From contig CAWDOY010000036.1 in the NCBI GenBank assembly GCA_963803975.1, positions 12,161 to 76,160 of the forward strand: 64,000 bases of DNA. The letters run 5' to 3'. This document shows positions 1 through 64,000 of this stretch, piece after piece. Position 1 is the stretch's first letter. The number at the start of each line of letters is the position of its first letter. The position numbers were made by a program, and so were the translations under genes. This DNA comes from an uncultured delta proteobacterium. Its GTDB lineage: Bacteria > Desulfobacterota > WTBG01 > CAIYCZ01. The notes beneath the pieces were generated by a model that saw nothing but the letters and a program-made list of their open reading frames with translations, searched no databases and was not told the origin of the DNA.

Positions 1-123
1 CAGAGTAAATAATAGAGTAGAGCGCGCGGAGAAAAACATTGAATCAGATACTGTCGGAAATTGGTTTGTTACCGGTGCTGCAGCGGAATACAGGTGCTCT
101 GAAATTGATATAAAACATGGATA

Positions 124-163
124 GGGAAGGGTGTTCGATAACTGTCGTCGGACACCCTTCTCC
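124..163. terminator. Stem-loop after a possible upstream partial ORF (open frame 2..124)
   Basis: GGGAAGGGTGTTCGA...TCGGACACCCTTCTCC inverted repeat followed by TGTTTT. Confidence 0.5.
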
Positions 164-240
164 TGTTTTACAGAGCGTTCGCCGCGTGCCGGCCAGGGGC
201 TTAACAATTGAGAAACACTATTTAACAAGGGAGTGTGTGT

Positions 241-633
241 ATGGACATAAACATTGCAAAATGGGAATCAGTATTGCAAGCTGACCCCGGCCTTCAGGAC
301 AGGCTGAAACGCCTCAATCCCCAGGGCTATCCGGCCACCATCAAGGGCGACCTGCTCTGCCTTGCGGTAACGGGCAACTCCCCCCTGGTGGTAAGCTGGG
401 ATGGCACCGCGATTGCCGTGGCACAGCGACCGCCAAAGAAACCGTTTTTATTGTGGAACATAACCAGGGAAAAATTTGCCGAACTGTTCTCAGCCAAATG
501 CCCGCCGGTTCTGGTAGCCATGAACAACGACCAGAAAAACATCAAGGCAGGCGCTGATCATCACAACGGTTCGCTGATCGTTAGTTTTCTGGTCATGCTG
601 CAGGAATGCATGGAGGGAGGTGAAAGCGCATGA
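241..633 (+). CDS. Hypothetical protein, possibly SCP2 sterol/lipid-carrier-like
   Basis: RBS AAGGGAG upstream; stop overlaps next ATG (ATGA coupling); size and pattern only loosely SCP2-like. Confidence 0.6.
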   Translation: MDINIAKWESVLQADPGLQDRLKRLNPQGYPATIKGDLLCLAVTGNSPLVVSWDGTAIAVAQRPPKKPFLLWNITREKFAELFSAKCPPVLVAMNNDQKNIKAGADHHNGSLIVSFLVMLQECMEGGESA

Positions 634-1907
634 GTAATTTCTTTTCAGATTATGAACCGTCAAAGACCGTGCTGCCGACAAGCAGCGAAGAAGTTAAGGA
701 AATTATAAAACACGCCAACCGAACCAGGACACCGCTGGTCCCGGTCAGCACCGGAACCAATCTGCAGGACACCCATCTGCCGTCAGTAAAAGGCGCCACG
801 GCAGTTAATCTTTCGCAGCTGGACCGCATCCTCTATTTTGACGCCAAGAACCGCAATGCCGTGATTGAGCCGGGGGTTACCTTTGAGCAGCTGGAAAAAA
901 TATGCGCAGATGAAGGCCTGCGCACCCTGACCGCCATCGATGTACCCAAAGAAGCATCGGTGCTGGGAACCTATCTTGAGATGATGCCGCTCTACGGATG
1001 GCCCAAATACCATCCCTGGGAGATGCTCACCATGCAGGGGTTCCGCGCTGACGGCGAGCCGTTTGCCACGGGGCAGATGGCCATGAAGCAGGACCGGCCG
1101 GACAAGTATTCCTGGGGCGTATCATTCGCCCAGGTTGCGCGCCTCTTCTGTCAGGCGCAGGGAACGCTGGGAATCATAACCGCAGCTGCAATAACCCTGA
1201 AAACCGCGACCCCGGAAAACCAGGTGCTGTTCTTCCCCTGTAAAAATATTAATGAAGCAACCCGCGCCCTGAAAACCTTCATAGCAACGGAAGAGCCTCA
1301 CGAAATATTTGCCGTAAACCGGACCTATGGTGCGGAACTGCTGGGAGGCATCTCTGCCAGAGAGCTTCCGGCATGGACCGTGGTGCTGGTAACCCGTGGT
1401 TTTGAGAAGGACGAGGTGGCGTATAAGAAAAAAGATTTAAACGCACTGGCAAAACAGCTGGGCGGCGAGATCATAACCAGGCTGTCGCGCACGGCTGAGG
1501 GCCGGATCCTCGCTGAAATATCAAGCCCTGCCGGGTATGCGCTGCATGCAGGCGATGATTTTGAGCGGGTGCCGTTTGTGACCATTGCAACAGCACAGCA
1601 GATCAAAGACTGCTCTTCGCTGTTTGCGAAAAATTCCGGCGCGCTCCTGATGCCCCTGCAGGCCGGTGCCTGCTTCTACTATCAGCCGGATCTGCGCTAT
1701 GAGGAGAAGAACCTGAAGAAAGCGCGCGCGGAATATACCGGCATCTGCGGCAAGCTGCTCAAAGCCGGCGTTATGTTCCCCCGGCCGTCCGCCCTTATCG
1801 CCAAGCAGGTGGCAGCCTTTTACCAGGACAATTTCAAACTGCTTAAATCTATAAAGAAGGCAGTTGATCCGAATAACATCATGAATCCAGGGAAACTGGG
1901 ACTGTGA
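630..1907 (+). CDS. FAD-binding oxidoreductase (GlcD/VAO-PCMH family)
   Basis: Motifs LPTSSEEV..II, IEPGVTFEQL, GTLGIIT and C-terminal IKKAVDPNNIMNPGKL. Confidence 0.9.
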   Translation: MSNFFSDYEPSKTVLPTSSEEVKEIIKHANRTRTPLVPVSTGTNLQDTHLPSVKGATAVNLSQLDRILYFDAKNRNAVIEPGVTFEQLEKICADEGLRTLTAIDVPKEASVLGTYLEMMPLYGWPKYHPWEMLTMQGFRADGEPFATGQMAMKQDRPDKYSWGVSFAQVARLFCQAQGTLGIITAAAITLKTATPENQVLFFPCKNINEATRALKTFIATEEPHEIFAVNRTYGAELLGGISARELPAWTVVLVTRGFEKDEVAYKKKDLNALAKQLGGEIITRLSRTAEGRILAEISSPAGYALHAGDDFERVPFVTIATAQQIKDCSSLFAKNSGALLMPLQAGACFYYQPDLRYEEKNLKKARAEYTGICGKLLKAGVMFPRPSALIAKQVAAFYQDNFKLLKSIKKAVDPNNIMNPGKLGL

Positions 1908-1911
1908 GGAG

Positions 1912-3069
1912 GTGATACCAGTGACAAAAGAAGAACTGCTCGCAAAAGCATTATGCTGTAATCGTTGTGGAACCTGCCGCGGTGTGGTGCAGGACGCGGT
2001 ACCCAATGGCGCTTTTTCCACGCAATGTCCTTCAGGGTCGACACTGTTTGGCGAATATGAGCCGGCAGGGCTCATGTATATAGCACGGGGTATCGCACAG
2101 GGTGAGCTGCAGTGGAACCAGGATCTGGCAACAGTCCTCTACTCCTGTACTCTGTGCGGCTACTGTGAAGATATGTGCAGCCGCGGCTACCGGCACACGC
2201 CTTCAATTACCATCCTTGAGGAGCTGCGGAAAATTATCCCGGACAGCCTGAAACCAAAGAGCCTGCAAAAAGCTGCTGACAATGCGCAGGTTCCTAAAAA
2301 CCATAAACTGTCGATCCTTGAAAAGTACGGCGTAAAGGATGTGACTGCAACAGGCGCCGTTGATACGGTCCTGTTTGCCGATACTACCATGCTCTGCAAC
2401 AGCGCCAAGCTGAACGAGATCGGATTTCTGCTGAAGAAGAGCGGCAAAAAGATCGGCTGCTTTATTACCAACCCGCTGCCCCCGGTTGATGAGATGCTCA
2501 TCAGCGCAGGGCGCCATGATGTGCTCGCGGGATGCATAAGCGCTATTGACGCACAACTGAAAAAGTACGGTATCAAACGGGTGATCTGCTACCATCCGGA
2601 AAGCCTCTCGGTGCTCACGCGGTTCAGCAGAAGCAATGCACAGTTTGAATCAATTACCCGGCTGTATGCTGAGATGCTGAAAAAGAAGAAAGCGAAAAAG
2701 CTGAAGATGCCGGCGGTAACGTATCAAGACCCGTGTCATCTGGGACGCTATGCCCGGGAATATGTTGCGCCGCGGCAGGTTATAGCGGGACTTGGCCTTG
2801 AGCTTAAGGAGATGTGGCGCTCAGGATCTAATTCCCTGTGCTGCGGTGCCGGCGGCGGACTGCTGGCTTCAGACCCGAAGCTTGCCAAACGCTATGCAGC
2901 CAACCGCTGGGAAGAGGCAGCAGCTACCGGCGCGAGGGTGCTCATTACCGCCTGCCCGTACTGCTCGGCAAACTTCATGCAGGGCAAGCCGAAGGATTTC
3001 AAGGTCATGGATTTAACGTCCCTGGTGGCGCAGGCATATGGCTACACGGGAAAGGAGGCGGCCAGATGA
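1912..3069 (+). CDS. Fe-S oxidoreductase, GlcF/HdrD-like (4Fe-4S dicluster plus CCG domain)
   Basis: CNRCGTC, CTLCGYCEDMC, YQDPCHLGR, CCGAGGG, ITACPYC motifs; GGAGG RBS before GTG. Confidence 0.9.
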   Translation: MIPVTKEELLAKALCCNRCGTCRGVVQDAVPNGAFSTQCPSGSTLFGEYEPAGLMYIARGIAQGELQWNQDLATVLYSCTLCGYCEDMCSRGYRHTPSITILEELRKIIPDSLKPKSLQKAADNAQVPKNHKLSILEKYGVKDVTATGAVDTVLFADTTMLCNSAKLNEIGFLLKKSGKKIGCFITNPLPPVDEMLISAGRHDVLAGCISAIDAQLKKYGIKRVICYHPESLSVLTRFSRSNAQFESITRLYAEMLKKKKAKKLKMPAVTYQDPCHLGRYAREYVAPRQVIAGLGLELKEMWRSGSNSLCCGAGGGLLASDPKLAKRYAANRWEEAAATGARVLITACPYCSANFMQGKPKDFKVMDLTSLVAQAYGYTGKEAAR

Positions 3070-4589
3070 ATACTATAATTAAAAAATTACAGAAAATTGT
3101 CGGCGCTGAGTGGGTGCGCAGTGATTCGCTGACCCAGTATTTTTACGGCGCTGATGTTTTGACCTATTTCGGGCAGGGAGCGCTCTACCCGGAAAATCAT
3201 CCCCTGGCCGTGGTATATCCCGCCTCAACCAAAGAGGTGCAGGCAGTGGTGAACCTGGCACGGAAGGAGAAGGCGCCCCTGTACGCGGTCGGCGGTGGAA
3301 CCGTGCTGCTCATCGGCTCCATCCCCGGCAAGAACAACGTGGGCATTACCTTTGATTTCCACCGCATGCAGAAGGTTACGGTTGACAAGGAGCGCATGGT
3401 GGTGCGCGCCCAGCCCGGCGCCACCGGATTGCAGGTGAGCCAGGTGGTGCGCGATATGGATTTCGGCTATCGTCCCTATTTCGGCGGCAGTCCCGGGACT
3501 TCGCTGTTTGTGCCCTACCAGGTATTTACCGGGCAGAACAAGATGGCCGGCTACCAGGACGGCATGGGCATCAACTGCGCTGCCGGATACGAAATGGTTC
3601 TGGCAAGCGGCGAGATCCTGAAGGCTGGCTCCATGTCCCACCAGAAAGCCCCGGGATGGCCGCACGGCCCCGGCCCGGCACTGACCTATCTGCCGTTCTT
3701 TTCCAACGCGGGATACGGCATAGTGACTGAAATGGAGTTCCGGTTATTTCCCACGCCCCATGAGGTCGGCTCTTTGTGGGTGACCTTTCCGACCCTCTCT
3801 TCAGCTTGTACTGCCATGTACGAGGTGATGAAGAAGGAATATGCCTGCGGAGCAACGGTAATGGGCCCGGGATGCTGGACCCACGCGCTCTATTCAAGCC
3901 AGCACTGGCAGGAGGGCGCGCACTTTGTGAAAGCCACGCAGGATATAAACCTCATCGGCATGTCCTTTCGCGGATCCCGGGCAAAAGTTGACTTTGAACG
4001 CAATGCCTGCATCAGGATTCTTGAGCAGCACGGCGGCGTGGTGATGCCGGGCTGGATGGTTGCAATACTTGACGGCCATGAGGCAAATGCAGCCGGCTGG
4101 CAGCAGTGCAACAGCCCGAAAATATGCGGCACCTTCAACGGAACATCAGACTCCGGCGGCATCTTTGTTTCCGGCGGCGTGTTTGATTCTCTGGAAAAAC
4201 TTGAAATCTATATGGACCGGGGGATGCAGGCGTACCAGCAGGTTTGCCGCGACAACCCGGAATTTCTGAATCACCCGCACCCCACGATCAGGCTCTATGC
4301 AAGCTGCGGCCAGACCTACCTGTCAATGGGCGGACATTCAAACGCGGCAGGAGAGGTTATCTTTGTGCTGGACTTTGCCAACCGGAAATTCCTTCCCATG
4401 GTGGGCGCTATCAAGGCCCAGTTTGATGTGATGATGCAGGAGATCGGCATGGCGCCGCTGGGCGTCGGCCGTGACAAGCGCACCTGGACTGAATGCCCTG
4501 ATCACTTTGCCATGGCAAAGATTATCAAAAACGCTGTTGACCCGCAGGATGTGCTGGCTCCGGGCGTCGCATTCCCGATGAGCGAATAG
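3066..4589 (+). CDS. FAD-binding oxidoreductase (second GlcD/VAO-family subunit)
   Basis: Likely start ATG 3066 (AAGGAGG RBS, ATGA overlap); PLAVVYPASTKEVQ, GGGT, GYGIVTEM, IKNAVDPQDVLAPG. Confidence 0.9.
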   Translation: MNTIIKKLQKIVGAEWVRSDSLTQYFYGADVLTYFGQGALYPENHPLAVVYPASTKEVQAVVNLARKEKAPLYAVGGGTVLLIGSIPGKNNVGITFDFHRMQKVTVDKERMVVRAQPGATGLQVSQVVRDMDFGYRPYFGGSPGTSLFVPYQVFTGQNKMAGYQDGMGINCAAGYEMVLASGEILKAGSMSHQKAPGWPHGPGPALTYLPFFSNAGYGIVTEMEFRLFPTPHEVGSLWVTFPTLSSACTAMYEVMKKEYACGATVMGPGCWTHALYSSQHWQEGAHFVKATQDINLIGMSFRGSRAKVDFERNACIRILEQHGGVVMPGWMVAILDGHEANAAGWQQCNSPKICGTFNGTSDSGGIFVSGGVFDSLEKLEIYMDRGMQAYQQVCRDNPEFLNHPHPTIRLYASCGQTYLSMGGHSNAAGEVIFVLDFANRKFLPMVGAIKAQFDVMMQEIGMAPLGVGRDKRTWTECPDHFAMAKIIKNAVDPQDVLAPGVAFPMSE

Positions 4590-4611
4590 AAAGTAAATTC
4601 CTGAGAAAAGA

Positions 4612-4652
4612 TAAAAACCCCCATTCACCGTTTTGTGATTGGGGGTTTTTTA
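4612..4652 (+). terminator. Rho-independent terminator
   Basis: AAAAACCCCCATTCAC...GTGATTGGGGGTTTTTT directly after the operon; second hairpin TTTTACCCCTG...CAGGGGTAAAA at ~4660-4688. Confidence 0.8.
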
Positions 4653-4799
4653 TTGTTGGTTTTACCCCTGTTTGACGCAGGGGTAAAAATATGTTACTTT
4701 AAATTTATATTCTTGACATCTCATTAGTATGTAGGCATTTTATATTTACTTCAAAAGGTCTCACAAAAGCACCTAAAACCATTAACAAGGAGGATGGCA

Positions 4800-5460
4800 A
4801 TGAAGAAAATGACAGCGTGCTTCGTTAATAATGATGGTAATGTTGTTTTTGTTTACCGGTGGTTGCAATAAAAAACCCATTTTGGGTGAGATGACAGATG
4901 CACGTGATGGACAGACATACAAGACAGTAAAACTTGGAGATCAGACCTGGCTTGCGCAGAACCTGAATTACGAGACTGATAACAGCTGGTGTTATGAAGA
5001 TGACCCTGCAAATTGCGAAACGTATGGAAGGCTATACGACTGGGAAACAGCGAAGACCGCATGCCCAGCCGATTGGCATCTGCCAAATGACCAGGAGTGG
5101 GCAACCCTTATAAAATATCTGGATCCTGAAGCTGATTCGAACGCTGTAGGAGTAGAAAGCGAAATTGCCGGTGGTATGCTGAAAACAAAGGGAACGTTTG
5201 AAAGCGGTACCGGGTTATGGCTAAGCCCTAATACAGGCGCCACTAACTCAAGCGGATTTTCTGCTGTGCCGGGCGGTGCCCGCTGGGAGGATGGCACTTA
5301 CCTTGTTATGCATATGCACGCCATCTACTGGACATCTACTGAGTACGACGCCACCAGCGTTTGGTTCAGGATCTTTGATTACGGCCTTAACAGCCTTTAC
5401 CGGGACCATTCAGGCGTAACTAAGCCCATGGGCCTTTCCGTGCGTTGTGTCATGGATTGA
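4800..5460 (+). CDS. FISUMP (Fib_succ_major) domain lipoprotein, copy 1; one-base frameshift in signal peptide
   Basis: DARDGQTYKTV..G.QTWLAQNLNY, YGRLYDW, ACP..WHLP, FSAVPGG, YWTSTE, SVRCVMD; lipobox FTGGC; extra C near 4820 relative to copy 2. Confidence 0.9.
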
Positions 5461-5485
5461 CATATACCTAACAAGGAGGATGGCA

Positions 5486-6163
5486 ATGAAGAAGATGACA
5501 GCGTGTTCGTTAATAATGATGGTACTGTTGTTTTTGTTTACCAGTGGTTGCACTCGTGAAATAGAACCCATTTTCGGTGAGATGACAGATGCACGTGACG
5601 GACAGACATACAAAACAGTAACTCTTGGAGATCAGACCTGGCTTGCGCAGGACCTTAACTACGAGATCGATAACAGTTGGTGTTTTCAAAATGACCCTGC
5701 AAATTGCGAAACGTATGGAAGGCTATACAACTGGGAAGCAGCGATGAACGCCTGCCCTGCCGGTTGGCACCTGCCAAGTGACCAGGAGTGGTCAAAGCTT
5801 ATAAAATATTTGGATCCTCTATCGCAGCCGAATGCTGTTTTAACAGAAAGCAAAACTGCCGGGGGTATGATGAAAACAACAGGAACGGTAGAGGATGGAA
5901 CCGGATTATGGGCAGAACCTAATGAAGGGGCCACTAACGTAACCGGATTTTCAGCCGTGCCGGGCGGTGAACGTGTACCTACCCCTACAGGCATGTTCAA
6001 CTTGCTGGGTCAGCACGTCTTCTTCTGGACCTCTACTGAATACGAAGCCAAAAGCGCCGGGTTCCGGACTCTGGATTACGGCCATAGCGGCGTTACCAAG
6101 GGCACTAGCACTACACTCATGACTAAAGCCTACGCCGTTTCTGTGCGTTGTGTCATGGATTGA
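5486..6163 (+). CDS. FISUMP (Fib_succ_major) domain lipoprotein, copy 2
   Basis: Same motifs as copy 1; lipobox FTSGC; AGGAGG RBS. Confidence 0.9.
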   Translation: MKKMTACSLIMMVLLFLFTSGCTREIEPIFGEMTDARDGQTYKTVTLGDQTWLAQDLNYEIDNSWCFQNDPANCETYGRLYNWEAAMNACPAGWHLPSDQEWSKLIKYLDPLSQPNAVLTESKTAGGMMKTTGTVEDGTGLWAEPNEGATNVTGFSAVPGGERVPTPTGMFNLLGQHVFFWTSTEYEAKSAGFRTLDYGHSGVTKGTSTTLMTKAYAVSVRCVMD

Positions 6164-6251
6164 CATATACCCTCATTGTTTTCATGAATATCTGTGAGGT
6201 ATTTATTTAGGCCTGCAGTCATATGTTTGGCAGGTTCTGTTCGATTACCAT

Positions 6252-6285
6252 AAGGCAGGGTCAGCGATGGCTCTGCTTTTGTTTT
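6252..6285 (+). terminator. Putative terminator
   Basis: AAGGCAGGGTCA...TGGCTCTGCTTTTGTTTT hairpin plus T-tract. Confidence 0.5.
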
Positions 6286-6648
6286 ATGTAGAGTCGAAGA
6301 CGAACGCAGCGAAACACATGGTGTTCAGGTTACATTCTACATTGGCGAGCAAGGGGTGCACCCATAATGTATGTTGGAACCATGTAAAAGGTAGACCTGA
6401 CCCTTAACTGCTTTTTACAAGAAATCGGGACATTTATTGAGACTGGTAATTATTGAAGCAACAAGGTGTAGTGAAAAATCCAACAACCCGTCCGAAAACA
6501 AAGACATCGCATAACCCCTCATTAAACCAGCTGTTGTTTGCTTCCCTGTTTCATTCCTGTCGCGGAATCTGAAACATCCATAACATTTATCAATCCGGTT
6601 AAAATAAAATCATAAACTAATTCGCAGAGTTGGTGCTGAACAGAAGAC

Positions 6649-6664
6649 TGGCATGGCTCTTGCG
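6649..6664 (+). promoter_or_regulatory. Sigma-54 (-24/-12) promoter
   Basis: TGGCATG-GCTC-TTGC with exact GG-N10-GC spacing, ~50 bp upstream of ATG 6714. Confidence 0.6.
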
Positions 6665-6713
6665 ATAGTGTGCTATTAAAAACGCAGTTAACTATTAAAT
6701 AATGAGGTGAACC

Positions 6714-7352
6714 ATGAAAAAGACCGTAGTGCTCATAACCATAGCAGTTTTAGTCAGTGCCGGCGCGGCTTTTGGGGCAGGAAACACCATTCCTCCGCAG
6801 CCGGTTTATCCCCAGGGTACATATCAGACGCAACCATCGTATCAGACACCTCCAGGGTATGCGGCCCCGCCGGTGGTTTATACTTCTCCGCCAGCTGGGT
6901 ATTATGCTCCTGCCCCAGTGGTGTATTATGCACCGCCTCCGGTTTATTATGTCCCTGCGCCAGTAGCATATGCTTCTCCCTATTCATATGGTGGAGGCTA
7001 CGGGTGCGATCCTCTTTTCGGGTTTGTGAGCTTAATTTTTAATTATGGCGGAGATGATAATAATTATGGCCATGGCAATGGATATGGCCATCACGGGAAC
7101 GGCGGTAATTATTATCGCCGCGGCAATGGCGGTGGCTACGGCCACCAGGGTAATGGCGGCGGCTATTATCGACCTAAAAATGGTGGTGGTTCCGGGCACC
7201 GCGGGAACGGCGGCGGGTATTATCGCCCGGGTAATGGCGGTGGTTCCGGGCATCGCGGAAACAACGGCGGCCATTATCGAGCTGTTAATGCTAACGGTTC
7301 CGGGAACCGGGGCAAAGGCTATGTCAAAGGGTATTCTCGCACTGGCCGTTAA
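6714..7352 (+). CDS. Secreted Pro/Tyr-rich, Gly-rich low-complexity protein
   Basis: Signal peptide; YxAPPPVxY repeats followed by GNGGGYYRP/GHRGN repeats; GAGG RBS. Confidence 0.8.
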   Translation: MKKTVVLITIAVLVSAGAAFGAGNTIPPQPVYPQGTYQTQPSYQTPPGYAAPPVVYTSPPAGYYAPAPVVYYAPPPVYYVPAPVAYASPYSYGGGYGCDPLFGFVSLIFNYGGDDNNYGHGNGYGHHGNGGNYYRRGNGGGYGHQGNGGGYYRPKNGGGSGHRGNGGGYYRPGNGGGSGHRGNNGGHYRAVNANGSGNRGKGYVKGYSRTGR

Positions 7353-7435
7353 AATTAATAATAGAGAGGTAAGACCGGATAATTTATCCCTCAGCTCTCA
7401 CAGGTATTTAACTTATATTATAAAGGAGATACACG

Positions 7436-8119
7436 ATGAAAAAAATATGCGCGTTGTTACTTGTTGCTGCTCTTATCATGCCCGGCTGTGCAGCCATGCA
7501 GGAGAATAGGAAGACCACCATCGGTGCCGGGGCGGGCGCGGTGGTTGGCGCAGGCGTTGGCTACGCGATTGGCGGGGGCAAGGGTGCTGCGATCGGAGCA
7601 GTAGTAGGCGGCCTTGCCGGCGGGGTCATCGGGCATTACATGGACAAACAGGAGCGTGAATTCAAACAGGCACTCGCTGAGTCACAGGCACGGGAGCAGT
7701 CAGCAATCATGCAGGGGGTTCAGCGTGAACAGGATGCCCTTATCATCACCTTTAAATCAGATGTGATGTTTGATAGCAACTCATCCGTCATAAAATCTGC
7801 GGCCTACGCTTCAGGGGAAATTGACCGCGTGGCGCAAATTCTCAATAGGTACCCTGACACCACCATAAAGGTAGTGGGTTATACCGACAGCACGGGATCA
7901 GAATCTAATAATCAGCAGTTATCAGAGCAGCGGGCCAATTCAGTAAAGAATGCTTTGGTGGTTAAAAACGTACAAGCCGCCCGTATATCTGCTCTTGGCA
8001 TGGGAGAGTCTAATCCAATTGCAGACAACACAACCGAAGGCGGACGCCAGCTTAACCGTCGCGTTGCCATAATCATTGAGCCTACCCCGCAGGCAGGCCA
8101 GGCACAGCCGCAGGGTTGA
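7436..8119 (+). CDS. OmpA-family lipoprotein with glycine zipper (YiaD-like)
   Basis: Lipobox MPGC; GAGAGAVVGAG zipper; GYTDSTGS..NQQLSEQRA; NRRV. Confidence 0.95.
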   Translation: MKKICALLLVAALIMPGCAAMQENRKTTIGAGAGAVVGAGVGYAIGGGKGAAIGAVVGGLAGGVIGHYMDKQEREFKQALAESQAREQSAIMQGVQREQDALIITFKSDVMFDSNSSVIKSAAYASGEIDRVAQILNRYPDTTIKVVGYTDSTGSESNNQQLSEQRANSVKNALVVKNVQAARISALGMGESNPIADNTTEGGRQLNRRVAIIIEPTPQAGQAQPQG

Positions 8120-8139
8120 TGACCGGCACATGCCGGCAG

Positions 8140-8183
8140 AATAAACTCCCGTTCATAACGCGTGCACGGGAGTTTATTTTTTA
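8140..8183. terminator. Rho-independent terminator between convergent genes
   Basis: AATAAACTCCCGT...ACGGGAGTTTATTTTTT. Confidence 0.75.
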
Positions 8184-8381
8184 TCCGCGTCATGGTCGCG
8201 CGGATAGATTTTAAGATCATCGTCAAGCGTGGACCAGGAGATGTTAGCGCGCTGCGAAAGAAAACAAATAATGCAGAAGAGGGTTGCGGTGTGTACAGTA
8301 GTTGATTAACGGAATAAGTTTGTGCCCCGGATCAAGCTTTGTGATATAGCCGGTCTGGCTGCTTTTTGCAGCCCACGCTGC

Positions 8382-9092
8382 TCAGCATCCTTTTTGCACC
8401 AGCTCCCGCATCCGGGCGACGGCATTGCCTTGTACCGGTGCTCCGTGGCCGAGCAGGCAGACGTCAAAATCAAGCAGGGCAAGCTGCTCGACAGAGCGCA
8501 AGGCCGCCTTATAACTGGCGCAGCCGAAGCGCATGGGCAGGGCAAAGCCGCCGGTCCCGTTGAGCGCGTCGCCGACAAAGACAAGACCCTTTTCCTTCGC
8601 GTAAAAACTGACGCTGCCGGGAGAATGGCCGGGTGTGGCTATAACCTGTATGCCGCCAAAACAGTCTATGATCTCTCCGCCATGGCAGGGGATTTCAACC
8701 TGGGCCGGTTCATAGTGAAACACAAAGGTCTCCATAAAAAAAAGAACTGTTTTAAAAACTTTTCCTCCGAATCCCTCCCTGCCCATGGTCCAGGTTTTCT
8801 TCAGCCCCTGTATATACGCGGTATCCTTTACTCCGGCAACCACCTGGGCTGAGCTTGATTTCTTCAGTGCGGCAAGGGAGCCGATGTGGTCAAGATGGGC
8901 GTGCGTTATCAGGATATGGGATATATCCTCCACGGTGTGCCCGAGGCTTTTTACCGCAGCGATAACTGCCTCCCCATCCCGCGGCATGCCGGTGTCAATC
9001 AATACCAGTTTTGTATCAACCAGCAGATAGCAGTTAGACCTGCCCGGCGCAAGCCGGTACACCCCTTCAGCGACCAGTTCCGGTTCAATCAT
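8382..9092 (-). CDS. Metallo-beta-lactamase-fold hydrolase
   Basis: LIDTG, THAHLDHIG, TPGHSPGS, GDA, GHG motifs. Confidence 0.93.
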   Translation of the reverse strand: MIEPELVAEGVYRLAPGRSNCYLLVDTKLVLIDTGMPRDGEAVIAAVKSLGHTVEDISHILITHAHLDHIGSLAALKKSSSAQVVAGVKDTAYIQGLKKTWTMGREGFGGKVFKTVLFFMETFVFHYEPAQVEIPCHGGEIIDCFGGIQVIATPGHSPGSVSFYAKEKGLVFVGDALNGTGGFALPMRFGCASYKAALRSVEQLALLDFDVCLLGHGAPVQGNAVARMRELVQKGC

Positions 9093-9712
9093 TTTTTCTC
9101 CTTTTCCTGTCTTTTAAAAAGGGGATTACACCGCCAGTCCTGGGAATAGCCCTTGCTCAGCGCCTCGTCTTTGGTGCGAAAGATGACGCGCTTGTCAAAA
9201 GAGAGTTCACGGGCAAAGCGGCAATTGGGGCGATGAAACTTCCTGCTTCCCTTGGACGCGATATAATAGGCCTCATCATTCGGGTCTTCAAATGCCCAGA
9301 TGCCTCTGCGTTTTTTTCGCGCTTCCTTCTGCAGGGAAATAAACAGGTCAGCATATTTCTGGTTAGGCGGTACGATATAGGCAATGCCAAAACCGTTCTT
9401 TAAGAGCTGCGCGTTGACAAATATATCTCCCGCGTACACATACCCGAGGAGGTCTTTATCACTGTTTTTGCGCGCGTCGTATTCAATTTCGATCTTTTTC
9501 TGCTCAACAAGTTTCTTATTTGCCTGCCGGGCATCTTCGAAAAAAAAGTTTCCTTCACCGGGAGCATCGACACCGATATACCGTACCCGCTCTCCCCCGG
9601 ACAGTTTTATAAGCTCGCCGCTCAGCACTTTTTTCACCACGAGCTGTTCAGCACGCAGCGGTTGAGAGAACAAAAGCAGCAGTAATGTGCAGAGGAAAAT
9701 CTTGTATCTCAT
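9089..9712 (-). CDS. Secreted thermonuclease (SNase-like) with C-terminal Ada-type metal-binding domain
   Basis: VRYIGVDAP, LLGYVY, NAQLLKNG, EARKKRRGIW; SRKFHRPNC tail. Confidence 0.88.
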   Translation of the reverse strand: MRYKIFLCTLLLLLFSQPLRAEQLVVKKVLSGELIKLSGGERVRYIGVDAPGEGNFFFEDARQANKKLVEQKKIEIEYDARKNSDKDLLGYVYAGDIFVNAQLLKNGFGIAYIVPPNQKYADLFISLQKEARKKRRGIWAFEDPNDEAYYIASKGSRKFHRPNCRFARELSFDKRVIFRTKDEALSKGYSQDWRCNPLFKRQEKEKK

Positions 9713-9817
9713 ATCAATGATACGCAGTGCTATTCATAATGGAATTATTAAATACTATAAAATACGATGAGGCAATTGTAAATTGGATTTCTCATTGCAT
9801 GGGTGGCTTACAAAAAG

Positions 9818-9851
9818 AAAAGGTGCCTGGCACGGAGCCAGGCACCTTTTT
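9818..9851. terminator. Bidirectional terminator hairpin
   Basis: AAAAGGTGCCTGGC-ACGGA-GCCAGGCACCTTTT perfect inverted repeat downstream of the DUF1329 gene. Confidence 0.8.
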
Positions 9852-9874
9852 ACGCGGTATGCGAAAGCGGGAGA

Positions 9875-11138
9875 TTAATAACCGCGCTTCTGCAGATACT
9901 GAAGGGTAAACATATCCATGGGGAACTGCTGACCAAATTCAAATTTCGGAGATTGCCATCGTCGCATGGGTTCGCTGAACGTCAATCATCTGACCGGCAT
10001 TGAAATGGGTAACCGGAACACCGTTATAGCCCTTGCCGACAAAACCGATCTGGTCCTGCACCTTCCAGAGTTTACCCTGGCGGTCATAGCGGTCGGAATA
10101 AAGCATCTGCCATGATTCGGGATCGAGATACCATATCATTTTAGTATACAGGAAGTTTGCCTCCCGGTTAACTGCTTCTACGACATGCATTTTTACCCGT
10201 TCCCGCTGCAGGCCTTTCCAGATGCATTCACCCGGCTTATGCTCAAGCTTTTTTGCATCATTATGCCTGCTCATGAGCAGCTCTTTTGCGCCGAGGATAC
10301 TTGTAGGTATTGATGCTGACCGGGCCGTCCCATCCAAGGTTGTCATACGCGCAGTAGTCGCCGCCGCCCTGGGCATCCTGGCGCTCGCTGGTGGAACGGC
10401 GCCTGATGCGGCGGATGGAAGGCATCCAGAACCAGGAGTCAAAGGCCTTCGTGCGGTCTTTGTAATTGATTTCCATGATGCGCATGTTGCGGGTCTCGGG
10501 AGGCGCAAGCTGCAGCATGGTGAAAGCGCGCCATATCTGTTTGGGGTTGTCGGGTATTCGGGGCACCGGCGGGGTGTCAGTCCTGCCGGAAATGAAACGA
10601 CATGTTGTTTTGTACCGTAAGGGTCATGTCATATTTCAGCTTGCCGTCGACGATATAGCCGTCACGTCCTGATTTTTATAGGCATCGCCGTAGTCACGGC
10701 ACCTGAAATTGTGGGCCATTTGCAGGGCATTGTCTTTGGTGTCAGGGAAGGGGACCCCGGCAGTCCAGTTTACTATCTCTCGTTGGCATCGATGCTTGGA
10801 CTGGCCGTAGTATTCCTTGGTGGCTTTAATATAACCGGGAGAATAGGGCACTTCTGGTAGGGGGCGATCACAAACCAGTTGTCACCCCAGTGGTTGGTGT
10901 CCTTCATGAGGCGTACAGTGCTCTCCGGGAGAAACTCCTTTACCTCGTCAACATTGGCCGCGGTAATTTTCTTGCCGGCAAAGGTCTTTTCCCATTCGCG
11001 TACCTTTGCCAGTTCATCTCCCTGGTAGAGGCAGCGGGAAAGTTGATATCAGCAGCCAGCACCACATCAGGCACCAGCATGAACAGCGCACACAGCAGCG
11101 CAACGAACTTTCTGATATTCTTTTTTATATGACATCAT
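9875..11138 (-). CDS. DUF1329 periplasmic LolA-like protein, copy A (frameshifted)
   Basis: Fragments ELAKVREWEKTFAGKKI, AGVPFP, WFWMPSIRRIRR, WYLDPESW, YDRQGKLWK; collinear with the intact paralog at 32268. Confidence 0.85.
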
Positions 11139-11156
11139 GTACCTCCCTCCCGTTTA

Positions 11157-12703
11157 TTAGAATTCGTATGTTATGTCAAATGTACGTGTATCAAGTGGAC
11201 CCGTGGGATAGCCTTTCACGGTTGACCCCTCAACATAGTTAAGATACCGGACCATGTACGTCCAGCGGAATGTGGGCTTGAAGGCGGTCATAAGCGTGTA
11301 ATAGCTCTTGCCGGGGGTGAGCTGATAGGCTGCGTAAAGGCCGACCAGGATTCTATCGTTCCAGAACCCGTAGTCGATAGCCTCGGTCATGGTTGCCCAG
11401 TAATGGCGGTCCGCGGAATAGGTATTGTACGGGAAAATCTGGTAGGTGCTCTTGATTGCTCGGTATCCACTCCTGGCCAGCTGGGTAGAGGTGCTGAGGA
11501 GCTTGCCGCGGTTCCACTGGCTGATCCAGGGTAAATAGATTTTGCCGTCCCAGCGCAATAGTGTCAGCGTAACGGTTATAGCTGCGGGTATCATTGTTGA
11601 TGCCCACGAGATCAGCGCACTTTTTGCTCAATTCCGCGATGAATTCGTTTCGCAGCACACAGCCGCTCATTCGCACCGGCGTGCAGGGGATAAGCGGAAT
11701 CACCTGAGCAATGGGCCGGTTAAAGGTGAAGCCGTATTGAATTGTAGCGCTGGAAGTTTGTCACATCCTTGTCCGGCGGAACGAGCCGCCGAGAGCACCG
11801 GGTCCGAGAGCAGCTATAAGCTGCGCCTCCAAGGCTTTGCCGGTTTTGTACGTACCGTTCGGGTTGCGCTTATTCATGATAAAAGAAGGTCCAGTCAAAA
11901 CCCCAGGTAAAGCCCCTGATTCTGAAGCCTATTGCCGGGTCTCCCCAGGATGAGGGCTTGTCGCGGTAGGTCGATAAGAAAGAGCTCGTTGGGATGCTGC
12001 AAGGCATTAAATGATCGGGGTGCATCAGGTGGTAGCCTGCCGGCCAGTTGTAGTTGGGCTCAAAGTCAGGGATAATAAGGCCTTCAAAGGTCATGTCTAG
12101 CGGGCAGGCCGCGGGGGGTATAATAAAGCCTGAGCATCCACAGGCCGCGTTTTATCTCGGCAAAGTCAGGGTAGCCGGGATTCAGCAGCCCGCGTAAATC
12201 AACGGGGTTGACAATGTCGGCGGTGCGCTCAAACGAGGTCTCGCCCCAGGATACAATCTGCTTGCCGGCGCGGACCTGGAACAGGGAGGTCGTGTACTCA
12301 AGATACAGTTCGCGGCAGACATCGCGAAAGGTCTGATAGGAGCGCAGCTGGCTGATGCCCTTGTGACCGCTCATGTGCCGCACATAATCATTAAAGCCGC
12401 TGTCAACCTTGTCCGCATAATCATAGAACTGCTTCCAGACCCCGTAGGCGTTCCACTCGTGGTCCGGGCACTGCTGGATGTGATACATGGTCTCAAGCTT
12501 CAATGAGGTGCGGAAATTGAAGATGTCGTAGTCATAGAGCTGGCCGGGGGAGGTGTTGTTTGTCCGCAAGTTGAGCTGCTCTGAAATCTTGCCGTGGACG
12601 ACGAACTTGCCGTCGCAAAGTCAATGGCAGAAGCACCTCCTGCCATTACCGCCAGAAGCAGCGCGGAGAGTAAAACTGATAGATAATACAGTCTCTTTTT
12701 CAT
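11157..12703 (-). CDS. DUF1302-like outer-membrane beta-barrel, copy A (frameshifted)
   Basis: Signal peptide; RELYLEY, RAGKQIVSWGE, DIVNPVDLR, GFTWGFDWT; C-terminal ITYEF. Confidence 0.85.
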
Positions 12704-12851
12704 AGGCCCTCCTTTGGTTAAATTTGTTATTCAATACCCCTGAATTGTATGCTAAGGAACTTATAGTAAAAATAATTCAGCATGTAAAGAAATTTTTAGC
12801 AGAATTATACAAAAAATAAGTTCCTATTTTCCAGCTACTTGCCCTGCTTTT

Positions 12852-15207
12852 TCAGAGGAATTTCGGTTTGAACAGGAGTATCAGCACCGGCACCAGAAAT
12901 ACCGCTCCCAGGCAATTGAGGAACAGGATGACCGCCAGCATGAGCCCCATCTGCGCCTGGAACTTGAGACCCGAGAGCGTCCACACCAGGAGGCCGATGA
13001 CCAGGGTCCCGGCAATGGCGATGATTGACTTTGAGTAGCTGCGGATGGTGCGCATCAGAGCCTCCTCAAGGGTGATGGACGGATCAGTTTCTTTTCTCCT
13101 CCTCCACGCGCGCCAGCAGGTATATCCCGTAATCAACCCCCATGCCGATACCTGCGGCGGAGACCGGCAGCGTTGATATGGAAAGGCCGATCTGGTTCAA
13201 GGCCATATAGGCATAGGCCATCCAGTTGGAGATGGCCAGCGGTATGGTGAGGATGAGCCCGGCCTTGAATGACTTAAACTCAAGGGTGCAGAAGAAGAAA
13301 ACCCCCAGCAGTGCCAGGAACAGTGTCTGCAGCTGCTTGTCCCAGACCACCTCGTTGATTGCCGCCTCAGTGCCGATGACGCCGCCGGCAAGCCGGTATT
13401 TAAAGCCTTCCGGCAGTTTGGACAGCCCATTGATATATTGTTTTGCCGTGTCAATGGCGCGCTTTATGGTGGGCCCGGTCTTGTCGGTATAAAAGACCAC
13501 GAGGTTGGTCTGCATGATCTTGGGGTCGACGAACTTGTTCATGTCCCCGGGATCGCCGGACTGAGCGAGGCCGACAAGATAGGCGTTGGCCGGACCGGGT
13601 CTTCCGCAGAGCCCATCCATTTCGGGTCGTCCTCGTGGAACTTCTGCGGCATGACCATGAGGGGGGATATCGATATTCTGAAAGCCGGCGCTGCCCCGGA
13701 TTTTTTCATCATGTAATAGGAGAAATTTTTAACATCCACCATCGATTGCGGGTCGGTGAGGGAGCGCTGCTTTTCGCCCTCCACCATGATATAGAGCGGG
13801 TTGATGAGGGGCAGGTTCTGATTGATGCGCACGCTGTCCTGGTTGTAGCGGGAAGACGGGTAGAGAAGATTTGACCCCACCTCGGCATCGCCCACTATCA
13901 GCTTCTCTGACCAGTAGTAGGAAAAAACGGTTATGAGCACGCTGACAACAATAACAATGTAGCGTCCCTTGCCGACAATCCACGGGGCAAGCCAGTCGGC
14001 AAACTTGTTCTCCCAGCCCTTGCGCTGCTCATCCTGGAGCCGCAGATGTTCTATGTGCTTCAGCAGCTTTGGCGATACCGGCACATAGGTGAGCAGCACC
14101 GGCGTCAGAATAAGGCCCACGATGACCGTGATGACTGACCAGAACGCGCCGGCTATGGCAATGTGCTGCAGCACCGGTACCGGCGTGATGGCGATGATGG
14201 CGATGCCGAAGGCATCGGTTATAATACTGGTCAGTCCGGGGAGGAACATCTGTTCGATAATCACCCGCACGCCTGCCAGGGCGTCTTTGGTTTTGATGTA
14301 CTCCTCATAGTAGCGGTTATAGAGCTGGTGAGAGTGGCGGAAGGCCATGAGAGAGATAAGAAACGGCAGCACAAACACCAGCGGGTCAAGGTTATAGCCC
14401 ATGATGGCCATGAAGCCGAGGCCCCAGATGCCTGAAACGACTGCTGCCAGAGGGACAATCAGCACCGCCCAGAAGGAGCGGTACGCAAGGAAAAGAAGCA
14501 GGGGGATTATCACCAGGGTGGCCCCCATGATGTAGTTCATGGTGTCGATCATGCTGGCCACCACGCCCAGATGCATGGGATGACCGACGATGGAAACGGT
14601 GGTGTTGGCGTCTTCGGTTTTGGCGCGGAGGCGATCGAGCTCTTTGGTTATCCCGGCGTAGTCAAGGGCCTCTTCTTCAAAGAAGTCCGCGTAGATAAGA
14701 GATTTTTTTGAGTCGAGGGAGACATAGGAGCCGTAATAGGCCTCGTTGGAGTAGATCGCCTCTTTTAATTTCTGCATCTCCTGGTCTGTTTTCGGCACCT
14801 CCGGCCACATGAGAGATGTTGCTTCAATGCCCCAGGAGGTTATCTTGGGGTTTTTCAGCTTGCGGGAGGCAATAGAAATAATTTTGTAACGGTCAATGCC
14901 GGGGATTGCCTCAAGCTCGTTGGTGATATAGCGTATCTTCCCCAGGGTGTCTTTGTTGAAGATGTCGCCGTCTTTCACCGAGACCATGATAACCAGAAAA
15001 TTGGCCCCGCCAAAGGTTTTGCGGAAATCATTGTGGACTTTGATGTATTCATGGGTCTGGGGCAGGAGCTCGTTGAAATTGGTGCTGAGGGTGAGGGTCC
15101 GCATCTTAGTAGGCAAAAAATACCGTAATGCCGGCTATTATCAGCAGCACCAGCAGGCGTCTTTTAATAACAAAGTCGGCTAACTTTTTCACAAACAGTT
15201 CGGTCAT
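12852..15207 (-). CDS. MMPL/RND-family transporter, copy A (frameshifted)
   Basis: LLPQTHEYI..H..F...FGGAN, LDPLVFVLPFLI, LAGGVIG, GIGMGVDYGIY, FKPKFL. Confidence 0.9.
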
Positions 15208-15259
15208 AGGTCTTCCCTTTAATAAAAGATTAACATCTGAATTACATCACGCCGGGTAT

Positions 15260-16317
15260 TTATTTATGCGTTACGGGTATACCGGAAAGCATGGCCCAGG
15301 TTTTACCCCCGTCTTCTGTTTTGATAATGGTTCCGCGTGAGCCTACTGCCCAGCCGTTGAGACCGTCACAGAAATCCATGTCGCGCAGCCAGAATTTGGT
15401 GTTGGTGGCATCGGCATGCAACTCCCAGGTTTTGCCGTTGTCCGCGGAATGGAGGTAGGTGCCTTTCTGCCCCACTGCCCAGAGGTTCCCCTCCCGGGCA
15501 ACAATTTTATAGAGGGTGAGTTTTCTCTCTTCAGCCGGGTTCTTCAGTTTTTTCCAGGTTAAGCCGCCATCCTCGGTGGCGATGATGGTAGAGTCCATTC
15601 CCGAGGCCCAGCCGTGCTGCGGATCGGCAAACCAGACGCTGTAGAGCGACGGGGCAGGGGTCTCCCACTGGGTTTTATCCACTATTGGGATAATCTCTCT
15701 GCACTCCTGCTTTTGCCAGGTTTTGCCGCCGTCCGTGGTGTGATAGATGAGGCTGGTTTCACCGACAACCCAGCCGTTATTCTGATCCGTAAAGTAGATA
15801 CTGTTGTAAATCTTGTCTTCTCCAGAGCCCTGGCTGACCCAGGTGGCGCCGCCGTCACTGGTATGGATGATGGTGCCGAGGTCTCCCGCGGCCCAGCCGT
15901 TGCGCTCGTCGACAAACATCAGGGTAAAGAGATGGTTGGTCACTCCAGTTTTTTGCCGAACCCAGGTTTTGCCGCCGTCAGTGGTATGCAGCATGAGGCC
16001 TTCCCGGCCGCTTATCCATCCAATAGCAGGCGTGACAAAGGACACGGCGCTGAGGTTGTTCTCAACCCCGCTTTTCTGGAACTCCAGGTCTTTCCGCCAT
16101 CCGACGTACAGACAATCACCGAGTTGAAGCCCACTATCCAGGTGTGCTGACGGTCAAGGCAGTCAACGGCAAAAAGATTATCAGTGGTGACAATGGGAAA
16201 GGGTGGCTTCTGGGGAGTTGGCGGCTGGACCCTGCTGCATGAGGAGACAAGAAAAGCTGGCAGGATGAGCAGAAAACAGAGCAGGGCAGGTGTAGCAGTT
16301 TTTGATTTACCGAACAT
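15260..16317 (-). CDS. YCF48/BNR-repeat beta-propeller lipoprotein, copy A (frameshifted)
   Basis: Lipobox VSSC; many GW.VG..G.I.HT.DGG.TW repeats. Confidence 0.9.
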
Positions 16318-16443
16318 ACACATTGTGGCTTACCTCATATTCGTGGTTGAATAACGTTATCATTCACTTTGGGGCTATTATAAAATATATTTCCCGGAAA
16401 ATGTCAATTGAGGCAATCACTAATTTATGGGTAGGGGAATCCC

Positions 16444-17130
16444 CTATGGAAGTTCTCCGCTTAATACCCAGTGAATGGCATGCTGGACCAGCTCAGCGGA
16501 GCTTTTGAGATTGAGCTTCTCCTTGATGTTTGCCCGGTATGCTTCAACGGTTTTGATGCTGATGTTCAGGCTGTCGGCAACCTGTCGGGTGCCGAGGCCG
16601 CGGCCAAGCAGCTGAAATACCTGCAGCTCGCGGTCACTGAGCAGCTCAATCGACGAGGTCGTTTCATCGCGGCGGCTGTCAATGAAGGTATTGAGCATTT
16701 TGGCGCTCATGGCATCGCTCAGGAAAATTTTCCCCTGCAGCACCTGCCGGATAGCAATGATGACTCTTTCCGGTGCTTCCTGCTTCATAATATAACCTTT
16801 TGCGCCGGCACGCAGGGCACGTTCGGCGTATAGAGTTTCATCATGCATGGACAGTACCAGCAGAGGTAAATCAGGGTGCTGCAGGCGGATGGTTTTGATG
16901 AGCTCAATGCCGCTGTCGTGGCCGAGAGATATATCAATGATGGCAATGTCCGGTTTCAAGTCCTGGATGGCAGGCAGCACCGAACGGGCGTTTTCAGCCT
17001 CGCCGCACACCATCAGGTCAGGTTCCTGGTCAATCAGGAGCTTGAGCCCCTGACGGACGATGGGGTGGTCGTCCACGATAAATACCCGGGAACGGATTCT
17101 GTTTTTTTCCGGCCGGATTGCAGCCGTCAT
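16444..17130 (-). CDS. NarL/LuxR-family response regulator
   Basis: IVDDHPIVRQGL, IIDISL, GAKGYIMK, LSDRELQV HTH. Confidence 0.95.
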   Translation of the reverse strand: MTAAIRPEKNRIRSRVFIVDDHPIVRQGLKLLIDQEPDLMVCGEAENARSVLPAIQDLKPDIAIIDISLGHDSGIELIKTIRLQHPDLPLLVLSMHDETLYAERALRAGAKGYIMKQEAPERVIIAIRQVLQGKIFLSDAMSAKMLNTFIDSRRDETTSSIELLSDRELQVFQLLGRGLGTRQVADSLNISIKTVEAYRANIKEKLNLKSSAELVQHAIHWVLSGELP

Positions 17131-17132
17131 TA

Positions 17133-19158
17133 TTATCCCTCCAGCGCAGCAGTTTTTTGCAACGCACAGTTTACGACAGTTCCGCCGCCGGACCGCGCTT
17201 CAACAGACAGTGATGCTCCTATCATCTTGGCCCGGTAGCTCATGATATGCAGCCCCATGCCTTTACCGCGGTCAGGGGAAGGAGCTAATCCCACGCCATC
17301 ATCCTCAATCGTGAGAACGGTTTGATCGTTGCGGAAAGAAAGACTAATGATGATATGTTTTGCCCGGCCGTGTTTCATAGCGTTATTGACCGCTTCCTGT
17401 GCAATGCGGAACAGGTGCGTCGCGGTGGTAGTGCTGGGGATAACCACCGAGCCGTCTCCGTGAAACAGGCAGGAGATGCTGAAAAGTCCGGTAACCGTAT
17501 CGGCAAGCTCCCGCAGGGACAGCAGGAGGCCGTCTTCCCCCAGCGCAACCGGTGAAAGCCCGCGCGCCAGGCCCCGGGTCATTTCTATCGCCTGGTTCAT
17601 AAGCCGCGTTATATCTTTCGCGTGAACGGTTTCATCGGAGGATTTCGCCGCCAGCTTCTGCTCCAGAACCTTGCTCAAAAAGGCGATGCCGGTCAGGTGC
17701 TGGGAGAGCCCGTCATGCAGATCCTGGCCGATCCTGATCCTGCTCGCGCCCGCTTATCTCGATGATCTCCCGTATGAGCTGCCGGTTCATGGTGGTGTCG
17801 TGGATAACCGCCATGATGCCGCTCACAGCTCCTGTGGCGTCGCGCAGTGGCGCCGCGGAAATGGTCAGATCAATTGGGGAGCCGTCTTTCTTATTACAGC
17901 GAATTTCAAAATCAGTAAAGCTGTTTCCCTGCGTCACCCGCTCCATCATACCCTGAACGTCGCGCTGTTTATCCGGCGGAACAAAGGGAAGCGGCCTGCC
18001 CAGCACTTCTTCCGCGCTCCAGCCGAACATGCGCTCTGCTGCCGGGTTCCACATTTTTACCTTCTGCCCTGCCGCAATGGAAACAATGGCCAGCGGCGAA
18101 GCTTCAATAAGAGCCATGAGCGCCTCGTTTGATTCAATAAGGGCCTCCTCGGCGCGTTTACGCTCGCTGACCTCCTTGACCAACTCAGATTTTTGCCGGA
18201 AAAAAGTGGTGATCAGCCGGGCGAGGTTGCCGAATTCAGTGCGGCTGCCTTCCAGCCGGTGAATGAGCTGCGGGTCTTCTGTTTTAAGATTGCGGGATGT
18301 CATGATTGAGTGGAATATTTACCCAACGCAGCAGAAAGTAGAAAATGCCGGTTATAATTGCCGAGGCAAACACGGCAAACAGCATTATTTGCCGTGTTGT
18401 CATCAGGTTTAATTCTTTTAACAGGGGAGATTCATTCATCACGGAGACCAGCAGCCGGGGTTTGATCCATCCATAGAAAACACGGGAAAAACTGAACGAG
18501 CCGGTGCGGTAATTGTACGTATAGCTGCTGTCAACATTCTCTCCGGTGCCCCCGAGCGGCTGGACGGTAATGGTGCTTTCAGTCAGAATCGACAGCTCAT
18601 CGATATAGTCCCGGCTCCACAGCCTCCCCGCCACCAGGAATCCCGGGGAGCGGTTTCCGCAACCGGTCGCCTGCCGGCTGAACCGGCGCGGTCTGTATCT
18701 CCATGACGCCGTAGAGAGTGTTGATGAAGAAATGGCTGAAAAAATGTGATGCGAAAGACTGGAATCGAGGAGCCGGGGAGGGCTATGTTCTGCAGCTTCT
18801 CCCTGGCCAGGGCGGCATGGCTGAAGTACAGAGGGGAAAAAGCAGCATCAAATATCCACACGGCATGGATGTAAAAGCTCGAAAGAAACGGATCAATAGT
18901 GCTGTGCACCAGTTCCTGATTGCCGTTTGCTATAAAGCTGACTATTTCATCCCGGTTGCTGAAATCATACGCGAACATTTCAAGGGATGCGCTTTCAAGC
19001 TTCAGGATTTTATCGAAGAGGGTGTTTTTTTCCAGGACGCGGGTCCGGATAATCATTTCTTCACGGCTGCGCTGGGAATAGCGCATCAGCATGAAAGCGG
19101 CAAGAAACAGGCAGGTAATGAAAAACAGCAGCAGGATGATTTTGGTCTGTATTTTCAC
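17133..19158 (-). CDS. Sensor histidine kinase (CHASE4-like periplasmic sensor, PAS, HisKA_3; frameshifted)
   Basis: N-terminal TM; PAS WNPAAERMFGWSAEEVLG; QDLHDGLSQHL H-box across a frameshift; IAQEAVNNAMKH, DDGVG, GMGL. Confidence 0.88.
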
Positions 19159-19336
19159 TGCACATTCTGGACGGCGGGTTTATCTTATTGGATGGAGTAT
19201 ATCACAGAAGGGCAGGGGGCAGTAATAGTAAATTTCAAAACCGGTCCCGCGTTGAAGCAGAGTAGCAAAAAGGGAGACGGAAAACAAAATACGTGCCCGA
19301 AATTTTGCACCGGGCACTTGTTTAATAAAATTCCTG

Positions 19337-20236
19337 TTAGAGTCCTGGGCCGTAATAGTCGGTCCGCCAGAAGCCCTCCTTGAAATAGTGATTGAAAGCA
19401 TCCTCATCGTTGAAAAGCAGGTGCCCGAGACTTACCGCGGAATCTTTTTCCAGCAGGGTGTTGATGAACTCTTCCGTGCCGGCTTTGGTGCCGCTTATCA
19501 GGGCAGCATCATCCTCGGGCTGCAGGCGGGCAAGTGCGGTCAGATAGGCATCAGCATAGAGCTTGAATGCTTCCAGTGCAGTATCATAGTATGCCTTGAG
19601 CTCGGCTTCATCGTCTGACTTGGGTTTCTGGATTTCAATGCGGTACTTTGATTTATAGGCTTCAAGATGTTTTGTGTATTTGCCCCGGTCTTCTCCGGTT
19701 CTCTGGTATTTTTCAACGAGCGCCAGCCCCTGGTCGAGCTTTGCAACCTCATCGCCGAAGAATGTGTCAACGTCGATTTCATCCATGTTGACATCATAAA
19801 AGTCCATGCTGAAGGAGGTGGACATTCCTGCCATACCTTTCAGTGCGTCGCCATGCAGATAGGGTGCCCGGATGTCGGCATTGGGCCGCACCACGAACGC
19901 CACATCACTGAAGGAGCCGGAATCCGGCGGCTCTTCAAACTGGCTGATGCAGGCGGTTGCCATGTGGTCGCTTTCACCCGGATAGAGATGAACTTCAAGC
20001 TGGCTGGAGCCGAAAATCAAGCGGGGCAGCAGCGTCAGATTCAGGACATAATTATCAAAGTCCTTTGCGATGTCGCGGGTATCGTATCCCGGCATGGCCT
20101 GAAATTTTGCCAGGAGGTACTCCTGCATGTTTTTATACAGGTCATAGTCTTTTTCCGGGGTCTTGGCGCAGGAAACAAGCAGCGGGATACAGCACAGCAT
20201 CAGGATAGCAAACGAGAAAGATTTTGCATGTTTCAT
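19337..20236 (-). CDS. Lipoprotein with ferredoxin-dependent bilin reductase (FDBR/RCCR)-like pattern
   Basis: Lipobox LVSC; VVRPNADIRAPYLHGD..., SMDF, AFKLYADAY, LLEKDSA..LG.LLF...F..YFKEGFW. Confidence 0.65.
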   Translation of the reverse strand: MKHAKSFSFAILMLCCIPLLVSCAKTPEKDYDLYKNMQEYLLAKFQAMPGYDTRDIAKDFDNYVLNLTLLPRLIFGSSQLEVHLYPGESDHMATACISQFEEPPDSGSFSDVAFVVRPNADIRAPYLHGDALKGMAGMSTSFSMDFYDVNMDEIDVDTFFGDEVAKLDQGLALVEKYQRTGEDRGKYTKHLEAYKSKYRIEIQKPKSDDEAELKAYYDTALEAFKLYADAYLTALARLQPEDDAALISGTKAGTEEFINTLLEKDSAVSLGHLLFNDEDAFNHYFKEGFWRTDYYGPGL

Positions 20237-20344
20237 AGGGATACTCCTTGTGTGAGTTTATAAATATATAACCATGGTCTCTTAATAGGTAATAAAAGAG
20301 TTGATAATGGATGTCAAGGTGAAAAGCTGGATGTGTATGTATTT

Positions 20345-20378
20345 AAAGTGAAAAGTGAAAGGTGAAAGGTGAAAGGGA
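20345..20378 (+). repeat. Heptamer tandem repeat (GTGAAAG)n
   Basis: AAAGTGAAAAGTGAAAGGTGAAAGGTGAAAGGG. Confidence 0.7.
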
Positions 20379-20386
20379 GGATACTG

Positions 20387-21082
20387 TTAGCTTCTGTTAA
20401 GAAATTTGATGAGAAAGACAGCAGAGCCAGCCCCGTTTTCAATGAGATGGGCGATGACCGGCGTCAGCAGCGAGCCGCTCCACAGATAGCCCAGTGCGAA
20501 GAAGATGCCCATGCAAAAAAGCAGCACGGAGTTTTGCAGCGGAAAAAAGTGGTAGAGAGTGAAGATGAGCGACTGCAGGATGAGTGAAACCACGATACCA
20601 AAACGGTTTGACAAAACCGGCAGCAGCATGCCCCGGAAAATAATTTCTTCACCGAAAGCATTAAGCAGGGCCGCCGTGAGCAGGAGCGCGATAGCGACAG
20701 CTGAACTGGTGTGCTCCAGGGCAGCGCCGCCGGTTGAAACATACGGGGTGCCAAACAGAAGATACGAGTATTTCTGGTAGAGACCGGCAAAGACCATCAT
20801 CCCCGCAGCCAACACCACACCCTTCCACAGCGCCTGCCACAGCCCGTTGTTTACCCAGCCGAGACAGGATGGGTTCAGGCCGGCAAGTTTCCATAGCAGA
20901 AAGAGAGGGATAATGGTCTTGGAAGAAATTACCAGAAAGGTGAGCAGGGCAGGGTAGATATCCCCGCGGGAAGCCAGCGTCGGGTGGAAAGCCTTTTCCA
21001 GAAGCACCAGGATACTGACAGCGATGATAACCGCTAAAGTTATACCGGGGGCTTTTGGATACTGCTGGAAGAGATTCAGCAT
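20387..21082 (-). CDS. CPBP/CAAX-family intramembrane glutamic endopeptidase
   Basis: EEIIFRG, FTLYH, SLLTPVIAHLIEN; multiple TM segments. Confidence 0.92.
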   Translation of the reverse strand: MLNLFQQYPKAPGITLAVIIAVSILVLLEKAFHPTLASRGDIYPALLTFLVISSKTIIPLFLLWKLAGLNPSCLGWVNNGLWQALWKGVVLAAGMMVFAGLYQKYSYLLFGTPYVSTGGAALEHTSSAVAIALLLTAALLNAFGEEIIFRGMLLPVLSNRFGIVVSLILQSLIFTLYHFFPLQNSVLLFCMGIFFALGYLWSGSLLTPVIAHLIENGAGSAVFLIKFLNRS

Positions 21083-21190
21083 GGTACAATGCCTGCAGTG
21101 GAGAGACAAAATAAAATGTGGAAACCCGCGGCCGCTGCCGGAAGTTTCCACATTGCCGTGAACTATTGTTTCAGAACGGGCCTTAGATGC

Positions 21191-21988
21191 TTACTCAAGT
21201 CCGAACATGACGGTGCGGATGTACTCCTGCTGTTTCTCCGGGCCGAGCAGCTTTTTAAAGACATCGACCGCGGGCCCGCCTTTTTCCAGGAGCGTTGTGA
21301 CATAGAGTTCAAATCCCTGCCGAACTTTCCTGCTCTGTTCGGCATCGAGCTTCTGCGCGTTCTTTGTCATTTCGATGTAGGCGTCAAGATACCCCTGAAA
21401 TATGGCAAGCAGCTTAGCATCATCTTCAGCTTTTGCATTGGCATGGATACTGACATCGGCAACAAAGTCCTTGTACCAGTCACGAACCCCGACCGGCGCG
21501 AAACCCTTCAGCTCAGCTGAAAGCTTTCTCATCTTGTCATAGCAGGCCTTCTTGTTGGCGTCATCAATGCGGGCAGGATCAATCAACTCCATGACGTATA
21601 CCCGCTTGCCGCCCGGGATCGCGATGATATCGACAGAGAGCATGGGCAGGTTGTAATCATAGGCGGGCCTGAGCAGCAGCGTGTACATCCTGATGCAGAG
21701 AAACATGGTGGCGTCAATATTATTGATGCGCGCCAGGCGGTCAGACTGCTGGCTGTCCACCATGAACTGAAACATCTTAAGCGCCTTCCAGGGAGCGATG
21801 TATTGAAATTCTGCCTTGATCGGGTAGGGCTGCAGCGGAAAATTTTTCGCCAGCGCCTCGCGCGCATAGCTGTCGTAGCGCGCATACATGCGATCACCCT
21901 CTCTTCTCATAACCGACGCGATGATCAGAGCCGCTATGACCAGCAGCACGATGATGATGCCGAGATATTTAAGTATCTTTAAGAACAT
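21191..21988 (-). CDS. N-terminally membrane-anchored FDBR-like (PebA/PcyA-pattern) protein
   Basis: N-terminal TM helix; LRPAYDYNLPMLSVDII, IFQGYLDAY, YVTTLLEKGGPA.DVFKKLLGPEKQQEYIRTVMF. Confidence 0.75.
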   Translation of the reverse strand: MFLKILKYLGIIIVLLVIAALIIASVMRREGDRMYARYDSYAREALAKNFPLQPYPIKAEFQYIAPWKALKMFQFMVDSQQSDRLARINNIDATMFLCIRMYTLLLRPAYDYNLPMLSVDIIAIPGGKRVYVMELIDPARIDDANKKACYDKMRKLSAELKGFAPVGVRDWYKDFVADVSIHANAKAEDDAKLLAIFQGYLDAYIEMTKNAQKLDAEQSRKVRQGFELYVTTLLEKGGPAVDVFKKLLGPEKQQEYIRTVMFGLE

Positions 21989-22039
21989 GAAAGTACCCCT
22001 CGCTGCTTTTTAGACGCTCTGTATATGCAGTGCAGGCGC

Positions 22040-23129
22040 TTATTTCGCGTCTTCCATCTTCCTGCCGTCCGCCCAAAGGAGCTTTTCCGCTTTTGCTACA
22101 TCCTCTTCTGCACCCTTTCTGACTTCAGGCTTGTCATAGCTGCGGAACGAGATGTGAACATGGCCCGGGTCGTCAGGCATCGTGGCCGGTACGATGTGCA
22201 GCGTCAGTTCCTTCCCGCCGTAGTTCTTTACTGCATGATAGTAGATGTTAAAGAAGGTCCGGCGCTGCTCCTTCAGCGTCAGGCCGTTTTCCTTGGCCCA
22301 CTGCTGCAGCAGCTTCTCTGCGGTCTCGAGATCGCCCCGAATACGTGAGCGGGTGAACAGTATCCGGTCAGTGCTTTTGTGCTCGGTATAGTGGCGGGGC
22401 TTGTATTTAAGCTTGCTCGGATCGGTAAGGGATGCCGGCTGCAGCGAGGTCCAGTACCCGCGATATTTTGCCAGATCAGTGCGCGCCGGCAGGTTCAGCA
22501 TCTTCTGCCGCACCTCGTTGCCAAATACCTCAACCCGCTCCGGCACCAGCGATTCCCAGATATCAAGACCACTCCAGGCCGCTCCTTCCTTGGCCAGCTT
22601 TTCCAGCAGCCAGATCTGAAACGCGTCAAATCCCTGCAGCGCTGGCATGATCTGGCGTCCGCCGAACCCGCCGATGACAACCGGCTTCACGTTGGGGAAT
22701 TTCTCCTGGATCTCAACCAGATAGTTGCGGCCGCCGATAAGGTGCGGCGTACCCCCCGGCACTTTCAGCACCATGGTCTCGTCCCAGTCTCCCTGGAGAA
22801 GGAAATACGCCACCTTTTTTTGGGCAAGCTCATTCTGATAAACCTCAACAAATTTGTAGACCCGCGGCGACGGTTTTTCATTCTCTGGAATAGCTGCCGA
22901 TGATCACATAGTCATAGGGCTTTACCGTTATTACCTGGTCAAGCTTTTTTACATCAAGCTGCTGCTGATCATCTCCGATGATGGCCCTGAGCCAGTAGGC
23001 CACTTCAGGGGTTGAGCCATAGATTGAATCATACACCAGAAGCCCCTTGAGCGGAGCAGCACTGGCCAGTGCCGGCAGCATCAGAAGCATTAGTACGGCG
23101 ACTCCAATCAGATTTATTCTTCGCTTCAT
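22040..23129 (-). CDS. Signal-peptide-bearing flavodoxin-domain (Flavodoxin_5/HemG-like) protein with C-terminal extension (frameshift near 22880)
   Basis: Signal peptide ending ASA-A; LVYDSIYGSTPEVAYWL FMN-binding loop; YDYVIIGS; KKVAYF; GGFGGR. Confidence 0.75.
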
Positions 23130-23190
23130 AACATCCTCCTTGAAAATGAACACAGGTTTAAAGATTTAAAATCCTATATACCGCAAAATA

Positions 23191-23224
23191 TAGAGGACAC
23201 AAAGGATTTTCTTTGTGTCCTCTA
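23191..23224. terminator. Perfect 14-bp stem hairpin downstream of the flavoprotein gene
   Basis: TAGAGGACACAAAG-GATTTT-CTTTGTGTCCTCTA. Confidence 0.6.
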
Positions 23225-23234
23225 CGGCGATCTT

Positions 23235-24599
23235 TTATATGGTGAAGCTGCAGTCGTAGCCGGCGCGGATGGTGTTTTTCAGCATCACCTTGGTGGGCAG
23301 GGTGGCAAAGCCTTCAAGCTTTTTCAGCAGCTCCGGCCGCTCAGCCTGAATGGCCGGGATGACTTTCGCCATGGCGCTGCCCATGTGCTTCGGCACTTCA
23401 TAGGGGTCAAGCAGGGTGGGCAGGGTTTCCTTGATTTTGCTGAATATATAATCAATCTCGCTGTCAGTGCACAGAATAGGCATGGCAAGGTTCTTGAGGA
23501 AGACCGTATAGTCAAGGGTATCCAGATGATAGGTCTTCCACCAGTCGAGATACGGCCGTATGCCCTCCTCATTGCGGAGCCCTTCCTGGAGAGCGTAGCT
23601 CACGGTATTCCCGGCCTTCCAGCCGCACATCACCGCGCCGCTCATCTCTGCTTCCTGGCACCAGCCTGCATCGCCGGCAAAGATAACATTATCCTTGAAC
23701 GGATGTACGATGGGGCCGTACATGTTGCCGCACACGCCGAGCTTGCGGATTTTTTTTGCCTTCTTGAACCAGGGGGCAAACCGGCTTTTGCTGATGAAAT
23801 GTTCACAGAGCGCTTCATGATCGTTGGGCGGATTGGTATCAGATACCATTACCAGCCAGAGGTCCTCACCATTGTGCTTCCAGGCCCTGGGGATGATGAA
23901 GCCGAGCATGGGGGGATCACCGCTCTGGACCAGAGGCTGAATCAGCGCATAGGGACTGGGGAGATCCAGATCAGTCATCTCGTAGGCCCATGAGGCACAC
24001 GTGCCGTAGAAGCCGCGGTTCTTGTTCATGCCCAGAAGCCGTGCGGTCCGAGAGACGCGACCGTCTGCTGCTATGACAAAAGGGGCTTTAATGCTCAGGC
24101 CTTCTGCGGTATACACCCATACCCAGTCGCCGGTTTTGCGCACATCCACCACATTGGCGCTGGTGAAAATTTTCACGCCCAGCCTCTGGCACTCTTCAAC
24201 CATGCTGCGTAGAAAATAGCCCTTGTCATAAACCGCTGTGGCTCTTCCGGCTTTTCCCTTCTCGACGTTGGTCGAATAGTCTCCGAACTTGATTTTTTCT
24301 CCTCCGGGAGAGAATATCTCCCAGGAATAGAAGTCTTTGGCCGGGCCGTCATATTTTACGCTGAAGCCGTGATGGGGGAATGAGAAGAGCTTCTGCTCCT
24401 CATTGTATATAAGCCGCTCGCCCATATAATTTCCCGACAGCGTCACCAGCATCATGCCGCACATGCGCAGCACGTCATGAATAACCTCCTTGCGCTCCAG
24501 CAGCGCGACAGAAAGGCCGTTTTCTGCGGCAAATTTCGCGGCAGTAAGCCCTGCCGGGCGGGCACCTATTACGATGAGATCATATCCGCTTTTCACCAT
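23235..24599 (-). CDS. FAD-dependent oxidoreductase, geranylgeranyl-reductase/FixC-like
   Basis: YDLIVIGA.PAGLTAA, LLER, VIAADG..S, NVIFAGDAG. Confidence 0.85.
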   Translation of the reverse strand: MVKSGYDLIVIGARPAGLTAAKFAAENGLSVALLERKEVIHDVLRMCGMMLVTLSGNYMGERLIYNEEQKLFSFPHHGFSVKYDGPAKDFYSWEIFSPGGEKIKFGDYSTNVEKGKAGRATAVYDKGYFLRSMVEECQRLGVKIFTSANVVDVRKTGDWVWVYTAEGLSIKAPFVIAADGRVSRTARLLGMNKNRGFYGTCASWAYEMTDLDLPSPYALIQPLVQSGDPPMLGFIIPRAWKHNGEDLWLVMVSDTNPPNDHEALCEHFISKSRFAPWFKKAKKIRKLGVCGNMYGPIVHPFKDNVIFAGDAGWCQEAEMSGAVMCGWKAGNTVSYALQEGLRNEEGIRPYLDWWKTYHLDTLDYTVFLKNLAMPILCTDSEIDYIFSKIKETLPTLLDPYEVPKHMGSAMAKVIPAIQAERPELLKKLEGFATLPTKVMLKNTIRAGYDCSFTI

Positions 24600-24638
24600 T
24601 TATCCTCCTGCTGTTAATAATTTTATACTTACGTGTTA

Positions 24639-25292
24639 TCAGTCCCCGCCGGTCTGGCCGGTACCCGGTGGCTTGACGGCAGAGCCGTCATTTTTCAACA
24701 ATAAACCTTCAAGGCATAGATTGAGGCGCTCATAGAGATCATCAGAAGATAGTTTGCTGAGCCGTTTCGCCACGCAGTCAATGACAAACAGGTTGAAGAT
24801 GCCCTCAAGCAAGGTGGCAAGCCTCATGGCCGGGACATCCCTGGTACTTGGCCCTGTTCCTGCCCCTGCTCCAGAAGACGTTCCAGAAACGTGCGGAATT
24901 CCTCGAAAAAGATCCGGTCATACGTCTGATTGAGAGAAGCGACATTATTAATAAGCAGCGCTCTGCTGATATTTTCATTTTTAGCGGCAAGCTGGGCGGT
25001 GGAGTGGAAAATGTCATGGATTTTTATTTTTATGGAAGCAGAAGAATTAAGAATTGTCATGCCACCTTTTCTTGAGGGTGGGCAGCTTTTTATGGAACAT
25101 CTCCGGGATAATATCTTCTTTGCGCGGGAAATAATTAAAGAAGGTGCTCTGGGCAATATTGATACGCCTGGTGATGTCCTCAACCGCGGTATTCTCAAAG
25201 CCCTTTTCAGCAAAAAGCTTCTGTGCGGTCTTTAAAATGGCATCGCGCGTGGTTTTCTTTTTTTGTTCTCTCAGTTGTGATATTTTCTTCAC
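24639..25292 (-). CDS. TetR/AcrR-family regulator (frameshifted)
   Basis: REQKKKTTRDAILKTAQKLFAEKGFENT.VEDI....NIAQSTFFNYFPRKEDI; the C-terminal part lies in other frames. Confidence 0.9.
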
Positions 25293-25623
25293 CGGATATC
25301 TCGATGCAGCATAACCATGATATATAAATTATTATCTGGAACTCAAGAAATCAGGAAATTATTGTTTTTGCCTTTGTGAGTTCCTGCCTGCGATGAGCTC
25401 AGTCGAATCGACTGCCAATTCAATCTTCTTTGTTTTTCTTAGTATTTGCGGTTACCATTGGGTCCGGCTTATCCGGGTTAGGGATTCCCCTATAGATTAA
25501 ACAGGGATACCCTGACTTGACAGTATGGTGATGCACCTGATACTTAACAGAGTATAACTATTGTATTGGCTATGGTGCCTGGTACTGGTATAGTTTAAAT
25601 TAGTTAGCGCGCACAAAATTATC

Positions 25624-25675
25624 TTGACATAAATGAGTAAACTCATTAATAATGCAAATAACAAACATATGTCAA
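25624..25675. promoter_or_regulatory. Sigma-70-type promoter region containing palindromic operator AATGAG-TAAA-CTCATT
   Basis: TTGACA at 25624, palindrome at 25632-25647, AT-rich -10-like TAATAAT, opposing TTGACA (TGTCAA at 25670). Confidence 0.65.
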
Positions 25676-26239
25676 GTTAATTTTTCCTCTTGCGCTGCGT
25701 TAAAAACGCGCTAAACACGCTGTCCCAAAGGCCCGTCCCCAAAGAGCCTGTTGCCAGGCAGCAGAAAATTCAAACGCATCTTAGGCAGGGAAACTATACC
25801 CTATGTTACTGATAGGGACTTTGAAACTGCAGAACGAAATCAGTGCCCACGCTCCTGGTACCGGACTATCCGCATCACCCGGCACGGAAAGGCGAGACCT
25901 TCCCCCGCTCATACATAAAGCTACGCACAGCACCTCTCTATCTATTGCCCCGGTTACGCAGCACTGCACAATGCCCCCAGCGCCCGCACCACGCGGCACT
26001 TTACCCGGCTCAAAAAAAACAGTAATTGACAAAATATACTCTGCGTGTAAAAATTTGGCAATTTTTCGAACAGCTTGCCGAACTACCTGCATAGTCTGCC
26101 CGGAACACCTGGTAAACAACAGGAGATGCAATACTATGATGAGTTGCTCGTACTACTGTAATTCCGCGTAAATGAAAGACGCGTGGGAAATATAATCTAC
26201 GGTAAGAGGATGACCATAAAAACATTAAGGGGTGAAGAC

Positions 26240-27326
26240 ATGAGAAAATCATTTTACGTCTGTGTGGCAATAACAGCACTAATACTGGCTGCTGGTTTCG
26301 GGACCGGCTGTAAAACCGGAGATAAAATTCAGGCACCGAGGATACCATCGATCCTCCGGAAAATGTGACGGCGATTATGGCCCCGGATGAAAACAACCTG
26401 TGGCTAATAGGGAATTACGGCATAATTTTCCAGTTCAAGTGACGGCGGTAAAAACTGGGCAAGTCAGGATTCAGGGATAAAAACTCTTCTCACTGATGGT
26501 ATGTTTCTTGACAATAAAAATGGCTGGGTGGTGGGCATTGATGGCGGTATAATACATACCGGGGACGGCGGCACTACCTGGGTAAAACAGAATTCAGGCA
26601 CAACCAAACATCTCATGAACATCACCTTTACTGATAAAGACTATCGATGGGCAGTGGGAGAATTTTCAACCGTTGTTCATACCGCTGATGGCGGTAAAAC
26701 CGGGCTCCCCAGCAGCCTGAGGCTGATAAAATTTATAACGATGTCTGTTTCTTTGACCGGCAGAATGGATTTATTGTCGGAGAATCCGGTGTTATGTTCC
26801 GTACCATTGATGGGGGTGCTCATTGGGTTCCGATTATGCCCAAAGCCTTTGAACGCAAAGATTTGGAAGACGAATATGAACGGCCCCGGCCGTCGCTTTT
26901 CTGTATAATCTTTAAAGATAAAGTAAACGGATGGGCGTGCGGCAACTTTGGAGCGATACTGCGCACCACGGATGGAGGAATTTCCTGGGATGTGCTTCCC
27001 AGTCCAAGCCTTTTGGCTCTCTACACGATATGCATAAAGGATGGGAAAGGATGGTGCGTGGAGATAAGGGGACCTACATGACATCACAGGACGGCGGCTT
27101 GACCTGGAAAAACGAAGAGGAAACCATCAAAACAAAAATGTGGTTTCGCGATGTTGTTTTTACGACCCCTGATAAAGGCTGGATTGCAGGAGCGGGCGGT
27201 ACCGTAATCAGTACAATGGATGGAGGGAAAACATGGGAATTTCACTCCGGCCTGTCTTATGACACCAAAGCCTTTAAATTCTTTGATGACATACTGGCTA
27301 AGTTTGAAAAAATGATGTCGGAATAA
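26240..27326 (+). CDS. YCF48/BNR-repeat lipoprotein, copy B (frameshifted)
   Basis: Lipobox GTGC; GWVVG..GGIIHTGDGGTTW-type repeats across several frames. Confidence 0.88.
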
Positions 27327-27345
27327 TTGAGATAATTAATAATAA

Positions 27346-27406
27346 GGATTGCGTCGTCGTTTCACTCCTCGCAATGACAGCAGGGGACTTTTTACGACTT
27401 TGTCAA
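27346..27406. repeat. REP-like palindromic element (GATTGC...GCAATGAC family)
   Basis: GGATTGCGTCGTCGTTTCACTCCTCGCAATGACA; related copies near 39671 and 48147. Confidence 0.6.
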
Positions 27407-27466
27407 GATTGGTCAAGAAAGCGTCTCTGATATTTGTCAAAGAAATTCAGAAAGGAAGATAATAAC

Positions 27467-29854
27467 ATGGGTAAAATAGAAACATTCATGGAGCGCGTTG
27501 CGAATCATGTCATAGAGAAGCGCAACATCTACCTTATCCTCGCCATCATCATCGCCGTCTTTTGGGCTGGCAGTGCCGGAAGCTGTCGGTTAGACCATAT
27601 TTGCCGACCTGCTGCCGCAGCAGCACCCGGTACATAAAGCTGCATAATGAGATCCGCAACAAGTTCGGCGGTGCCAACCAGGTGCTTATCATGGTGGGGG
27701 TAAAAGCTACCGGCAAATACAAGGATGTATTTAATACCGAAACGCTGAAGAAAGTAAAATCCATAACAAATGATCTCCTGCTGTTTCATGCTGTTGACCG
27801 CTTTAAGATATTCTCTCTGGCAAGCTCGAAAGTTAAAGATTTCAAAGCCACTCCTCAGGGATATGTATTTCTGTGGGGTGATGTATCCAGAAGTTCCCAC
27901 CACAGAAGAAGGTCTCAAAAAACTGAAGCTCACGGTCTATGGCAGTCCCGTCTGCTACCCGGGGTTAGTGTCTCTTGACAGCGCCAAGACGTTAGTCCAG
28001 GTTGACTTTTTTGAAGGGCAGATGGATTACAAAATCACCTACAAAGAGCTGATGGATTTGCGGAAGAATATGAAGATGATAATCACTTTGTTGCCATAGC
28101 CGGCAATCCCATGCACATCGGCTACATTGAAAGCTATGTGCCGCAGGCATTGAAGATTTTTGTCTACACCATTATCGCCATGCTGGTGATGTTTTTTGTG
28201 TTTTCCCGCACCAGGCGCGGTATGGTGATGCCGGTTTTTGCAGCGCTGATCAGCGCGGTGTGGGGCCTGGGGTTTCTTGCCATGCTCAACTTCAACCTTG
28301 ACCCGCTGGTGCTGGTGTTCCCGTTTCTGATCGGGGCGATGGCTGCATCGCACTCGGTGCAGGTGGTGAAGCGCTACCGGGAAGAGTCCATAACCCTTGG
28401 CAATGGCAAGGCAGCCTGCAAGAAAGTTATTCCAGCCTGTTCGTCCCGGGCATTGCAGGAATTATAACCGATGCCTCGGGCATTTTGATTATCGCCATTA
28501 CGCCGATCGATCTCCTGTATAAGATAACCATATCCTGCGCGTTCTGGGCCTTCGGCACAATCTTTATCGCGTTTTTTCTGCTGCCCATCATCTTTTCCTA
28601 TTTTCCAGTGCAGACAACACCGGAAAAGGAGGGGTTCCTGGACAGGATGCTGCATGGCATCGGTCATTTTATCTGCAGGAAGGGAAAAATCCCCATTCTG
28701 GTCATTGTATTGATTGTCTCCATCTGGGGCTACTTCCAGCAGCTGAAGCTCCGGTAGGGAATGTGGTGCCGGGGTCTGAGATCCTGTGGCCGTTTTCGCG
28801 CTTCAGCGGGGATCGTTACGGCTTATCTTTAATATGCCGCTTTTGAACCCCATGTACATAGTGTGCGAGGCTCAAACCCTATGCTCAGCGCCACCCGGCA
28901 CTTGTACGTGAAATAATAAAATTCGGGCGCTATATGTCACGCACTCCCAATCAGCGGGTTGTGTTCGTGGGAAGCCTCAACGGACCGATCCCGAATTTTA
29001 ACCGGGCAATAAGAGATACTGACCCCAAATGGATATTTCCTGCCACCGTTCATGATCAGCTCAAAATGTTATGGCAGGTTGTCTATTCTACCGGATCTCC
29101 CGGGGACTGGGATAAGTGTACTAGCGCGGATTCAAAAGACGCTAATATAGTTTTGTTCCTGCGTGACAAGACAGCTGACAGCCTGAGAGAAGTTATTGAC
29201 CGGGTGAATAAATTTGTTAAAGAGGAATCTCTGGCCGGCACACCGATAAAAGCGAAGCTCAATACTGACGAGGAGATAACCTTCACCTTCAAGTACCGGC
29301 TGGCCGGCGGCACCGCGGGTGTTCAGGCAGGTATCAATGAGACGCTGGTGAAATACAATGGCATGACGACCATCATTGCCTATATCATGTGCTTTTGCTT
29401 TGTTGCGTTCTTCTTCCAGTCCTTTATGGCAGCGATCTTTATTACTCTGCCGCTTCTGACCTCGACCTTTCTGACCCAGGCGTTCATGACCCTTATGAAC
29501 CCGCCGATACCCCTGACCACGGCCACGCTGCCCATAGCATCGGTAGGCATGGGGCTTGGTGTTGACTATTCGATCTATATTGTCGGCCGCATTATTGAGG
29601 AATACCGGGATAACAAACGTGACCTGTATGACGCGATTGCAGTATCGCTGGGAACGTCCGGGAAAGCGGTTCTGTATGTCGCCTTAACCCTTATCTGCGG
29701 TCTTGGGTTCTGGGCAATCTCCAAGCTGATGTTCCAGGCTTTGATGGGGCTGCTGCTGGCAATCGTGCTGGTAATTAACATGATAGGAGCGATTTTTGTC
29801 GTACCCAGTTTTATCGCGCTGTTTAAACCAAAATTTATAACTTCTAAACGATAG
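27467..29854 (+). CDS. MMPL/RND-family transporter, copy B (frameshifted)
   Basis: KFGGANQV, LDPLVLVFPFLI, YRLAGGTAG, GMGLGVDYSIY, FKPKFI. Confidence 0.9.
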
Positions 29855-29897
29855 CAAGCTCTGTGCGCTACCATCCTTATTAATATGCGTGAGGGTT

Positions 29898-29920
29898 GTA
29901 GCCGCAGCCTTCAGGCTGCG
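29898..29920. repeat. GTAG-type REP hairpin
   Basis: GTAG-C-CGCAGCCT-TC-AGGCTGCG. Confidence 0.5.
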
Positions 29921-29965
29921 TAATGCATTCCTGAAAAATATGTAAAACAAAAGAAGGAGGGCATT

Positions 29966-30437
29966 GATGATGAAAGCAATGAGAAAAATCTGGTTAGCGA
30001 TCGTAATATGTCTGTGTTTTGGTTTAGCAGCATCGGTTGATAGTGCCGTTAGTCAGGCAGAAAAGAGCGACAAAATACAGCCTGAGAAGAAAGTAGAAGG
30101 GGCGCAGATTATTTACATGGGTGCCCAGGGGAAAATAAATCCGTCAATGGCTACCGTCAAACCAGGAACCACCGTTATATGGGTTAATCAGGCTGACAGC
30201 CCGGTGGAAATTCAGTTTGAGGGTAAACAGGTTACCATGGCCTGCCAGAACCCGGTCCATTTTGTCGTTGATGATAAGGGATCTTTTATCTCCAACAATA
30301 TTCCCATGGGAGCAGTGGCAAGTCTCTGTTTTATTGAGAAGGGGGATTTTAACTATATCGTGAGAAGGGCACTCAAACCCAGCCAATCCTATAAGTCAAC
30401 GCCCAAGGAGTTCAAGGGGAAGGTTATTGTGGAGTAA
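29966..30437 (+). CDS. Secreted cupredoxin-fold-like protein lacking type-1 copper ligands
   Basis: Signal peptide; P...TVKPGTTVIWVN, F...GDFNY, KGKVIVE; exact start uncertain among adjacent TTG/ATG codons. Confidence 0.7.
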
Positions 30438-30623
30438 TTAGTGAAGGAAAACTAATAAATATAACTAGAAAGATTTAAAAATATTTTAGTTGCAAAAACA
30501 ATTTGACTGGTATAAGTAAATTTAAAACAGCATTTAGTCAGACACACTACTACAGACTATTAGTCAGGGGTAAAGCACCGGGGAACGTGCTCATTAAAAA
30601 ATAATTTTAAAAGGGAGGGCTTG

Positions 30624-32198
30624 ATGAAACGCAAAATTCTATTCCTAACAGCTATCATTCTGGCATTTATAGTAAGCGCTACAGGGTTACGGCAGGCTCT
30701 GGCTGAGGTGCGTTTTTTAGACGACAAGATTATTGTCAATGGAACCATTAAGCAGACCATGTACTATCGCACCCAGATGAACAGTGTTGAGTACAAACAG
30801 TACCACAAGACCCGTATGGACTACAACCGTTTCAGCGCCCTTATAGAAGGGCTGTTCAAGATCAAGGATTGCCCTGAGGAGCAGATAAGTTTTTTCGGCG
30901 GCTTTAAATACTGGTATGAACTGGCGCCGGTGTATGATTCAAAAATGCGCAATGGCATCAGCCCCGCAGTCCCTGAGATGGACAGGAACTGGTACTCCCG
31001 GTCGCAGGACCGCGACTTGATTTCAGAGGCCTATATAGACTATATTCGCGGGCCGTGGAATATCAGGTTAGGGCAGCAGATCGTGGTCTGGGGCGAGACC
31101 GATATCAAGAGGACCGTTGACATTGTTAACCCGATTGACGTCAGGCTTGGCTCTCCGGGCGTGGATGCCTGGGAAGAAATAAAGCTGGGAATTTTTATGC
31201 TGCGCGGCACCTACCAGAGCCAGCTTCCCGGCAACCTGCTGTTTGAACTGCTCTATATTCCCGGTGATTTCAGGCCGGCGCGGCTGCCGGTGGACGGAAC
31301 CCATTACGGCCCGAATCCCGTGGTAACAAAAGACGGTTTTTATCCCTACCTGCCCTATGGCGTTACAGCCTGGCAGTTTCATAAAGCGCGAATGGATGCG
31401 CCGGGCTGGAACCTGAAAAATTATGAATACGGAATGCGCGTCCGTGGTTTCACCTGGAACATTGACTGGACATTTCTTTATTATAACGGGCTGTATGACG
31501 CGCCGATGGCAATAGCTGATACACTGATCCCCTCTTTCACATCAGATTATATTCTCAAGGGTGTAGTAGGCTCCATCACCAAAAAGCCGCAGAAACCCAC
31601 ATTCCCGGATGAAAAATGTTTTATGTACCCGCGATACAGCATGATCGGCGGCACCGCCCAGACCGTTGTGCCCGCACTGCATGATTCGGTGTGGCGTTTG
31701 GAATGGTTTTATAACCACAATGAGCCTTACAATCGCGGGACTAACGCTAACAGCGCCGATATATATGACATGGTAAAGCGTGACTGCCTTGGCATGGGCC
31801 TCAACTATGGTGATAAATTCACCATGCCCTGGACACACAAGTACTGTCAGGATAAAATGATGGATGTGAGCCTCACGTTCTTTTACGAGAGGGTGTTGAA
31901 CTGGGATGATGATATTATCATTGCCGAGAGCGGCCGGGGGCACCGCCGCGGCGCAGCCCACTCTTCAGAGGTCGCCTGGAACGTGCAGCAGTTCTTCTTT
32001 AACCAGCAGTTCATGGTCATGTTCACCGGAAGCTACAACCCCATTGGAAAATATTTCTTATGCCCGATTTTTTCCTATGCTCCGGGAAACCACTGGCGCA
32101 CGGAGCTTGGTTTCCCCACCTACGGATCCCGAACACCGTCTAACAAGGGTCTGCATGATAAAGACAGCGTGCTGTTCCGTGTGCGTTACGAGTTTTAA
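30624..32198 (+). CDS. DUF1302-like outer-membrane beta-barrel, copy B (intact)
   Basis: Signal peptide; SEAYIDY, RLGQQIVVWGE, DIVNPIDVR; C-terminal VRYEF. Confidence 0.88.
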   Translation: MKRKILFLTAIILAFIVSATGLRQALAEVRFLDDKIIVNGTIKQTMYYRTQMNSVEYKQYHKTRMDYNRFSALIEGLFKIKDCPEEQISFFGGFKYWYELAPVYDSKMRNGISPAVPEMDRNWYSRSQDRDLISEAYIDYIRGPWNIRLGQQIVVWGETDIKRTVDIVNPIDVRLGSPGVDAWEEIKLGIFMLRGTYQSQLPGNLLFELLYIPGDFRPARLPVDGTHYGPNPVVTKDGFYPYLPYGVTAWQFHKARMDAPGWNLKNYEYGMRVRGFTWNIDWTFLYYNGLYDAPMAIADTLIPSFTSDYILKGVVGSITKKPQKPTFPDEKCFMYPRYSMIGGTAQTVVPALHDSVWRLEWFYNHNEPYNRGTNANSADIYDMVKRDCLGMGLNYGDKFTMPWTHKYCQDKMMDVSLTFFYERVLNWDDDIIIAESGRGHRRGAAHSSEVAWNVQQFFFNQQFMVMFTGSYNPIGKYFLCPIFSYAPGNHWRTELGFPTYGSRTPSNKGLHDKDSVLFRVRYEF

Positions 32199-32267
32199 GA
32201 GCTGACAGCTCTTAAAAGTAAATATTTAATAAATTTTTTGCAAACAATAAAGTGAAGGAGGTTATAC

Positions 32268-33581
32268 ATGAGTTTACGACGGTTTCAAAAAAATGTACCA
32301 ATGCTCTGCCTGCCACTGATTGTTCTTGCGCTACTTTTTGCGGCTCCGGTTGTGGTCTGTGCGGAACAGCTTAACTTTCCTCTTGCCGCCTTTAGTGACG
32401 AGGAACTGGCAAAAGTGCGCGACTGGGAAAAGACCTGGGCGGGCAAAAAAATTGATCAGAGCAATGTTGACCAGATTAAGGAATTTTTACCAGAATCTTA
32501 TGCCGGCGTTTATAAAAAGCCTGAGGTATGGAATGAGCCCAAGGGGTTCTGGTTTACCATCATTCCCTATAAGCGTTATATCGAGACAAAGGGGATGATT
32601 GAGGCTACTAATAAGTATCATACCCAGGTGAAGGCAGATGCCCAGGGTATTATTCAGAATTATGGCGAAACAGCCGGCATGCCGTTCCCGAATCCGGATT
32701 TATCAGATCCCATGAAGGGTGGGCAGCAACTTGCCTGGAATTATGATTACAATACCCATGGCGATGCCTACCACTGGCTCAGAACCGGCCCGGCCCTTGA
32801 AGTTAAACAGAGGACTGAACGGGTTTCCAGCCAGGACATGACCGAGCTTTATTTCGTGAGCCGTGTGGATGTTGACCCCAAGCCGAACCTTCTTACCAGC
32901 AACCCCAAGGGCATGCGCCGGGGCTATTTCATTCATCTATACAAGCCGCCCGAGTTCGTTAACACCCGCATGTTCAACATCCGCTATCTCGATTACAGCA
33001 AGAGTGATGACGGATATATGTGGTACAGCCAGTTCAGGAGAATACGCAGAATTTCAACAGCGCAACGGACCGACTCTATTGACGGTTCAGACCTCATCTA
33101 TGATGACGAATATTTATGGGACGGCGCAATCCCCAGAAATACGTATAAGTATATCGGCAAAAAAGACCTGCTGTGTACCCGCCAGCTGGATATAAAAAAA
33201 CTGGAACGGGTATCCGGGCAGGGCATGCCCAACGGCATCGCCAGGGAACGGCTGAATACGATAGTTGTTGAAGTCGTGAGCAAAGATAAAAACTACATCT
33301 ATGGGAAGCGGGTGTGGTATCTTGACCCTGAAAGTTACTACATACAGTGGACAGAGATTTATGACAACCTCGGCAGGTTCTGGAAGTGTTTTGAGAACTG
33401 GACGAATCAGTTTAAGGAAGAAGCAACCGGTGAAATGAAAAAGGTAATTGTCGGCACTGAATTCATGGATTTTCAGCGGACTCATTGCGGCATCAGCATC
33501 CAGGAATGCAAAGGTGTCGGCCTGACACAAGTTGACCAGAACATGTTCACCATCAATAACCTGCAGAAGGGCGGTTACTAA
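32268..33581 (+). CDS. DUF1329 periplasmic LolA-like protein, copy B (intact)
   Basis: AGMPFPNP, QFRRIRRIS, RTDSIDGSDLIYDD, KRVWYLDPE, YDNLGRFWK. Confidence 0.9.
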   Translation: MSLRRFQKNVPMLCLPLIVLALLFAAPVVVCAEQLNFPLAAFSDEELAKVRDWEKTWAGKKIDQSNVDQIKEFLPESYAGVYKKPEVWNEPKGFWFTIIPYKRYIETKGMIEATNKYHTQVKADAQGIIQNYGETAGMPFPNPDLSDPMKGGQQLAWNYDYNTHGDAYHWLRTGPALEVKQRTERVSSQDMTELYFVSRVDVDPKPNLLTSNPKGMRRGYFIHLYKPPEFVNTRMFNIRYLDYSKSDDGYMWYSQFRRIRRISTAQRTDSIDGSDLIYDDEYLWDGAIPRNTYKYIGKKDLLCTRQLDIKKLERVSGQGMPNGIARERLNTIVVEVVSKDKNYIYGKRVWYLDPESYYIQWTEIYDNLGRFWKCFENWTNQFKEEATGEMKKVIVGTEFMDFQRTHCGISIQECKGVGLTQVDQNMFTINNLQKGGY

Positions 33582-33606
33582 TAACTGCCAGGTAACAGAA
33601 GAAGAT

Positions 33607-33640
33607 AAAAGCCTGTCTCATGTGAGGCAGGCTTTTTTTG
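33607..33640 (+). terminator. Rho-independent terminator
   Basis: AAAAGCCTGTCTCA-TG-TGAGGCAGGCTTTTTTT. Confidence 0.85.
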
Positions 33641-33678
33641 TCGTTGTGGAGCGAAGCGCAGCAAAAAAATAAAATTTC

Positions 33679-33721
33679 TTGACATAAATCCTGCGATTTA
33701 GTTATATATGAGCGCACTCAT
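33679..33721 (+). promoter_or_regulatory. Sigma-70-type promoter with operator ATGAG-CGCA-CTCAT
   Basis: TTGACATAAAT at 33679 (same 11-mer as at 25624), TATATA -10-like box, palindrome at 33708-33721. Confidence 0.65.
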
Positions 33722-33893
33722 GACAGGCAGACTGTAGATGACAGGTCACCATCTTGCCACGTATGTACAGGTATTTGTTCAGTATGCGTCATAAAAAAGT
33801 ATTCCGATTCTCCAGAAGCATCCTGCAATTTGCTGCAACAATTCCTGATACTATAAATGATACTATAAAACATAAATCAGAAGGAGGACATGC

Positions 33894-34664
33894 ATGCTAA
33901 GGGCACTCGCTATTGCGGTCTCAGGTATCGTATATTTTATTTTGTCCCTGCTCATATTTCTGCCATTTCGCATGAAACCGGTGGAGAACTACAACCTGTT
34001 TGCTTTACCCATCCTAGCAGCTATTTTTCTCGGGCTGGTATATAAAGTCTGCACGGTTGAAAAAGAGAGCAAAGGCTATCTGTATGCTTTTTACGCAGGC
34101 ATCCTTATGTGGCAGGTAGTCGGTGAAATTCCCTTTATCAAGGTTCCTGCCGGACACATACTACAGTTCAGCGACCTCAACATTAAGATGCTCGGCGGGT
34201 ACTACTATACGCTTGCCGGGTGGATACTGCTGCACATTTTATGGCGGAGCGGGGCAATTAAAAAGCAATTGGCATTCATGTTTGTCATATTTCTTGGCAT
34301 ATGGTCGTTTGAGCTCTACATGGACAACTATTCATTCAGGGTCGCGATGCAGGTCATGCCCATGGTATCCAATGTGATTATGCTGTTCTCCGTGATCGTG
34401 AGTATTATCCTTCTTGTGCTTGCGAGAAAAGCAGCGACCATCGAGAAGAAAACAGTTATCGGCGGTGTTTTATATATATCCATCTCGCTCATCATGATGG
34501 CTTCCGGGCAATGGAAAAAGCCGCAGGATTTTTATATTAAATATGAGAGCACCGGCATAGAGAATGAAATTAAGGAACTGCAGGAAGAGCGCCAGTATAT
34601 TGAAGAAATCAAAACAACGATGAGCATACAGTCCTATATGACTCCCAATCCCTGGGCACGCTGA
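33894..34664 (+). CDS. Hypothetical multi-pass membrane protein with C-terminal coiled coil
   Basis: About 7 hydrophobic segments; AGGAGG RBS. Confidence 0.8.
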   Translation: MLRALAIAVSGIVYFILSLLIFLPFRMKPVENYNLFALPILAAIFLGLVYKVCTVEKESKGYLYAFYAGILMWQVVGEIPFIKVPAGHILQFSDLNIKMLGGYYYTLAGWILLHILWRSGAIKKQLAFMFVIFLGIWSFELYMDNYSFRVAMQVMPMVSNVIMLFSVIVSIILLVLARKAATIEKKTVIGGVLYISISLIMMASGQWKKPQDFYIKYESTGIENEIKELQEERQYIEEIKTTMSIQSYMTPNPWAR

Positions 34665-34727
34665 AGATACTTATAGGAACCTGTTGTTATAAACGAGATA
34701 TCCCATTAGATAATCGGAGGACACCGT

Positions 34728-35380
34728 ATGGCAGAAAACTACACCACCCCGCTTGCCCGTGCGGCAAGAATTATGGAAATTATTATCCCCTGCTATATGT
34801 TTGGCAAGGCCTGGGGGATAGCTGACGCAAAGACGGTTGACCTGTTCCGCGCCATGTTCCCCCCGTTTCTGATCAATATAGCAGAATTTTTTAAAAAAAT
34901 AATGGTGACGGATAACGCCAATATCCAGCGATTCTTTTCCACTGTTTCAGGTGCGATAGTTGGTTTTATTGTTGTTGCGCTGCTGGCACTTATCATGCAT
35001 TTTGTGCTGCGGGACAGAAGATATATTAATTCCCTGCGGTTTACCGCAGTCTCTCTTTGATACCGATTGCTGTTTTGAACGGCACACTCTCTCATGCGAT
35101 AAAAACCCTGGTGGAAAATATGGGCACGCAGACTGCTGACGCGCTCTATGCAAGCACGGTAAGCAGCTCCCGGGGTAATATTCTGATAGACGGCACCTTT
35201 TACCTGACTGCCATGTGGATGATGGGGCGGCGGACTGGGGTCAGCCGCGGAAGACGCTACGGCGTTATTGGCGTGGGCATCGGCTTTATGGTGATCTATA
35301 TGGCACTGGGCCTGATGATATCTCCCGGTGAATGGCAGGCGCTTCTGCCTAAACTGCAACAGGCGTTAGCCAATCACTAA
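34728..35380 (+). CDS. Hypothetical membrane protein (frameshift near 35055)
   Basis: Two overlapping hydrophobic ORFs; GGAGG RBS. Confidence 0.7.
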
Positions 35381-35396
35381 AAGGAGGGGATTGTAC

Positions 35397-36503
35397 ATGA
35401 ACATAACAAAACAGCGTTTTGTCACTATAAATAAATACGCACTCTGGGCTGCGATCATAGTGTACCTCTATGGCCTGTTTGGAACAAAAATAATGCAGAT
35501 AGGAATTTTTTTCGCTCTTGCAGCAGGATTTTTTAATCTGCTGCATCAGAAATATTTCATCGCCCGGCCGCGGCTTGCAGCGCATATCTGGCTTTTGCCG
35601 GCTGTCATCGGCGTGTTCACCTATCCAATGCTCATGGAGAAGCAGCCGAGCGGCCAGAACGCGTTTTATTTCATGCTGACCCTCATCATCAGCCTGATCC
35701 CGTACCTGCTGCTGATCTTCGGCAAAACCGAAGAGCAGCCGCCCAAGAAAGAGCGCCTCAAGGTAATCAGCTTCCGCATTTTTACGCAGATAACGGTGTT
35801 CATGCTCTATGCGGTGCTGACTGCTTATTCATTCATCTACGGATCGAATGTGGCTCTTTTTTTCTGGGGCATGTTTCATGTAATTACGGTAGCCATTTTA
35901 CCGTTTCTCTTCGGCAGGGTGCTGTGCGGCTGGCTGTGCCCCAATGCGACACTTCAGGACGGCCTGTTTAAGAACATGACCTATAAGCGCCCCATTCCGA
36001 AGCTGCCCCAGGCAATTGAAGAGCAGAGCCACAGCACTGCCATGTATCTGAGCGGCGAGGTTGATAAGAATGCTCCGTATTTCCCCTTTACCCTGCTTGT
36101 TTCATGGTTCCCCATGTTTTTTGTTGAGACCATGTTTGATCTCACCGGCGACCTCTGGTACCCCATATACTTCATGTATGGCCTCTATATTGGCTCCCTG
36201 CTGCTGCCGTGGCGGAAGATGTGCACCCATTTCTGCTGGCTGTCATCGTATCGCGGTATTGCTGCTCACGGCAGCCTGTGGCGCATCCGGTATAACAAAT
36301 CAAAATGCAAACAATGCAAAGTGTGCCAGGCAGAGAAAGCCTGCCCGTTCTATATTGACATATGCAATCAGGATAATGAGATGCCGGCAACCTGCTGTCT
36401 GTGCTTCAGCTGCATGGAAGCATGCCCGTTTGAGGGGGTCATAACGTTTAAGAGAGCTCCGGAGGAAAAAGCGCGGGTAAAGGCCTTGGGGAAAGCCGCG
36501 TAA
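35397..36503 (+). CDS. Membrane-bound 4Fe-4S protein, NapH/MauN/NosR-C type
   Basis: TM helices; GRVLCGWLCP, CTHFCW, CKQCKVC....ACP, CCLCFSCMEACP. Confidence 0.88.
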   Translation: MNITKQRFVTINKYALWAAIIVYLYGLFGTKIMQIGIFFALAAGFFNLLHQKYFIARPRLAAHIWLLPAVIGVFTYPMLMEKQPSGQNAFYFMLTLIISLIPYLLLIFGKTEEQPPKKERLKVISFRIFTQITVFMLYAVLTAYSFIYGSNVALFFWGMFHVITVAILPFLFGRVLCGWLCPNATLQDGLFKNMTYKRPIPKLPQAIEEQSHSTAMYLSGEVDKNAPYFPFTLLVSWFPMFFVETMFDLTGDLWYPIYFMYGLYIGSLLLPWRKMCTHFCWLSSYRGIAAHGSLWRIRYNKSKCKQCKVCQAEKACPFYIDICNQDNEMPATCCLCFSCMEACPFEGVITFKRAPEEKARVKALGKAA

Positions 36504-36559
36504 TCCATACGGCCGGCATTATTTTGTGAAACTTAAATCTGCAGGATGGAGGGGAGTCT

Positions 36560-37257
36560 ATGGAAAGTCTCAAAGATATTCAGACGCTTGCTTTGGCTGA
36601 GATAAAAAAGAGATTTTCACTCAACCCGGTCCGGCTCAAATATCCGTTTCCGGAACGCTCAAAAAGAACGCTTGGCCTGGTAAAAGTAGACGGACAGGTC
36701 TACAGCTCAGAGCAGTTTTCCCGCGTGGTGTTCATGAAAATAGACTTGCCGTTCTATCTTTCAGTGCGCTCAACCTTTCTGCGTCCCCGCATTGAACTTG
36801 ATTTGCCGGTGTTCACCGGTGAGGTCGTCATAACCGGCAAGAAGCGCATGGTCATGATAGATATTCACCGGGCCGGCGACGATGGGCAGCATGACGATAA
36901 CGCGCTGTTCGACCGTATGATACAAATACGGACCGGTATCCGGCCCTGCTAAAGAAGTCGGGTGCTGTCCAGGGAGAAATTCAGAGCGTTTTTTCAAGGG
37001 CAGCTGTTCAGTCACGCATTACCGAAGCGCAGGATGAAGATGCGCGTAACATCTTTCGCGAGTATCTAAATGTCTTTCTTGACCTGACCCAGAAATCAAC
37101 GCCCCTCACCGGCGAATCGCTTGAACGGGCAAACAATGGTTTTGAAAAATATCTAAAGACCGTTGTCGACCACGACCCGGGCGTCAAGGGCTATAAGGTT
37201 CTGTTCGGCAAAGACAGCGGCGTGACCCGCGCATTAGATATATTTTTTGACCGGTAG
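36560..37257 (+). CDS. Cytoplasmic FDBR/RCCR-like protein (frameshifted near 36930-37010)
   Basis: FLRPRIELDLPVFTGEVV, MIDIH; downstream frame reads IFREYLNVFLDL...FEKYLKTVVDHDPGVKGYKVLFGKD...ALDIFFDR*. Confidence 0.72.
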
Positions 37258-37357
37258 GATGGCGCTGCTGCATGCTGTTTCCCCGTTGAGCAATTAATCT
37301 AACCGAATACCCCCCCTTAATCTATATAAAAAAAGTGCATGAGAAGGGAGCTTCAGG

Positions 37358-38026
37358 ATGGCTGGCATAGTGGAAGGAATACAACAGGCTATTGTGGAGG
37401 GAGATGATGACATTGCGGCAGCGCAGACAAAAAAAGCCATAGAGGATGGTGTTGATACATTAGAGATTTTCAGGAAGGCAATAATACCCGGCATAGAGCA
37501 GGCCGGGAAATTATGGCAGGAGAATGTCTACTTTATGCCTGATGTGGTGCTCAGCGCAGAGGCTTTCAAGGCTGCATTAAAGGTTATAGAACCGTATCTT
37601 AAAAAGATAGATGCACGCTATACAGGTAAAATTCTGCAGGGCGTTGTGGCTGGTGACATGCATGACTTAGGCAAAAGCATCGTCATAGCAGTACTCATGG
37701 GCGCGGGATTTGAAGTCATAGATCTGGGAGTTGATATTCCCGCAGAGGTATTTATTAAAAAAATAAAGGAGCTTCAGCCGGATATTTTGGGGGTTGGTTG
37801 TTATATGACCACTACTATGCTCGGGGTGAAGGAATTGATGCAGGCGCTGCAGGAGCATGGGCTGCGCAATAAGGTTAAAGTAATGATTGGCGGCGTGCCA
37901 ACAACACAACAGTTCGCCGATGAGATAGGGGCAGATGCCTGGGGCAAAGATGCTCTTGATGCAGCTATAAAAGCAAAGCAGCTTATGGAGGCCGTGCCTA
38001 AATGCTTCGATTCGCAAATACGGTGA
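37358..38026 (+). CDS. Corrinoid (B12-binding) methyl-carrier protein, MtaC/MttC-like
   Basis: Four-helix cap (YFMPDVVLSAEAF); GDMHDLGK (DxHxxG); VIDLGVD; VMIGG. Confidence 0.95.
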   Translation: MAGIVEGIQQAIVEGDDDIAAAQTKKAIEDGVDTLEIFRKAIIPGIEQAGKLWQENVYFMPDVVLSAEAFKAALKVIEPYLKKIDARYTGKILQGVVAGDMHDLGKSIVIAVLMGAGFEVIDLGVDIPAEVFIKKIKELQPDILGVGCYMTTTMLGVKELMQALQEHGLRNKVKVMIGGVPTTQQFADEIGADAWGKDALDAAIKAKQLMEAVPKCFDSQIR

Positions 38027-38056
38027 CGTAGGGGATACAAAGAAATGCCTTGCAAT

Positions 38057-38085
38057 GCTCACTCAGCACTAAGTACTGAGTGAGT
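38057..38085. other. Intergenic hairpin
   Basis: CTCACTCAG...CTGAGTGAG inverted repeat followed by TTGACA at 38090. Confidence 0.45.
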
Positions 38086-38122
38086 AAATTTGACATCAAA
38101 TTTATAAAGCGTAGGACTTAGC

Positions 38123-39399
38123 ATGAACCATGGAGAGCAGACTAAGGAAGATGCCCCGCCGATCACTCAAGCAGCAAAAACCGGCACTGCCCATGATCCC
38201 CGTGACCCAAAGACATGGTGGATGGCGTATGCAGCAGAGTGGCCTGCACGGATACCCGTCTTAGCACCCGTAACTGGCTGATCAGGCCAGCACCTTACGG
38301 GAGTTTCAGCAAAGAAGCTGTATGCCGATGCTGCCTGCAATGTAAACCTGCAGGCGGCCTTAGCTGCGTACTATTGCCTTGATGCGGCTGTGGGGGTAGG
38401 AGATACCTACAATTATGAAGCTGAGGCAATGGGGCAAAAGATGATTTACAGTGAAACAGCCATGCCCACGATTGATTCCCGCAGCCCGCTGATACAGCTT
38501 CCGGAGGATTTGAAAAAAATAAAGATTCCGAACTGACCAGTGCCGGCCGTATACCCTTTGTCCTTGATCTTATCAACCTGAACGGCACGATAGGTGCGAA
38601 AACCGGTAAGTTCTGTGCGCCATTCAGCCTTGCGGTATGCATTCGGACGTATCCGCAATTGATTAAAGACCTGAGAAAAAATCCTGAATTTGCCCATGAC
38701 CTCTTTACCTTTTTAGTAGATGAAATACTTACACCCTATTTACAGGTGCAAAAGCAGCAGTGTGATATCAGCAGCGCAACTGCTCGGATAGCCTGGGCAT
38801 CTTTCCCCAATGTGACTCCTGAGCTTTCAGAAAAGTGGGTGATACCCTATGCTGAAAGGCTATTTAAGAATTGTTCAAAATTTGGCGTAGCCGCCTTGGT
38901 TGCCGGCAGCTGTGACTACTGTGAGGAGCGCATCGAAAAGTTTAACAAGGAGATTCTTTTTAAGTGTTTTGACATTCAAAAAAGGCTTGCTTTTGACCGG
39001 CCGGTAGTGTTCTTGGAGTTTTGGGTCGCTGGCATGAATATCCTCTTGAACCGGTCGTTGAATATGTAGAGCAATACAAAATAAATAATATTCGTGCTAC
39101 CATCATGGCCACCATTAGTGCCCGGCTTTTAAGGGACGGCCCGATAGAGATGATTGTGAAAAACATCAAGCGGTTTATTGATGTGCTGGGCCGTGACCAC
39201 AATGTAGTTATTCTTATGGCCAATGTCCCTGCCGACACCCCTTCGCGTCATATTCACGCTGCGGTCAGCTGCAGTACATACCTATGGTCAGCTGCCCCTG
39301 GCTGGAGATCTCGACACAAGAGCATTTCAGATACCTGAGCGGGAGTCGTTTCATGAGTATGTAAAAACCATGTCAGGCGGGAGTGATGTCATCTTTTAG
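38123..39399 (+). CDS. Uroporphyrinogen-decarboxylase-family / MtaA-like methyltransferase (heavily frameshifted)
   Basis: Fragments RIPV, YNYEAEAMG, AGRIPFV, DLRKNPEFAHDL, LLRDGP, ANVPADTP..HIHAAV. Confidence 0.75.
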
Positions 39400-39417
39400 T
39401 GTCCCTATCGGGGATGG

Positions 39418-39614
39418 TTGAAACCCCTCGCCTTTAGGCGAAGCAAGTTTTGTTTTGTCGCGTTGCGACTTGTCATTCCGGCCACCGAGCCGGAATCCAG
39501 GGTATAGGGCACTTGGGGCTTCTGGATGCCGGATCAAGTCCGGCATGACAGAAATAGTTGATTTTAATCAACACATATTAGAACCCCTCGTCTTATAGAC
39601 GAGGGTTGTTCAGT
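39418..39614. mobile_element. Possible non-autonomous IS200/IS605-type end remnant enclosing a palindromic REP-like element
   Basis: Two related hairpins GAAACCCCTCGCCTTTAGGCGA and GAACCCCTCGTCTTATAGACGAGGGTTGTTCA flank TGTCATTCCGGC...CCGGCATGACA (39471-39550); no transposase present. Confidence 0.45.
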
Positions 39615-39669
39615 AATAAAAAGAGAATGTTGCTAACGTGAGAGCAAATTGTAAAAGTCTTCAAGAAAC

Positions 39670-39925
39670 GGGATTGCTTCACTTCGCTCGCAATGACAAA
39701 TGGCGTCTGTGCTGTCATTGCGAGCATCTGACCCCGGCGCTGCGCTTCGGGGTTGTTCATGAAAGAAACAAGTCTCGGGAGACCCCTCTTACATCCCCCT
39801 TTAATGGCAAGGGGGGAACCAGGGGGGTGTCATTGCATGCATGAACCACCTGCACAATGTTTTTGAATTGTGCATGAACGGAAGTTTCTTTGGAGAAGTG
39901 CAGCGACGAAGTAATTTCTGGAAAT
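39670..39925. repeat. Cluster of REP-like palindromes
   Basis: GGATTGCTTC..TCGCAATGACA / TGTCATTGCGAG inverted pair; CCCCCTT...AAGGGGG hairpin. Confidence 0.55.
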
Positions 39926-39966
39926 ATGACTTTTGCAATTGGCTCGTGAGAATAAATTTATAATAT

Positions 39967-40869
39967 ATGCACAAATTTAGCAGAGCACAACAGGTCTATA
40001 CCATTGCCGGAGTTGACATTGGCGGACAGCCCGGAGAATATCCTACCGTGCTTGTAGGAAGCATCTTTTTCAGCAAGCACAAAATAGTGAGCGATCCGCT
40101 CAAGGGCATCTTTGATCAGGAGGCTGCACTGGCCCTGTTACAGCAGGAACAGGAAGTATCAGCTTTTACGGGAAATCCGCGTTTTGTTGATCCAATCGGT
40201 GACACCGGGGAGGCGCTGATACAGTACATAAAATTTATTGCAGCACATACAACGGCTCCGATACTTATTGATTCACCGCTGCCTGCAGCGCGGCTGGAAG
40301 CGATCAGATATTTTGCCGGAAGCGATGTGATGCCCCGCCTGATATATAATTCTATTGCCGAAGATTTTACCGAGGAAGAGCTGCTCTGCATGAAAGAATG
40401 CGGAATCAAGAATGCTATTATACTTGCCTTCAGCACCACAGCAATGAGACCAAAGGACCGGATTAAACTGCTTAAGGAAAAACTCCTTCCGGCAGCCGAG
40501 CGTGCGCAGGTGGAAAACATACTTGTTGATCCAGGCGTGCTCGATATACCCAGTGTAAGCTGGGCGGCCCTGGCAATTCAAGAAGTTAAGGAAGAATTTG
40601 GTTTTCCTGCGGGCTGTGCGCCGTCTAATGCCCTGCTTAAATGGGAGAAAGTACACCAGCGGGGAACAGCAGCTTTTCAGGCAGCAGCAGCAGCCGTTTA
40701 CTCTCTTACCACCCTGCACGGCGCAGATTTTGTTCTGTACGGACCGATTCGTTTCGCGCCGTGGATTTATCCTGCGTGCGCAGCTGTTGATGCTATGCTT
40801 GCGTACGGAGGCCGTTTTAACGGTATTCGACCTGCTTCCCAGAATCATCCTCTCTATAAAATATTTTAA
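39967..40869 (+). CDS. MtrH/MtgA-like methylcorrinoid:pterin methyltransferase
   Basis: IGGQPGEYPTVLVGSIF, PILIDS, IYNSI, LVDPGVLD, GCAPSNA, GADFVLYGP. Confidence 0.92.
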   Translation: MHKFSRAQQVYTIAGVDIGGQPGEYPTVLVGSIFFSKHKIVSDPLKGIFDQEAALALLQQEQEVSAFTGNPRFVDPIGDTGEALIQYIKFIAAHTTAPILIDSPLPAARLEAIRYFAGSDVMPRLIYNSIAEDFTEEELLCMKECGIKNAIILAFSTTAMRPKDRIKLLKEKLLPAAERAQVENILVDPGVLDIPSVSWAALAIQEVKEEFGFPAGCAPSNALLKWEKVHQRGTAAFQAAAAAVYSLTTLHGADFVLYGPIRFAPWIYPACAAVDAMLAYGGRFNGIRPASQNHPLYKIF

Positions 40870-40881
40870 GGGGCTTTAACC

Positions 40882-42677
40882 GTGCCCTGTTGCGTCGCTT
40901 TTGAACCCCTTGGTATTCATGCTGATTGTGTCCGTGGGTCATTGCTCCATGAAGTTGCACGAAACACGGGTATTGCTCTTTTATCAGCATGCGGCGGTAA
41001 CGGCACCTGCGGGAACTGCAGAATGCAGATTGTTGAGGGAACGGTTTCTTCCCCGACCGCACAAGAATATGAAAAATTCGGCATACAAGAAATTGAACAG
41101 GGATATCGTCTGGCCTGTCAGACGCAGATCCTTGAAAATATCAGAGTATACCTGCCTCCCGCATCGCTTGCGATTGATCAAAGACTCTCCCTCGCCGGTC
41201 CGGACAGTGCCGCGCCTTTTGACCCCCTGGTGGAAGAAAAACACCTTATCATGCAGCCTCCCCCCGCTTATGACTATCAGACAGATTGGGAGCGGCTGGC
41301 TGAAGGGTTACAAGCTTCCTTCGGCATCAGCGCAGCAAATCCTGATCTGACCTTACTCCAGCGTCTTCCCGTGCTGCTCAGGGAAAATGGATGGTGCGCC
41401 AGAGTGAGTATCCGCAGGGAAGAGGTGATTGATGTCAGAGCCCCTCATCAAAGTCCTCTGGGTCTGGCTCTGGACATTGGCACCAGCAAGATAGCCGGAT
41501 ATCTGGTGGATATGGAAAGCGGCACCTCTATTGGCATGGAGGGAATCATAAACCCCCAAATTGCGTATGGTGAAGATGTGATACAGCGTATTTCTTATGC
41601 AATGGAACAGGGGGTGCAGCAATTACAAAAGGTGCTCGTAGCGGGGATAAACAATCTCATTGAAAAACTTTGTTCAAACCCACAGAGGATTGTTGAAACA
41701 ACCGTCGTGGGTAACACGGTTATACACCATCTGTTGCTCGGCTTGCCGGTAAAACAGCTTGGCATGGCTCCCTATACAGCTGCGGTACGCTGTGCGCTTG
41801 AAGTAAAGGCAAGGGATTTGAACATCTGCAGCGCTCCCGGAGCATATATTTACCTGTTGCCTGCTATAGCTGGTTTCATAGGGTCTGATCATGTTGCCAT
41901 GATACTGGCAACGAGAATCCATGATACGCCCAAAACTATACTGGGGATTGATATTGGAACAAATACTGAAATAGTCCTTGCCCATAGAGGTGCATTATGG
42001 AGCACCTCGTGTGCCTCCGGACCTGCGTTAGAAGGAGGACATATCACATGCGGTATGCGCTCTGTAACAGGGGCTATTGAAAAGGTACGGTTGCACGGCT
42101 CAGAAGTTATTTGTGAAACAGTTAATGGTGCCCGGGCGATTGGCATATGTGGTTCAGGTAGTATCGATGCTGTTGCAGAACTTTTCCGAACCGGTATCAT
42201 CAACAGCAGGGGGCAGCTCATGAGCGGACCGGGAGTCCGTCACAATGGAAAGGAAAAAGAATTTATTCTGGTTCCGGCTGGACAGAGAATGGTATTGGAA
42301 AGGATATAACGATTACTCAAAAAGATATCCATGCAATTCAGCTGGCCAAAGCGGCAGTCAGAACCGGCATTGAAGTACTTCTGAACAAGGCAAACATTAC
42401 TTCCGATGAGATTGATGAAGTGATTATAACCGGCGGATTCGGCACCTATATTGATCCTGCAAGCGCTATAGCAATAGGCATGTTTCCTCCTCTCCAACGT
42501 GAGAAGTATAAACAGGTGGGTAACGCAGCCGGAATTGGGGCCAGACTGGTACTTATATCTAAATCACAACGGTCTATTGCAGAACAAATCTCTTCAAGAG
42601 TTACGTATGTCGAATTGATGCAACACCCGGGTTTCAGCAAGAAATTTGCCAGAGCCATGTATATCCCGGGGCTATGA
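40882..42677 (+). CDS. ASKHA-type ATP-dependent corrinoid reductive activator (RACo/DUF4445) with N-terminal 2Fe-2S (frameshift near 42290)
   Basis: CGGNGTCGNC..RLACQ; ALDIGTS; GFIGSD; IDIGTNTE; GPALEG; GICGSG; TQKDI..IQLAK; GNAAG.GA. Confidence 0.93.
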
Positions 42678-42733
42678 CAGGCTCACATTTTCCAGGGTAA
42701 TTTATTATGTTTTATAACTCAAGAATACCAGCT

Positions 42734-43306
42734 TCACCGTAATGCTGCACCAAGCTTTTTCCCTGCATCTTCTGCCCGTTTCATAACCTCAGGCATATCG
42801 TACACGTCGTTCATCCCCACTGGTTCAGCCAATGCTGCAACGATCTTCATTTTATGACAGTAATCAAGAAACACCTTGAGCGTTTCAATGGTCCGCTCAT
42901 GACCTGCGCCCGCAACCGTGGTTATTGCGACTGCCGGTTTCCCGGTAAAAGGTCGTTTCCCCAGCACCTCGATTTCCGCATCAGGGCCGATACCCCGGTA
43001 GTAGAGGGCCATATTACGGTCGATGAAGCATTTCATTGCTCCTGAGACATCCAGGAAGTAGGTGGGTGCGCCGACAATCAGGGCATCAGCCTGCATCAGC
43101 TTTTCATATATCTCCTGCATGGCATCCTGAATGATGCATATACCGTCATTCATCATGCAGTTAGCACAGCCGGTGCACGGCTTGATTTCATTTTGGGCAA
43201 GATATATGAGCTCGTATTCACATCCGGATGCCTCGGCAACTTTCTTTACCAGCTTGTTGGTATTACTTTCATCGCGATAACTGCCGCAAATACCCAGTAC
43301 TTTCAT
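42734..43306 (-). CDS. Iron-sulfur flavoprotein / NADPH-dependent FMN reductase family
   Basis: GICGS.R..SNT; IKPCTGCANC......C; ADALIVGAPTY; MKCFIDR. Confidence 0.92.
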   Translation of the reverse strand: MKVLGICGSYRDESNTNKLVKKVAEASGCEYELIYLAQNEIKPCTGCANCMMNDGICIIQDAMQEIYEKLMQADALIVGAPTYFLDVSGAMKCFIDRNMALYYRGIGPDAEIEVLGKRPFTGKPAVAITTVAGAGHERTIETLKVFLDYCHKMKIVAALAEPVGMNDVYDMPEVMKRAEDAGKKLGAALR

Positions 43307-43633
43307 AACGCCTCCTGATTACTATGATATAGTCCCTTAATTGTTTTAGCCACGGAACCACACAGATTTTCACAGAGAGAGATTTTTAACATCAGTGTTA
43401 TTCTGCCGTTCGGCCAGCCTTTCGGCAACGAGCTTTCTTCGGGTCTGAGTCTCAGCGTCGAAGACAAGGCCGAATTGCTCACGGCGAGGGGTGCTTTCTG
43501 TGGCCATAAAATCCGTTATGGTAAACGGTAGTATATGAAAGATGGTGTGTCAAGCGCAACAGAATTATGTTGTAAATTGACTATAAAATATATTTTAAGT
43601 ATAGTTTGTGACGCTGGTTAAAAGTTAACCTCA

Positions 43634-45974
43634 TTGAGTATCGTCTGCATGAGCTCCTGGCTCTTCTCTTTAATCCTGACTGCTGGTCGGCGCCTATTCT
43701 ATGGCTGCCCAGATCTTTTTTATCAGAGAACTGCTGGTGCAATTTTTCGGCAGCGAGCTGTGCCTCGGGCTTATATTTTTCTGCTGGTTTCTGGGCATCG
43801 CCGGCGGGGCATGGGTTGCCGGCAGGTTCTGTAAAAAGCTGGAGCATCCCTTGCGGGTCTTCCTGCCATACCTTGTTATTCTCACCATTACCCCGTTCAT
43901 AGTGATCCCTCTCATGAGAGGGCTGCGAAGCATGATGATGGTAGCGCCCGGGGAATATATATCCTTAATCAAGATGATTGCGGGTGTTGGTCTGACGGTG
44001 TGCCCCTTCAGCTTCTTAATCGGGATTCTATTTCCAATCGCATGCAGGGCAGCAGAGCGGCAGGAAGCAGGTTCGGCTGCTGTCGGGCTGGTGTATGTGT
44101 GGGAATCTGTCGGCAGCCTTCTTGGCGGAGTGATTATCTCTTTGGTGGTGATACCGGCATACCGTCCGCTCACGGTATTCGGTTCAATTGCCGGTATTAT
44201 CTGGGCAGCCTCGTTCTGGTTCTTTTTAAAACAATACGAAGATCGTCTGTCAAAAACTCTAATCTCATTATTACTGGTGTTGTCAGTAAGCATGCTAATG
44301 TTGCTGTCCGCAGGAACAATCGCAACATTTGATGACTATTTAGTCAGGCTGCGCTGGAATACATTTAATAACCGGATGAAGATGCTTGTTTCCCGCGATT
44401 CCCGTTATCAGAATTTAATACTGGCTGAGGCAGGTAATCAATATGGTGTTTTTGCTGACGGCCAATTGACCGGCAGTTATCCGGAGGAGTATCAGGCAGC
44501 ACAAAAGGCGCATCTGTTCATGTGTCAGCACCCTGCTCCAAAGAAGGTACTGCTAATCAATGATGGCTTAACCGGACTTGTGAGAAAAATCCTGCAACAT
44601 AACGTAAAAACTGTTGATTATATTGAGATTGATACAGAGATGGTCAGTTTGGTCATGCCGATTCTCGCAGTCAAAGACAAGAAAGCACTGGCAGATAAAC
44701 GGGTGAATATTATTTATAAAGACGGCAGACAATTTGTAAAAGGCATACAGGGAACATATGACCTGATAATGGTAAACACCCCCGAACCGACAACAGCAGC
44801 CCTGAACAGGTTTTATACCGTTGACTTTTTTCAGGGAAGTTAAAAATGCCCTGACTGAAAACGGGGTCATGGTAATCGGTCTGTCAGCGTCATCAAATTA
44901 TCTGGGAGGCATAATCTCACATTATGCCGCTTTCCTGTATGATGGATTGAAAAATGTATTTCCCTATACCCTGGTTATTCCGCAGGAGGATAAAAGTTAT
45001 TTCTTTGCAGCAACAAAACCTGATCTCTTAACATTGGATTACCGGATGCTTCAAAGACGCTATCAGGAGCGCGGCATTCAGTCTGCAAGTATTTCCTGCA
45101 GAACTCTTTAGCCTGCTGGTACAGAAAGAAAGAATTGCATCGATGACGAGCGCTCTCAACAGAAATACCAACGCTCCCGTTAATACGGATATGCAGCCCA
45201 TAACCTATTTTTACCAGCTTCTGCTGTGGGAACTATTTACCGGAGGGCAAACAGAAGCAGCTATTTTCCAGGCTGTTGCGCGGTATATAGTATTCTTCAT
45301 AGCAGCAGTGCTGGTAATTTTTTGCCTGGCGCGCAGCCTGCAAATATATGCCGCAACAGGAAAGAGCGTCAGGCATTTTAATTGCCTCTGGGCAATCGGT
45401 ACCACGGGATGCACCGGCATGGCCCTTGAGCTGGTCCTTATTTTTATGTTTCAAAATATGTACGGGTATATTTGCCAGATGATCGGCATTATAGCAGGCT
45501 CATTTATGTTTGGCCTGACCGCAGGCGGATACTCCATCAAGAGGCTGATAGCTTCCGGGAGGCCCTGCGGCACCAAAACGCTGTTGGCCTGTGAAATTGC
45601 GCTGTGCCTGTACGCCGGCCGCTGCCTTTTTCTTTATCAGGATTGAATATGCTCAAAGGAGCACTGCAGTTTCTTTGTTATTGATGTTACTGCCTGCAGT
45701 TTTATGATATTAGTATTTATAGCCGGTTTTATCGCCGGGCTCTGAATTTCCGCTTGTGAGCCATATCCTTATTTCTCATAACAATGATAATATTGGCACA
45801 GCAGCAGGGCGGGTAGATGCAGTAGACCATTTGGGTGCATGTGCAGGGTCGCTGTTAACCGGAGCGCTGCTGGTGCCGCTTGCAGGTGTTTATCAGGCCT
45901 GCTTTATAATGGGCCTTCTCAATGCATCCAGCGTTTTGTTTATCGTGCTGCAGATAAGGATGGATAAAAATTAG
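43634..45974 (+). CDS. Membrane-fused spermidine-synthase-like SAM-dependent methyltransferase (frameshifted; start approximate)
   Basis: TM block with GSLLGG; SRYQ; PKKVLLI..G; IEIDTEMV; DGRQFV; YDLI; NRFYT.DFF; NTDMQP; C-terminal TM block with DHLGAC.G. Confidence 0.85.
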
Positions 45975-46032
45975 AATACATTGTATTTTTAAAAGGATAC
46001 TATCTGTATCGTAATAAATTAATTTAAATCAG

Positions 46033-47964
46033 ATGGAGGCGACTGTGTACGGATGGGCAGGAAAAATAGTGCGTGTGGATCTTAATGAAAAAAGAGTTTC
46101 AACCACTGACATTGAACAATACTGCGAAGATTTTATCGGCGGAATCGGCATTGCGGAAAAGATTTACTCGGACGAGGGGCATCCGGATAAGGATGCATTT
46201 CACCTTGATAACCCCCTCATCTTCATGACTGGTTCCCTGGCTGCAACAGCCGCACCTGCTGCCCCGCGCTGGATTGTCTGCGGCAAATCATCGCTCATGT
46301 ATCCCGAGACATTTTACAGCGGCAGCATGTCCGGTTTCTTCGGCGCAGAGCTTAAAATGGCAGGGTTTGACGGCATCGTCGTCAAAGGAAAAGCAGAAAG
46401 TCCTGTTTATATAAGCATACACGATGAAAAGGTTGAGATAAAGGACGCACGCCATCTCCGGGGCACTACTAACAGCAAAGTTCAGGACGCTGTACGGAAC
46501 GCGGAAGGAGATACGGCAAAGCTGCTCAGCATCGGCCCGGGCGCGGAAAACGGCTCCCGCATCGGGACCATCCTGACCGAGGTTGCAGGGAGCGGCTCCC
46601 GCGGGTTTGGCTCAGTGATGGGCGCAAAAAACCTGAAGGCAATAGCTGTGGCAGGAACAGGGAAGATACCGGTGGCGGATGCGGCGGCAATACAGCGCAT
46701 ACGCACCAGGATAAAAGAGATGACCGGTCCCGGCTACTTTAATCTTTATGGAAACCCTATTACGCTTCCCGGCTCGACCGTGGTTAAAAAAGTCCATTGC
46801 CACGGCTGCCCCATGGGATGCTGGCGGACGCTGCACAAAAGCCCGGCGGGCAATGAAGGCATTCGCAAGTGCCAGACGCCGCTGTTTTACAGCCTGTGGG
46901 ACCGGAAGCTGCACAAGGAAGTGACCGAGGCAAGCTTTATTGCTACCACCATGGCAAACGACTATTCTTTCTGCGTTCTGGAAATAGTTTTTCTGCTGCT
47001 ATGGCTTGAGAAGTGCCATGAGCAGGGCATTCTCACCGAGCAGGAGACAGAACTGCCCATGAGTACGATGGGGAGCCTCGAATTTCTTGAAACGTTTTTT
47101 AAGAAAATAACAAAACGGGAAGGATTTGGAGCAGTCCTTGCCGAGGGAGTTGCACGGGCAGCGCAACAGGTCGGCAAAGCATCAGAAGAGATTGCGGCCT
47201 CGCAGCGCGCTTTTCCCTATGGCCCCAAGACATTCACCCAGTCCGCGCTTCTGTACGCAGTTGAGCAACGGCCCATGGTAACGGAGCTTCATGAAGTGTG
47301 CGAGCCGCTTACTAAATGGGCGCTATGGTATCTGTCCAATGGAGAAAAATCATATGTGTCCACTGAGGTCCTGAGAAAGATAGGCAGTCGCTTCTGGGGA
47401 AGCGAGAAGGCGGTTGATTTTTCAACGTATGAGGGGAAAGCCCTTTCAGCAATAAAAATACAGAACCGCGAATATGCCAAGGAGTCGCTGATACTGTGTG
47501 ATTTTGTCTGGCCGGTGTTTGATGATGCAGGCTCCGGGGATCATGTGGGTGCCCCGATGCTTGAGAGCCAGCTGCTATCAGCGGTGACAGGGCAAGAGGT
47601 GAGCGAGGCAGAATTGGATACGCTGGGAGAGCGAATCTTTAACCTCAACCGGGCCATTATCCTGCGGGAAGGAAGGAAGGGCAGGGAGGATGACTGTTTG
47701 CCCAAAACGCAGTTCATTGAGCGGGTAGAGCCTATTGCCGACGTATTCGGCATGCATAACCCGGAACTGCTGCTTCCCGGAGCAGGGGATGAGATCATCT
47801 CGCGCAAGGGAAAAGCGCTGGACAAAGAGAAATTCGAGCAGCTGCTTGATGAGTATTATGAGCTGCGGGGATGGGACAGGGCCACCGGTTTCTTGACAAA
47901 GAAAAAACTGGAGGAACTCGGCCTGTCCTGGGTGATTGAAGGGCTTAAGGAAAAGGTAGTATAA
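46033..47964 (+). CDS. Aldehyde:ferredoxin oxidoreductase family (W/Mo-pterin)
   Basis: YGWAGKIVRVDL, GAELKMAGFDGI, SIGPGAEN, GSVMGAKNLKAI, CHGCPMGC, LAEG, EYYELRGWD. Confidence 0.95.
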   Translation: MEATVYGWAGKIVRVDLNEKRVSTTDIEQYCEDFIGGIGIAEKIYSDEGHPDKDAFHLDNPLIFMTGSLAATAAPAAPRWIVCGKSSLMYPETFYSGSMSGFFGAELKMAGFDGIVVKGKAESPVYISIHDEKVEIKDARHLRGTTNSKVQDAVRNAEGDTAKLLSIGPGAENGSRIGTILTEVAGSGSRGFGSVMGAKNLKAIAVAGTGKIPVADAAAIQRIRTRIKEMTGPGYFNLYGNPITLPGSTVVKKVHCHGCPMGCWRTLHKSPAGNEGIRKCQTPLFYSLWDRKLHKEVTEASFIATTMANDYSFCVLEIVFLLLWLEKCHEQGILTEQETELPMSTMGSLEFLETFFKKITKREGFGAVLAEGVARAAQQVGKASEEIAASQRAFPYGPKTFTQSALLYAVEQRPMVTELHEVCEPLTKWALWYLSNGEKSYVSTEVLRKIGSRFWGSEKAVDFSTYEGKALSAIKIQNREYAKESLILCDFVWPVFDDAGSGDHVGAPMLESQLLSAVTGQEVSEAELDTLGERIFNLNRAIILREGRKGREDDCLPKTQFIERVEPIADVFGMHNPELLLPGAGDEIISRKGKALDKEKFEQLLDEYYELRGWDRATGFLTKKKLEELGLSWVIEGLKEKVV

Positions 47965-48285
47965 GGTGACGAGGGAAAGAGGTAAATAGGTTTAACCTTT
48001 TAACCTCTTGGCCTTTACTGGTCACGAGTCATCCATCCTCCGCAGTTCACACTCCGCTCGCCTTCAGAAGTAAGCCTGGTGCAGAGTGAAGATCGGGTTT
48101 TGCTGGGCGAGGCTACGAAGGACGGGCTGGCCCCGACCCCCGCGCTCTCGTAATGACAGCAATGGAAATTTTGGGAAGAGTCCTGATGATATTGCTATTG
48201 ACAGGAATGAGTTAGTGTTTCATATACATATAATTTTCTAACACAATAATTCGCGATATTAGTACACACTTATTACAGAACTTCG

Positions 48286-48540
48286 GTGCCTATGAAACAA
48301 CCAGCGAAGATGTACATCTATCCAAAATGGTCTCATGAAAATCAAACAGCGGTGCTGTTCTGCTCAATAATCGGCTTTGTTTTCGCGGTCTGCGGTGCTG
48401 CTCTGCTCCATTACAAGCTGAGGGCAGCGGGGATCGTCACCTGGCATATCGGCCTGTTTGCGGTGCTGGTATACGCAGCATATTATATCCGGGGATTATA
48501 TCAGAAATACATGGATTGCGCGTGGGATGTGTATTATTGA
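48286..48540 (+). CDS. Small membrane protein
   Basis: Two TM segments; followed by a terminator. Confidence 0.5.
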   Translation: MPMKQPAKMYIYPKWSHENQTAVLFCSIIGFVFAVCGAALLHYKLRAAGIVTWHIGLFAVLVYAAYYIRGLYQKYMDCAWDVYY

Positions 48541-48582
48541 TACGCTATAGCGCTTGAGCAGCGTGACAGTGCGAACACTAAC

Positions 48583-48617
48583 AAAGGCAGTGCTTAATAA
48601 ACGGGCACTGCCTTTTC
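48583..48617. terminator. Terminator between convergent genes
   Basis: AAAGGCAGTGCT...GGCACTGCCTTTT. Confidence 0.75.
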
Positions 48618-48656
48618 TGTTGATCTTAATGCATACGCGCGCTGTGAGAGGATGGT

Positions 48657-49547
48657 TTATTCCTGCTCCCCTGTGCGGTTGAAGGAGAAATGAGGGCCAT
48701 GGGCAGCCCTGTCATATTCGACGGCTGCCAGACCATCTCCTTTCAGCTCGAACACAATCCGCTCCGGGTTAATCGGCTCCCCGTTTTTATGCGTCACTGT
48801 TACTGCTAATAGATTTATTTCCATAGACCAGACGCCAGTCTGTTTTACAATCCCCTTCGAGTATCTGGAAAGTAACTCCACGGAATTATTACGCAGCACG
48901 TGCAGGGTCTCTTCAACTTTGCCGCCCGCGCCAATGAAACTTCGCGTGTAGGTGCCGATGTACAAACGGGAATCAGCGTGTGAAGGGGATACCATGGGAT
49001 CATGGTCAGCACGGGCAGCGCGCTCACCGCCAGCCGCTGCTACAAGGACACGGACATTCCTTGCATAGCCATGGGTTACAACAAAGGAAGGAGATGTATT
49101 ACAATACGCCGGTTCGCCATTGCGCATGATGCGCGCCTGAACCGTGTAATGATGGACCGGGTTAATCCTGGCCGGGTCATAGGTAAGCTTGAATGGTATT
49201 GGTATGTTACGGACCGATGTAATTTGCTGGTACGCAATAACCGCGGCAGAGCTGCGGGAAGAAAAGTCAAGCAGCTGCACCTCAATTACATCATTTGGAT
49301 GCAAGGGCAGGGCCTGCAGGCAATCAACCGTTCCCGTGACAGTGACGGTTATTACCGGCGGAGACTCCGGCGATTTTTGTGAGGGCCTGCCGGTAAGCAG
49401 GCCGGTATTTTCTTCACCGGTCCGGTACTTCCACAGGTCAATCATGAAGTCGGTGCCGAGCTCGCCGGGGAAAATATCGTGAGGCAGCATCAGGCCCAGT
49501 GCCGCAGTAATGGACAGGACAAGCCGCTTGAAGTCTTTATTGATCAT
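48657..49547 (-). CDS. YbaY-family domain protein with C-terminal NlpE/lipocalin-like region
   Basis: VTGTV...ALP.....IEVQLLD.S....A.VIA; PIPFKLTYDPARI; YTVQARI. Confidence 0.75.
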   Translation of the reverse strand: MINKDFKRLVLSITAALGLMLPHDIFPGELGTDFMIDLWKYRTGEENTGLLTGRPSQKSPESPPVITVTVTGTVDCLQALPLHPNDVIEVQLLDFSSRSSAAVIAYQQITSVRNIPIPFKLTYDPARINPVHHYTVQARIMRNGEPAYCNTSPSFVVTHGYARNVRVLVAAAGGERAARADHDPMVSPSHADSRLYIGTYTRSFIGAGGKVEETLHVLRNNSVELLSRYSKGIVKQTGVWSMEINLLAVTVTHKNGEPINPERIVFELKGDGLAAVEYDRAAHGPHFSFNRTGEQE

Positions 49548-49655
49548 GTCAGGAATACAGGAATACTACCGCACCGTCTCAATACAGCGATGAAACAGCT
49601 GCGCTGGTTGTTAATGTTAATTTGACCATTTGCCTCAGGCGTTATCCCGGAACAC

Positions 49656-50354
49656 TTACAAAGCTCCGCCTGTCTCGTCCAAAACCTTCTCAAGTCCGTA
49701 GCGGGCGAGTTCATCAGCCGTAAGCCAGCGCGCGCCCATGGTAAAGAATTCTTTGGCATTAAGAAGATTATCGCTCAGCGCCTGCTGGGTTTTATCAAAT
49801 GTTGCCTCCCACACGGGGATACCCTGTTCAACGTTCAGCAGGTACAGGGTAAAAGCGACTGAGGCAGGACTGGCGGAGGCCTGGGCAGTGCCGACTCGCT
49901 CCTTGTATCTCCAGACAATGCCGACCATCACATGGTCGGCTCTTCAGCGTTCTGCCCAGTGCGACTGGCCAGTGACTGCGGGGTGTCAGTAGCGGGATTT
50001 TTGGTAACCCGTCATATGCAGCCTGAGCCGTCGGAACAGGAACCAGTGCATCAGCGTATCTCTTTTGCATGGCATCCTGCAGAAAGCCGGTCATAAGCTC
50101 GTCGGCATTGCCTTTGACCTCCTTGATGTTAAAGCACAGATTGGAAATGGTGCAGTAGAGCAGCGGTTCATGGGATCGCCCAGGCTGCTGTCATGCAGGC
50201 CCCTGACAAAAGGCATCAGCGCGATTCGCTGGACTTTTACTGCAGAAAGCCCGCTGCGCGCTTTAACGGTTTCCGGTTTTGACAGGCAGCCCGCCAGTAC
50301 GAAGGTAAGGGACATGGCCACGTATAGCGCCCGCTGTAATCGCACCCGTATCAT
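49656..50354 (-). CDS. Putative lipoprotein (frameshifted)
   Basis: Lipobox LAGC; RIALMPF; WRYKERVG...SPASVAF; TQQALSDNLL. Confidence 0.7.
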
Positions 50355-50621
50355 AACAATGAGCTCCTTATAATTCTTTTTACATGCAGCAGAACTGGAT
50401 ATCCATGATGGTTATATTTTTTGTCAAAACATTCTCGTAACATGTCTTACATAAAAGTCAATGATATTAACTGAACGGTGTGATAAGGTTATTTACGTTT
50501 AATGCTCTGCAGGAGAAGCTGCATGCAAAACGCGCCCGGCTGAAGGTATGCAAAACGTCATAACAAGCGGGCAGGGTCATGGGCGCCGACTTTTTAACGG
50601 ATAACTCGAGTTCACAGGCGT

Positions 50622-51773
50622 ATGAAGCGTATAAAAATAACGGTATTTTACAGCAGGGGGGGTGGCGGTCATCTTTCAGCATCTGCGGCAATCACCGGCT
50701 ATTTAAACGGCCGCTACGACATCACCGCGGTCAACCCTTTCGATGACATTCTGGCGCGTCTCGACCCGATGCGGAAGCTGAGCTGCAACCGGTTGAGCGG
50801 CGAAGATACGTACAACTTCCTCATCCGGCATGGATGGTACCAGCTGATCAATATCTACGCATGCAGATTCGGGGCTTCATACATCACTGCGGCTGCGCCG
50901 CGAATCAGGAGACGGGTGCGCGCATACCTTCAGCGCGAAAAGCCGGACCTAATTATATCGCTCATCCCTTTTATAAACGCGCCCCTTGCCGATGCCGCGC
51001 AGGATCTCGGCATTCCGTTTGTGATCCTGCCCATTGATCTTGACCCGGAAACATATTTGTGCGGCATGAACGGTTCATCGCACGACCACATCTTTTTTGC
51101 CATCCCCTGCGATAGAGAAGAAATAAGGGCAAAAATTACTTCAGCGGGACTGCCGCAGGAGAACATTCGCGTTACCGGTTATCCGGTACGTCCGGCATTT
51201 CTCGCGAACGCTGAACCGGAAAAAATCAAAAAATCACTCGGCATCTCTTGCGACCGGCCAGTAATTTTCCTGCTGATGGGTGCCAGCGGCGCGAAGAGAG
51301 CTGTAAGTTTTACGCAAATGATTGACAGGATCAACCAGCCCGTGAACCTGCTGATCGGCACTGGCCGCAACAAAGAGCTGCAGGACCGGTTTGCAGGTTT
51401 GCCGTCCGTACCGCATGTACAACGACATGTCATAGGGCACACGGAGAGAATAGATGAATTGATGGCAGCAGCCGACCTGCTTGTCACCAAGTCGGGACCG
51501 GGCACGATCTTCGAGGCAATACACAGCGATCTGCCGATGGTGGTGGATGCCACGACGTCGGTCATTCGCTGGGAAAAAATGAATATATCTTTTGTCGAAG
51601 AGCATGAGCTCGGCGTGGTGCTGCGGCGCGTGGAGGACCTGCCGGAGGTTATTTGCCGGCATATGAGCGATGATACGTATCGCGCCGGTATCCGGAGAAA
51701 TTTTGCGGCGCTCGATAAGCGCCTGTTCGCAGAGGAGTTTCCGGCCCTGGTTAAAGAGCTTACGGGGGCTTAA
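50622..51773 (+). CDS. MGDG synthase/UgtP-family glycosyltransferase (GT28)
   Basis: GGGGHLSA, TGYPVRPAF, TGRNKEL, MAAADLLVTKSGPGTIFEA. Confidence 0.92.
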   Translation: MKRIKITVFYSRGGGGHLSASAAITGYLNGRYDITAVNPFDDILARLDPMRKLSCNRLSGEDTYNFLIRHGWYQLINIYACRFGASYITAAAPRIRRRVRAYLQREKPDLIISLIPFINAPLADAAQDLGIPFVILPIDLDPETYLCGMNGSSHDHIFFAIPCDREEIRAKITSAGLPQENIRVTGYPVRPAFLANAEPEKIKKSLGISCDRPVIFLLMGASGAKRAVSFTQMIDRINQPVNLLIGTGRNKELQDRFAGLPSVPHVQRHVIGHTERIDELMAAADLLVTKSGPGTIFEAIHSDLPMVVDATTSVIRWEKMNISFVEEHELGVVLRRVEDLPEVICRHMSDDTYRAGIRRNFAALDKRLFAEEFPALVKELTGA

Positions 51774-52901
51774 AACCGGTAGATAAATGCCGGGGTGATG
51801 CAGAACAGGCCGGAAAAGTTTGATCCCATGTCCACCATGAATTGAAAGTTTTTGGTTATTTCAAGGAGTGTTCCAATGTGCGTGCTCCATGGTTTTACGG
51901 GTGCTCTCCTGCAGGCTGAACCCTACCTTGCCCAGAACCGGTATGTCAGGGTTCCCTCTAATGGTATTTGTCGTGTCCCAGTAGGTTTCACCAACCCAGA
52001 GATTCAGCCGGGAATTACTAAACTGTTTTCGCCATCCAAGACGGACAGAGCACAGAATTGCTCTCACATCCGGGCTTAATCTGTTCCCGAAAACCAAATC
52101 ACCCTGCAGCGCGCTGATGGTGTAATTTGAGTCAAGTGCGGCAAAATAATTTTTATACCCGCCGACCAGAGTCATCCCTCCCCCATAGGTGATGCCGGTT
52201 AAATTAACTGACACTTTAAACTCTTTACGGCGCGCACCACGCAGGTTACGAATGCGGTCAAGCAGGCCCACACCGATCGCTCGCCTCTGTATACTGACGC
52301 GTATAACCTCCAAGCGCATACAAGGCTTAAAAATGGAAAAATCCATGTATCCAGGCGCACCGACCAGTTCTTTTCCCTGCTCTTCACTTTGATCTTTGCG
52401 AGTTTATCAGCGGGAATCGTGAAGTCCGCGAGAGCAACCTTTGCATTGTTCACCTTGATATGCCGTCTTCCGTAATAGAATCCTGGTGTTACCCCGATGG
52501 CATAGGGAAGCTTATGGCCTCTTTTCTCAGCCCCGGCACCGAAAAAGGGAAAAAGCGTTTGCCATTTCTGTTCGGGGTTTGGCTGCGCTATGTCGGCTTT
52601 GGTTAGAGCTGGACCGGACAGCGGTTCCGGAGCCTGGGGATTATTCGTCTCTTGCTTTTTCTCATCCATGCTGCCCATGCGCCACTTCATCCTGGCGGAG
52701 CTTTCTTCATTGTCAAAGAGAGAGGGCCGTAAATCCGGCTTAATAGATGTGCTGCTGGCAGGTGACTCAGCCTGCATAAGGGCGGATGTAAGGTTGGGCT
52801 GTGGCGGTTCACTGCCTGCAGATTCTGGAAAGGAGCAGAACAGAAGCAGAGAAAAAGAAAGCAGGATAATTATGTGAACGAAACGATGGACGGATTCTCA
52901 T
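51770..52901 (-). CDS. Putative outer-membrane beta-barrel protein (frameshifted; start approximate)
   Basis: Signal-like N-terminus; RGHKLPYAIG, VRLDTWIFPFL, YGGGMTLVGGY; C-terminal FIYRF*. Confidence 0.65.
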
Positions 52902-53125
52902 GAGATCGCAGTACTCATGTCATGTAAATTATGTGTCCGCTATAACTGTTTTATGTAACACTGAGGCTGCCTAACAGGTATCTCAACTAAAATATTAATA
53001 CACTATCAGCAACGCTGCCACTCTATTTTAAAAAAGTGCGTGTTCCTAGATGAAAAATGACGCGAAGAGGAGAGATTACCTGCAGACCAGCTGTATTGCA
53101 ATGGACAGCGGCCAGGAAATACCGG

Positions 53126-54113
53126 TCACTGCAGGGGCGGCAGGGGGAGTCCCGCACGAATTTTCAGGGAGAAGTTCTGATCGTCACCGGCCTCGTGCGC
53201 GCGTTTATTAATATAGCTTTTTTTTCTGAGCTCGGCAAAGGGCAGGGTGGTGTCCAGCCGGCCCAGCTCATAGGCATACTCGGCCGTGTAGCCGCTCAAC
53301 AGAATCTTCCAGCTGTAATGAATGTCGCCGCCGAAAGCCCGGATGAGGGTAATGATGCTGGTGGTGCAGTTGGTCGTCAAGGTGTTGTAAAACTCAGGTG
53401 TTTCCCTGAGATCATTGATCTTTTTAACATACTCCATAAAAAACTGCCGCGCGCGCTCGGGGGTTACGCGGATACGGTAGAGATAGACATCCTCCTGCGG
53501 GTTCCGAAAGCTGGTGCGCACCCTGATCAGATCACGCTCATCACCGACCACATAGATGAGCCCGTACTTTTTGAAAAAACCCTGTATCGAAGAGTATGCC
53601 TGGCCCTTTGCTTTTCTGGTTTCAATGGAAAAGGTCACATAGTCTGTGCCGCCAAACCCGAAGCTGATCATAACATGGGCAATGGCATCGCCCATCCAGT
53701 ACACGGTGATAAGGTCAACCGATGTAATCTTGCTGATATCAAAGGTTTTATCATAGTAGTTCGGCGTCAAAGTCTGTTTCAGTCCGGTAGTTGAAGTTGC
53801 GGATGTTGTGAATCGTGACCAGGTTGCCCTGCATCGTCGCATACGGCAGTACGGCAACATCTGTCTGCCAGTCGCGGTTATTTGACGGTTTAATTGAAGA
53901 CCACCAGACCGCAATGATTACAAACAGCGCAAGAAAGCAGAGCAGGGTGCGGCGCCGGTTCGGCAGCAGTATGAATGCGCAGGCGCTTCCTATGGCGAAA
54001 ACACCTGCAAGCAGGGCAGCCCCCGGAAGATTAGAATAATAGATGGCGAGCGTTCCCCAGACAGCCATCACGAAAACAATAATTCCCGTCAAAATTATGG
54101 CAATTATCCGCAT
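53126..54113 (-). CDS. DUF4105 (Lnb N-terminal-like) domain membrane protein (frameshifted)
   Basis: PSNNRDW, HNIRNFNY, IAHVMISFGF, SIETRK, FYNTLTTNCTT. Confidence 0.88.
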
Positions 54114-54118
54114 AATTA

Positions 54119-56006
54119 TTATTTCAGATTTTCGAGTAGAATTCTGCGCACTTCCTCGATCGTCTGCGGCTCTGACTGAGTCGAGTGGCCGGAGTGAACT
54201 ATCAGCTCTGATGCCACGCCGTCCAGATGGGCGCTGCTGTATTCTACTACGCCGTCATTCCATTTCTCTTTTGGATCATCCGGGTTCTCCACCGCGATGA
54301 TAGAGTGTGCTGTAACACCCGGCGCAATGGGCATCGCGGCAAGGGTTTTGATAAACTGGTTTTTCGGGTCCATGTTGTCTGTGCTGCGCGGAATGTCCTT
54401 CATCGAGCGAAATGCTATTACCTGGGGGTTATGGACAAGCACATCCTGAAGCGGGTTAAACAACTTGCCGGGAAGCGATATGAATTTGCCGATGAGCTGG
54501 CCGATCAAGCCCGCTGCAAAAAAACTGCCCCGGTGCGGTGTAGAGATAAAAACCACCCGGTGGACAAACGGCAGCGGTTTAAAAAACATGCTGCGTTTTA
54601 TTATTTTCTTTGTCTCCGGCGTTGCCTTAATCTGCTCAAGCGGCACTGAAGAGAGATTATCCCAGAAACGCGTTCCGCTGTCGGTGACCATGAGCCGCGT
54701 CAGCAGCCCTCCCTGGCTGTGGCCGATTACCACCATCTTTTTGAGGGCTGGGTCTTTTCCCCTCCGGGTCAAATTTATCCACGACGCTGCGCAGGGCATC
54801 AGCCAGGATGCCTCCGGAATATGCAACAGGGTTTCCTGAGTTGTAGGTAAAAAGCCAGAACTGGTAGCGCCCCCACAGGACGCGGTCATTCTGCAGTTCA
54901 TTTAACATCTCCGCCCAGCGCGCCGGGCTTGATGCGGTGCCGTGTACCAGCACTACGGGTATACGTTCCGGCATCATACGGCGTCATGAAAAACAGATCG
55001 TCCCTGAAGCGGGCGACATTTTTAATGGGAAGTGAAAAGTCACCGGAGAGAAGACCCTTGAGCTCCAGCTTGTAAATATCCGAGCCTTCAAGGGTATCTG
55101 CCAGGGCTGAGCTCAGCTCAAGCTCAAGCGGAACCTGACTGCCGTTGATGGTGACGGTCGTGGTCTTCTCCGTCGTATGAAGATCAAGATGACCACGAAT
55201 GGTACCGTTTTTGATTCCCTCTGCAACATTTTCCAGGCGCAAAAAGATGGTAACCGGCACCTTGATGTTTGGCATAACAAGGGAATAGGCGGCATTGTCC
55301 ACTCCCGCAAGCGGCTCAATAGCTGCGGTCAGCGGCGCGCCGATGCCGGGCCAGCGGTAGCGATTGCGCAGGCCGCGCACTCCCAGCTCGGCAGCCTGTT
55401 TGAAGTGGACCAGACGGTAGTCGCCCCACTGGAATTCCTGTCTCGTTGAGGTACAGATTAAGGGTGCCGAAGGGAAGTTTATAGGCGCCGGCTCTGAGCA
55501 TGACCTCAGTGCCGTCAGAAGAGGTTAGCCCCTCGGCAATGCTGCGGTTATACAGATCAACTGCCGTGCGATAGCGCGGGTCAATGCAGCCCGGAGCAGC
55601 CTTCATTTCAGCTGGATAGAGAAAAGCGTATGCATAGCAGGCAGCAGCCAGAAAGTACGGCCGGTCTTTGCTCTGCGAGGCATGATAAAAGGAAAGCTCC
55701 GCGAGCGCAAAGAGCCGGTCGGGTTCGGGAACGCCGTCAAGGCCGCCATGTATTCTGGCAATTACTTTTTCCGGTTCATGCTGAAACTCGTCCCACAGAC
55801 CGAAGCGATTCAGTATCTGGCAGGTAAACGGGCTCACCTTGCCGTTGCTGAGCACGTTGGCGGTGAGGGTGCGCTGCACGGTCTTCGGGTCAAGCTTTCT
55901 GACGCCCACGGGGGTTGCACAGCCGGTAAAAAATACGATACTAATCAGCAGGCTTGTAACAAAGGTGTAGCTAATAGCATTCTGCTTTGAATTCGACTAT
56001 TCTCAT
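54119..56006 (-). CDS. Alpha/beta-hydrolase (lipase/esterase) lipoprotein (frameshifted)
   Basis: Lipobox FTGC; PVVLVHGTASSP; GHSQGG; TPHRGS; DGVV.Y.SAH. Confidence 0.88.
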
Positions 56007-56073
56007 AGGACTGGCTCTATCGAGATCGCAAGAAATTTATATAATATATAAGCTGTTGCCATGCTATACCATT

Positions 56074-56106
56074 AAAAAAAGAGGGGAACTATAAACAGCT
56101 CCCCCT
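56074..56106 (-). terminator. Terminator for the SYLF-domain gene
   Basis: AAAAAAAGAGGGGAACT...AGCTCCCCCT. Confidence 0.6.
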
Positions 56107-56180
56107 GCGTTGCTTTTAACGTGCCATGCATATCATCCAGGCAAGGGCAAAAAGCAACAGGCAACGTGAACATCAACATG

Positions 56181-56748
56181 CTATTTGTCCGGGTGTATCC
56201 TGGATATTTTGGACCCCTGCAGTCCGATTCCTGCCATCAGACCCTTCTGATCAAAGATGACGGCATATACGTCATCTTTGAGCGTTGTGGTTGTCAATGA
56301 CTTTGCTAACCCTTCATCGACAATGACAATGCTCGGGCCGGTGCCGAGTTCCCAGCCTTTTCTATTTTTAAGCGTGACCATTGCCTTTTTGTTCATGAAG
56401 AACAGGGCATACCCGTACTTCTGAATACCTGCCTGCAAAGCCCCAGGAACCGGCTACGGTGTTGAAGTAGCCGACCGTCTTGCCAGCCTTGCGCAGGGCT
56501 CCCACACCATACTGCCCGCCGACGATAAAGCCCCCCTTGGTGATGCTGGGGAAAACGAGCACTGCCACTGCTTTTTCACCGATTACTTTCGCCGTGGGAT
56601 TGCTGGCGTAGAGCTGCTCCAGGGCGGCGGTGACCTCTCGATTGATCTCGGATTTGCTGGCAGCCAGTGCCGAAGCAGGCATGGTTAGGCCTGCCAGGAA
56701 GATGGTTAATGCCAGAGCTATAACAAGTGTTTTAGTTTTTTCTTTCAT
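56181..56748 (-). CDS. Secreted Ysc84/SYLF lipid-binding domain protein (frameshifted)
   Basis: AVLVFPSITKGGFIVGGQYGVGAL; QAG.Q; QKGLMAGIGLQGSKI. Confidence 0.88.
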
Positions 56749-57092
56749 AGCAACCTCCTTTTAAAATGAATGTTTCTGTTTAGTCTTCACCTCAGAAAAC
56801 ATGATGAAAATAATAATAAAAGCTGTCAGATGTCGCAATTATTTATTACTCTCGTGCGCCCCATCATTTAACTGCATACTTTTCTATTGATCAATCACCC
56901 CCTCTCATATTCATAAACTATTCATCATAAGGGTCTTTTATATCTGCGCTATATACTTATTTTTATCTCCCCCTGCCGCCTCCTCGTCCACCACCCACTC
57001 TACCACCACCTCTGCTTCCGCCGCCACCTTTATTAGAAGAGCGTGAGCGCTCGAAGTTTTTGGTCTTCTCAGTTCCCCGCTGACGGGCTTCA

Positions 57093-57323
57093 TTACTGTT
57101 TTTTCTTTTCACCAATAATGTATCCGGTCAGGCCGCCGGCAACCGCGCCAACCGCTGCGCCAACACCTACATTACCTCCTGCAATGGCAGCAATGCCGGC
57201 TCCGCCCGCTGCGCCAATGAGCCCGCCGCTCATAGTGCGCTGCTGCTGATCTGACATGCCCGCACATCCCGTCATTGTTGTAAAAAAAGCTATAACAATG
57301 CATGTTGCAATTATACGTTTCAT
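57093..57323 (-). CDS. Small glycine-zipper lipoprotein
   Basis: Lipobox MTGC; GGLIGAAGGAGIAAIAGG..GAAVGAVAGG. Confidence 0.85.
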   Translation of the reverse strand: MKRIIATCIVIAFFTTMTGCAGMSDQQQRTMSGGLIGAAGGAGIAAIAGGNVGVGAAVGAVAGGLTGYIIGEKKKQ

Positions 57324-57522
57324 AATAGCTCTCCTTGTAGTTGTTATAAGCTGTCAGCTATCAGCTCTCAGCTTTTTCTCTGTGCCTGTTGCCATTTCTT
57401 TACCGATTCACCCACTCGCCGCGCCAGCCGCGACGAAAAGCGACGGCTCGGCGGGCTGTCGCTCTGGCGCAGCGGGTTCACCTATTCACCAAATCCTAAC
57501 ACCGAATCCCGAGCCCCTGCCG

Positions 57523-57987
57523 TTACTGCAACGGCTGGCCGGCAACTCCGGTTTTCAGATTGGGTTTTATCAGGGTCTCCCACATAACCCTTATCACCGG
57601 CACTTCAATATCCCCCGGGATTTGCCGCATAATATTCATCTACCTTGCGCACAATGTCATTCATCTTCACACCGGTCATTCCTTCAACAGCCTTTGCCGA
57701 GAAATTATCCACCTTTAATTGGGGATAGACATCCATCAGCGCCTCTTCAATTGTAACGACGTGGCAGAACCCCCACACAAAAGCAACTTTTTCATCCTGC
57801 GATGCCTTCTGCCATATGGTGCCGGTAAGCAGCTTTATCCCCTTAGCCGCAAAAGCTGCTGGTTTATATTTTCCCGTAGCTGCTTCTGCGTCTCAGTCTC
57901 TGCAGCCAGCGCAGTTCGGGGAATGCCTGCCAGCAGCATGAAGGCTCCCAGAATACATACGACAAGAATTGTTTCTCTGTTCTTCAT
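57523..57987 (-). CDS. Secreted hypothetical protein (frameshifted)
   Basis: Signal peptide ending ALA-A; downstream frames read TGTIWQKASQDEKVAFVWG...VDEYYAANPGDIEVPVIRVMW. Confidence 0.65.
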
Positions 57988-58167
57988 AGTGCTTCCCCCT
58001 GTGTTAAATTTATAAATTATCAATCCACTTGATTGAAGCTTAAACGGGAAAAGTTTTAGGGTCAATATCCATATTAATAAGATATTCCCACATGGTTTTC
58101 AATGATTTGTTTCACATTCCCAGCGCAGAAGTTGCTCTGGTTTTATTTGTCTTAAAGTAAAAGTACA

Positions 58168-58327
58168 TGCTTGATCAAGCCACAGAATTCACAGAAACAC
58201 ACAGAACTGTTAAACCTTTCAGTGCTATTCTGTGCTTGCCTATGGCCGCATTATATAACCCTCTTTATTTTCTAAGAGTAAAAGAACAAAGCTTGATCAA
58301 GCCACAGAATTACACAGAAACACACAG
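58168..58327 (+). repeat. Direct repeat GCTTGATCAAGCCACAGAATT(A)CACAGAAACACACAG (two copies; related element near 43348)
   Basis: Copies at ~58169-58204 and ~58291-58327. Confidence 0.7.
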
Positions 58328-58328
58328 T

Positions 58329-59171
58329 TCACCGCACCTGATCTTGTTGCCCGGCAAGAAGCCGTAAGCGCCTGATCCGCTCTTCCGCAGGCGGATGCGT
58401 TGAAAAAAGCCTTTGCAACCCGCCAAAGAAGGGGTTCATAATGAACATATGAGAATGCGCGGGATTCCCCCGTATGAGGGGAACTGCCTGAACACCCTGT
58501 TGGAGTTTTCCAAGAGCGCTTGCAAGGGCCAGAGGCTTCCCGCTTATTTCAGCCCCTTCTTCATCTGCAGCATATTCCCTCACTCGGGAAACAGCCATGC
58601 GAATTAACATGGCACCAAGAGGTGCGCCGAACACGATAAGCAATGTTCCCAGAGGATTATTCCGCCGATTATCATCCCCTACACCAAAACGGGCAAACTG
58701 TCCGAGCGTGGCAATAGCTCCGGCAAATGTTGCAGCGATGGTACCAGTGAGGATGTCACGATTCTTCACGTGTGCCAGCTCATGCCCTATGACTCCCGAC
58801 AGCTCATCATCATCAAGAATTTTCAGTATTCCCTCTGTCGCTGCAACAGCTGCGTGTTCGGGATTACGGCCGGTTGCAAATGCATTCGGACTTTGTTCGG
58901 GAACAACGAAAACCTTCGGCATGGGTAAACCAGCCTTTTGGGCTAATTCAGCAACAATCCCATACAGGCCTGACTGATCCTCCGGTCCGACCTGCGAAGC
59001 AGCGTAGCGCTTCAGTATCATTTTGTCGCTGAACCAGTATGAGAAAAAGTTCATTGCGGCGGCAACAAGAAAGGCCATGACAGACCCTTCTCTCCCTCCC
59101 ACGGCACCACCAATAACAACAAAGAGGATTGTAAGAAATACCATCAGAAAAAATGTGCGGGTTCTATTCAT
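58329..59171 (-). CDS. htpX: Zinc metalloprotease HtpX (M48)
   Basis: PNAFATGRNP, HELAH, SRVREYAAD, LFSTHP. Confidence 0.95.
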   Translation of the reverse strand: MNRTRTFFLMVFLTILFVVIGGAVGGREGSVMAFLVAAAMNFFSYWFSDKMILKRYAASQVGPEDQSGLYGIVAELAQKAGLPMPKVFVVPEQSPNAFATGRNPEHAAVAATEGILKILDDDELSGVIGHELAHVKNRDILTGTIAATFAGAIATLGQFARFGVGDDNRRNNPLGTLLIVFGAPLGAMLIRMAVSRVREYAADEEGAEISGKPLALASALGKLQQGVQAVPLIRGNPAHSHMFIMNPFFGGLQRLFSTHPPAEERIRRLRLLAGQQDQVR

Positions 59172-59408
59172 AGTCCATCACCCCCAGCCTGCTTTTTATA
59201 GTAAGCAATTTGGATTAGTTTGGAGATGCATCGCTTTTGCTCAGCGTGATAACAGATCAGGTCCCCACGACCAAAGGCCGTGGGTTTAGAAATAAAATCT
59301 ATTCTACGATGTTTTGTTTCCTGTCCGCGGTTTGGCCGGTGATTGCCCGAACCACCGGCCGCCTTTCGGTTTTCAACAATTACAACACAGTCCTTTAGAC
59401 GGAAAACT

Positions 59409-59730
59409 TCATTCCTTGGCCTTTTCTGTAGCTTGCTGTGCGGCGCTCTCCACTGCCTCTTTTGTTGCTTCAGCACCTTCGCTCACTTTTTCACCAGCCT
59501 GCTTCATGGCATCTTTCGTTGCTTCAGCACGCCTTTGCTTCACGCTTTTTCTCCTGCCTTTTCCATGGCATCTTTTGTTGCCTCAATGCTTTCGTCAACT
59601 TTTTACCCGCCTTTTCCATGGTGCCTTCCTTGCCTTCCTGCCTCTGGCAGCCGGAGACAGCAATAACAAATACCAGGGCAACCATTACCGGAATGATACC
59701 CTTCAGAAATGCTACGATTGATCTTTTCAT
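59409..59730 (-). CDS. Small lipoprotein with EATKDAM-type helical repeats (frameshifted)
   Basis: Lipobox VSGC; repeated GAAGCAACAAAAGA(T/G)GC-like units; GGAGG RBS. Confidence 0.7.
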
Positions 59731-59944
59731 GGTGACCTCCCTTTTAAGTAACACGTTTTAGTTTAACAACTGTTCAGCCCGCAGGCTGAACACCCTGCCT
59801 TCAATTTTATTGTGTTCTTTGCACTCCACCTCACCCGGTTCGCAGCCATTGAGCTCGCGGCATTAGCAGCAGTCTGTTTCAGTTTACCAAACACCTCATA
59901 TTTAAGAGCATAAAAATCTTTTACCGTCAATGGTGACGGCGAAT

Positions 59945-61251
59945 TTACAGATCAAGCACCAGACGCAGACCGCCCACAACCACCGGGCTATCCACATTTT
60001 TGAGGCCGGGCTGAATGATCTGCAGGTCCGGCGTCAGGTGCATCCACGGGGTCAGGTATATATTATAATACAGCTCTCCTCCCTGCTCATTGCCGTGGAG
60101 CAACCGATTGTAAACAATACCCGGCAGCTGGTTTGAGAATCACGCGTGGTAATAGCCCACGCCGAACGTGTCCTTACACCGTCCCGGTATCAGGCGCTTG
60201 CCGCCCGAAGCCGAGTGAGGCAAAATATTTTATCGGGTTTGCCTTGCCGTCTGATACACCGTAGCGGGCAAATATACCGAACCCCTCGGTCTGTTGTCCC
60301 TTCCTTCAGGTACAGGTAGTGGTCCATGTTATAATAAAAGCACCACGAACCATTCGTACTTCTCAGGGGAATCCCCGGTTGGGCAATATCACATTACTCA
60401 GAATCAACCGTCCGTCCTGGTTGAGGTTAGTGAATTTTTTATTGCTCCAGGTCCCGCCGAACAGCTGGTGCCCCGGCAGCCTTGCTATGCAGGTCTTGAA
60501 CCGTAATTCTGATGCAACCGTCGTTCCGTTATGAAACACCGTGCCGGATCCGCTTTTTGTTGCACTGCCCTCTGTGTCCATCACCGTAAAGGTATACGTC
60601 ATCACCTTGTTAGATATATCGCCCCGGCACCCACACCGCTGTAGGGAACGGTGCGTAAGGTCACCGGGTTCACCACGATACGCGTATTGAGAAATTGTGT
60701 GTTGTAATCGTAGCAAATTCGTTTGCATCACCGGTAAGGGTGTTCATCTTTCCCACCAGAAGACCAAAGTTTTGGGATAGAAACTGCATGAATAGAAAAT
60801 CGGTCAGCCCGGAATCCTTGCCGTCCGGAGTGGGAAACAATGCATCGCTGTTGACCGGCAGATAGTGCCCGCCTTACTGTTTATGCTGTTGCGAAACCCG
60901 GTCATGCCCCTGACCTTGAGAAATCCGCCTTGCCACAGCCCCAGCTTGCCGAAGTCCATATTCATCTCATAGTCAGCAGAGCCGCTGTAGCGCCAGTACT
61001 CGTCACCATCTTTACCGTCGGTAAAGTTACCCTGGTATATATTGGTCACGGTTGATTTAAAGGTGATGCCCTTGTTTGGCAAGCTCGGTGCGTGTGCATC
61101 CCCACCAGTCACCGGTGAGTGTTGAGCGTGTCCACAGGTTGCCGCTGTAATCGGGTGTGCTCTCCTGGGCTCCTGAAGGTATTGGAGTAGCCATTATAAT
61201 AGCCACCGCAGATACGATCATCAAAAGAAAACAGTTGAATTTCTGTGCCAT
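59945..61251 (-). CDS. OprB-family carbohydrate-selective porin (frameshifted)
   Basis: Signal peptide; RSTLTGDW.G; DFGKLGLWQGG; C-terminal TPDLQII...VVGGLRLVLDL*. Confidence 0.82.
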
Positions 61252-61399
61252 ACGTGTTCCTCCGTAAATATTATTAATACATGTCTCTTGTTTTCGGTTA
61301 TACCTAATCCCTATCTCTAAATCCCCAACCCCTGATTTCCATTCCGCCTTCTGAATTCATTATTTGGTATGCTCCTCGAATCCTTGACACCTTGAACAC

Positions 61400-62536
61400 T
61401 GTTTTTAATTGTGCCTCTGCATCTATCTCAAACAATAGCTCATACGGCACACATCAGCTACGACGCGACTGCGGGCAAATCCTCAAGCCCCCGTGCCGCT
61501 GCCCTCCGGTAAAAGATCTCTGCATCGTGCGGATGCTTGACAAACACGGTAGCTGAACAGATATCTTTCAGGCACAGGTCTTCTTGCGCAAGCAGCGCCT
61601 CTATGTTATGCAGTGTGCATTCAATCTGGCCGTGAATATCTCCCGAATGCAGGCTCACACCGTGCCCGTCAATTGCGGCAGTACCCGAAACTTCCCACGA
61701 GATTATTGTGTATAGCAGAAGCACGTGAGAACGCAGAGCGATCGAAACGCATCAAGCTGGCCGGGATTGGTCAGTTTTTGTATTTCCGGCACCACGCCAC
61801 CCTCTCCGACGATTGCAATCAAATCCATGGTGCATGCCGCACTGGTTGCTGTTTCACCGCGTATTCACGTGCTTGCGGGAAGCGGCGACCGGTCATCACC
61901 CGGACCCGACATAATGCCGAACTCACCATATTTTTGATTTCTCACTTTGTTGAACTCGCCGTACCACAGGACATGATATCTGAAAGATAAAACCAGGTAC
62001 GCACCACATTACCGTATGAAGCGCTCTGCTCCCGCAGTAACCGCTCCGCGCGCTCGATCATGAGACGTGCCTGGAGGGGCCTGATTCATTCATGTCTGCA
62101 TGGATATTCTGAAGCACAGCATAGGTTACCCCGTGCTGTTTCCAGCCCCGGCCGCAGGGGATATCATCATCCATAATTGTCCAGGCCGCCTCTCCTGATT
62201 TGTCAGCGGCAACCGCATGGATGAGCACCCCCGCGAGTCCTTGGCCCGGCGATGCCCCTGAATGTAGGTGACCGGGTTTTCCGCAGAGATTCCCTGTGAC
62301 TGAAGCATACAGTTTCTCATGGCCATGACCGCGGACTCTGCGCTCAGGCTGCCGAATATCCGCTCATGCACCATTGCCGTGCCCCGATCAGCGAGATACT
62401 GCGCTATGCAGCTATAGGTTGACCGTGCTGCTTCTGCTGCATCTGCGGGAAGGCGCACTGATGCGACCAGAAATGCGGAACCTGTTCCGACATCAGTAAT
62501 CAAAACTCTCACCGCAGATTTGGATAATTCAGACAT
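61400..62536 (-). CDS. RidA/YjgF-family multi-domain (FkbO/Hyg5-like) protein (frameshifted; end approximate)
   Basis: VHERIFGS; VVRTWFYL; SGTAAID..G.S.H.GD...Q...TL.NI..LL; DVC...LLFEIDAEA. Confidence 0.75.
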
Positions 62537-62656
62537 ACAAGGCCTGTCCTATTGATATCCCTGTATCCAGGACAAGATTTCGGGAGTTCAACTTATATGT
62601 TGTCAATCGCAGATATTTTAAATGCTGCCTGCGCCTCCATGCCTGTCTTCCGTAAG

Positions 62657-63872
62657 TTATGCAGCGGGTTGTTGTGCTGCAACAGTTACCTGGGCTCCGA
62701 TACTTTGCCAAAACGCTAGTAAGAATCGGTCCGGCTATGCAGCTTGCAACGACGAGCGCAAGAGTTGCGTTGACGAATACGCTGTCGATGAGGGGTACGC
62801 CCGCAGCATTCTTCGCCTGGTAGGCGACCCACAGCGCTGGCCAGTGTGGCCGCCATCTGCGGCAGCGTGAGGTTCGCAATCAGGCCGGTGTCGGTTCGGG
62901 TGTAACCGAAAGCGCTCGATGTCAGCCACGCGGCAAGATATTTCCCGACAACCAGCATACCGATCAAACCGAACACCAAAACGGGGCGGCCGATGATGGT
63001 GCTCCCGAGTAATGAGAAATTCACGAGAAACCCGGTTGAGACAAAAAACGCGGGGATAAACAGCGACTGAGCGATTACTTCAAGCTCCTCCAGTGCGAAT
63101 TTGCCGCTAAATGATCGCTTCACCGCAATGCCCGCGAGGAATGCGCCGACAATGCCCTCGAGATTGATCATATGTGCCAGTTGCGCGGCCGCGGCGATAA
63201 CTATCATGAAAATGACCATCCGCGCTTCAGTCGTCTGGCCGTAGCGCAGGACTGCCTTGCGCGTGAGCTTGCTGAGGCCGAAAATTATGAGAGGAACAAA
63301 TATGGCGAGCTGGAGAAGTTCGAGGAGCAGGAACTGCCAGGAGAACCCGACCTGGTGAATTGATACCGTGACCGCAAGCACCATCATCGCGGCGATGTCG
63401 GTAATGATCGTGCCGCCAACCGCGACGAGAACCGGCTCGCGCTGCACCAGACCGAGACGCACCAGCACCGGATATCCAAGCAGCGTGTGCGAAGCGATGA
63501 CTGAGCCGATCAGAGCTGAGGCGTTCCAGCCGTAGCCGGTCAGCCGGGCGAGGAAAAGACCGCCAATAAACGGCAGCAAAAAAGTGAGAGCCCCGAACGT
63601 CAGGCAGCGTTGTCTTTTCTTATTGAACTGCTCCATGTCCACTTCAAAGCCGACAAAGAACATGAACAGCAATTTCCCTATTTCAGAAAAGAAATGAATT
63701 GTTTCGCTGCTTTCCTTTACAACACCGAGCAGCGGCGGCCGAATAAAACCCCTGCCAGAATGTAGCCGAGGACACCCGGCAGTTTCAGCCGTTCCATGAG
63801 CCGCGGCAACAGCAGTACACCGGTCAGTATGATCACAAACTTCGCCAGCATTGGCAGGTGCTCAGCCAGCAT
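62657..63872 (-). CDS. Cation:proton antiporter (CPA2/KefB-like; frameshifted)
   Basis: LPGVLGYILAG, LFMFFVGFEVD, ASHTL, IITD, IVGAFLAG, FIPAFF. Confidence 0.9.
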
Positions 63873-64000
63873 CGTATTTGTCTCCCTTAGTGCTTTGAAA
63901 TGCGCTGTTAAAGATGACGAACAATTACTTGAGATTAACTGCCACGCTCTCGATTTTTCCGGTAAATGCGAACGGCCGCCGGTCAAAGTAGTCGATCGAT

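Follow-up and report, generated by a model that had tools for sequence, protein, structure and literature searches.

Genes of the bilin reductase fold beside envelope-transport operons in an uncultured Desulfobacterota genome: a candidate route for reworking scavenged tetrapyrroles

The characterized enzymes of the bilin reductase (FDBR) fold all depend on oxygen, directly or via a preceding step, and for this reason the fold was proposed to be younger than oxygenic photosynthesis (PMC10151467). Among the related Pre-PcyA genes, those of the Pre-1 and Pre-3 types share gene clusters with heme oxygenase and globins that bind bilins, and Glu at the Asp105 position is found in active Pre-1 enzymes (PMC13446030). 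HmuF/FldH is known as a haem-binding flavodoxin that acts as a reductase on a linear tetrapyrrole (PMC10404700). The Desulfobacterota class Ca. Anaeropigmentia was described with bchE-, bciB-, chlLNB-, bchXYZ-, and chlP-like genes and no reaction centre, with archaeal-type CoM synthesis, and with a genome of ~4 Mb and 47% GC; because cbb3 and bd oxidases were also reported, strict anaerobiosis is not established (bioRxiv 10.1101/2021.03.22.436540).

The window, i.e., the whole stretch of 64,000 nucleotides that was analyzed, comes from a genome of 98% completeness. Near-identical DNA was found in freshwater and sediment metagenomes (12 studies, 18 DNA runs, word share of at least 0.31). A first-pass annotation had described an island built around three FDBR-like ORFs, and these were located at 19337-20236, 21191-21988, and 36560-37257. 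The motif RP..[DE]..[LA]P.[LF]..[DE] had 6 matches among the 28,107 six-frame ORFs of the genome, every one FDBR-like, i.e., the three window genes, two duplicates on the strain-variant contig C24, and one paralog; five shuffles gave zero matches. The predicted fold was recovered for 19337 by structure comparison (Z 22.2) and for 21191 and 36560 by the PF05996 profile. The neighbors were recognized by Pfam as annotated, i.e., two YCF48-MMPL-DUF1302-DUF1329 operons, a geranylgeranyl-reductase-like (GGR-like) flavoprotein, and a corrinoid/MtrH-like/RACo module, and a recurring link of FDBR-fold genes to DUF1302/DUF1329/MMPL and redox-partner genes was seen across the loci of relatives. The fold and this link both withstood the refuting tests named in the first-pass annotation. 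The idea of an island was abandoned: approximately 18 distinct FDBR-fold genes are spread across a dozen contigs, and the trait is class-wide. The window is two separately conserved modules plus a strain-variable methyltransferase module. Frameshifts were found in many window genes and are likely assembly errors. Judged from the sequence, the genes on balance probably serve the import and the flavin- and iron-sulfur-driven reworking of tetrapyrrole pigments scavenged from anoxic sediment.

The left transport operon is encoded on the minus strand, and all four genes are frameshifted. It consists of a DUF1329 (LolA-like periplasmic) protein (9875..11135, start approximate; PF07044 on a fragment, three-frame read), a DUF1302 protein, likely an outer-membrane barrel (11157..12780, start approximate; PF06980 and tblastn with intact relatives), an MMPL/RND inner-membrane transporter (12846..15200), and a YCF48/BNR beta-propeller lipoprotein (15260..16323; PF14870). 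The PF03176 match of the MMPL protein was weak, and its identity to an intact relative was 72% across 777 aa.

The first FDBR-fold protein (19337..20236, minus strand) is a lipoprotein of 299 aa. Its N-terminus is of the lipoprotein type, and Cys23 is invariant in 48/48 aligned relatives. D130 and D265, both FDBR catalytic aspartate positions, are likewise invariant in 48/48 sequences. The Pfam scan gave no PF05996 match for this protein; it was detected with a profile built from paralogs within the genome (E 1.5e-7). The AlphaFold model (pLDDT 92.7) scored Z 22.2 against PcyA/PebB (rmsd 3.2 across 235 residues with PcyA), 19.0 against RCCR, and 17.0 against CPOX, with 5.2 for the best unrelated chain. 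The well-scoring structural relatives, i.e., PcyA, PebA/B, PebS, HY2, RCCR, and CPOX, all act on tetrapyrroles.

Directly 3' of 19337, genes for a CHASE4-PAS histidine kinase (17133-19158, minus strand, frameshifted; PF05228, PF00989, PF02518) and a LuxR-type response regulator (16444-17130, minus strand; PF00072, PF00196) were found, and this order was repeated in loci L109, L115, L116, and L117. Relatives of the lipoprotein gene were found at 43 loci in all; transport genes were present at 8 of the 16 loci of at least 5 kb, and at loci L125 and L133 the gene sits between MMPL and DUF1302. On the other side, a CAAX-protease-like (Rce1/CPBP) membrane protein gene (20387..21082, minus strand; PF02517) showed a linkage limited to close relatives. 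The position of 19337-type lipoproteins within transport operons and ahead of a sensor kinase would also fit proteins that only bind or detoxify pigments, as carriers or sensors, while the flavoproteins alone do the chemistry. To our knowledge, ferredoxin is not a periplasmic protein, and this fits the same explanation, which we consider very unlikely.

The second FDBR-fold protein (21191..21988, minus strand, 265 aa) has a hydrophobic N-terminal anchor. Its PF05996 score was 70.9 bits, above the 31-bit cut-off, and it aligned to PebB 6qwq with E 7.7e-8. Judged with the invariant residues of 54 sequences, the central Asp (D120) is kept, and GGPA stands in place of the distal Asp. The missing catalytic Asp counts in favor of non-catalytic binding, as does the conversion of a Pre-3 FDBR to a porphyrin binder by single substitutions (PMC13446030).

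The operon of this gene starts with a TetR regulator (24650..25292, minus strand, frameshifted; tblastn with intact relatives, PF00440 on a relative) and continues with a geranylgeranyl-reductase-like FAD protein (23235..24599, minus strand; PF01494, and TIGR02032 at 64 bits, below cut-off). The gene between GGR and 21191, overlooked in the first-pass annotation, codes for an exported, HemG/HmuF-like member of Flavodoxin_5 that has an additional domain at its C-terminus (22040..23129, minus strand, frameshifted near 22884). An intact relative of this flavodoxin scored 58.8 bits with PF12724, the HemG model was weak (32 of 142 bits), and the signal peptide was assigned by inspection. The top Foldseek match was heme-bound FldH 8G64 (E 6.4e-6, TM 0.30 by query), with other flavodoxins nearly equal. 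At 35 loci of 21191 relatives, some sharing genomes and many truncated, HemG-like flavodoxin was present 26 times, GGR-like 20, YCF48 13, DUF1302 12, MMPL 12, and DUF1329 11.

The right transport operon lies on the plus strand. It encodes a YCF48 lipoprotein (~26240-27326; tblastn, frameshifted), an MMPL transporter (27434-29854; PF03176 and tblastn, frameshifted), a small exported protein (29964..30437), and intact DUF1302 (30621-32198; PF06980) and DUF1329 (32268-33581; PF07044) proteins. The small exported protein recurs in these transport operons as an 11-member paralog family; it had no Pfam or NCBIfam match and may be cupredoxin-like. Downstream (33894..36503, plus strand), two membrane proteins without an assigned family are followed by a NapH-like membrane iron-sulfur protein (35382-36503, plus strand; PF12801).

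The third FDBR-fold protein (36560..37257, plus strand) is cytoplasmic. In this assembly its gene is split by a frameshift, i.e., one base is missing in a G run near 36930 in comparison with the intact copy on C24. The 5' fragment scored 25.5 bits with PF05996, below the 31-bit cut-off, and the intact copy (232 aa) scored 63.3 bits. In the alignment to PebS/PebB/HY2, Glu88 takes the PebS Asp105 position and Asp206 is retained; both are invariant in 28/28 sequences. The NapH-like gene order upstream of the ortholog was found in 3/3 genomes of its own family, and the NapH-like protein is likely the electron feed for the 36560 protein. A cytoplasmic protein with both acids in 28/28 sequences, placed after an iron-sulfur protein gene, argues against mere pigment binding. 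The earlier claim of reduction is plausible for 19337 and 36560, which keep both catalytic acids, and less so for 21191, which keeps one of two.

The 36560 ortholog adjoins transport genes in only 3/20 relatives. On the 3' side, the window carries the methyltransferase module (37358..42677, plus strand), i.e., a corrinoid protein, a frameshifted MtaA/URO-D-fold methyltransferase, an MtrH/MtgA-like methyltransferase, and a RACo activator. This module is missing from the C24 copy of the locus, and an orthologous module stood 3' of the ortholog in 1/20 relatives, which belongs to another family. Where the module is absent, the gene of the FMN_red/Isf-type flavoprotein (42734..43306 in the window, minus strand; PF03358) adjoins the 36560 gene.

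Of 41 genomes of the class, 31 had 6-22 FDBR-like matches per genome, and 386 genomes outside the class had 0. The FDBR-rich genomes differed from the 10 FDBR-less ones in other tetrapyrrole genes. CPOX-like paralogs were found in 29/31 against 0/10 and DPOR/COR B-subunit-like genes in 21/31 against 2/10, whereas canonical ferrochelatase was found in 0/31 against 8/10 and HemE above cut-off in 0/31 against 7/10. Divergent ferrochelatase-like genes were present in 30/31 FDBR-rich genomes. Because kin genomes are not independent, this co-distribution may reflect one ancestral event. DUF1302 was present in 40/41 genomes, including all 10 FDBR-less ones, and the transporter is therefore not specific to the FDBR trait. 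Of 19 FDBR-like genes in the present genome, 9 had no transport gene and no GGR, chelatase, PNPOx, CPOX, or DPOR gene within 8 kb, which speaks against the import-and-rework reading.

Heme oxygenase and phytochrome, first noted as missing from the window, are missing from the whole genome as well. No PF01126 match (heme oxygenase) was found, nor were a phytochrome (PHY domain), Mg/Co-chelatase H, a type II reaction centre, or DsrA. The class C radical SAM ring-opening enzymes HutW/ChuW/HmuW were not detected above cut-off (TIGR04107, 212 of 400 bits at most), no other enzyme for opening the ring was identified, and no phycobiliprotein or BBAG globin was found among the scanned neighbor genes. 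The genome encodes HemA, L, B, C, and D, i.e., a predicted early pathway to uroporphyrinogen III, and lacks canonical HemE, ferrochelatase, AhbD, and AhbA/B, while 48 ORFs have at least two CXXCH motifs. Since 9/31 FDBR-rich genomes kept an AhbD-like gene (2 above cut-off), haem auxotrophy is not class-wide.

Such a gene set could instead make and export the organism's own tetrapyrrole, either a pigment or cofactor not described so far or haem produced from uroporphyrinogen III in a new way, and MMPL would then be the exporter. HemA, L, B, C, and D are present while the known late routes are missing, and the CPOX-, HemG-, and ferrochelatase-like genes could bridge this gap. Murphy et al. also interpreted the chlorophyll-type genes in Ca. 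Anaeropigmentia as serving biosynthesis (bioRxiv 10.1101/2021.03.22.436540). However, the Mg-chelatase H subunit and type II reaction centre are absent, and biosynthesis has no need of so many paralogs under TetR/MarR control (18 FDBR-like, 5 CPOX-like, and numerous exported chelatase-like ones). The exported chelatase-like and flavodoxin proteins are better suited to the processing of incoming material, and we regard biosynthesis with export as quite unlikely.

Neither is it likely that the fold was adopted for a flat or hydrophobic substrate other than a tetrapyrrole, e.g., carotenoid or isoprenoid lipids, quinones, or aromatic or steroid-like compounds, in a lineage of general degraders of hydrophobic biomass. 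Identity to true FDBRs is only 10-25%. In this genome, FAD-binding-4 oxidoreductases (~30 clusters), aldehyde:ferredoxin oxidoreductases (~30), and GGR-like proteins (~27) form very large families, with counts that are inflated by frameshift fragments, and a CrtO-like gene adjoins another of its transport operons. In Pseudomonas, the same four transport genes (DUF1302/DUF1329/BNR/RND) are tied to growth with fatty esters and were interpreted as having export or esterase functions (bioRxiv 2020.07.04.188060). Against this, FDBR, CPOX, class II chelatase, DPOR (with PCP_red domain), and HemG-like flavodoxin folds were expanded jointly, and the joint expansion of unrelated tetrapyrrole folds makes a single non-tetrapyrrole substrate a poor explanation. 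Where the substrate had been called not determinable from sequence, the genome context now appears to lean to tetrapyrroles. None of the paralogs reaches the curated FDBR, CPOX, ferrochelatase, HemG, or DPOR equivalog cut-offs, so each may have an altered substrate.

In the preferred reading, i.e., import and reworking of scavenged tetrapyrroles, the flavin and iron-sulfur partners would substitute for the heme oxygenase plus ferredoxin route on chlorophyll- or haem-derived rings. A hydrophobic pigment would cross the envelope via DUF1302, DUF1329, YCF48, and MMPL. From its fold, lipobox, and operon position, the 19337 lipoprotein may be the periplasmic pigment carrier or the sensor for the CHASE4 kinase. 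The 21191 protein, by gene linkage, would be the partner of the exported HemG/HmuF-like flavodoxin, whose flavin may give or accept electrons. The 36560 protein, in the cytoplasm, would use electrons supplied by the NapH-like protein to reduce a double bond in the ring or in a side chain. Vinyl or phytyl double bonds are possible targets of the GGR-like enzyme, and the corrinoid module might pass a removed methyl group to the folate pool. The products would support growth and likely the haem supply in this genome.

More tentatively, the class might be a specialist pigment eater, which imports remains of chlorophyll, bacteriochlorophyll, and haem, strips off the metal, the ester, and the side chains, and, with no need of oxygen, reduces the macrocycle or opens it. 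Expanded FDBR-, CPOX-, chelatase-, and DPOR-like enzymes, partly periplasmic, would be its possible tool kit. If so, the diagenesis of pigments in anoxic sediments could be ascribed to named organisms and enzymes, the 'bacteriochlorophyll genes' that Ca. Anaeropigmentia carries without a reaction centre would be a pathway run backwards, and the rise of the FDBR/RCCR/CPOX fold only after oxygenic photosynthesis would be challenged. A sediment class in which the fold occurs in 6-22 copies, heme oxygenase is lacking, and lipoprotein forms sit within transport operons does not agree with a late origin of the fold. The locus offers candidate enzymes for chlorophyll and haem transformation in anoxic sediments and a testable answer to the published puzzle of chlorophyll-type genes without a photosystem in Ca. 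Anaeropigmentia. The window FDBR-fold proteins are small, and color change is usable as an assay. Even as ordinary bilin reductases or binders, they would be a novel form within a known family.

In comparison with the known FDBRs, i.e., PcyA, PebA, PebB, PebS, and HY2 (PF05996; PDB 2g18, 2x9o, 6qwq, 2vck, 6kme), the alpha/beta/alpha fold is common (Z 17-22), and the central and distal acid positions are kept in two of the three window proteins (19337, 36560). Glu76 and His88 of PcyA are in none of the three, and the scores stayed far from the equivalogs (NF002760, 30.9 of 206 bits; PebA/PebB/HY2, at most 53 bits where the cut-offs are 263-327). In a quick tree of FDBR-like proteins, with PcyA, PebA, and PebB as the reference families, the window proteins fell outside the clade of the six reference sequences. 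Unlike in FDBR systems, the genes are multicopy and come without heme oxygenase, phytochrome, or reaction centre, and 2/3 of the proteins carry export or membrane signals.

The Pre-PcyA genes that heterotrophs carry, and the 'outgroup' sequences from Ca. Schekmanbacteria, are likewise FDBR-like genes in non-phototrophs (PMC10151467, PMC13446030), and the Glu at the Asp105 position gives 36560 a Pre-1 likeness. In contrast to Pre-PcyA, which is marked by gene clusters with heme oxygenase, BBAG globin, V4R, and Fe-S genes, window-type genes cluster with transporters and flavoproteins, and no HO, globin, or V4R was found in the neighborhoods scanned. The string 'Desulf' is absent from the main texts of both papers; the 2023 supplement may list the lineage in the outgroup. 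RCCR of the plant PAO/phyllobilin pathway (PDB 2zxk) has the same fold as 19337 (Z 19.0) and is used catabolically on an opened chlorophyll ring. Its profile, PF06405, matched no window protein, and RCCR acts after an oxygenase, whereas none is known here. The RCCR catalytic pair we take to be Glu/Asp, as in 36560.

The ChuW/HutW/HmuW systems with ChuY or HmuF likewise combine uptake genes with oxygen-independent tetrapyrrole reduction by a flavodoxin-fold protein (PMC10404700). Their transport is of the TonB/ABC type and their operons have no FDBR-fold proteins, whereas transport here is by DUF1302/DUF1329/MMPL and the flavodoxin is exported. In the Ca. Anaeropigmentia paper, 'bilin' has 0 occurrences and the genes are read as a relic of photosynthesis (bioRxiv 10.1101/2021.03.22.436540). 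Matching gene families, archaeal-type ComA, and chlLNB-like genes were found in the present genome, and the type II reaction centre is absent; by predicted gene content, the source lineage resembles Ca. Anaeropigmentia.

Three ORFs, i.e., 19337-20236, 21191-21988, and 36560-37257, had been read in the first-pass annotation as FDBR/RCCR-like proteins, and all three were present at these positions. In the Pfam scan, the PF05996 score was 70.9 bits for 21191-21988 and 25.5 bits for the 5' fragment of 36560, and 19337-20236 had no family match. The first motif of that annotation occurred in 6 of the 28,107 six-frame ORFs of the genome, every one FDBR-like, and in none of five shuffles. The 19337 protein was detected at E 1.5e-7 by a profile built from 13 own paralogs. 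Its predicted model (pLDDT 92.7, 48 sequences) supports the FDBR fold, with Foldseek matches to PebB and PcyA at E 1e-8. By VIA-align, the Z scores were 22.2 for PebB/PcyA, 22.1 for HY2, 21.0 for PebA, 19.0 for RCCR, and 17.0 for CPOX, and the best unrelated chain reached 5.2. The ESM Atlas query gave only a below-threshold lead (0.75, FDBR cluster), the 19337 family had no relevant match among PDB sequences, and pairwise BLAST of 19337 with 21191 gave a borderline match (E 9e-4).

A quick maximum-likelihood tree of 77 rows was built from 6 annotated PcyA/PebA/PebB, 16 own FDBR-like, 5 own CPOX-like, and 50 homolog sequences, the last being 47 of 150 matches from one homolog search and 3 of 77 from another. 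The tree omits duplicates and two frameshifted paralogs and has no RCCR or pre-PcyA rows; PebS is also missing because a phage search with the homolog P0263 gave no match. With this sampling, 19337, 21191, and 36560 fell in one clade (SH-aLRT 98), separate from the PcyA/PebA/PebB references. A sister clade (support 100; P0220-P0347, L075:9965-10621, and L175-L180) holds FDBR-fold proteins of about 215 aa that share GG(P/V)S as a motif; most are below the Pfam cut-off, and some are eukaryotic-looking by composition. One such gene was found in a TetR-NmrA-membrane protein operon of a Eubacteriales genome, and 6 of 400 genomes of that member's class carry sister-clade genes. The adjacent NmrA-like gene resembled a vinyl reductase, but the search gave no such match.

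The 19337 protein is a lipoprotein. Its lipobox Cys, D130, and D265 are all invariant, and the two Asp residues align to both FDBR catalytic aspartates. Relatives were found at 43 metagenome loci, mostly short; transport-operon genes stood at 8 of the 16 loci of at least 5 kb, two of these eight looking like a single organism. The relative lies between MMPL and DUF1302 in L125 and L133, and immediately before a CHASE4 kinase, as in the window, in L109, L115, L116, and L117. A sister subfamily adjoins aldehyde oxidoreductase, not transport genes. The lipoprotein may be a periplasmic carrier or sensor. PcyA Glu76 and His88 are present in none of 19337, 21191, and 36560. These proteins might bind pigment and do nothing more, which we consider quite improbable.

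The 21191 protein has a membrane anchor and an invariant D120, and its distal Asp position reads GGPA. The recurring gene linkage expected from the first-pass annotation was recovered. Among 35 loci in GTDB genomes, of which several share a genome, the neighbours were Flavodoxin_5 (26), geranylgeranyl-reductase-like (GGR-like) protein (20), YCF48 (13), DUF1302 (12), MMPL (12), DUF1329 (11), and TetR (10). At the three loci from other phyla, none of these seven was nearby. The window flavodoxin (22040..23129) has a signal peptide by inspection and a weak HemG match, and its top Foldseek match, by a small margin, is heme-bound FldH. FldH/HmuF are described in the available text of PMC10404700 as binding haem and reducing anaerobilin. 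The complex prediction of 21191 with flavodoxin scored 0.00, which is uninformative either way. The two would act together at the membrane.

The 36560 protein is cytoplasmic, and 31 of 42 class genomes carry an ortholog. Its E88 and D206 are kept in 28/28 sequences and align with PebS Asp105 and Asp206. Of 20 ortholog neighbourhoods, the three from own-family genomes have a NapH-like gene before the ortholog, eight have an alpha/beta hydrolase there, and one, from another family, is followed by the orthologous corrinoid methyltransferase module. A second copy of the window region on contig C24 is without this module, and contig C25 has a paralogous one after two other FDBR-like genes. In the cytoplasm, the partner of the 36560 protein would be the NapH-like protein, and the GGR-like and corrinoid enzymes would work on side chains.

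The window lies on contig C36 of a 4.25 Mb genome, 98% complete, with many frameshifts and strain-variant duplicate contigs. C24 shows 84-96% identity to the window and carries an intact 232-aa 36560 gene, relative to which the window copy misses one base in a G run. A pseudogene cluster was ruled out because the two strain copies are broken at different places and orthologs without breaks exist. In two RNA runs with a small word share, contigs of relatives span 27 and 28 of 30 bins; these are assembled, reach 39 kb, and may be DNA rather than transcripts. A 17-bp inverted repeat at 25615-25684, between divergent operons, overlaps the best sigma-70-like promoter (25624-25653) and is a candidate operator. 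Short repeats at about 25376-25417, 27346-27386, 37990-38090, and 39710-39915 recur at many genome sites and in metagenome contigs, and two of them sit inside the strain-variable methyltransferase module.

The genes had been described as an island, which did not hold, since the FDBR set spans the class. The genome has 23 PF05996 matches, i.e., about 18 distinct genes once strain duplicates are removed and divergent members added. Matches were found in 31 of 41 class genomes (6-22 each, FDBR-rich), and 10 had none (FDBR-less). In an even draw of 401 phylum genomes, the 13 with a match were all of this class, and 0/386 genomes outside it had one. A horizontally acquired island was rejected because GC equals that of the genome and the trait is class-wide. 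Photosynthetic contamination was also ruled out, as the genome lacks a type II reaction centre, Mg-chelatase, and phytochrome, and 31 genomes carry orthologs. Near-identical DNA was found in freshwater and sediment metagenomes, and buried pigments are abundant in such settings. ComA was present in 27/31 FDBR-rich versus 1/10 FDBR-less genomes. The lineage resembles Ca. Anaeropigmentia in ComA, genome size, GC, and chlorophyll-type genes; that group has homologues of bchE, bciB, chlLNB, bchXYZ, and chlP and no reaction centre, which is explained only by loss from a photosynthetic ancestor, and the word 'bilin' is absent, as far as the available text goes (bioRxiv 10.1101/2021.03.22.436540).

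A tetrapyrrole substrate is favoured because other tetrapyrrole-handling folds are expanded in the same genomes. Among these class genomes, which are related and hence not independent samples, CPOX-like genes were found in 29/31 FDBR-rich and 0/10 FDBR-less, divergent ferrochelatase-like genes, many of them encoding a signal peptide, in 30/31 FDBR-rich, and DPOR/COR B-like genes, some with a PCP_red domain, in 21/31 and 2/10. Canonical ferrochelatase (0/31 and 8/10) and canonical HemE (0/31 and 7/10) showed the reverse. The window's genome encodes the route to uroporphyrinogen III and cobalamin genes, and HemE, AhbD, and AhbA/B were not found genome-wide. It has many multihaem cytochromes, with 48 ORFs of at least two haem-c motifs, but no known way of converting uroporphyrinogen III to haem. 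AhbD-like genes persist in 9/31 FDBR-rich genomes. The lineage could instead make and export its own tetrapyrrole, which is rather unlikely. The absence of heme oxygenase and phytochrome noticed in the window extends to the whole genome, and no Mg/Co-chelatase H, type II reaction centre, or DsrA was found there. No HutW-type ring opener exceeded the cut-off, and no paralog of the genome passes any equivalog cut-off.

Within 8 kb of the genome's 19 FDBR-like genes, whose tandem pairs make the counts non-independent, a GGR-like gene was found at 7 (background 7.6%), a transport gene at 4 (6.6%), and a chelatase-like gene at 3 (5.4%); 9 had none of six tested gene classes. What the observed fold, residues, export signals (by inspection), linkage, co-distribution, and missing pathways suggest, with a little better than even chance, is that scavenged tetrapyrroles are imported and reworked by redox chemistry; substrate, transport direction, electron donors, and reactions are presumed. 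DUF1302 occurs in 10/10 FDBR-less genomes as well, and a Pseudomonas DUF1302/DUF1329/BNR/RND set is tied to fatty esters, for which the available text suggests a role in export or as an esterase (bioRxiv 2020.07.04.188060). Import is therefore what we infer. Another hydrophobic substrate is unlikely, though the likeliest of the alternatives.

Besides the scavenging proposed here, further gene groups were noted. The ORF C29:7346-8176 (L038:7346-8176, -) and four paralogs (C5, C31, C46, C48) are CPOX/HemF-like (PF01218, 51.7 bits) and were weakly reached by the FDBR-like paralog profile (E 0.0065). They may connect, at the sequence level, two families that are said to have only their fold in common. 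Known CPOX chemistry requires oxygen. C3:156895-171560 (L076) and C50:21400-37500 (L083, L087) hold three DPOR/COR-like N/B pairs, two NifH-like L genes, three chelatase-like genes, exported esterases, and old-yellow-enzyme, and adjoin DUF1302/DUF1329. The best NCBIfam model of this old-yellow-enzyme is bilirubin reductase, at 275 of 750 bits. Families of large exported proteins whose N-termini carry ferrochelatase-like motifs (C8:82980, C29:37506, C35:40014, C43:448, C41:7179, C9:3689, and others) have weak or no Pfam matches and might strip the metal from pigments in the periplasm. L082:5664-6491 and L029:10059-10919 fuse a flavin-reductase-like protein to PCP_red, otherwise typical of DPOR subunit B. 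The genome has one archaeal-type ComA copy and about 30 AOR, 30 FAD-binding-4, 27 GGR-like, and 16 PNPOx-like clusters, numbers inflated by frameshift fragments. A FAD-binding-4 and CCG iron-sulfur gene trio lies at 630-4589; its CCG subunits score best, below cut-off, with CoM/CoB-dependent fumarate reductase TfrB, and it may be a site of coenzyme M use.

FDBR-like genes of non-phototrophs are already known, i.e., pre-PcyA enzymes and Ca. Schekmanbacteria sequences, in the available text of PMC10151467 and PMC13446030. The former, as far as available, states ultimate oxygen dependence for all known enzymes of the fold, and its supplement may list some of the present sequences. Terminal oxidases are encoded in Ca. 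Anaeropigmentia (bioRxiv 10.1101/2021.03.22.436540, available text). In the literature searched, which covers few subscription papers, no description was found of exported FDBR-fold proteins, their transport-operon link, or FDBR expansion. The system is real, conserved, and undescribed in searchable literature. By the tests applied, it falls outside five known systems, namely heme oxygenase/FDBR, PcyA, Peb, pre-PcyA, and Hut/Hmu. By analogy, its proposed role would be comparable to the catabolic tetrapyrrole reduction by RCCR and HmuF.
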